A stretch of 46,494 nucleotides of DNA. It comes from Chiloscyllium plagiosum. Its lineage: Eukaryota. Position 1 is the first letter of the stretch; each line of letters begins with the position of its first letter. The position numbers were made by a program, and so were the translations under genes. The notes under the pieces are model-generated. The model saw nothing but the letters and a program-made list of their open reading frames with translations, had not been told where the DNA came from and made no database searches. Below are positions 1 through 46,494 of the stretch, one piece after another. The DNA is taken from contig NW_025214699.1 in NCBI RefSeq assembly GCF_004010195.1, positions 1-46,494 on the forward strand. Direction: 5' to 3'.

Positions 1-159
1 TTATCTTAGCCTGCTTGGCACACCCTCCTAATTGCTGAAGAAAGACGTCTGCCCAAAACGTCGATTCTCCTGCTCCTTTGATGCTGCCTGACCTGCTGCG
101 CTTTTCCAGCAACACATTTTTCAGCTCTGATCTCCAGTATCTGCAGTCCTCACATTCTC
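1..159 (+). mobile_element. Penelope-like element terminal repeat fragment with degenerate hammerhead core
   Basis: Bases 51-159 closely match 17976-18081 (gccc.aaacgtcgattctcctg...ccagcaacacatttt...ctgatctccag.atctgcag.cctcac.ttctc). CTGAAGA lies at 35-41, followed by AAAACGTC where the intact copy has GAAACGTC. The Penelope assignment is from family recognition. Confidence 0.65.
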
Positions 160-1948
160 GTAGAGAATAGGGCCCCTCAAAGATCAGCAAGGCGGTCTAT
201 GTGTGGAGCCACTGAAAATCGGGGAGATACTAAACGAATATTTTGCATCGGTAATTACTGTGGAAAAGGATTGGAAGAAATAAACTGTAGGGAAATAGAT
301 GGTGACATCTTGCAAAATGTCCAGATTACAGAGGAGGAAGTGCTGGATGTCTTGAAAAGGTTAAAAGTGTATAAGTCCCCAGGACCTGATGATGTGTACC
401 CGAGAACTCTGTGGGAAGCTAGAGAAATGATTGCTGGGCCTCTTGCTGAGATATTTGTATCATCGATAGTCACAGGTGAGGTGCCAGGAGACTGGAGGTT
501 GGCAAACGCGGTGCCAGTGTTTAAGAAGGGCAGTAAAGACAAACCAGGGAACTCTAGACCGGTGAGCCTGACCTCGGTAGTGTGCAAGTTGTTGGAGGGA
601 TTACTGAGGGACAGGATGTACATGTGTTTGGAAAGGCAAGGACTGATTCGGGATAGTCAACATGGCTTTGTGCGTTGGAAATCATGTCTCACAAACTTAA
701 TTGAGTTTTTTGAAGAAGTAACAAAGAAGATTGATAAGGGCAGAGCAGTAGATGTGATCTATATGGACTTCTGTAAAGCATTCGACAAGGTTCCCCATGG
801 GAATCTGATTAGCAAGGTTAGACCTCATGGAATAGAGAGAGAACTAGCCATTTGCATACAGAACTGGTTCAAAGGTAGAAGACAGAGGGTGGTGGTGATG
901 GAGGGTTGTTTTTCAGACTGAGTGCCTGTGACCACTGGAGTGCCACACAGATCGGTGCTGGGACCGCTACGTTTTGTCATTTACATAAATGATTTGGATG
1001 CGAGCATAAGATGTACAGTTAGTAAGTTTGCAAATGACACCAAAACTGGAGGTGTAGTGGACAGTGAACAGGGTTATCTCAATTTGCAGAAGGATATGGA
1101 CCAGATGGGCCAATGGGCTGAGAAGTAGCAGATAGACTTTAATTCAGATAAATGCGAGGTGCTGCATTTTGGGAAAGCAAATCTTTGCAGGACTTATACA
1201 CTTAATGGTAAGATCCTAGGGAGTGTTGCTGAACAAAGATATCTTGGAGTGCAGGTTCCTAGCACCTTGAAAGTGGAATCGCAGGTAGATAGGATAGTGA
1301 AGAAGGCATTTGGTTTGCTTTCCTTTATTGGTCAGAGTATGAAGTAGAGGGGTTGGAAGGTCATGTTGTGGCTGTACAGGACATTGGTTAGGCCACTGTT
1401 GGAATATTGCGTGCAATTCTAGTCTCCTTCCTATCGGAAATATGTTGTGAAACTTGAAAGTGTTCAGAAAATATTTACAAGGATGTTGCCAGGGTTGGAG
1501 GATCTGAACTACAGGGAGAGGCTGAACAGGCTGGTGCTGTTTTCCCTGGAGCGTCGGAGGGTGAGGGGTGACCTTATAGAGGTTTACAAAATTATAAGGG
1601 GCATGGACAGAATAAATAGACAAAGTCTTTTCCCTGGGGTCAGGGAGTCCAGAACTAGAGGGCATAGTTTTAGGGTGAGGGGAAAGATATAAAAGAGACC
1701 TAACGGGCAACATTTTCACGCAGAGGGTGGTACGTGTATGGAATGAGCTGCCAGAAGATGTGGTGGAGGCTGGTACAATTGCAATATTTAAGAGGCATTT
1801 GGATGGGTGTATGAATAGGAACGGTTTGGAGGGAGATGTGCTGGGTGCTGGCAGATTGGACTAGATTGGGTTGTGATATCTGGTCAGCATGGATGGTTTG
1901 GACAGAATGGTTTGTTTCCATGCTGTGCATCTCTATCACTCTATGACT
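160..1948 (+). mobile_element. CR1-clade LINE (HER1-like), ORF2 RT domain to 3' tail, decayed
   Basis: ORFs 199-921, 922-1128, 1159-1347 and 1447-1692 give CR1 RT motifs: KSPGPD, RPVSLTSVVCKLLE, QHGF..KSCLTNL, DVIYMDFCKAFDKVPH, GVPHRSVLGP, SKFANDTK (FADD mutated), RGDLIEVYKI. Several stops are present. The element ends in a ctctatcactctatgact tail. Confidence 0.93.
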
Positions 1949-2540
1949 GTAAGAATCTGTGTTGTGTCTCCTGAATTACTCCCAGAAACTCCTGCCATTG
2001 CTCTTCCATTGTTTTTCCTGCTAGGCTCCTCTTCCAGTCAATTCTACCCAGCTCCTCCCTCATGCCTCTGTAGTTGCCTTTATTCAGATGAAATACCATT
2101 ACCTCTGATTCTATCTTCTCCCTCTCAAATTGCAGAATAACTTCAATCATATTATGATCACTGCTTCTGACATGTTCCTTCACCTTAAGCTCCCTTAATT
2201 ATCTGCCTCATTGCGCAAAACTAAATCCAGTATTGCATGTTCTACAGTGGGCTCCACCACAAGTTGTTCCAAAAAGCCCTATAATAGATATTCCACAAAT
2301 TATTTTTCTTGTGAACCACTACCAACCTGGTTTTCTGAGTTCCCCCGCATATTGAAATCTCCCATGACCACTGTATTTGACGTTTTCTTCCCATCTTTTC
2401 TATCCCCTGGTTTGTATTGTGCCCCAGCTCCTGACTAATTTTTGGAAAACTGTACATAACGCCAACTATGTGTCTTTTCTCAAGCTTTACGGATACACAA
2501 TTGTACCTGCACAGATTTTGTTCCATCCGACCCTACTTCA
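1949..2540 (-). mobile_element. CR1 LINE endonuclease-domain fragment (older copy, part 1)
   Basis: Minus ORF 1941-2183 reads SSDHNMIE...FEREKIESEV...LNKGNYRGMREEL, homologous to the plus-strand CR1 at about 8490-8720. Confidence 0.85.
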
Positions 2541-3090
2541 TGTCATACAGTCAGAGAGTCATACAGTCAGAGAGATGTACACACCGAAACAGATCTTTCG
2601 GTCCAACTCGTCCATGACGACCAGATATCCCAACCTAACCTAGTCCCATTTTCCAGCACTTGGCCTATATCCTTCGTAGACCCCCCCACCCGTTTACATA
2701 TCCATCCAGATGCCTTTTAATTTTTGGAATGGGACCAGCGTCCACCTCTTTCTCCCACAGTTGTTTCCAGACACACACCACCCTGTGCATGAAAAAAATG
2801 CTCCTTAGGTCACTTTTAAATCTTTCCCTGCTCAACCTAAACCTATGCCCACTCGTTCTCCCCCACCTCAGAAAAATGACTTTGTCTGATTATCCCATGC
2901 ATGTCCCTCGTGATTTTCTAAACCACTATCGGGTCACCCCTCAGCCTCTGACTCTCCAGGGAAAACAGCGCCAGTCTATGCAGTTTCTCCCTGTAGCTCA
3001 AATAGTCCAATCCTCGTAACATCATTGTAAATATTTTCTGATTTTTTTCAAGATTCAGAACATCCTTCCAATAGCAAGGAGACCAGAATT
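2541..3090 (-). mobile_element. 5'-truncated CR1 LINE 3' end nested in the older CR1
   Basis: The reverse complement resembles 1400-1948 (RT C-terminus and 3' UTR). The tail shows the tandem gtcatacagtcagaga x2 at 2542-2573. It splits the endonuclease fragment on either side. Confidence 0.85.
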
Positions 3091-3630
3091 CTTACGATTG
3101 ATTTATTTTCACTCTTACTAATAAGGTAACCTCTCCCCCAACCACCCCGCCCACCCACCGCGCTATCTTTTCGATAGAATATATGCCCTTGAATATTCAG
3201 CTGTTATTCGTGATCCCCTTGCAGCCATGACTGTGTGATGCCAACCACGTCATAACTGCCAATTTCAATTGGTGCCACAAGGTCGTTTATCTTATTCCTT
3301 ATATGGCATGCATTCCCATGTAACCCTTTCAATCCTGTATTACGTGTCCCTCCTCTCAGTTTCATTTGTTTGTTCAGTGTGCTTGAAGTTTGACTGCTTA
3401 CACTTTCAATACACTCTGTGTCTGTGCTGGAGATTTTAATAACCTCTCCTGAGTTCTGCTCTCTTACCTCCTCTTTTAATTTGAGATTTCTAATTTCCCC
3501 TATAACTGAAACCCCACCTCAAAACTCAAAAGTTGTTGAAAGATCTGTCCGCAGCCCTAGTTATGTGACTGTGGCCCCAGCATTGTTCAGATGAAGACCG
3601 TCCCATCAGAACAGGTCCCTTCTTCCCCAA
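3091..3630 (-). mobile_element. CR1 LINE ORF1 esterase C-terminus / ORF2 endonuclease N-terminus (older copy, part 2)
   Basis: Manual minus translation gives WGRRDLF*WDGLHLNNAG (SGNH-esterase DGLH motif, about 3570-3630) and GLKGLHGNACHIRNKINDLVAPIEIGSYDVVGITQSWLQG (APE endonuclease start, about 3215-3335). Confidence 0.85.
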
Positions 3631-3884
3631 TAATAATATCTGTTTATTCAACACAAAATGCATGGACAAATGACGTTTGTACATTCCAAAATATGGAAAG
3701 TACAAAGAGATAATGTTGTTAAAATACAGCCATGATATTGAGTTATATAAATTGAAATGTAGGTTACGAAATCATGGAAGTAGTGTGCAGACTTTATCAG
3801 TCATTATTTGACCCACAGCTGAGATGCTGATTTCCCCTCTGTCAGTGATCCCCGTCACTGAGATTCTCTGGCCCAGTCTCTCAA

Positions 3885-4584
3885 ACAGTATCTGGGTGGT
3901 TATCAGTTCCTGCTGCTGTTCGCCCAGTCTATTTAAATTAATGCATCCTCTCCCTGGAACCAATCTATTGGTCTATTGGATTCAGTTTAACTGTCAGCAA
4001 CCCAGCTCTGTGATGTTATTCGCAATAAATGACCTGGGATCACAGCCAGTATCAGCACAGTGCTCACAGGGTATGGCACCCAGGCAAATTGTTTGCTGTG
4101 CATAGGAATTTCTAAATAATATTTCCATCTTCTGTCTACTTTCCTCAATCTGTCTCCCGATTTATCCAACTTCACTCTCTTCTAACATCTGTTCCTCTCA
4201 CTCAGTCTGTCACTCCATTTTCTCTCCACTCTATTTACCTCCCTTCACTTTGTTTCTGTCTTATTATTTCTCTTTCTATCTCAGTCTGTCTCCAATCAGT
4301 CTCTCTGTTTTCATATTGTGCAGTTGGTGAGCTCGTGGAAGTACAAGGGGCTGAATGGCCTCCTTCTCTGCTGCATTAATTCTGAGGCTCTCTGACCCAC
4401 AACAAAAACTTTAGGTCCCCGCTGAGACAGGCTGGCCCTGCGAAGGACACATTGCACAACCATCCACAATCTCTTCCAGGCCTTTGACATGCACCGGCAT
4501 CGAAATATCTGTTCAAACAAAGTAGATTAAAATTCGAGCAGTCGGGAGGACGTTCACCAGATGATGTTGCAATCAGGATTTAAT
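3885..4584. repeat. Diverged direct duplicate of 14895-15605 (non-coding, includes a TC-rich tract)
   Basis: Collinear shared blocks include ctctgtgat.ttatt, cacagtgctcaca.ggtatgg.accca, ttctaaataa, ttgtgcagttgg.gagctcgtg, ttctgagg.tctctgacccaca and aatcaggatttaat. The offset is about 11.0 kb. Confidence 0.85.
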
Positions 4585-5370
4585 AAACAGTTCCCCCATG
4601 CCTTGATAGCAGCTCCTCCCAACTAACACTCACAAGCTCCTGTCTGATACTGATATTACTTGCCTTCCACCAATTTAGCAAATTCCACAAGGTCCCAACT
4701 AATTCAGTGTTCGTAGCTATCTTTAAACTGAAGGACCTGTGATCACTGTTTCCAAAATGCTGTCCCACTGAATGGTCAGTCACGTGGACTGCCTCATTAT
4801 CTAATACGACGTGCAGTATGGCTCCTCCTGTAGTTACACTATCCACATACCGTTGCAAGGAGCTCTCTTGGATGCACTTAACAAATTCTGCCCCGTCTAA
4901 GCCTCTTGGCCTGAGAGACTCCCAGTCAATATTGGGGATGTTAAAGTCACTCACTATGGAAACTCTGTTTTTAATGCACGTTTCGATAATCGGCGGACAT
5001 ATTAGTTCCTCAATCTCTCCGTGGCTGTTGGAGGGACTACAGTGCAATCCTAACACAGTGCTTGTCTCCATCTTTATTTTTGAGCCTACTCATGTTGCCT
5101 CAGTAGATGAACCTCCAGTATGCCATCTCTAAGTGCAGATGTAACATTCTCGGTGATTAGTAATGCAACTCCTCCCCCTCTTTTACCTTCCCCTCTATCT
5201 CATCCAAAACAACAAAACCCCGGAAAGTTGAGCAGCCAGTCCTGTCGATCACTCAACCAGGTACCCATAAGGTTTGCAACATTATAGTCCCATGTACAGA
5301 TTCAGATTCTAAATTCATCTGTTTACCCATAATATTCCTTACCATGAAATAAACACACTTCAGCCCAACA
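4585..5370 (-). mobile_element. CR1 LINE endonuclease-domain fragment
   Basis: Minus ORF 4580-5071 reads SIVSDFNIPNIDWE...GAEFVKCIQE...GAILHVVL...HFGNSDHR (APE motifs GDFN and SDH). The LKCVYF start lies near 5345-5365. Confidence 0.88.
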
Positions 5371-5706
5371 CGTTAGATACTGACCTGATATTTGGTTTGA
5401 GTTTCCCTGATGTAAATTCTCCACTTCTATTTTCCGGTGAAGGCGATGATAAAAGACTGTCAGTAAAGTAGAAAAAATTGTAAACAGACAATTTCGGTTT
5501 CCTCCTTTGTCACTTCAATCTGTACGTTGCATCACATTACACACTTTCCGATTTCGATAATGTGCTGGATAATTATTGTACTTTAAACAACTGTCTCCAG
5601 CCACTCACTGCATGTTCGGCAACTATTTCTGGACCCACTGGATTGACTGCTCTCTTGTCCCTCTCTCACAAAATCTCTGTAATATTTACATTGTAGTTAT
5701 ATGTAC

Positions 5707-6310
5707 ACACCCAAGCTCCAAGTTCTTAACTGCCAGATTCCTCACATTAAACTAATCACACTTCAGAATTCCAGTCCCATTGTGTTCAGTACCCTCTCCT
5801 TCTTTGTTGTTGGTCTTAGCAGCACTGGTTTAGTCTCCAATTCCACCTCAGTCACTGTATTGTGTACATACTGCTCTAGTTCTCATTCCCCAGTACCGCA
5901 CTAGTTTAAACCCTCCTGAGTGACAACAGCAAAAATGCCTGGCAGGAGATTGCTGCCAGTTCAGGTCCATCCTGAACATTCTTGTGTATATCCTACAGAC
6001 CCGGTACTCCCAATGATCCAAATATCGGAGGTTGCTGCCAGCTCAGATCCATCACATCCTTCTTGTGCAGGTCCTACCAAACCAGGAGTCCCAATGATCC
6101 ACATATCGGAGATTGCTGCCTCCCCTGCCAGTTGTTTGGCCGTGTAATACCTTCCTATTCCTAACCTCACCTGAACGTGACATATTCTAGTCCCTTCAGT
6201 ATTCATAATGCACAACTCTGGCAAGATCGGTATGTTAAAATGGATAGATTTGATAATAAAAACTTAAGTGTGATCTCAATAACCAGGAAAGCGGAGTCCA
6301 CTGAATCAGT
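5707..6310. repeat. Direct duplication copy 1 (~604 bp); contains a minus-strand CR1 ORF1/ORF2 junction remnant
   Basis: Runs acacccaagctcc...gtccactgaatcagt and is repeated at 6455-7065. The minus strand of the copies encodes LKCDYFNVRNLAGK-like and DHW-like CR1 residues. Confidence 0.93.
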
Positions 6311-6457
6311 GTTGTGGTTCTGTTCGCCGAGCTGGAAGTTTTTGTTGCAAATGTTTCGTCCCCTGGCTAGGCGACATCATCAGTGCTTGGGAGCCTCCTG
6401 ATGTCGCCTAGCCAGGGGACGAAACGTTTGCAACAAAAACTTCCAGCTCGGCGAACA
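6311..6457. mobile_element. Penelope-like element remnant: inverted pair of terminal-repeat fragments
   Basis: 59-bp inverted arms at 6321-6379 and 6399-6457 (one mismatch) with a 19-nt spacer. It contains a CTGATGA...GAAAC hammerhead-like core and sits exactly between the two duplicated copies. Confidence 0.7.
6347..6386 (-). ncRNA. Minimal type I hammerhead ribozyme-like motif (probably damaged)
   Basis: The minus strand reads GCA-CUGAUGA-U-GUCGCCU agcc AGGGGAC-GAAA-CA-UU-UGC. It has the core boxes, a stem II with one mismatch and a short stem I GCA/UGC. The opposite arm has GAAACGUU, so CA looks like a CpG-decayed CG. Confidence 0.55.
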
Positions 6458-7065
6458 CCCAAGCTCCAAGTTCTTACCTGCCAGATTCCTCACATTAAAG
6501 TAATCACACTTCAGAATTCCAGTTCCATTGTGTTCAGTACCCTCTGCTTCTTTGTTGTTGGTCTTAGCAGCACTGGGTTTAGTCTCCAATTCCACCTGAG
6601 TCACTGTATTGTGTACATACTGCTCTGGTTCTCATTCCCCAGTACCACAGTAGTTTAAACCCTCTTGAGTGACAACAGCAAAAATGCCTGCCAGGAGATT
6701 GCTGCCAGCTCAGGTCCATCTCGAACATTCTTGCGTGTATCCTACAGACCCGGTACTCCCAATGATCCAAATATCGAAGGTTGCTGCCAGCTCAGGTCCA
6801 TCACATCCTTCTTGTGCAGGTCCTACACAGGAGTCTCAATGATCCACATATCGGAGATTGCTGCCTCCCCTGCCAGTTGTTTGGCCGTGTATTTAACTGT
6901 AATACCTTCCTATTCCTAACCTCACCTGCACGTGACATATTCTAGTCTCTTCAGTATTCATGATGCACAACTCTGTCAAGATCAGTATGTTAAAATGCAT
7001 AGATTTGATAATTAAAACTTAAGTGTGACCTCAATAACCAGGGAAGTGGAGTCCACTGAATCAGT
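6455..7065. repeat. Direct duplication copy 2 (~611 bp)
   Basis: Matches 5707-6310 end to end with scattered substitutions and small indels. Confidence 0.93.
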
Positions 7066-7628
7066 CCAATGAGCACAGGATCATCTCCACTAAACCTGCT
7101 TGACAAGGTATACATATGGACCATCTATTTGGAGATGGACGAGGATAAACAGAATACTAGGAAATGTCAGAGCAGTTGCATGCTGTTTACTCTGCTTTGC
7201 TGTTCAATTGGATTTTATTTATTTTGTTCCTTTCAATGACAGGGTCTTTATCCAGCATCCCGAGCGGGTCACAGAGTGCCCACTGTCATTGTGTGCACAG
7301 TCGTGCGTTGGGAGTATCCAGTGCCAGGTAATAGGGTGTGGGGAGTCACAGGGATGGCACAAGGAAAGGCTGCATATAGTGACGAATGGCTTGAGGGACT
7401 GAGAGAGATGGAATGGGTATCCAGGGACACTGCAATACACAAGTGGCCAGGCAAGATTCCTATACACCCAGAGGAGCCTGAGTATCACGGCTGCTTTTGC
7501 AAAAACCTGTCACATTTGTTGCATTTCTCCATCGAACAAAAGCAAAAATATTGTGCATGGCAGAACTCCGAAGCAAACACAGAGACATACTGTGGAGAGA
7601 GAAAAGAGTTAATGCTCCCAATGCAGAA

Positions 7629-7731
7629 ATGGGAAGAATATACAAACTCCACACAGGCAGGGTCCAGATATTGGAATTGAACTCGAGTCCCTAGCACTGT
7701 GCGGCAGCAGAGCTGTTTCACCGTGCTGCCC
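7629..7731 (-). mobile_element. Old HE1/V-SINE 5' (tRNA-derived head) fragment
   Basis: caaactccacaca...ggaattgaactc...tgtgcggcagcag...ccgtgctgcc resembles 11135-11239 of the full HE1 copy. Confidence 0.7.
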
Positions 7732-9074
7732 AATGACGGATAATTGGGGATAGTCTAGAGAGAGGCATAGATACTGTTCTTTGTGACCGGTATAGAGACC
7801 AGAAGGTTGTGTTGCCTAACTGGTACTTGGGTTTGGGATTTGTCATCTGGGCTGCAGAAGAACTTGGAGTGGGAGGGGAATGATCCAGTGGTCAGGGTCC
7901 GTGTAGGTACCCACGGCTGGACAAACAAATAACAATGAGAAGAGGGACGATTAATACAGCACTGAACTGTTGTATCAGAATGTCTGCAGTACCAGTAGTA
8001 AGGTAAATCAGCTTGCGACCCAGACACAAATTGGCAGGTACAACATGGTGGGTATCACAGTGTCATCGCTGCAAGAGGATCAGGATTGGACTCTGAATAT
8101 TCAAGGATATTCATCCTATCGAAAAGATTGGCAGGTGGGTAGAGGGACAGAGTTGGCTCATTAGTAAGAAATGGCATTGAATCAATAATAAGAAATAAAA
8201 TAAGGTCAGATGGTGCAGAATCTGTGTCGGTAAAATTGAGGAATCAAAAAGGTGTAAAAAATGCAGTTGGGGTTATGTACAGGGAGCTGGGGTGCAAGAT
8301 TAACCAGGAGCTAGAAAGATCTATAGGAAAGGCAAAGTTGCAGTGATCATGTGGGATTTCATTATGCAGGTGGACCAGGAATTCAGGATGATAGTGATTT
8401 GCAGGAAAATGAATTTGTGGAATGTCTATGAGATGGCGTTTTGAGCAGCTTGTGCAGGCAGACTAGATGAGGGGAGCTGAAGGTGAAGGAAACGTAGCAG
8501 GCAGTGATCATAATATGATTGAACTTACTCTTCAATTTCAGATGGAGAAGTTAGAATCAGAGGTAACAGTATTACAGCTGAATAAAGGCAATTGCAGAGG
8601 CACGAGAGAGGAGCTGGGTAGAATTGACTGGGAGACGCGCCCAGCAGGAAAGACAGTGCAACAATAATGCCAGGAGATGTTTGGAGTAATTCAGGATGCA
8701 GCAGAGATTTATCCCAAGTCAAAAGAGGCATGGTACAGGGAGGATGAGGCAACCATGGCTGACGAGGGAAGTCAGGTATAACATAAAAGCAAAAGACAAA
8801 GGATATAATATAATGAGGCAAAATGGAGTGGGAAACCAGAAGACTGGGAAACTTACAAAGACAAAACATAAGCAAACAAAATAAAATAAGGAGGGCAGAG
8901 AATAAGCTAGCCAGTAATATAAAGTTAGTCTGTAAGAGTTTCTTTCGATATATAAAATACAAAAGAGCGGCAAAAGTGGGCATTGGACTGCTGGAAAATG
9001 GCAATGGAGAGATAGTAGTGGGGACCAAGAAAAAGGCTGAGGAACTGAAAAATTACTTCACGTGGAAGATACGA

Positions 9075-12000
9075 GTAATACCTTAACATTCAAGATAGTG
9101 AAAGGCCAGAGCTGTGTATGATGGCCACAGCCATGGAGAGCGTGCTAGAAAAAACTGAATGGCCTGCAAGTGGTTAAATATTCTGGACCAGATGGATTAC
9201 ATCACGTGGTAGAAAGGAGACAGTTGAAGAATGAATGGGGGCGATAGTGGTGATCCTTCAGGAATCACTAGAATAAGGAACAATCTCAGAGCACTGCAAA
9301 CCCACGAACTAAACACTCAATTTTAACAAGGGAGTAAGGGAAAAGGCAAAGAAAAAATCCACAATGAATAGCTTAACCTCGGTTGTGGTTAAGATCCTGG
9401 AATCTATTGTGGAAGATGAGGTATCTGAATAACTTGGACGTGTTTGGTAAAATAGGTCAACGTCAGCCTGGTTTCATCAAGGGAAGGTCATGCCTGACTG
9501 GTCTGTTGGAATTATTTGAAGAGGAAATGAGCAGGCTCGACCAAGCACAGCCAATGGATGTTATGAACCTGGACTTCAAGAAGGCCTTTGACAAGTTGTC
9601 ACACAGGAGATGACTGAGTATGATAAGGGTCCGTGGTGTTCGAGGCACGGTAGTGGCGTGAATACAACGTGTTTATATGGCAGAAAGCAGAGAGTGGGGA
9701 TAAAATGGTCCTTCTCAGGATGGCAGCACAAGTGGTGCTCCAGAAGGGTCAGTGTTGGAATCGTAACATTTTACTTGTTACGTTTACAATCTAGATGAGG
9801 GAATCAAGGACACTCTGGATAAGTTTGCAGACGATACAAAGATAGGTAGATGGACAGGTCGTATTGACGAAGTGGAGAGGCTGAACAAGGATTTGGACAG
9901 GAAAAGAGATCAACAGATGCATTCGAACGTGGGAAACTGTGAGGTCATGCACTTTGGCATGAAGAATAGAGGCATGATTTATTTTCTAAATGGGGAGAAA
10001 ATGCTGAAATCTGAAGTGCAAAGGGACTTCGGAGTTCTAGTGCAGGGTTCTCTCAAAGTAAACTTGCATGTTGAGCCAGTAGTTTGGAGGGCAATTGCAT
10101 TTATTATTGGTGGCATTTACTACGAGAGGAATTGAATATAAGAACAGGCTGTATACAGCTCTGGTCAGACCACATTTGGAGTATTCCACGCACTTTGGAG
10201 AGCTCCATGTCTCAGGAAGGATGTACTGGCCCTGGAGCGTGTTCAGTAGATTTTCATGGGAATGATCATAGGAATGAAAAGCTTATTGGATAAGGAATGT
10301 TTGAGGGCTCTTGGTCTATAGTCGATAAAGTTTAGAAGGATGAGAGTGAATGTAATTGACACATAGAATACCGAATGACTTGGCCAGAGCGGACGTTGAT
10401 AAGATGCTTCCATTGGACTGGGACCTGAGGACACAACCTTAGATTAAAAGGTAATATCTTAACATTCAAGATAGTGAGAGGCCAGAGCTGTGTATGATGG
10501 CCGCAACCATGGAGAGCGTGCTAGAAAAAACTGATTGGCCTGCAAGTGGTTAAATGTTCTGGACCAGATGGACTACATCACGTGGTATAAAGGAGACAGC
10601 TGAAGAGGGAATGGGGGCGATAGTGGTGATCCTTCAGGAATCACTAGAATAAGGAGCAATCTCAGAGCACTGCAAACCCACGAACGAAACACTCCATTTT
10701 AACAAGGGAGTAAAAGAAAAGGCGAAAAAAAAAATCCACAATGAATAGCTTAATCTCGGTTGTGGTTAAGATCCTGGAATCTATTGTGGAAGATGAGGTA
10801 TCTGAATACTTGGAAGTGTTTGGTAAAATAGGTCATAGTCAGCTTGGTTTCATCAAGGGAAGGTCATGCCTGACAGGTCTGTTGGAATTATTTGAAGAGG
10901 AAATGAGCTGGCTCGACCAAGCACAGCCAATGGATGTTTAGATTACTTTAGATTTTAGATTACTTACAGTGTGGAAACAGCCCTTCGGCCCAACAAGTCC
11001 ACACCGACCCGCCGAAGCACAACCCACGCATACCCCTACACCTAAAACTACGGGCAATTTAGCATGGCCAATTCACCTGACCTGCACATCTTTGTGACTG
11101 TGGGAGGAAACCGGAGCAAACCCACGCAGACACGGGGAGAATGTGCAAACTCCACAGAGTCAGTCGCCTGAGTCGGGAATTGAACCCGCGTCTCTGGCGC
11201 TGTGCGGCAGCAGTGCTAACCACTGTGCCACTGTGCTGCTATGAACCTGGACTTCAAGAAGGCCTTTGACAAGTTGTCACACAGGAGATGACTGAGTATG
11301 ATAAGGGTCCATGGTGTTCGAGGCACGGTAGTGGCATGAATACAAGGTGTCTATCTGGCAGAAAGCAGAGAGTGGGGATAAAATGGTCCTTCTCAGGATG
11401 GCAGTCGGTGACAAGTGGTGCTCCAGAAGGGTCAATGTTGGAATCGTAACATTTTAGTTGTTACGTTTACAATCTAGATGAGGGAATCAAGGACACTCTG
11501 GATAAGTTTGCAGACGATACAAAGATAGGTAGATGGACAGGTCGTATTGACGAAGTGGAGAGGCTGAACAAGGATTTGGACAGGAAAAGAGATCAACAGA
11601 TACATTCGAACGTGGGAAACTGTGAGGTCATGCACTTTGGCATGAAGAATAGAGGCATGATTTATTTTCTAAATGGGGAGAAAATGCTGAAATCTGAAGT
11701 GCAAAGGGACTTCGGAGTTCTAGTGCAGGGTTCTCTCAAAGTAAACTTGCATGTTGAGCCAGTAGTTTGGAGGGCAATTGCATTTATTATTGGTGGCATT
11801 TACTACGAGAGGAATTGAATATAAGAACAGGCTGTATACAGCTCTGGTCAGACCACATTTGGAGTATTCCACGCACTTTGGAGAGCTCCATGTCTCAGGA
11901 AGAATGTACTGACCCTGGAGCGTGTTCAGAAGATTTTCATGGGAATGGTAATAGGAATGAAAAGCTTATTGGATGAGGAATGTTTGAGGGCTCTTGGTCT

Positions 12001-12133
12001 ATAGTCGATAAAGTTTAGAAGGATGAGAGTGAATGTAATTGACACATAGAATACCGAATGACTTGGCCAGAGCGGACGTTGATAAGATGCTTCCATTGGA
12101 CTGGGACCTGAGGACACAACCTTAGATTAAAAG
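9075..12133 (+). repeat. Tandem duplication of a ~1376-bp CR1 RT segment (9075-10450 and 10451-12133)
   Basis: Near-identical ORF pairs 9872/11555, 10084/11767 and 10243/11926. The junction is ...ccttagattaaaag|gtaatatcttaacattcaag at 10450/10451. Copy 2 carries an extra SINE. Confidence 0.95.
10939..11239 (-). mobile_element. HE1-type tRNA-derived V-SINE, near full length
   Basis: On the minus strand there is an A box TGGCACAGTGG, a B box GGTTCAATTCC, a V-domain gtggagtttgcacattctccccgtgtctgcgtgggttt and a CR1-like tail with tctaa repeats. It is absent from the equivalent site ggatgttatgaacc in copy 1 (about 9556-9569). Confidence 0.92.
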
Positions 12134-12784
12134 GAATACTTTTAGAACAATGATAAGGAGAAATGTCTTTAACCAGAGAACGGTTAATCTTTGATATGCA
12201 TTACCACAGAAGGCTGTTGGGGCAGGTCAAAGAATATATTTGAGACAGAGATAGATAGATTTTTGATTATCCAGGTGATCAAGGGTTACAGGGTCGGAGA
12301 ATGGGTTTGAGAAACCTATTGGTGGTGATTGAATGATGGAGCAGACTTGATGTGCTAACTGACCGAATTTCTACTCCTATACCTTATTGTCTTATGGTCT
12401 AAACCTTAAGGAAGCACCTTGCATCTCTGAGAAGATGGATTCATGTTCTTCATGAAGGTCAGAACCTGGTGGGAAAAGTTAACTGTTTTAGACTGAAGGT
12501 ATTTTGGCTGCAGTCGGGGTGGTGGATAATATGACATTCAGTTCAGGATCACACACCAACTGCACTGTATTAATGTGAGGAAAGTTTATTCAAAACTTGG
12601 AACTGTCCGTCACTCTCAATCGCCGTGGGGAGTAGGGGTGGGGTGGGTGGGCATAACAACCTCCCAATCACTTGAACTATCCAGAATCATGCATCATGAA
12701 TTAAATAGCAGTGATGGAATTTATCACCTTCTCATTGTCTGTTTAGAATATAAGGAGCGATTGTCCATCACACTCAGGGTTCAA

Positions 12785-12975
12785 TGCAATCACTTCGTAT
12801 TCTCTCACAGCGCGATAGATCGACATTCACTCACTCCTTATGGTGCCGTCATTCCAGGGATTAATCTGGTGGAACTCCATTGCACGCTCTTTCTGGTAAG
12901 GACATCACTCCTTACAAAGGAGAGACAAAATCAGTCCACACTACCGCAAATACTTCCTCAATAACCCTCTCAGGT
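12785..12975 (-). mobile_element. Highly decayed CR1 RT C-terminal fragment
   Basis: attccagggattaatctggtggaactccattgcacgctct...acatcactcctta resembles the reverse complement of the CR1 LERVQRRFTRLIPGM region (compare 1430-1500). Confidence 0.55.
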
Positions 12976-13257
12976 TTGATCACAATAATTCCTTTTCCTC
13001 ACTTTGCTGGCTCCATTTCTTTTGTGTGACTTAGGAAACCATTCATTTATAATGCACTGCCACTGATGTGGAATTTAAAATATCCTACATCTGTAGGTCA
13101 GCATCAATAAAGCCAGCACCAGAGGTACCTATCGAGATGGGCATCACTCTTGGGAATCACTCAAACACAAAGAATCCATCTAAATCAGTGAATGGTCACA
13201 TACCTTAATGAAAATCAGCTGCAGGAATATGCGATACAGGCAGAGGAGGGGAGTTAT

Positions 13258-13470
13258 CTTTCCTTTTGTTCTTCCCTCACAGGATGTGTGCAGCCCTGGT
13301 CAGGCCAGCATGTTATGCTGATCTTGAACTGAGTGGCTGGTTCAGCTGTTCTACAGGACAATAAATAGTAAAATAAACTGCCGTGGGTTTACAGTTATAC
13401 AGAGACCTAACCAGGGAAGGATGACTCATTGCCTTCTCTAATGGGCATGAGGCAAGCCGATATCAACAGA
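13258..13470 (-). mobile_element. Decayed SINE-like element sharing the 5' body and 3' tail of the LINE at 15695-18912
   Basis: The reverse complement has ...catccttccctggttaggtctct...aaacccacggcagt...cagccactcagtt (compare about 15865-16006), joined directly to ...atgctggcctgaccagggctgcacacatcc (compare about 18860-18900). Confidence 0.55.
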
Positions 13471-13969
13471 TTATTATTCTGTGGCTCTAGATTCCGAACC
13501 AATGACGTGACCACCATACACTGTCTCAGCATCTTTCAGATTCTGTGCAGAGAACAAGTTAAACATCTCACGTGCAATTATTTTGCAATGGACACTTGGT
13601 AAGAAGGGACTTGAAACAGATGTATCCAGAATTAACAAAGGCACAAACAATAGTTTATTCAGGAGTTGCACTGAGGCTGAGGAGGAGACTGGGCAGGATT
13701 TGTATGTGGTACTGGACAGGATTGGTATTTAGGGAGGATATGGAGATGTAAACTTTGCAGGAGAAAATTAATCAAGGAGGTTGAGAACAATGTGTTTCTT
13801 CCTCGCATATTGTTGAGTAACTTGTAAATAATAATTTGCTTGTTATAATTTCGAAGGAATGGAATCTTTGAATAGAACTAAAAACGCTGATTTGCACCTT
13901 TCCAAAATTTACACATCATGAGCATCAATTCAGTTCAGACCGTTTCACTAAACAGACAGAGTGACTTAC

Positions 13970-14144
13970 CAGGAACACCAACGATAGCAAGAATATGATA
14001 GTAACCAGCTTGAATAACCAGCAGTACATCTTCAATCCGCGATGCTAGTGATATCCCAGGCTGGAAAAGCTAGTAAAGACCATTGAATGAACTTCTGTCC
14101 ATTGCTGGAACATTCCAGTCTAATGTTCTCAGATTATGATCCAT
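13970..14144 (-). pseudogene. First coding exon of a GPR139/GPR142-like class A GPCR with an in-frame stop
   Basis: Manual translation from ATG 14144 gives MDHNLRTLDWNVPAMDRSSFNGLY*LFQPGISLASRIEDVLLVIQAGYYHILAIVGVP, then a phase-1 donor G|gtaagt at 13970/13969. YYxILAIVGVP is the TM1 start typical of the expanded chondrichthyan GPR139-like family. TAG is at 14072-14070. Not in the supplied ORF track. Confidence 0.72.
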
Positions 14145-14894
14145 TGTTGGAAGATTCCAGTTTAATTTTCCCAGTTTCTAATCTCTCCTCACGCTCTCTC
14201 TGAAGCTGCGGATCCCTGTTACTGGTGTGGGTGATGCTCCCGCTCGTACTATGGGATAAAGCACTGAAAGCATTCCCTTATTGATAGAAGAGAGAAACTC
14301 TCTAGGGACGCATAGGATCCATGGAGACTGACACAATCACAATCGCTGAACAAATAGCTCCAGCTAACCCCTTTCAATTCAATCCTGTTTTAGTAAAATT
14401 CAAAATAACTTTGAACATTTATACATTCTGGATGTGATATGTGAGTGTGACTAAAGGAAGGAATGTTGAAGATGGCAGATTGATTATGTGTAATCATTCA
14501 GTCTGCCTTGGATATGGAAGTAATGCCAGAGATTTAACGGAACATAAATATGCTTCTCTGCTCACAATAAATCCTGTAGCTACAGATCAGTCATTGCAAT
14601 ATCAGTAAAACATTGAGAGAACATCTATCATCCATGATCTGAAAGCAAAATGTGCCTAAGAAAACATGAGTTATAACAAACAAATGGAATGTATATGTTA
14701 ACAGAGAATTGTACATGACAAACACAATTCAGGTTTTTATTCCAGGGTCAGAGAAGATGGGTGTGAGTCATATTGTTGCTGTTCTCGATGTTAAGGAACT
14801 ATGATGAAGTGCCATTTAATGGATTTCAATTACATTGTGATTATGACATTTGGGAAAAGACAGAAGATGGAAAAGACTGTGGGACATGGCTGTT

Positions 14895-15605
14895 TAGACT
14901 GGGCGGAGGGACAATGATGTTCCCGTGTCACCAATATTTAAAAACTCTGCTTTCTCCATGGAACCACACTCGTGGCCTAATGGGTTCTGTTTAGCTGTCA
15001 GTAAACAACTCTGTGATATTATTGGAAATAAATAATCTGGGATTACAGCGAGTATCAACACAGTGCTCACAAGGTATGGTACCCAGACAATTGGCTTGCA
15101 GTCCAGAGGAAATTCTAAATAAAACTTCTAACTTCTGTCTGTCCATACCTATATACCCTCATGCTATCTTCTGATCTATCTCACTTCACCCTCATCTCAC
15201 ACCTCTTCCTCTCCCACTCAGTAATTCGCTCCCCTTTCTATTCTCTCTCAGTTTATCTCCCTTCACTTTCTTTCTCTCTGTTTATTTCTCTAACACACAA
15301 TCTATCTCCTCGCACTCTCTCTATTTCTAATTGTGCAGTTGGAGAGCTCGTGATCCCACGATGGGCCGACCGGCCTCCATCTGTGCTATAATACTTCTGA
15401 GGTTCTCTGACCCACATAAATAGTTCAGGTGTCTGTGCAGACCCGCTAGTCCGGTGTCAGATACAGTGCACAATCACCCATTACACCTTCCTGTTCTTTG
15501 CTGATGTGCATCTGACTTGTAAGGTCTGTTAAAACAAAACAGACTGAATGAAATTCAAGCAGTCGCGAGGCCATTCATCACTGTGTATTTTAATCAGGAT
15601 TTAAT
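14895..15605. repeat. Upstream region of the GPCR exon; diverged duplicate of 3885-4584
   Basis: Same collinear blocks as listed for 3885-4584, including the TC-rich tract at about 15180-15330. Confidence 0.85.
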
Positions 15606-15759
15606 GAAGGATGAGATTCCAGAATAACATAAGCAATGAATGAAAAACAGGACAACACAAGAAACGGCAGCTGAGTACAATATATGGTTCCAATTGTTGC
15701 CTCACGGCATTATCACTCGATTATCAATCCAGAAAATCAGCTCCTGTTCTGTGGACCCA

Positions 15760-15770
15760 GGTTCGAATCC
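15760..15770 (+). promoter_or_regulatory. RNA polymerase III B box
   Basis: Perfect GGTTCGAATCC at the 5' end of the LINE; the A box upstream (about 15695-15708) is degenerate. Confidence 0.6.
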
Positions 15771-17919
15771 CACCACTGCAGATGGTGGAAATTCAATTCA
15801 ATCACTTAATGATATCTCTGGAATTAAGAATCTCCTGATGAGAATGAAATCAAACCCGATTGTCAGAAAACCCATCTGGTTCACTGATATCTTTCAATGA
15901 AGTACTCTTCCACCCTCACCTCGTCTGGCCGACATGTGAATCCAGGCCCATCGAGTGTCATTTACTCTCAATCGCCCTCTGAAATGTTTTAGCGAATCAT
16001 TCAGTTGCATCAATCGTTTTAAAGTATCAAAGAAATGAAACCGGCTTGAATAGCTGGCATCAAATTGTGCACCAGCAAAGTCAACATTAGAAACATCTCT
16101 GTCAAAACTGCGAAGTCCTCCTTACTAACATCTAAGGGCTAGTGCCAACATTGGAACAACTGCCTTACAGAGGAGTCAAGCAACAGCCTGACATAGTCAT
16201 AATCATGGAATCATACCTTGTAGAAATAACACAGACACCATCATCACCATCTTTGAATATGTTCTGTCGCAAAGGCAGGACGAATACAGCTAAGGGGGCA
16301 GCTCAGTGTGATACGGACGGGACATGGCTTCAGGTTAAAATTGGCCAAAGAAGCCTCTTACTGATTATCACGTAACATCGTTCCTCAGCTGAGCCAGTAT
16401 TCCTTCATGTTAAACCACTGACTGTAGAAAGGGCACAAAAAGTATTCTGGCTGGGAGATTTCAAAGTAGACCACCAAGAGTAGTTTGGCAGCAGTACTAC
16501 TGATCACGTTGGTTGGGTCCTAAAGGGCATAGATACTAGATTTGGTCTGCAGCAGGTGGTGAGGGAATGAACAACAGGAAAAAAAAACTTACCTAACTTC
16601 GTCCTTACCAATCTCCCAACTACAGGTGTATCTATCCATGACAGTATCTGTAAAAGTGATCCACCACTCTGTCGTTGTGGACAGAAAGTGTCAACTTCTC
16701 CTTGAGAATAAACTCTATTGTGTTGTGTGGCACTAAATGACACAGACTTCGAACAGATCTAGCAACTCAAGACTGAGCATCCATATGACACTGTGGACAG
16801 TCAAGAGCAGCAGAATTGTACTCCAGCACAATCTGTAACGTCACGGCTCATCATATCCCCACTCAACCATAACTATCAGTACAGAGAATCAACTCTGCTT
16901 CAACGGAGAGTGCAGAAGTGCACGCCAGGAGCTGAACCAGGTATATATATAGAAAAAATGTTAATCTGCTTACCCTTCCAAGCAGGACTGCTTGCGTGCC
17001 AGACAGCAAATAGAGCAAGGTACAGACAGAGCCAAGCGATCCCACAACTAACCCCTCAGATCTAAGCTCTGCAGTCCTTCCAATCGGATCGTGGATGGTG
17101 GTGAACAATTAAATAACTCACCGGACTGGAAGTCTCCAGAAATATCCCCATTTTCAACGATGGAAGAGCCCAGAACATCAGTGCAAAAGATAAGGCTAAA
17201 GATTTCGCAGCAATCTTCAGTCAGAAGTTTCGAGTGGATGACCCATTTCAGCCTCATCCTGTGGTCCCCATCATTACAGATGGCAATCTTCACTCAATTC
17301 GATTGACTGACATCAAGAAACATTTGAAGTTACTGGATACTGCAACGTCTATGGGCCCTGATAACATGTCGGCAATAGTCCTGAAGACTTGTGTTCCAGG
17401 ACTTCCCGCTCCCCGAGCCAAGATGTTCCAGTACGGTTACAAAACAACAATGGGGGAAAAATACTGCTCAAGTATGTTCTGTACATAACAAGCAAGGCAA
17501 ATTCAACGCAGCCAAATACCGCATCATCAGTCTGCTGTCCATCATCAGTAAAATGATGGAAGGGGTAATCAACAGTGCTATAAAGCAGCACCTGCTCAGC
17601 AATAACTTTCTCAGTGACGCCCAGTTTGTGTTCTGCCAGGATCACTCAGCTCCTGACTTCACCACAGTCTTGGTTCAAACATGGAAAAGGGAACTGAATT
17701 TCAGCCTTTGACATCAAGGCTGCATTCTTTGAAATGTGGCATCAAGGATCCCAAGGAAAAAGGGTATCGCGGGCAAACACTCCATTATTGGAGTCACACC
17801 TGACAGATAGCAAGATGGTCATGGTTTGTGGAGGTCAGTTATTTCAGCTCCAGAACATTTCTGCAGTAGTTCGTCAGGATAATGTCCTTGGTCCAATTAT
17901 CTTCAGCTGCTTCATCAAT

Positions 17920-18085
17920 GGAACAGGAGAATCGACGTTTCGTGCATAAGCCCTTCTTCAGGAATCGTGCTTATGCCCGAAACGTCGATTCTCCTGTTCC
18001 CTGGATGCTACCTGACCTGCTGCGCTTTTCCAGCAACACATTTTCAGTTCTGATCTCCAGCATCTGCAGACCTCACTTTCTCCTC
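17920..18085. mobile_element. Penelope-like element remnant (inverted terminal fragments) inserted in the LINE RT, with a 15-bp target duplication
   Basis: 32-bp inverted arms at 17920-17951 and 17969-18000 (one mismatch). Flanked by ctgcttcatcaatgg (17907-17921) and ctgctttatcaatgg (18086-18100). Same family as 1-159. Confidence 0.8.
17931..17964 (-). ncRNA. Minimal type I hammerhead ribozyme-like motif
   Basis: The minus strand reads UC-CUGAAGA-A-GGGC uuau GCAC-GAAA-C-GUC-GA. Both core boxes and a GUC cleavage triplet are present, and stem II has one mismatch (the other arm has GCCC). Confidence 0.6.
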
Positions 18086-19234
18086 CTGCTTTATCAATGG
18101 TCTTCCCTCCATCAGAAATGGAGATATTCGACGATGACTGCATTATGTTCAGCACTATTCTCAAATGCTCAGATACTAAAGCAGTTCACGCCCAAATGCA
18201 ACAAGATCTGGATCATATCCAGGCTTGGGCTGACAAGTGACAAATAACATGCACGCCACACAAACGCCAAGCAATGACCATTACCAATAAGAAACAATAT
18301 AACTACTTGGTATTCAGCAGCATTATCATCAATAAATTCCTCCACTGTCAATATCCTGGGAGTTATCATTGACCAGAAACTCAACTGGACCCACAACATA
18401 AATATAAAAGCAGATCAGGGGCTAGGAATACTGCGCGAGTAACTCACCTCCTGAAAACCCAAAATCTATCCAACATCCTCAAGGCACATGTCAGGAATCA
18501 GATAGAACATTCCCCAGTTGCCTGAATGAGTGCAGCCCCTAAAGAAGCTTGTCACCGTCCCAGTAGCAGCAGTGTGTACAATCGACAAGACACACTGCAG
18601 AAATTCCCCAAAGATCCACAGAGAGCACCTTACAATCCCACGAACACTTCCATCGAGAATTACAAGGACAGCAGATTTTTGGGAACAACACCACCTTCAA
18701 ATTCCACTCCAAACGAGACATCATCCTGATTTGGAAATGCATCGCCCTTCCTTCACTGTTGCTGGAATTCCCTCCCTAAGACCATTGTTGGTCAATGCAC
18801 AGCAGGTGGTCTGCAATGGTTCAAGAAGCTCATCGCCACCTTCTCAAGGGGGCAACGGAGCGGGCAAGAAATCGGGGGCCATCCATCCATGCCCACATCC
18901 ACACAAGATCCTTTTAAAAAACGTTCCAAGTTGAGCATCTCGATGGGATGGGTTGTCTGTTTTGAATACGAACAGAAAAGCAATGTTTCTGATACTGAAC
19001 ATTTTAGATTTTTCTGTTATTAGAAGGGTGCTCAGTATTCTATGACTCATTGTTGCTGTGTGCTGTGATAAATTGCACCTGTTTTTTTTTTAAATTATAC
19101 AATTCTGGCGCCACAGGATGATCCTTCGAAAATATCAGACTGAAAATGGCATTCATCAAAGAGACAATATATTCCCGCCAAATGAGACTCACAGACAGCA
19201 GCTCATATTCAAAATATTATTGGACTCCTGACTG

Positions 19235-19340
19235 ACACTGAATCCTCCCGCCGTCCATATCACAGGGGTTACCATTGACCAGAACGTGATGTCAAAACAA
19301 CATAAAAATACAAGGGTTACAAGACAGGTCAGAGGCTTTC
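19235..19340 (+). mobile_element. Short old fragment of the same LINE family as 15695-18912
   Basis: ggggttaccattgaccagaac...aacataaaaataca...caggtcagaggct resembles 18355-18425. Confidence 0.6.
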
Positions 19341-19362
19341 AATTCTCCACTAAATAATAGAC

Positions 19363-20085
19363 GCTATGACCATAAGGGCATGAGATAGAGCAGTAGAGTT
19401 AAGCCATTCAGCCCATTTGTTCACTCTGAAATATTGTCATAGTCTCTATGACTAGTGAAAATATCTTCTACACGCTGACTGTATCAATATTTGCAGTCAT
19501 CGATCAATTTCAATCAGACATCGCTGCCGCCATCCTTTGAAATTCCAATGAGTACAGACACAGAGCCCTCAACTGCGGCTCATATGACAAGACGTCATCC
19601 CAGGACGGATCACCTCCAACACCAGCAGATTACTCCTCAAAACAGCTCCCAATATTCCAAATGCCATCTGACCATAGCCCATTGCATTCTCAGCAGTATG
19701 TCCCCTCTCTTGTATTCTTGTTCTCTTGAAATGAATACTAACATTCCATTTGCTTTCTTAGATGCCAACTGAAACTGCACATGAACTACAAGAGTGGACG
19801 AGTGCTTTAAAATCCGTTTGGGCTTCAAATTTCATGGGATCCTACTAGAACATAATGTCTGCCTCTATTCCCATGACTAAATAATCTCACACGTTCCCAT
19901 ATTGTGTTCCATCAGCCATGCGTTTTCCCACAGTCCTAAACTGTCCATGCCTTTCTGCAGCCTTCCCACTTCCACAAAATCCTCATTGTATCATCTGCAA
20001 ACTTAGAGAAACTGCCCTCAGGTCCTTCGTTCAGGTGATGCATGTCCATGGCACTTCCTGACTCCCTAAGGACTGTCCACCATCT
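19363..20085 (-). mobile_element. Decayed CR1 LINE 3' half
   Basis: Minus ORFs 19936-20118 (SKFADDT) and 19637-19828 (KKANGMLVFISR..EYK...VRWHLEY). A tail-like sequence lies near 19363-19415. Confidence 0.85.
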
Positions 20086-20374
20086 ACAAGACATAACATT
20101 TAAGGTGCTTGACTCCATTTTGGTTAAAGCAGTGGTTTGACTGGAATTATATCCGGAAAGTCTTCACTCCCTGCAACACTGACAGCAGGAGCACACTGTG
20201 CCCCCGATTTGTTGTGAAATTACCCCATTATGGTGACACAGAACTTGATGGTGCACAATCCCATCTATTGATGTCACTCTGTCTCAACACGAACTGTGTG
20301 GTGCTCACACCAACCAATGTCACTGTGTGTTGATGATGACAGAGGGAGGTGGGGGAGGGGATGTCTATAATGAG

Positions 20375-21080
20375 TGACTGTGTGTCTGCCAGGCTGAAAC
20401 CTGCCCCGACAGCCTCAGATGTACCTGTGCCCATTGTCACCGCTGCAGATATAATCAGTCTTCCTGGGAATCAACTCAAGGAAAGCAACGGGCCTGGACA
20501 TTGTTCCCGGCAGTGCACATAGATCCTGCGTGGACCAATTGGCAAAGGTATTCACAAACGTCTTCAGCTTCTCCTTTCTTCAAGCCGAAGCCCCAACCTG
20601 CTTCAAGAAGACCAACATCATCCTTGTAAGTTAGAAAGCTCATGGAACGTGCTTTAGTGACGACCGCCCTGTGGCTCTGACCTCAATAAACATGAAGTGC
20701 GTCGAGAGGATGGTTATGGCCTTATTCACCTCCAATCTCCCAGCCTGCCCTGATGCACTATAATTTACCTACTGCTGTAACGGGTTCACAATGGATGCCA
20801 TATCCCGAGTCTTGCATTCATCCCTCGAACATCTGGACAACAAGGACACTGCTACTCATTGAATACGGCTCCAAATTCAAACCATGATCCCCTCCAGACT
20901 GACCTGAAAACTCCCTGAACTTGATCACGGCTCCATCCGCTGCAACTGGATCCCCAGGTTTCTGACCAACAGACCACACTCAGTGAAGATAAGCATCTGC
21001 ATCTCCGCCACATTAACACTCAACACTGGAACTCCTAGAGGATGTGTCATCAGGCCCTACTGTACTCGCTGTACACCAAC
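20375..21080 (+). mobile_element. Rex1/Babar-clade LINE reverse-transcriptase fragment, running directly into the satellite
   Basis: Manual translation, with stops and frameshifts: RKATGLDIVPG...CVDQLAKVFTNVF...PTCFKKTNII...DRPVALTSINMKCVERMVM...LHSSLEHLDNKDT...CNWIPRFLTNRPHSVKI...TLTLNTGTPRGCVI. This is collinear with the Rex1 RT up to motif B' (TGAPQGCVLSPLLYSLYTHDC). Confidence 0.9.
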
Positions 21081-21913
21081 AGCAGTGTCCTCGGCCACCT
21101 ACTGTACACCCTGTACACACCCGGGTGTGTCATCAGCCCCCTACTCTACTCCCTGTATGCCCACGCAGTGCCCTCAGCCCCCTACTGTACTCCCTGTACA
21201 CCAAAGGCTGTGTCCTTAGCCCCCGACTGTACTCCCCGTACACACACGGCTGTGTCCTCAGCCCGTACTGTGCTCCCTGTACACCCATGGCTGTGCCGTC
21301 ACCCCCCTACTGCAATCCCCTTACACCCACAGCTATGTCCTCAATCCCCTACTGTACTCCCTGTGCATCCACGTCTGTGTCTTCTGCCCCCTACTGCGCT
21401 TCCTGAATACCCACAGCTATGCCCTCAGCCCTCAACTGCACTCCCTGCACACCACACCCGCAGCCTCCTGCCCTAGTCCCTGTACACCCACAGCTGTGCT
21501 CTCAGCCCACGTCTGTACTCCCCGTGCTCCCACAAATGTGTCCTCAGCCCCCTACTGTTCTCGCCATATACCCATGGCTGTGTCCTCTGCGCCCTACTGC
21601 CCTCCCTGAATACCCACAGCTGTGGCCTCAGCCCCCTACTGCACTCCTTGTAAACCCACGGCTGTGTCCTCAGCCCCCTACTGTACCCACTGTACACCCA
21701 CGGCAGTGCCCTCAGCCCCCTTCTGTAGCACCTGTATAACCACAGATATTCACTAAGTCCCCAACAGTACTCCCTGCACACCCAAGGCTGTTCACTCAGC
21801 CCCCTACTGTATCCCCTGTACACCCATGGCTGTGTCCTCAGCACTCTACTATACTCCCTAGACACCCCGGCTGTGCCCTCAGCCGGCTACTGTACTCCCT
21901 GTGCACCCCAGCT

Positions 21914-22189
21914 NNNNNNNNNNNNNNNNNNNNNNNNNNNNNNNNNNNNNNNNNNNNNNNNNNNNNNNNNNNNNNNNNNNNNNNNNNNNNNNNNNNNNNN
22001 NNNNNNNNNNNNNNNNNNNNNNNNNNNNNNNNNNNNNNNNNNNNNNNNNNNNNNNNNNNNNNNNNNNNNNNNNNNNNNNNNNNNNNNNNNNNNNNNNNNN
22101 NNNNNNNNNNNNNNNNNNNNNNNNNNNNNNNNNNNNNNNNNNNNNNNNNNNNNNNNNNNNNNNNNNNNNNNNNNNNNNNNNNNNNNNNN
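21914..22189. other. Assembly gap (N run)
   Basis: Run of N. Confidence 0.99.
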
Positions 22190-25100
22190 CCCACTACTGT
22201 ACTCCCTGTATACCCACTGCTGTGTCCACAGCCTCCAATTGTACTCCATGTATACTCGCTGCTGTGTCTTTAGCCCCTACTGTACTCCCCGTATACCCAC
22301 TGCTGTGTCTTCAGACCCCTACTGTATTCCCTGTACATGCAAGGCTGTTCACTCAGTCCGCTACTGTTCTCCCTGTGCACCCCAGCTGCGTCCTCAGCCT
22401 GCTACTGTACTCCATGTGCACCCATGTCTATGCCCTCAGCCCACTATTGTACTCCCTGTATACCCACTATTGTGCTCTCAGCACCCTGCTAAACTACCCG
22501 TACACACACGGTTGTGTCCTCAGCCCCCTAATGTTTTCCCCGTACACTCACAGCTGTGCCCTCAGCCCCCTCACTGTACTCCCCGTGCAAGCCAACTGCG
22601 TCCTCAGCCCCCTACTGTACTCCCAGTACACCTATGTCTGTGCCCTCAGCCCACTACTGTACTCCCTGTATACCCACTGCTGTGTCCACAGCCCTCTATT
22701 GTACTCCCTGTGTACCCACTGCTGTGTCCTCAGACCCTTACTGTACTCCCTGCATACCCACTACTGTGCCTTCAGCACCCTCCTAAGCTACCCGTACACA
22801 CACGGCACTGTCATCAACCCCTTCCTGTACCACCTGCATAGCTACGGCTGTGCCCTCAGCATCCTACTGAACTCCCTGGACACCCGGGTTTTCCCTCAGT
22901 CCACTACTGTTCTCCCTGTACACCCACGGCTGTATCCTCAGCCTTCTACTGCACTCCCTGTACATACCCCGTGCCCTCAACGCCCTACTGTACTCCCTGT
23001 ACACCTTCAGCAGTGCTCTCAGCCTCCTACAGTACTCCCTGTGCACCCACGGCTGTGTCCTCAGTGCCCTACTAAACTACCCATATACCCACATCTGTGC
23101 CCTCAGCCCAATTCTGTACTCCTCGTACACCAACAAATGTGTCATCAGCCCCCTACCGTTCTCCCCATACGCCCATGGCTGTGACCTCTGCCCCCTTCTG
23201 CACTCCTTGTATACCTACGGCTGTGCCCTCAGCTCCCTGCTGTACTCCCTGTATACCCACAGGAGTTCACTCAGCCCCCTACAGTTCTCCCTGTACACCC
23301 ATGGCTGTGTCCTCAGCCCGCTATTGTACCCCATGTCCTCCCAAGGCTGATCACCCACAGCTGTGCCCTCACCCACTACTGTACTCGCCATACACTCACA
23401 AATGTGTCCTCAGCCCCTACTGTTCTCCCCATATACCCATGGCTGTGCCGTCAACCCCCTTCTGTACTCCCCGTACTCACAAAGCTATGTCCACAGCCCC
23501 ATACTGCACTCCCTGTAGACACAAGGCATGCCCTCAGCCTCCTACTCTTCTCCATGTAAACCGGGACGTGCCCTCACCCTCCTACTGTAACTCCCTGTAC
23601 ACCTACGGCTGTGACTTCATCCCCCTACTTTACTCCATGTACACCCATAGCAGTCTGCTCAGTCGCCTTCTCGGCGGCCCACACACCCAGAGCTGAGCCC
23701 TCATCCCCCTACTGTACTCCCTGTAGACCCAGAGCAGTGCCCTCAGCCTAATACAGTACCTTCCTTACACCCATGGCTGTGTCCTTAGCCCCCTAATGTA
23801 CTCCTGGTACACCCATGGCTGTGTCCTCAGCCCCCTACAATCCTTACTGAATACTCACAGCTGAGTCCTTAACCTCGCTACTGTGCTCCTCGTCCACACC
23901 AGTTGTGCCCTCAGCAACTTACTATACCCTCAACTCCCCGGTTGTGCCCTCAGCCTCCTACTGTATTCCTTGCACACCCCGGCTACGCTCTCAGCCCCCT
24001 ACTGTACTCCCTGTACACCCACAATTGTGTCCTCAGCTATTTACTTTACTCCCTGTACATCCCGGCTTTGCCCTCAGTCCCCTACTGCTCTTCCTATACA
24101 CACACAGCTGTGTCCTCAGCACCCTACTGTACCACTTGTATGCACGCATCCGTGTCCTCAGACCGTACTGTACCCCCTGCATACCCATGGCAGCGCCCTT
24201 ACTGCAATCCCCATGCACCCACAGCTATGTCCACAGCCCACTACTATACACCCTCAAATACGCCCTCAAACCCCTACTGTCCTCCCTGAATACCGACAGC
24301 TGTGTCCTCAGCCCCCAACTGAACCCCCTGTCAACCCCGGATGTGCACTTAACCCCCTACTGTCGCCCCTGTACACACAGCTGTGCTCTTAGGCCCCTAC
24401 TGTACCCCCTGTACACTCACGGCTGTGTTCCCAGCCCCCTACTGCACTCCCTGTACACACACAATAGTGCCCTCGCCCCCTACTGTACTCCCTGTATACC
24501 CACGACTCTGCCCTCAGCCCCCTACTGCACTCCCTGTACACACACGGCTGTGCCCTCAGCACCCTACTGTAACCACTGTCCACCCATGGCTATGTCCTCA
24601 TCCCCTACTGTACTCCCTGCACACACACGGCAGTGCCCTCGCCTCCTTATGTATTCCCTCATACCCATGGCTGTGCAATCTCCCCCCTACTGTACTCACT
24701 GTACACCAACGGCTGAGCCCTCAGCCCATTGCTGAACCCCATGTACACCTCGGCGGTGCATTCAGCCTCCTACTGTACTCCCTGTACACCCACGGCAGTG
24801 CACTCAGCACCCTACTGTACTCCCTGTACATCCATGGCTGTGCCCTCAGCTGTCTTCTATAATCCCTGTACACCCACTGCTGTGACCTCAGCTCCCTACT
24901 GTACTCCTTGTACATCCACGGCAGTACACTCTGCACCCTACTCTCCACCTGTACATCCATGGCTGTGCCCTCAGCTCCCTACTGTACTCCCTGTCCACTT
25001 ATGGCTGTGCCCTCAGCCCCCTTCTCTACTCCCTGTGCACCCTCAGCTGTGCCCTCAGCCCTCTACTGAAATCCATAAATACCCAACTGCTGTGTCCTCA

Positions 25101-28100
25101 ACACTCTACTGTATTCCCCGTACACACACAGCTGTACCATCAACACCCTACTCCACTCCCTGCACACCCACAGATTTGTCCTCAGACCCCTACTCTTCTC
25201 CCTGTAAACAAACAACTGTGTCCTTATCCCGCTACTGTACTCCCCGTACACCCACGGCTGTTCACTCAGCCCCCTACTGTACTTCCTGTATACCCGAGGT
25301 TATGCCCTCAGCCCCCTATTGTACTCCCTGTACTCCCCGGCTGTGTCCTCAGCCCCTACTGTACTCCCTGTAAACCCAAGTCTGTGTCGTCAGCCCCGTA
25401 CTGTACCTCCAGTAAACCCATAGCTGCGTCCCGAGCACCCTCCTGCACTCCTTGTACACCCATGGCTGTCTACTCAGCCCCGACTGTTCACCTGTACACC
25501 CACAGCTGTGCGCACAGCACCCTACTGCACTCCTTGTACACACATGGCTGTGTACTCAGCCCCACTGTACACTTGTGCACCCGCAGCTGTGCCCACAGAC
25601 CCCTACTGCACTCTCTGTTCACCCATGGCTGTGTCCTCAGTCCCCTACTGCTCTCCTTGTAACCACACATCTGTGTTCTCAGCACCTTACTGTACTCCCT
25701 GTTCACCCAAGCCTGTGTCCTTAGCCGCATACTCTATTCGCTGTACACCCCAGCTGTGCCCTCAGCCCTATTCTGTACTCCCTGTACTCCCATGACTGTA
25801 TCCTTTATCCCCCTACTGCACTCCCTGTACTCACTGGCTGTGCACTCACTCACCTACTGTACCCCCTTTAAACACACAGCTGTGTCCTCAGCCGCCTACA
25901 GGACTCCCTGTACGCCCACAGCTGTGCCCTCAGCCCCTACTGTACTCAATCAATACCCACGGCTGTGCCCTCAGCCCTCTATTCTACTCCCTGTACATAC
26001 ACAGCTGTGTCCTCAGCCCCCCACGGTACTTCCTGTACACCCGAGGTTAAGCCCTCAGCCCCCTATTGTACTCCCTGTACATCCACAGCTGTGTACTCAT
26101 CACCCTACTGTACTCCTGTACATCCAAGGCTGTGTCCTCAGCTCTCTACACCCTGTACACCTAGAGCTGTGCCCTCTACCCCAATACTCTACTCCCTGTA
26201 CACCCACGCCTGTGCCCTCAGTCACCTACTGTACTCCCTGTACACCAACGGCAGTGCCCTCAGTCCCCTACCCAACTCCCAGTACACCCCGGCTGTGACC
26301 TCAGCCCCCTACTGTACTTCATATACACCCTAGTTTATGCCCTCAGCCCTCTATTGTATTCCCTGCACTCCCCGGCTGAGTCCTCAGCTCCTACTGTACT
26401 CCCTGTAAACCCAAGTCGGTGTCATCAGCCCCGTACTATACCTCCAGTAAACTCATAGCTGCGTCCTCAGCACCCTACTGCCCTCCTTGTACACCCATGG
26501 CTGTGTACTCAGACGCCTACTGCTCTCCTTGTAACCACACGGCTGTGTTCTTCGCACCTTATTGTACTCCCTATACACCCAAGGCTGTGCACTTAGCCCA
26601 ATACTGTACTCGCTGTACACCGCAGCTGTGCCCTCAGCCCCATCATGTACTCCCTGTACTCCCATGACTGTATCTTTTAGCCCCCTTTTGCACTCCCTGT
26701 ATTCGATGACTGTGCATTCAGCCCCATACTGTACTCCCTGTACACCTACACCTGTACCCACATCCCTCTACTCCACTCCCTGTGCACACACAGCTGTGTC
26801 CTCAGGCCCCAACTGTATCCCTCGTAAACCCATAGCTGTGTTCTCAGCCCCATACTGTACTCCCTGTACACCCACGGCAGTGCCCTCAGCCCCCTACCCG
26901 ACTGCAAATACACTCACAGCTGTGCCCTCACCCCCCTACTCTACTCCCTGCCCACACACAGTTGTGCCCTCAGCCCTCTACTGTACTGTATGAATATCCA
27001 CAGCTGTGCCTTCAGCCCCCTACTTTACTCGCTGTACAAACTCAGCTGTGTCCTCAGAGCCTGCTCTACTCCCTGTACACCGACAGATGTGTCCTCAGCC
27101 CCCTACTGTACTCCTGCACACTCATGGCTGTGTCCTCAGCCCTATAGTGTACCGCCTGTACACACACAGCTGTGGCTTCAGCCGCCTACTGCATCCCTTG
27201 TACACCTGCAGCTGTGTCCGCAGCCCCATACCGTACTCCCCGTACACCCACAGCTGTGTCCTCAGACCCTGCTCTTCCCCCTGTGCACCTCGGCGCTGCC
27301 CTCAGCACCCCACTGTATTCCCGTACACCTATAACAGTGCCCTCAGCCACTTACCCAACTCAAAGTGCACACACGGCTGTGCCCTCAGCCCCCTACTCTA
27401 CTCCCTGTAAACCTACAGCTGTGCCCTCAGCCCCTACTCTACTCTCTGTACACCCACAGCTGAGAACCCAGCCCACTACTGAACTCCATGAATACCCACA
27501 TCTGTGCCCTCAGCCCTCTACTGTACTCCTGTACTGCCACGGCTGTGCCCTCTGCCCCCTATTCTACTTCCTGTACACACACAGCTGTGTCCTCAGCCCC
27601 ATACTCTACTCGCTGTGCACCCTCAGCTGTGTCCTCAGACCCTGCTCTACTCCCTGTATACCAACAGATGTGTCCTCAGCCCCCTACTGTATTCCCTGTA
27701 CACCGACGCTGTGTCCTCAGCCCTCTACTGTACTCCCAGTACACCTACAGCTATGTCCTCAGCTCCATACTTTGCTCCCCGTACAAATACCGCTGTGTCC
27801 TCTGCCCAATCCTCTAATCCCTGTACACGCACAGCTGTGCCCTCAGCCCCGAAGGTACACCCCATACACACACAGCTGCGTCCTCAGCCCTCTACTGTAG
27901 TCCTGTACACCTAAGGCTGTGTCGTCAGCCCTCTCGTGTTCCTCCTGCACACACACAGCTGTGTCCTCAGCCCCTACTGTATCCCTTGTACACCCACAGC
28001 TGCGTCCTCAGCCACTTACTCTACTCCCTGTACACTCACAGCTGTGTCCTTAACCACTTTCGCTTCTCACTATACACCCACAGCTGCGTCCTCAGCCCCC

Positions 28101-31100
28101 TACTGTACACCTTGTACACCTACAGCTGTGTCCTCAGTCCCCTACTATAATTCCTGTACACCTACAGTTGTGCCCTTTGCCCCATACTGCACTCCCCATA
28201 CACCCACGGCTGTGCCCTCAGCCCCCTACTGTAATCCATGTACACCCAGAGCTTGGCCTCAAACCCTGCTCTACCCCCTGTACTCGTTGATGTTGCCCTC
28301 AACACCCCACTCTATTCCTGTACACACACGGCTGTGCCCTCAGCCCCCTTCTGAACTCCCTGTAAACCCATGACTGTGCCGTCATCCTCATACTGTACTC
28401 CCCGTACACACATGGCTGTGCGCTCAGCACCCTATTGTACTACCTGTACACCCACAGCAGCGCCCTCATGCCCCTTTTCTACTCTCTGCACACTCACAGC
28501 TGTGTCCTCAGCCTTCTACTCTACTCCCTGTACACCGACAGCTGTGACCTCAGACCCTGCTCTACTCCGTGTACACCGACAGCTGTGTCCTCAGCGCCCT
28601 ACTGTACTACCTGTACCTCCACAGCTGTGTCCTCAACCCGATTCTATACTCCCCATACACCCACAGCTGTGCACTCAGCCCCCTACTGTATTCCCCATGC
28701 ACCCACAGCTGTGTCCTCCGCCTCCTACTGTATTCCCCGTGCACCCAAGGCTGTGTACTCAGCGCAATACTCTAATTGCTGTACACCCACAGCTGTGTCC
28801 TGAGCCCCCTACTGTACTACTGCACACTCATGGCTGTGTCCTCAGCCCCATAGTGTACCCCCTGTACACACACAGCTGTGTCCTCAGCCACCTACTGTAT
28901 CCTTTGTACACCTACAGATGTGTCCTCAGCCACCTACACTACTTCCTGTACACCGACAGCTGTGTCTTCAGCCCCCTACTGTACTCCATGTACACCTGCA
29001 GCTGTGTCCTCAGCCCCATACCCTACTCCCCGTACACCCACGGCAGTGCCCTCAGCCCCATATTGCACTCCGAGTACACCCTCAGCTGTGACCTCAGACC
29101 CTGCTCTACCCCCTGTACACCTCAGGGCTGCCCTCAGCACCTTACTGCATTACTGTTTACACATGGCAATGCCCTCAGCCTCCTACCCAACTCCCAGTAC
29201 ACTCACGGCTGTGCCCTCAGCCCTTACTCTACACCCTGTACACCCACAGCTGAGCACTCATCCCACTACTGTACTCCATGAATACCCATGGCTGTGCCCT
29301 CAGCCCTCTACTGTACTCCTGTACAACCACAGCTGGGCAGTCAGCCCCCTATTCTACTTCCTGTGCACACACAGCTGTGTCCACAGCCCCCTACTCTACT
29401 CGCTGTATACTCACAGCTGTGTCCTCAGACCCTGCTCTACGCCCTGTACACCAACAGCTGTGCCCTCAGCCCCCTTCTGTACTCCCTGTACACCTACAGC
29501 TATGTCCTCAGCCCAATACTCTAATCCCCGTACACACACAGCTGTGTCCTCAACACTCTACTGTACTCCTGTACACCTAAGGCTATGTCGTCAGCCCTCT
29601 AGTGTACTTCCTGTACACACACAGCTGTGTCCTCAGCCCCTATTGTATCCCTTGTACACCCATAGCTGTGTCCTCAGCCACCTACTCGACTCCCTGTACA
29701 CCCACAACTGCGTCCTTAAGCACCTACTGTACTCCTTATACACCTACAGCTGTGTCCTCAGCCCCCTTCTCTACTCCCTATACACACACAGCTGCGTCCT
29801 CAGCCCCATCCTGCACTCCCCATACACCCACGGCTGTGCCCTCAGACTCTGCTCTACCCCCTGTACACCCCGGCGCTGCCTTAGCACCCTACTGTATTCC
29901 TGTACACAGGTGGCTGTGCCCTCAGCCACCTTCTGAATTCCCTCTTACACCGATGACTGTGTCCTAAGCCCCATACTGTACTGCCCGTACACACATGGCT
30001 GTGCCCTCAGTCCCCAACCGAACTCCGAGTACACTCACAGCTGTTTCCTCAGCCCCCTACTCTCTCCCTGTACACCCACAGCTGTGTCCTCAGACCCTGC
30101 TCTACTCCGTGTACACCGACAGCTGTGTCCTCAGCACCCTACCGTAATCCCTGTACACATACAGCTGTGTCCTCAGCCCCATTCAGTACTCCCCATACAC
30201 CCACAGTTGTGCACTCAGACCATACTGTATTCCCCGTTCACCCACAGCTGTGTCCTCAGCCCCCTACTCTACTCTCTGTACACCCGCAGCTGAGCACTGA
30301 GCCCACTACTGTACTCCATGAATACCCACGGCTGTGCACTCAGCCCTCTACTGTACTCCTATACACCCATGGCTGTGCTATCAGATACTGCTATATGCCC
30401 AGTACACCTACAGCTGAGTCCTCAGCCCTCTACTGTACTCCTGTACACCCACGGCTGCGCCCTCAGACACTGCTCTAATCCCTGTACACCCACAGCTATT
30501 CCCTCAGTCCCCTAAGGTACACCCCGTACACACACAGCTGGGTCCTCAGCCCCCTACTGTATCCCTTGTACACCCACAGCTGTGTCCTCAGCCCCCTACT
30601 CTACTCCCTGTGCACCAACAGCTGTGTCCTCAGCCACCTACCCTACGCCATGTACACTCACAGCTGCGTCTTCAGCCCCCTACTGTATTCCCATTACACA
30701 CTCGGCTGTGCCCTCAGACCCTACCCTATTCTACTCCCCGTACACCCACAGCAGTGCCCTCAGCCCCCTACCCAACGCCCAGTGCACTCAAGGCTGTGCC
30801 CGCAGCCCCAACTCTACTCTCTGTATACCCACAGCTGAGCACTCAGCCCACTACTGTACTCCATGATTACCCACAACTGGGCTCTCAGCCCTCTACTGTA
30901 CTCCTGTACACCCATGGCTGTGCCCTCAGCCCCCTATTCTAATTCCTGGACACACACAGCTGTGTCCTTAGACCCCTACCCTACTCGCTGTGCACCCACA
31001 TCTGTGTCCTCAGACCCTGCTCTACGCCCTGTACACCGACAGATGTGTTCTCAGCCCCCTACTGTACACCCTGTACAACGACAGCTGTGTCCTCAGCCCC

Positions 31101-34100
31101 CTACTGTACACCCTGTACACCGACAGTTGTGTTCTCAAAGCCATACAGTGCTCCCCGTACTCCGACAGCTGTGTTCTCCGCCCCACTGTACTCCCTGTAC
31201 ACTGACAGCTGTGTCCTCAGCCCCTACTGTACTCGCAATACACCTACAGCTGTGTCCTCAGACTCTGCTCTACTCCGTGTACACCGACAGCTGTGTCCTC
31301 AGCACCCTACTGTACTCCCTGCACACCTACAGCTGTGTCCTCAGCCCCATTCTGTACTCCCCATACACCCACAACTGTGCACTCAGCCCCCTATTGTATT
31401 CCCCGTGCACGCATGGCTGTGCCCTCAGCCTCCTACCAAACTCCTTGTACACTCACAGCTGTGTCCACAGCCCAATACTCTAATCCCTGTACACCCACAG
31501 CTGTGTCCTGAGCACCCTACTGTACTCCTGCACACTCATGGCTGTGTCCTCAGTCCTATAGCGTTTTCCCTGTGCACACACAGCTGTGTCCTCAGCCACC
31601 TACTCTACTCCCTGTACACCGACAGCTGTGTCCTCTGCCCCTTACTGTACTCCCTGTACACCAACAGCTGTGTCCTCAGCCCCCTACTGTACTCCTTGTA
31701 CACCTACAGCTGTGTCCCCAGCCCCATACTCCCCATTACACACACGGCTGTGCCTTCAGCCCCTCACTGCACTCCCTGTACACCCACAGCTGTGTTTTCA
31801 GACATTGCTCTAAACCCTGTACACCTCGGCGCTGTCCTCAGCACACTAACGTATTCCTGTACACCCATGGCAGCGACCTCAACCACTTACCCATCTCCCA
31901 GTACACACATGGCAGTGCCCTCACCCCCCTACGGTACTCGCTGTACACCTGAAAGTGTGCCCTTGGCCCCCTATTGTACTTCCTGTACACACACAGCTGT
32001 GTCCCCAGCCCCCTACTCTACTCGCTGTACACCGACAGCTACGTCCTCAGCCCACTACCGTACTCCCTGGACACCAACAGCTGTGTCCTCAGCACCCTAC
32101 TGTACTCCCCATTACACATACGGCTGTGCCTTCAGCCCCCCTACTGCACTCCCCTTATATCGACAGCTGTGTTTTCATACCCTGCTTTAAACCCTGCATA
32201 CCTCGACGCTGCCCTCTGCACACTACTGTATTCCTGTACACCCACGGCAGCGCCCTCAGCCACTTACCCATCTCCCAGTACACACACAGCAGTGCCCTCA
32301 CCCCCTATGGTACTCCCTATACACCTACAGCTGTGCCCTCATCCCAATACTGTACTCCAAATACATTCTGTGCCCTCAACCCCAGAATGTACTCCCTGTA
32401 CACCCACAGCAGTGCCCTCAGGTCCCTACCCAAATCCCAGTACACTCACGACTGTGCCTTCAGCCCCCTACTCTACTCTCTGTACACCCGCAGCTGTGCC
32501 CTCAGGCACTGCCCTACTCCCTGTACACCGACAGCTGTATCCGCAGCCCCCTACTGTACTCCCAGTACACCTATAGCTGAGTCCTCAGCCCTCTACTGTA
32601 CTCCTGTACACCTACGGCTGTGCCCTCAGACACTGCTCTAATCCCTGTACACGCACAGCTATGCCCTCAGCCCCCTAAGGTACACCGCGTACCCACTCAG
32701 CTGTGTCCTCAGCCCCCTACTGTATCCATTGTGCACCGACAGCTGTGTCCTCAGCCCTCTACTCTACTCCCTGTGCACCAACAGCTGTGTCCTCAGCCAC
32801 CGACCCTACGCACTGTACACTCACAGCTGTGTCCTCAGCCCCTATTGTACTCCCAGTACACTCACGGCTGTGCCCTCAGCCCCTACTCTATTCTCTGTAC
32901 ACCCACAGCTAAGCACTCAGCGCACTACTGTACTCCATGAATACCCACAGCTGTGCCCTCAGCCCTCTACTGTACTCCTGTACACCCATGGCTGTGCCCT
33001 CAGCTCCCTATTCCACTTCCGGTACACACACAGCTGTGTCCTCAGCCCCCTACTCTACTTGCTGTGCACCCACATCTGTGTCCTCAGACCCTGCTCTACG
33101 CCCTGTACTCCGACAGATGTGTCCTCAGCCCCCTACTATAGTCACAGTACACCGACAGCTGTGTCCTCAAAGCCATACCGTGCTCCCCTTACACCGACAG
33201 CTGTGTCCTCAGCCCCCTACTGTACTCCCTGTACACTGACAGCTGTGTCCTCAGCCCCTACTGTACTCCCAGTACACCTAGAGCTGTGTCCTCAGACTCT
33301 GCTCTACTCCGTGTACACTGACAGCTGTGTCCTCAGCACCCTACTGTACTCCCTGCACACCTACAGCTGTGTCCTCAGCCCCATTCTGTACTCCCCATAC
33401 ACCCACAGCTGTGCACTCAGCCCCCTATTATATTCCCCGTGCACGCATGGCTGTGCCCTCAGCCCCCTACCCAACTCCTTGTACACTCACAGCTGTGTCC
33501 TCAGCCCAATACCCTAATCCCTGTACACCCACAGCTGTGTCCTGAGCTCCCTACTGTACTACTGCACACTCATGGCTGTGTCCTCAGTCCTATAGCGTTT
33601 CCCCTGTGCACACACAGCTGTCTCCTCAGCCACCTACTCTACTCCCTGTACACCGACAGCTGTGTCCTCTGCCCCCTACTGTACTCCCTGTACACCAACA
33701 GCTGTGTCCTCAGCCCCCTACTGTACTCCTTGTACACCTACAGCTGTGTCCTCAGCCCCCTACTGTACTCCTTATACACCTACAGCTGTGACCTCAGCCC
33801 CATACTGTACTACTCATTACACACACGGCTGTGCCTTCAGCCCCTCACTGCACTCCCTGTACACCCACAGCTGTGTTTTCAGAAACTGCTCTAAACCCTG
33901 TACACCTCGTCGCTGCCCTCAGCACCCTACCGTATTCCTGTACACCCATGGCAGCGACCTCAACCACTTACCCATCTCCCAGTACACACATGGCAGTGCC
34001 CTCACCCCCCCTACGGTACTCCCTGTACACCTAGAGCTGAGCCCGCAGCCCCCTATTCTACTTCCTGTACACACACAGCTGTGTCCCCAGCCCCCTACTC

Positions 34101-35112
34101 TACTCGCTGTACACCCACAGCTGTGTCCTCAGACCCCTACTGTAGTCCCAGTACACTGACAGCTGTGTTCTCAGCCCCCTACTGTACTCCCTGTACACCG
34201 ACAGCCGTGTCCTCAGCCCCCTACTGTAGTCCGAGTACACTGACAGCTGTGTCCTCAGCCCCCTACTGTACTCCCTGTACACCGACAGCTGTGTCCTCAG
34301 CCCCCTACTGTACTCCAGTATACCTACAGCTGTGTCCTCAGACCATGCTCTACTCCGTGTACACCTACAGCTGTGTCCTCTGCCCAATAATCTAATCCAT
34401 GTAAACACACATGAATGCCCTCAGCCCCCTAAGGTACACCCCGTACACAAACAGCTGTGTCCTCAGTCCCCTAATGTACTCCTGTACACCTAAGGCTGTG
34501 TCCTCAGCCACCTACTCTACTCCCTGTACACCTACAGCTGTGCCCTCAGCCCCCTACTGTACACCTTGTACACCGACTGTTGTGTCCTCAAACCCATACT
34601 GTCCTCCCCATACACCCATGGCTGTACCCTCAGCCCACTACTGTATTACCTTGACACCCACAGCTGTGTCAAACCTTGCTCTACTCCCTGTACACCTCGG
34701 CGCTGCCCTCAGCACCCTACTGAATTCCCTGTACACCCACGGCAGTGCCCTCAGCCACTTACCGAACTCCCAGTACACACAAGGCTTGGCCCTCAGCCTC
34801 ATACTGTACCTCTGTGCACCCAAGGCTGTGTCCTCAGCCCGCTAGTGTACTCCATGTACACACACGGCTATGTCCTCAGCCCCTACTGTACTCACTGTAC
34901 ACTCCAGCTGTACCATCAGCCTGTACTCCCTGTACAGCCACGCCTGTTCCCTCTGCCCCCTACCGTACTCCTGTACACCCAAGGCTATGTCCTCAGCCCT
35001 CTAGTGTACCCCCTCTACACACACGGCTGTGTCCTCAGCCCCTACTGCACTCACTGAACACCCCAGCTGTTGCATCAGCCCCGTACTGTACTCCCTGTAC
35101 ACCCACAGTTGT

Positions 35113-35255
35113 NNNNNNNNNNNNNNNNNNNNNNNNNNNNNNNNNNNNNNNNNNNNNNNNNNNNNNNNNNNNNNNNNNNNNNNNNNNNNNNNNNNNNNNN
35201 NNNNNNNNNNNNNNNNNNNNNNNNNNNNNNNNNNNNNNNNNNNNNNNNNNNNNNN
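35113..35255. other. Assembly gap (N run)
   Basis: Run of N. Confidence 0.99.
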
Positions 35256-38036
35256 CTCAGCCCTCTACTGTACTCCTGTACACCTACGGCTGTGCCCTCA
35301 GACACTGCTCTAATCCCTGTACACGCACAGCTATGCCCTCAGCCCCCTAAGGTACACCGCGTACCCACTCAGCTGTGTCCTCAGCCCCCTACTGTATCCA
35401 TTGTGCACCGACAGCTGTGTCCTCAGCCCTCTACTCTACTCCCTGTGCACCAACAGCTGTGTCCTCAGCCACCGACCCTACGCCCTGTACACTCACAGCT
35501 GCGTCTTCAGCCCCCTACTGTATTCTCATTACACACTCGGCTGTGCCCTCAGACCCTACCCTATTCTACTCCCCGTACACCCACAGCAGTGCCCTCAGCC
35601 CCTACCCAACTCCCAGTACACTCAAGGCTGTGCCCGCAGCCCCTACTCTACTCTCTGTATACCCACAGCTGAGCACTCAGCCCACAACTCTACTCCATGA
35701 TTACCCACAACTGGGCTCTCAGCCCTCTACTGTACTCCTGTACACGCACAGCTGTGCCCTCAGCCCCCTATTCTAATTCCTGTACACACACAGCTGTGTC
35801 CTCAGACCCCTACCCTACTCGCTGTGCACCCACAGCTGTGTCCTCAGACCCTGTTCTACGCCCTGTACACCGACAGATGTGTTCTCAGCCCCCTACTGTA
35901 CACCCTGTACAACGACAGCTGTGTTCTCAACGCCATACAGTTCTCCCCGTACTCCGACAGCTGTGTTCTCCGCCCCTACTGTACTCCCTGTACACTGACA
36001 GCTGTGTCCTCAGCCCCTACTGTACTCGCAATACACCTACAGCTGTGTCCTCAGACTCTGCTCTACTCCGTGTACCCTGACAGCTGTGTCCTCAGCACCC
36101 TACTGTATTCCCTGCACACCTACAGCAGTGTCCTCAGCCCCATTCTGTACTCCCCATACACCCACAGCTGTGCACTCAGCCCCCTATTGTATTCCCCGTG
36201 CACGCATGGCTGTGCCCTCAGCCCCCTACCCAACTCCTTGTACACTCACAGCTGTGTCCACAGCCCAATACTCTAATCCCTGTACACCCACAGCTGTGTC
36301 CTGAGCTCCCTACTGTACTCCTGCACACTCATGGCTGTGTCCTCAGTCCTATAGCGTTTCCCCTGTGCACACACAACTGTGTCCTCAGCCACCTAATCTA
36401 CTCCCTGGACACCGACAGCTGTGTCCTCTGCCCCCTACTGTACTCCCTGTACACCAACAGCTGTGTCCTCAGCCCCCTACTGTACTCCTTGTATACCTAC
36501 AGCTGTGTCCTCAGCCCCATACTGTACTCCCCATTACACACACGGCTGTGCCTTTAGCCCCTCACTGCACTCCCTGTACACCCACAGCTGTGTTTTCAGA
36601 CACTGCTCTAAACCCTGTACACCTCGGCGCTGCCCTCAGCACCCTACCGTATTCCTGTACACCCATGGCAGCGACCTCAGCCACTTACCCATCTCCCAGT
36701 ACACACATGGCAGTGCCCTCAGCCCCCTACGGTACTCCCTGTACACCTAGAACTGAGCCCGCAGCCCCATACTCTACTTCATGTACACACACAGCTGTGT
36801 CCCCAGCCCCCTACTGTAGTCCTAGTACACTGACAGCTGTGTTCTCAGCCCCCTACTGTAGTCCCAGTACACTGGCAGCTGTGTCCTCAGCCCCCTACTG
36901 TACTCCCTGTACACCGACAGCTGTGTCCTCAGCCCCCTACTGTACTCCGGTACAACTACAGCTGTGTCCTCAGACCATGCTCTACTCCGTGTACACCCAC
37001 AGCTGTGTCCTCTGCCCAATAATCTAATCCATATAAACACACATGAATGCCCTCAGCCGCCTAAGGTACACCCCGTACACAAACAGCTGTGTCCTCAGTC
37101 CCCTAATGTACTCCTGTACACCTAAGTCTGGGTCCTCAGCCACCTACTCTACTCCCTGTACACCTACAGCTGTGCCCTCAGCTCCATACTGTATCCCTTG
37201 TACACCCACAGCTGAGTCCTCAGCCCCCTACTGTACACCTTGTACACCGACTGTTGCGTCCTCAAACCCATACTGTCCTCCCCATACACCCATGGCTGTA
37301 CCCTCAGCCCCCTACTGTATTACCTTGACACCCACAGCTGTGTCCTCAGACCTTGCTCTACTCCCTGTACACCTCGGCGCTGCCCTCAGCACCCTACTGA
37401 ATTCCCTGTACACCCACGGCAGTGCCCTCAGCCATTTACCGAACTCCCAGTACACACAAGGCTTGGCCCTCAGCCTCATACTGTACCTCTGTGCACCCAA
37501 GTCTGTGTCCTCAGCCCGCTAGTGTACTCCCTGTACACACACGGCTATGTGCTCAGCCCCTACTGTACTCACTGTACACTCCGGCTGTACCATCAGCCCC
37601 CTACAGTACTCCCTGTACAGCCACGCCTGTTCCCTCTGCCCCCTACTGTACTCCTGTACACCCAAGGCTATGTCCTCAGCCCTCTAGTGTACCCCCTCTA
37701 CACACACGGCTGTGTCCTCAGCCCCTACTGCACTCACTGTACACCCCAGCTGTTGCATCAGCCCCGTACTGTACTCCCTGTACACCCACAGTTGTATCTT
37801 CAGCTCCCTACTGTACTCCCTGCATATCCACAACTGTGTTCTATTCACCCTATTATACTCTGTACACCAAAGGCTGTGACATCAGCCCTCTACCGAACTC
37901 CTGTACACACACGGCTATGTGTGCCCCCTACAGAATGCCCTGTAACCCCGGCTGTGGCCTCAGCCCCCTACCACCCTCACCGTACACTCACGGCGGTGTC
38001 GGCAGCCCCTACTGTACTCCCTGTACATCCACAACT

Positions 38037-38525
38037 NNNNNNNNNNNNNNNNNNNNNNNNNNNNNNNNNNNNNNNNNNNNNNNNNNNNNNNNNNNNNNNN
38101 NNNNNNNNNNNNNNNNNNNNNNNNNNNNNNNNNNNNNNNNNNNNNNNNNNNNNNNNNNNNNNNNNNNNNNNNNNNNNNNNNNNNNNNNNNNNNNNNNNNN
38201 NNNNNNNNNNNNNNNNNNNNNNNNNNNNNNNNNNNNNNNNNNNNNNNNNNNNNNNNNNNNNNNNNNNNNNNNNNNNNNNNNNNNNNNNNNNNNNNNNNNN
38301 NNNNNNNNNNNNNNNNNNNNNNNNNNNNNNNNNNNNNNNNNNNNNNNNNNNNNNNNNNNNNNNNNNNNNNNNNNNNNNNNNNNNNNNNNNNNNNNNNNNN
38401 NNNNNNNNNNNNNNNNNNNNNNNNNNNNNNNNNNNNNNNNNNNNNNNNNNNNNNNNNNNNNNNNNNNNNNNNNNNNNNNNNNNNNNNNNNNNNNNNNNNN
38501 NNNNNNNNNNNNNNNNNNNNNNNNN
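38037..38525. other. Assembly gap (N run)
   Basis: Run of N. Confidence 0.99.
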
Positions 38526-40873
38526 CCCACAGGTACTGTACCCCAGTGTTATACAGGATTGTGTCGTCAACCCCCTACTGTAATCCTCGTCACCCTGGCA
38601 GTGCCCTCAGACCCCCTAATGTACACTCATGACTGTGCCCTCAGCCCCCTACTGTACTCCCTGTACACTCACAGATGCGTGCTCAGCCACCTACTGTACT
38701 CCCTGTACACCCACTGCTGTGTCTTTAGACCTCTACTGTACTCCCTGCATACTCACAGCTGTGACCACAGCCCACAAATGTACACCCGTACACCCACTGA
38801 TGTGTAATCAGCCCCCTACTGTACTTCCCGCACAAAAGGGGCTGAGTACTCAGGCCCCTACTGTACTTTCCGAACACACAGTGCTGTGCCATCAACGCCC
38901 TATTTTACTCCCAGTACACCCTGGCAGTGCTCCCAGCCCCCTAATGTACTACCTGTACACATATGGCGGTGTCCTCAGTCACATACTGTATTCCCTGTAC
39001 ACCCCAGCTGTTTCCTCCACCCCATGCGGTACTCCCCGTACACCCCGGTTGTGTCCTCAGCTTCCTACTGTACTCCCTGTACATCCACAACTGTGCCCTT
39101 CGCTCCCTACTTCACCGCCGGTAAAACCATGGCTGTGTCCCCAATCCCTCTACTGTACTCCCTGTAAACCCACGCTGTGTCCTCAGCCCCCTGCTGTACT
39201 CCCTGTACACTCACAGCTGTGCCCTCTGCTTCTACTGCACTCCTGGTACAACCACCGCTGTGTCCTCACACCCCCTCTACTGTACTCTCCGAACACACAG
39301 GGCTATGCCGTCAACCCCCTACTATACTCATCGAACACCCTGGCAGGGCCATCAGCCCCCTACTGTACTCCCTGAACACGCACAGCTGTGTCCTCAAGCA
39401 CCCAACTGTACTCCCAGTACACCCACTTCTGTGTCCTCAGCCCTCAACTGTACTCCCCGTACACACAGGGCTGTACTGTCCACCCCCTACGGTACGCCTC
39501 GTACACACTGCTTTGCCCTCAGCCCCCAACTATAATCTCTGTACACACAGGGCTGTGTGTCCTCAGCCCCCTACTGCACTCCCTGTACAGACAAAGCTGT
39601 GGTCTCAGCCACCGACTGAAATCCCCGTATACACATGGCTCTGTCCTCACCACTCCACTGCACTCCCTGTCCACCCAGCTGTACCCTCAGCCCCGTACTC
39701 TACTCGCTGTACACCGCGGCTGTGCCCTCAGCTCCCTTCTGAACTCTCTGTGCATCCACGGCTGTGGTTTCTGCCCACACTGTTCTCCCTGCCCATCTAC
39801 TCGCTGTACACCCACAGCTGTGTCCTCAGCCACCGACTGTACTCCCTGTATACACACAGCTGTGTCCTCAGTCCCCTACTGTACTCTACGTACACCCACG
39901 GCTGTGCCCTCAGCACCCTACTGTACTCCCCATACACCCACGACTGTGTGCCCAGCTACTTACTGTATTCCCTGTACACCCACGGCTCTGCCCTCAGGCA
40001 CCAACTCTATTCCGTGTACATGCTCACAGAACCCTACTGTACTCCTCATACACCACGGCTGTGTGCTCAGCCGCCGACACTACTCCCTGTACGCCCACAG
40101 TTGTGCACTCAGGCACCTCATTGCACTCCCTGTACATCCATGGCTGTTTACTCAGCCCCCTACTGTATTCGCTGTACACCCACAGCTGTTTCCTCTGCCC
40201 CCTACGTTACTCCCCATACACCCCAGCTGTGTCCTCAGCCTCCTACTGTACTCCCTGTATTTCTACAACTGTGCCCTTATCACCCTACTGGACTCCTGTA
40301 CACCAAAGGCTGTGTCCGCAGCCATCTACTGTACTCCTATAAACACACGGCTTTCGCCTCAGTACACGACCGTACACCCTGAAAAAACCCAGCTGTACTC
40401 TCAGCCCACGACTGTACTCACTGTACAACCACAACTGTGCCTTCAGCACCCTATACTGTACTCCCTGCACATCCACAACTGTCTCCTCATCCCCCTACTG
40501 AACTCCTGTACACCCAAGGCTGGGTCCTCAGCCCCCTACTGTACTCTCTGTACATCCAAGGCTGTGTCCTCAGCCCCCTACGGTTCTCCCTGTACATGCC
40601 AGCTGTGCCCTCAGCCACATATTAAAAACTCTGTACACCTCTGGCTGTGTCCTCAATCCCATAGTATACTCCCTACACCCACGGCTGTGCCTTCAGCCTC
40701 CTACGGCACCCCTTGTAAACCATGGCTGTGTCCTCATCCCCCTACTGTACTCCCTGTAAACTCACACTGTGTCCTCAGCCCCCTACTGTACTCCTGGTAC
40801 AACCACCGCTGTGTCCTCACCCCCCACTGTACTCCACTTACATCCATGGCTGTGCCCTCAGCACCCTACAGTA

Positions 40874-40999
40874 GATGATTAGATTAGATTACTTACAGTG
40901 TGGAAACAGGCCCTTCGGCCCAACAAGTCCACACCGACCCGCCGAAGCGCAACCCACCCATACCCCTACATTTACCCCTTTAACCTAACACTACGGGCA
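40874..40999 (-). mobile_element. 5'-truncated HE1 SINE (3' tail portion) inserted in the satellite
   Basis: tagattacttacagtgtggaaacagg cccttcggcccaacaagtccacaccgacccgccgaagc is nearly identical to 10956-11055. cagta occurs on both sides (40869-40873 and 40998-41002). Confidence 0.92.
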
Positions 41000-41844
41000 G
41001 TACTCCCCATACATCCACAGCTCTGCCCTCAGGCACCAACTCTACTCCGTGTACATGCTCACAGTACCCTACTATACTCCTCATACACCACGGCTGTGTC
41101 CTTAGTCCCCGACACTACTCCCTGTACGCCCACAGTTGTGCCCTCAGGCACCTACCGCACTCCCTGTACATCTACGGCTGTTCACTCAGTCCCCTGCTGT
41201 ATTCGCTGTACACCCAGAGCTGTTTCCTCCGCCCCCTACGGTATTCCCCGTGCAACCCAGCTGTGTCCTCAGCCTCCTACTGTACTCCCTGTACATCCAC
41301 AACTGTGTCCTCATCACCCTACTGGACTCCTGTACACCAAAGGCTGTGTCCGCAGCCATCTACTGTACAGCTATAAACACACGGCTTTTGCCTCAGTACA
41401 CGACAGTACACCCTGAAAAACTACAGCTGTACTCTCAGCCCACTACTGTACTCATCGTACAACCACAACTGTGCCTTCAGCACCCTATACTGTACTCCCT
41501 ATACATCCACAACTGTCTCCTCATCCCCCTACTGTACTCCTGTATACCTAAGGATGTGTCCTCAGCCCACTACTGTACTCCCTGTACCTGCAAGGCAGTG
41601 TCCTAAACCACCTACTGTTCTACCTGTACATGCCAGCTGTGCCCTCAGCCACATACTGAAAACTCTGTACACCCATGGCTGTGTCCTCAGTCCCATAGTG
41701 TACTCCCTACACCCATGGCTGTGCCTTCAGCCCCCAACTGCACTCGCTCTACTCCCCGGCTGTGTGCTCACCCCCATACTGTATTCCCTGTAAACCCATG
41801 GCTGTGTCCCTATCCCCCTACTGTAATCCTTGTACACTCACAGC

Positions 41845-41919
41845 NNNNNNNNNNNNNNNNNNNNNNNNNNNNNNNNNNNNNNNNNNNNNNNNNNNNNNNN
41901 NNNNNNNNNNNNNNNNNNN
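41845..41919. other. Assembly gap (N run)
   Basis: Run of N. Confidence 0.99.
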
Positions 41920-44900
41920 TCTCCTCCCCGAACACACAGGGCTCAGCCGTCAATCCTCTACTATACTCATCGTACACCTTGGCAGTACCCTCAGCCTCCG
42001 ACTGTACTCCCTGTACACCCACTGCTGTGTCTTAAGCCCCCACCTGTACTCCTCGTAAACACAGGGCTGTGCCGTCAATCCCCTACGGTACTCCTCATAC
42101 AACCTTCACTCCCGCCTGTAATCTCTGTACACATGGGGCTGTGTGTCCTCAGCCCCCTACTGCACTCCCTGGGCACTCAAAGCTATGCTCTCAGCCCCCT
42201 ACTGAAACTCCTGTATACTCACGGCTCTGTCCTCAGCCCTCCACTACACTCCCTCTATACCCCGGCTGTACCCTAAGCTCCGTACTGTGCTCCCTGTACA
42301 CTGCGGCTGTGCCCTCAGCCCCCTAGTGTACTCCCTGTACATCCACGCCCGTGTTTCCAGCCCCCTATTGTTCTCCCTGTATATCTACGTCTGTGCCCTC
42401 AGCCCCATACTCTACTCGCAGTCCACCACAGCTGTGTCCTCAGACCCCGACTGTTCTCCCTATATACACACTGCTGTATCCTCAGTCCCCTACTGTACTA
42501 CACGCATATCCACGGCTGTGCCCTCAGCCCCCCACTATACTCCCTGTACAGCCACGTCAGTGTCCTCAGCCCCATTGCACTGCCTGTGCACCAACAGCTC
42601 TGCCCTCAGCACCCTCCTGTACTCCCGATACACCCACAGCTGTGTGCTCAACCACCTACTGTACTCCCTGTACACCTACCGTTCTGCCCTCAGGCACCTA
42701 CTCTACTCCGTGTACACGCAGAGGTGTACACTCAGTACCCTACTGTACTCCTCATACACCCACGGCTGTGTCCTCAACCGCCTACATTATTTCCTGTACG
42801 CCCACAGTTGTGCCCTCAGGCACCTACTGCACTCTCTGCACACACACGGTTGTGTCCTCAGTCCCTACTGTACTCCCTGTACACCTACAGCTGTGCCCTC
42901 AGTCCCCTACTGTACCCCTTGCACACTCACAGCTGTGCTCTCAGCCTCCTACTGTACTCCCGGTACACCCACTGCTGTGTTATCAGCCCCCTACTGTACT
43001 CCCTGAACACACAGAGATGTGCCATCAACCCCTTACACTACTCCTCATACACCCTGGCTATGCCCTCAGCACCCTACTGTACTCCCTGTACACCTACGAC
43101 TGTGTCCTCAGCCACATACTATTCAACCCGTACACCCACAGCTGTTCACTCAGCCCCCTACTGCACTTCCTGTACACCCACAGCTGTTTCCTCCGCCCCC
43201 TACGGTACTCCCCTTACACCCCGGTTGCGTCCTCAGCCTCCTACTGCACGCCCTGTACATCCACAACTGTGTCCTCATCACCCTATTGCACTCTGTTCAC
43301 GAAAGGCTGTGTCCTCAGCCCTCTACTGTGTTCCTGTACAGACACAGCGCTTTCACCTCAGCATCCTACTGTAAACCCTGAAAACCCCAGTTGTACCCTC
43401 AGCACACTACTGTTCTCACTGTACACTCACAACTGTCCTGTCAGCACACTACTGTACTCACTGTACACCCACAGCTGGTCCCTCAGCACCCTACTATACT
43501 CCCTGTGCATCCACAACTGTGTCCTCATCCCCCTACTGTACTCCTGTACAAACCAAGCTATGTCCTCAGCCCCATACTGTACTCCCTGTACACCCTCGGC
43601 TGTCACCTCAGCCCCCTACTGCACTCCCTGTACAGCCAAGGCAGTGTCCTCAGCCCCCTACTGCACTTCATGTACAGCTACGGCTGTCCCCTCAGCCCCA
43701 TAGTGTATCCCTTGTACACCCACGGCTGTGTCCTCAGCCCTCTATTTACTCCCTGTACACTCACAGCTCTGCCCTCAGCCCCCAGCTGTACTCCCAGTAC
43801 ACCCACTGCTGTTTTCTCAGCCTCAACTATAGTCCCCGCACACACACGGCTGTGCCGTCAACCACATATGGTACTTCTCGTACACCCGCTTTGCCCTCAG
43901 CCCCCGACTGTGCTCCCTGTACATCCAAGGCTGTGCCCTCAGCTCCATATTCTACTCGCTGTACATCCACAGCTGTGTCCTCAGCCCCGACTGTACTCCC
44001 TGTACAGCGACGGCAGTGTCCTCCACCCCCTACTGAACTTCCTGTACAGCTACGGCTGTGCCCTTAGCCCCCATACTGTACCATTTGTACACCCACAGCT
44101 GTGTCCTCAGCACTCTACAGTACTCCAGTACAAACCAAGCTTTGTCCTCAACCCCCTACTGCACTCCCTGTACAGCCACGGCAGTGTCCTCAGCCCCCTA
44201 CTGCACTCCCTGTACAGCCACGGCAGTGTCCTCAGCCCCCTATTGCACTTCATATACAGCTACGGCTGTCCCCTCAGCCCCCATAGTGTATCCCTTGTAC
44301 ACCCACGGCTGTGTCCTCGCTATGTTCTCACCCCCCTACTGTACTCCCCGAACACACAAAGCTGTGCCGTCAAACCTGTACTGTACTTCTCATACACACT
44401 GGCAGTGCCCTCAGCTCCCTACTGTACTCCCTGCACACTCAAAGCTGTGTCCTCACCCCCAAACTGTACTCCCGGTACACACACTGCTGTGTCCTCAGCC
44501 CCCAGCCGTACTCCCCGTACTACACAGGCTGTGCAGTCAACTCCCACCTGTACTCCTCGTGCACTCTGCTTTGCCCTCAGCACCCGACTGTACTCCCCAT
44601 ACACCAACAGCTGTGTGCTCAGCCACCTACTACACTCTCTGTGTACCCACACGGCTGTACACACACGGCTGTGTCCTCAGCCCTCTACTGCACTCCCTGC
44701 CCTCTCCAGCTTTGCCCTCATCCCCCTACTGTGCTCCCTCTACATCCACGGCTGTGTTATCAGCCCCATACTGTACTCAAAATATTCCCCGGCTGTGTCC
44801 TCAAGCCCCTACTGTACTCCCCGTACTCCCATGGCTGTCACCTCAGCCCACTATTGTACTCCCTCTGCAGCCTCGGCAGTGACCTCAGCCCCCTACTGCA

Positions 44901-46494
44901 CTTCCTGTACAGCTACCGCTGGGCCCTCAGCCCCCATACTATACCCCTTGTACACCCACAGCTCTGCCCTCAGCACCCTACTGTACTCCCCATACACCAA
45001 CGGCTGTGTGCTCAGCCACCTACTACACTCCCTGTGTACCCACGGCTCTGTCATCAGGCAACGACTCTGCTTCCTGTCCAGACACGACTGTGCCCTCAGC
45101 CCGCTCCTCTATTCTGTGTGAACCTACAGCTGTGCCCTCAGCCCCCTACTGGATTCCCTGAAAATCCATGGCTGTGTCCTCAGCCCCCTACTGTACTCCC
45201 CGTACACTCACAGCTGTACCCTCTGCCCCGACTGTACTCCTGGTACAATTAGCGCTGTTTTCTCACCCCTCACTGTACTCCTCGAACACACAGGGCTGTG
45301 CCGTCAACCTCCTATTGTTCTCCTCGTACACCGTGGCAGTACCCTCAGCCCCCTACTGTACTCCCTGTAAACCCACGTCTGTGTCCTCAGCCCCCGACTG
45401 TACTCCACGTACACCCACGTCTGTGCCCTCACCCCTCTACCGAACTCCCTGTACAGTCATGGCAGTGTCCTTACTCCCCTACTGCAGTCCCAGTAGAGCC
45501 ATGATTGTGCCCTCACCCCTGTACTGTATCCCCTGTACACTCACGGCTGTATCCTCAGCCCTCGACTGTTCTCCCTGTACACCCACAGCTCTGCTCTCAG
45601 TACCCTACTGTACTTCCCATACACCCACGGCTGTGTGCTCGGCCACCTACTGTACTCCCTGTACACACACAGCTGTGTCCTAGGCCCCTACTGTACTCCC
45701 TGTTAACTCACAGCTGTGCCCTCAGCCGCCTACACTACACCCTGTACACCCACAGACGTGCCCTCAGTCCCCTACTGCACTGCCTGTACATGCACGACTG
45801 TGTCCTCAGCCCCTACTGTACTCCCTATTAACCCACAGCTGTGCCCTCAGCCGCCTACACTACACCCTGTACACCCACAGAAGTGCCCTCAGTCACCTAC
45901 TGCACTGTCTGTACACACATGGCTGTGTCCTCAGCTCCCTACTGTACTCCCTGCATACTCACAGATATGCCCTCAGCCCCCACCTGTGCTCTCCCCACAC
46001 ACTGGGCTCAGTCGTCAGCCCTCTACTGTACTTCCCAAACAGAGGGCTGTGCCATCAACTCCCTACTGTAATCCTCGTACACCCTGGCTGTGCCCTCATT
46101 CCCCTACTGTATTCCCTGTACACCTATAGTTGTGTCCTCGGTAACATGCTGTACTCTCCGTACACCCACAGCTGTTCACTCAACCCCCGACTGTATTCCC
46201 TGTACACCAACAGCTGTTTCCCCCGCCCCTTATGTTACTCCCCGTACACCCTGGCTGTGTCCTCAGCCTCCTACTGCCATCCCTGTACATCCACAACTGT
46301 GTCCTCATCACCCTACTGGACTCCTGTACACCAAAGGCTGTGTCCTCAGCCCTCTACCATACACTTGTACAAACACAGCTATGTCCTCAGCCCACTACTG
46401 CAATCATTGTACACCTCAGCTGAGTCCTCAGCCGCCGACTGTACACCATGTACACACAAAAGTTTGCCCTCAGCCCCCTACTGTATTCCCTCTA

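Follow-up and report, generated by a model that had tools for sequence, protein, structure and literature searches.

A 42-bp tandem repeat that fills the last 25,455 bases of a 46,494-nucleotide stretch of Chiloscyllium plagiosum DNA (contig NW_025214699.1; hereafter, the window) almost certainly originates, judging by its sequence, from a 14-codon motif of a non-LTR reverse transcriptase (RT). We propose that it is a non-coding selfish tandem array that was seeded from a Rex1-type LINE and grew by duplication, an explanation to which we assign, as a whole, a probability of about 0.6.

The adjoining reverse transcriptase

The array is preceded by a decayed, 5'-truncated RT fragment (20395–21039, plus strand) that starts just before RT domain 0, ends just before the GCVLSPLL motif, and contains three in-frame stops and a short out-of-frame stretch. 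It was detected by tblastn with P0003 and P0002 (44–54% amino acid identity); the region 20461–21057 matches a full-length tilapia element (44%, E = 5e-44), and gene models of the whale shark are the closest proteins. Identities of 44–55% to RVT_1 proteins make it a non-LTR RT related to CR1-clade elements. We take it to be a Rex1/Babar element and the 14-codon stretch to be its motif B'; none of the 20 proteins that were looked up bears the name Rex1. The decayed piece, searched alone, has no Pfam match, and an alignment of the RT against viral contigs revealed no relative. Via the relative P0083, the GCV...YTH motif could be matched to the GVKQGDPMSPLLF stretch in R2 RTs of solved structure. 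The AP endonuclease, present in the full-length relative P0003 (PF03372, E = 2e-5), is absent from the window; in Rex1/Babar it lies upstream of the RT and is often lost by 5' truncation (PMC6274825). The conserved 3' UTR of such elements, with an oligonucleotide tail after it, would lie past the array. The initial annotation had the RT run collinearly from 20375 to 21040; its right boundary holds, and the homology begins near 20400.

Upstream of the RT lies an unstranded composite block (19900–20394) made of a minus-strand CR1/L2-like RT scrap, with KFADDT in one minus-strand frame, a short piece of a high-copy repeat, and other sequence. Position 20390 is crossed by 9 of the 24 listed contig pieces (83–90% identity), with no dip in read depth. 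The block is multi-copy, and several of its other copies in the genome are likewise attached to the RT fragment; hence, the RT–array junction of the window may itself be one of several copies.

The junction

The RT fragment ends with TLTLNTGTPRGCV, and the next codon (G, 21040–21042) opens unit 1 (21040–21080, plus strand). This unit is the element's own GCV...YTH motif, 41 bp long with one deletion, and shares its register with the RT on one side and the array on the other. As had been noticed from the letters alone, no extra base separates the two. A contig from another sequencing study (X5 record 24) spans the RT, unit 1, and 33 letters of unit 2 (20912–21114, 10 differences), at low depth (4.08) and with 95%, not 99%, identity. 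Two X3 contigs reach 21080 at 93–94% identity. Only 21 units (21040–21913) are gap-free with the RT; a multi-unit variant at 21492–21575, found again at 23093 and 23359 across an N gap, ties the junction contig to the next.

Four scaffold gaps interrupt the array, and a 228-bp block just after the second of them is 100% identical to positions 32584–32811, which may reflect assembly redundancy. These features would suit a misassembly of RT and array through the shared 42 bp. Since the contig from the other study bridges the RT and units 1 and 2, the junction exists outside this assembly, and we regard such an artifact as very improbable.

The unit and its parent motif

Wrap-around alignment yielded 593 head-to-tail units from 21040 to 46494, and the top autocorrelation lag is 42 (0.54), in accordance with the earlier description of units of about 42 bp up to the window end. 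The span includes four N gaps (983 N), which leaves 24.5 kb of called bases. Parent sequence was found on the 5' side of the array; on the 3' side the last base of the window still lies within units, and the array is open there. Exactly 42 bp were found in 351/593 units and 41 bp in 141/593. Mean identity to the consensus is 81.8%; 571/593 units are distinct, and 0/593 are identical to the consensus. The word "satellite", used in the initial annotation, suits the length of this array, but the divergence and layering of its units go well beyond what the term suggests. The array contains 186 PvuII and 256 BsrGI sites.

The majority consensus reads SCVLSPLLYSLYTH or, if the G allele is taken at column 1 (A in 53% and G in 40% of units), GCVLSPLLYSLYTH. 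The derivation of the unit from the RT motif was borne out at the DNA level: over 75 motif matches in 96 fish loci, the unit agrees with Rex1-like RT DNA at 23–38 of 42 positions. The motif is present in 69/155 related proteins, and in 71 rows it is followed by D (61) and C (65).

The unit thus represents, nearly unaltered, the DNA that codes for a single RT motif. The Q-GCV and H-DCV codons, which lie 42 bp apart, would have formed an imperfect direct repeat, CA(A/C)G(G/A)CTGTGT, and thereby enabled the first duplication, with slippage or unequal exchange doubling the motif in a copy that was still young. The microhomology suggested earlier for the GCV and DCV codons likely existed in the shark parent as a G(G/A)CTGTGT repeat. 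The consensus boundary, CAC|GGC, implies that the exchange fell at its left edge, before the mismatch and between the H and G codons, which would have created a CpG at every unit boundary. In X1, X3, and X10, reads and contigs jumping from 21030 to 21173 show a side of 41 letters that ends exactly after GGCTGTGT, as expected of intact parents carrying the direct repeat, and the whale-shark protein P0113 has V-A-K-F at this place; alternatively, the RT side of the joint may determine this length. Among fish relatives, lag-42 homology is ordinary in most (in 62 loci, a median of 740 out of the 33,550 position-lag pairs did equally well) and strong, at 9–10 of 12, in three of seven DCV loci, being ordinary in the rest.

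The first duplication might instead have occurred during retrotransposition, with the RT slipping or jumping at the direct repeat as it copied its own RNA, so that the element was inserted with at least two copies. The consensus is the unmutated, open motif, hence seeding preceded decay; moreover, the unit can form two 5-bp hairpins, and a trimer has a more stable fold than its shuffled versions (z = −2.9 and −2.4; 5/300 as stable on each strand). However, early slippage after insertion predicts the same state of the consensus, and no tandem repeat of the 14 codons was found in the 96 fish loci or the 155 proteins, so that we consider this route improbable and retain slippage or exchange in the inserted copy.

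Most of the repeat family probably lies elsewhere, as raw-read depth on the first units is 16- to 180-fold the share of the window array, given an assumed genome size and with parent copies contributing. This suggests that the genome has more than 10 times as much of the repeat as the window holds; it also contains hundreds of RT copies. No match to a 27-base pattern spanning the unit boundary was found in genome, viral, and metagenome contigs, a weak negative given how little shark DNA these collections contain. The 42-bp repeat is undescribed in the mostly open-access literature searched, where no paper matched the motif, and may have an entry in an existing repeat library. The array has no Rfam match, and no RNA dataset was listed as containing 19000–21900.

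Coding status and decay

The consensus is open in all three plus-strand frames, with stop-free stretches of up to 579 codons, and stops are slightly rarer than simulated (51/323 full units, 16%, vs. 21%), as might be expected of a protein-coding repeat maintained by selection. On the other hand, the stop-free stretches constantly switch frame, little more than half of the units have the full 42 bp, and substitutions are evenly spread over codon positions (14.4/12.2/14.9%). A repeat-protein search with the array translations gave zero hits, another search gave one ordinary RT (E = 3.4), and the Atlas matches were all under 0.9 and included no repeat protein. Selection for a protein is thus hardly credible, and the array is, by its substitution and frame patterns, non-coding and devoid of coding constraint. 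The RT flank (112/180 amino acids identical to the majority of 15 related copies, nine of them confirmed whale shark) and the units (68%) are about equally decayed.

Units reading cacgactgtg, found at 32447, 39939, and 45793, and also at 45083, had been singled out as possible relics. This interpretation fails: A at column 2 occurs in 46/582 units (7.9%), within the background range of G>A changes at the other five G columns (4.5–9.0%). Among 588 junctions, CAC|AGC, CAT|GGC, and CAC|GGC number 114, 51, and 58, respectively; this decay of the boundary CpG points to past methylation only.

Layered structure and proposed growth

The array is layered, with a younger, recently duplicated core (26.5–36.8 kb) between older flanks. 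The derived allele 24C is carried by 89/239 units of the core (26499–36792; N gap 35113–35255), compared with 11/120 in the left layer (21081–26498; N gap 21914–22189), where best-partner identity is 88%, and 16/208 in the right layer (36793–46494; N gaps 38037–38525 and 41845–41919), all on the plus strand; the right and left layers do not differ (p = 0.68). The value observed in the layering scan was reached in 0/1000 permutations, and after near-identical units were collapsed the counts were 30/94 core clusters vs. 21/239 flank clusters. A partner at ≥95% identity exists for 58% of 240 core units, and kilobase-scale duplications (95–98% identity) recur at lags near 2.0, 2.7, and 4.8 kb within 30.4–37.8 kb. 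Homogenization is seen only as these multi-unit duplications in the core, mean pairwise identity being 73% array-wide. A regular higher-order repeat was rejected because identity by unit lag is flat (0.72–0.74), and a gradient of divergence outward from the junction because identity per 2 kb stays at 0.77–0.84.

This pattern is consistent with a dimer having grown, through unequal exchange and duplications of several units at a time, into an array of at least 593 units; later turnover would have been concentrated in mid-array and have displaced older units toward both flanks, with neutral decay of all units and loss of boundary CpGs by methylation going on meanwhile. The RT–array junction would then be the seed itself or descend from it by duplication, the weakest step of the scheme, and the family would since have reached many times the content of the window. 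Birth at this locus is only somewhat probable: a junction just as seamless would result from homology-driven capture or from duplication, and the far end lies beyond the window.

In particular, the repeat may have been born elsewhere from the motif, and ectopic recombination or conversion within the shared 42 bp may have joined an existing array to this dispersed RT copy. This would yield the same in-frame join, and the hundreds of RT copies and the abundance of the repeat outside the window would favor it, as would unit 1, which has no special kinship to its neighbors (its best dimer partners lie at 38.8–40.6 kb, with background scores). Against it, the junction-side units are of the old type and belong to an old layer of an array symmetric about its younger core, and flank and units are similarly decayed, so any capture must be ancient. 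We therefore hold a secondary junction to be unlikely, if the most serious competitor of growth from a seed in place.

Comparison with known systems

Haber and Louis reportedly described, in 1998, the birth of minisatellites between short direct repeats. The available portions of later accounts describe such births between direct repeats of 5–10 bp, including Alu-derived minisatellites, and give direct-repeat flanks for 300/7,276 human TE-derived tandem repeats (PMC6947457, PMC3389668). As far as these portions go, the likeness is close, a transposon stretch between short direct repeats having been duplicated and then amplified inside its parent; the shark unit differs in being a conserved RT coding motif, in its imperfect repeat, and in reaching at least 593 units.

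In the LINE-derived HinfI, Cen, cetacean, and PROsat satellites the units are much longer than 42 bp, and we know of no in-frame parent junction described for them. According to the part of the source available, these comprise chicken HinfI and Cen2/3/4/7/11 (from CR1), the cetacean common satellite (L1), and PROsat (LINE-1), likewise vertebrate satellites from pieces of non-LTR retrotransposons (PMC6947457). The fish satellite HviSat04-2959 of Harttia has partial LINE Rex-Babar homology and differs, in the excerpt available, by its complex unit of about 3 kb, which includes Tc/Mariner pieces and is not a single motif (PMC11955569). The layered expansion of human alpha satellite, as outlined in the accessible text (bioRxiv 10.1101/2021.07.12.452052), also features a younger, more homogeneous, recently duplicated core symmetrically flanked by older repeats; the shark array spans tens of kilobases rather than megabases, has a 42-bp unit, and shows no centromere sign. 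Cen-42 of the large yellow croaker is, in the part of the report available, another 42-bp tandem unit in a fish (PMC12631908); identity with it was rejected, since a comparison by eye found no in-register match on either strand and the motif is not encoded.

Significance

The route from a transposon piece to a tandem repeat is already known, and birth between short direct repeats in transposons is established. The shark array is unusually easy to trace and still starts exactly where the dead RT breaks off. Whereas the ancestor of most satellites is not known, the parent family of this array reveals its founding unit, and the neutral flank provides an age reference, so that mutation spectrum, CpG loss, and the position of turnover become measurable with direction. 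Small-scale layered growth with no centromere sign bears on the question of whether layering needs a kinetochore. With its three open plus-strand frames, the repeat can pass for long ORFs or RT hits when shark sequence is annotated. A bolder idea, which we consider rather doubtful, is that the RT motif is a built-in seed, having given rise to a megabase-scale shark family with arrays numbering from tens to hundreds, many of them attached at one particular codon of a Rex1-type copy, through repeated independent births or the spread of a composite of flank, RT, and array. If so, each array would come with a known ancestral unit and a dated flank, and together they would provide replicated natural experiments on birth and layered growth.

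Identity of the repeat unit and its parent

A 42-bp unit repeats in tandem from position 21040 as far as the window end, the far end of the array lying beyond it. Wrap-around alignment yields 593 units, 21660–21701 being a representative one; 351 are exactly 42 bp long and 141 are 41 bp. Mean identity to the consensus is 81.8%; 571 units are distinct, and the mean pairwise identity is 73% for 568 near-complete units. Four N gaps, 983 bases in total, lie inside the array, and unbroken sequence connects just 21 units to the reverse transcriptase (RT). The 228 bp right after an N gap (35256–35483) are 100% identical to 32584–32811, either a very recent duplication or assembly redundancy.

The array is preceded by a decayed non-LTR RT (about 20395 to 21039). 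Its identity is 44% to a full-length element of tilapia (203 residues) and 54% to a gene model of the whale shark. Its reading ends in ...TLTLNTGTPRGCV, and the G codon stands at 21040. We refer to the parent as Rex1/Babar and to the motif as B', both labels being provisional. The RT was compared with part of the Rex1/Babar feature list (PMC6274825).

When column 1 is G, the consensus translates to GCVLSPLLYSLYTH. Of 155 proteins retrieved, 69 contain this motif, in 72 copies altogether, and it lines up with the GVKQGDPMSPLLF stretch in R2 RTs of known structure. Among 71 full rows, the residues that follow the motif are D in 61 and C in 65; the three two-copy proteins carry it 107–290 residues apart. 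At the DNA level, the unit was compared with 96 loci, chiefly fish DNA taken from contigs of metagenomes and genomes; the 75 matches to the motif have 23–38 of 42 bases in common with the unit. With a three-unit query, BLAST matches extend to 48 bp at most, so none of the 96 loci contains the motif in tandem. Loci L080–L091 and L096 are fish LINE sequences within records of bacterial genomes, both MAGs and isolates, and thus represent contamination from the host. The motif is skipped by eight of nine confirmed whale-shark gene models spanning its position (proteins P0002, P0005, P0014, P0020, P0034, P0039, P0067, P0145), which could reflect introns predicted across decayed sequence or, in whale shark, repeat masking of the motif; P0113 retains it in decayed form.

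Validity of the junction

Contigs of sequencing runs X1, X3, and X5 and raw X10 reads (four of 24 listed runs) were compared with 19400–21450 at 80% likeness. Record 24 of X5, at a low depth of 4.08, spans 20912–21114 with 10 differences, crossing the RT and unit 1 and reaching 33 letters into unit 2; the junction is thus real and not a misassembly. Two X3 contigs cover 20858/20868–21080 at 93–94% identity. As none of the listed pieces reaches 99% over a long stretch, those covering the junction may represent alleles, or else a close relative or duplicate. A rare variant spanning several units (21492–21575) recurs at 23093 and 23359, with match scores of 34–36 versus 13–22 for other pre-gap dimers, and therefore links the junction contig to the contig that follows.

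Origin and growth of the array

The initial annotation proposed that GCV and DCV codons supplied the microhomology for the first exchange, a mechanism that agrees with the short-direct-repeat model of minisatellite birth (PMC6947457, PMC3389668). Across 62 loci of fish relatives, the lag-42 match is unremarkable, averaging 6.7/12, and at the median 740 out of 33,550 position-lag pairs do as well. Three of seven DCV loci reach 9–10/12 (top 0.1%), whereas four do not. Indirect support comes from the shark family: P0113 has V-A-K-F after the motif, and records jumping from 21030 to 21173 have a 41-letter side in X1, X3, and X10 (28 in X5). Counted from 21173, 41 letters end exactly after GGCTGTGT, the point at which an intact element would part from the array; this limit could also come from the RT side of the joint.

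The consensus unit boundary, CAC|GGC, indicates that the exchange preserved the H and G codons, its point lying before the G/A mismatch. It created a boundary CpG that later decayed; 588 junctions include 114 CAC|AGC, 51 CAT|GGC, and 58 CAC|GGC. Units reading cacgactgtg, previously taken for relics, are not such: A at column 2 (46/582) falls inside the G>A range of the other G columns.

Substitution is flat across codon positions (14.4, 12.2, and 14.9%, five polymorphic columns left out) and stop codons occur in 51 of 323 full units, versus 21% simulated; hence the array is under neutral decay. No regular higher-order period was found in the array. Kilobase-scale duplications of 95–98% identity are concentrated in 30.4–37.8 kb. 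The derived allele 24C is present in 89/239 units of the core (26499–36792), compared with 11/120 in the left layer (21081–26498) and 16/208 in the right (36793–46494); allele 1A has the same shape along the array, and the two layers do not differ. The core limits were set after data inspection, which the scan test takes into account, and 0/1000 permutations reach the observed value. The contrast holds for units collapsed at 92% (30/94 vs. 21/239 clusters), one cluster comprising 160 units. Such layering resembles the layered expansion of human alpha satellite (10.1101/2021.07.12.452052).

Birthplace and family size

We give a probability of about 60% to birth of the array at this locus, or at an ancestral junction of which this one is a duplicate. 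Birth here is favored by junction units of old type, a pristine consensus, and the similar ages of flank and array. Relative to the majority sequence of 15 related copies (nine confirmed whale shark), the flank retains 112 of 180 residues; the units retain 68%. Simulated retention is 74% under the load of the array itself and 63% with 1.5 times that load. Given about ten out-of-frame codons in the flank and the added effect of lineage difference, the two are similar in age.

Against birth at this locus stands the apparent size of the family. X10 depth in three bins on the first units is 1107, 175, and 85, while reads simulated from the window's array give 15–38, 6–17, and 2–5 per 1x under four BLAST settings. 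Given 1,934 million sequenced letters and a genome assumed to be 3–5 Gb, this amounts to a 16- to 180-fold excess, although depth is not copy number, parent copies contribute, and the simulation aligner is not the read aligner. Six listed go-back joints hold 102 reads, approximately all that the window's array could yield, and there are 449 more joints. Satellite-type loose ends occur at 21168 in X1, X3, and X5 and at 21264 in X1 and X3. Therefore, the 42-bp family is probably far bigger than the window shows.

Furthermore, 9 of 24 listed pieces cross the RT 5' edge at 83–90% identity, so the upstream block (19900–20394) is multi-copy, and an existing array can join any dispersed RT copy through the common 42 bp, giving an identical junction. 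That many arrays are anchored at the same RT codon seems unlikely. The segment 19900–20610, unrelated repeat scraps fused to the RT fragment, occurs in several distinct contigs per sample (83–92% identity), with raw-read depth of 90–225 across the join, and may be a medium-copy chimeric element or a duplicated block.

Other repeats in the window

A fairly well-preserved CR1-type RT lies at 316–1521 (+; Pfam RVT_1, E 1e-22), only 24% identical to Rex1-like proteins. CR1-like scraps occur at 4580–5089 (−), 9767–10135, 11450–11818, and 17117–17488. Recent local duplications are seen in 9075–12138 and 5707–7065: 913 bp at 97% (9550–10456/11227–12138), 489 bp at 95%, and 615 bp at 93%, with short 77–81 bp tandem units within. 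Palindromic elements at 6321–6457 (138 bp at 91%) and 17913–18082 (97 bp at 85%), together with a second copy of 17974–18082 at 50–159 (91%), suggest small inverted-repeat transposons.

Relation to known satellites

Transposon-derived satellites (CR1, L1, and others) are tabulated in PMC6947457. A satellite of catfish is partly homologous to Rex-Babar (PMC11955569), an ERV origin is proposed for an owl centromeric satellite (10.1101/2024.07.05.602039), and short shark chromosomes are richer in simple tandem repeats, with no similar unit named there (PMC10620051). Croaker Cen-42 differs by eye from our unit (PMC12631908, Table S10). The literature search found no paper on the 42-bp repeat. Satellite birth from a transposon piece is a kind of event already known; the array is real, well traceable, and apparently undescribed.
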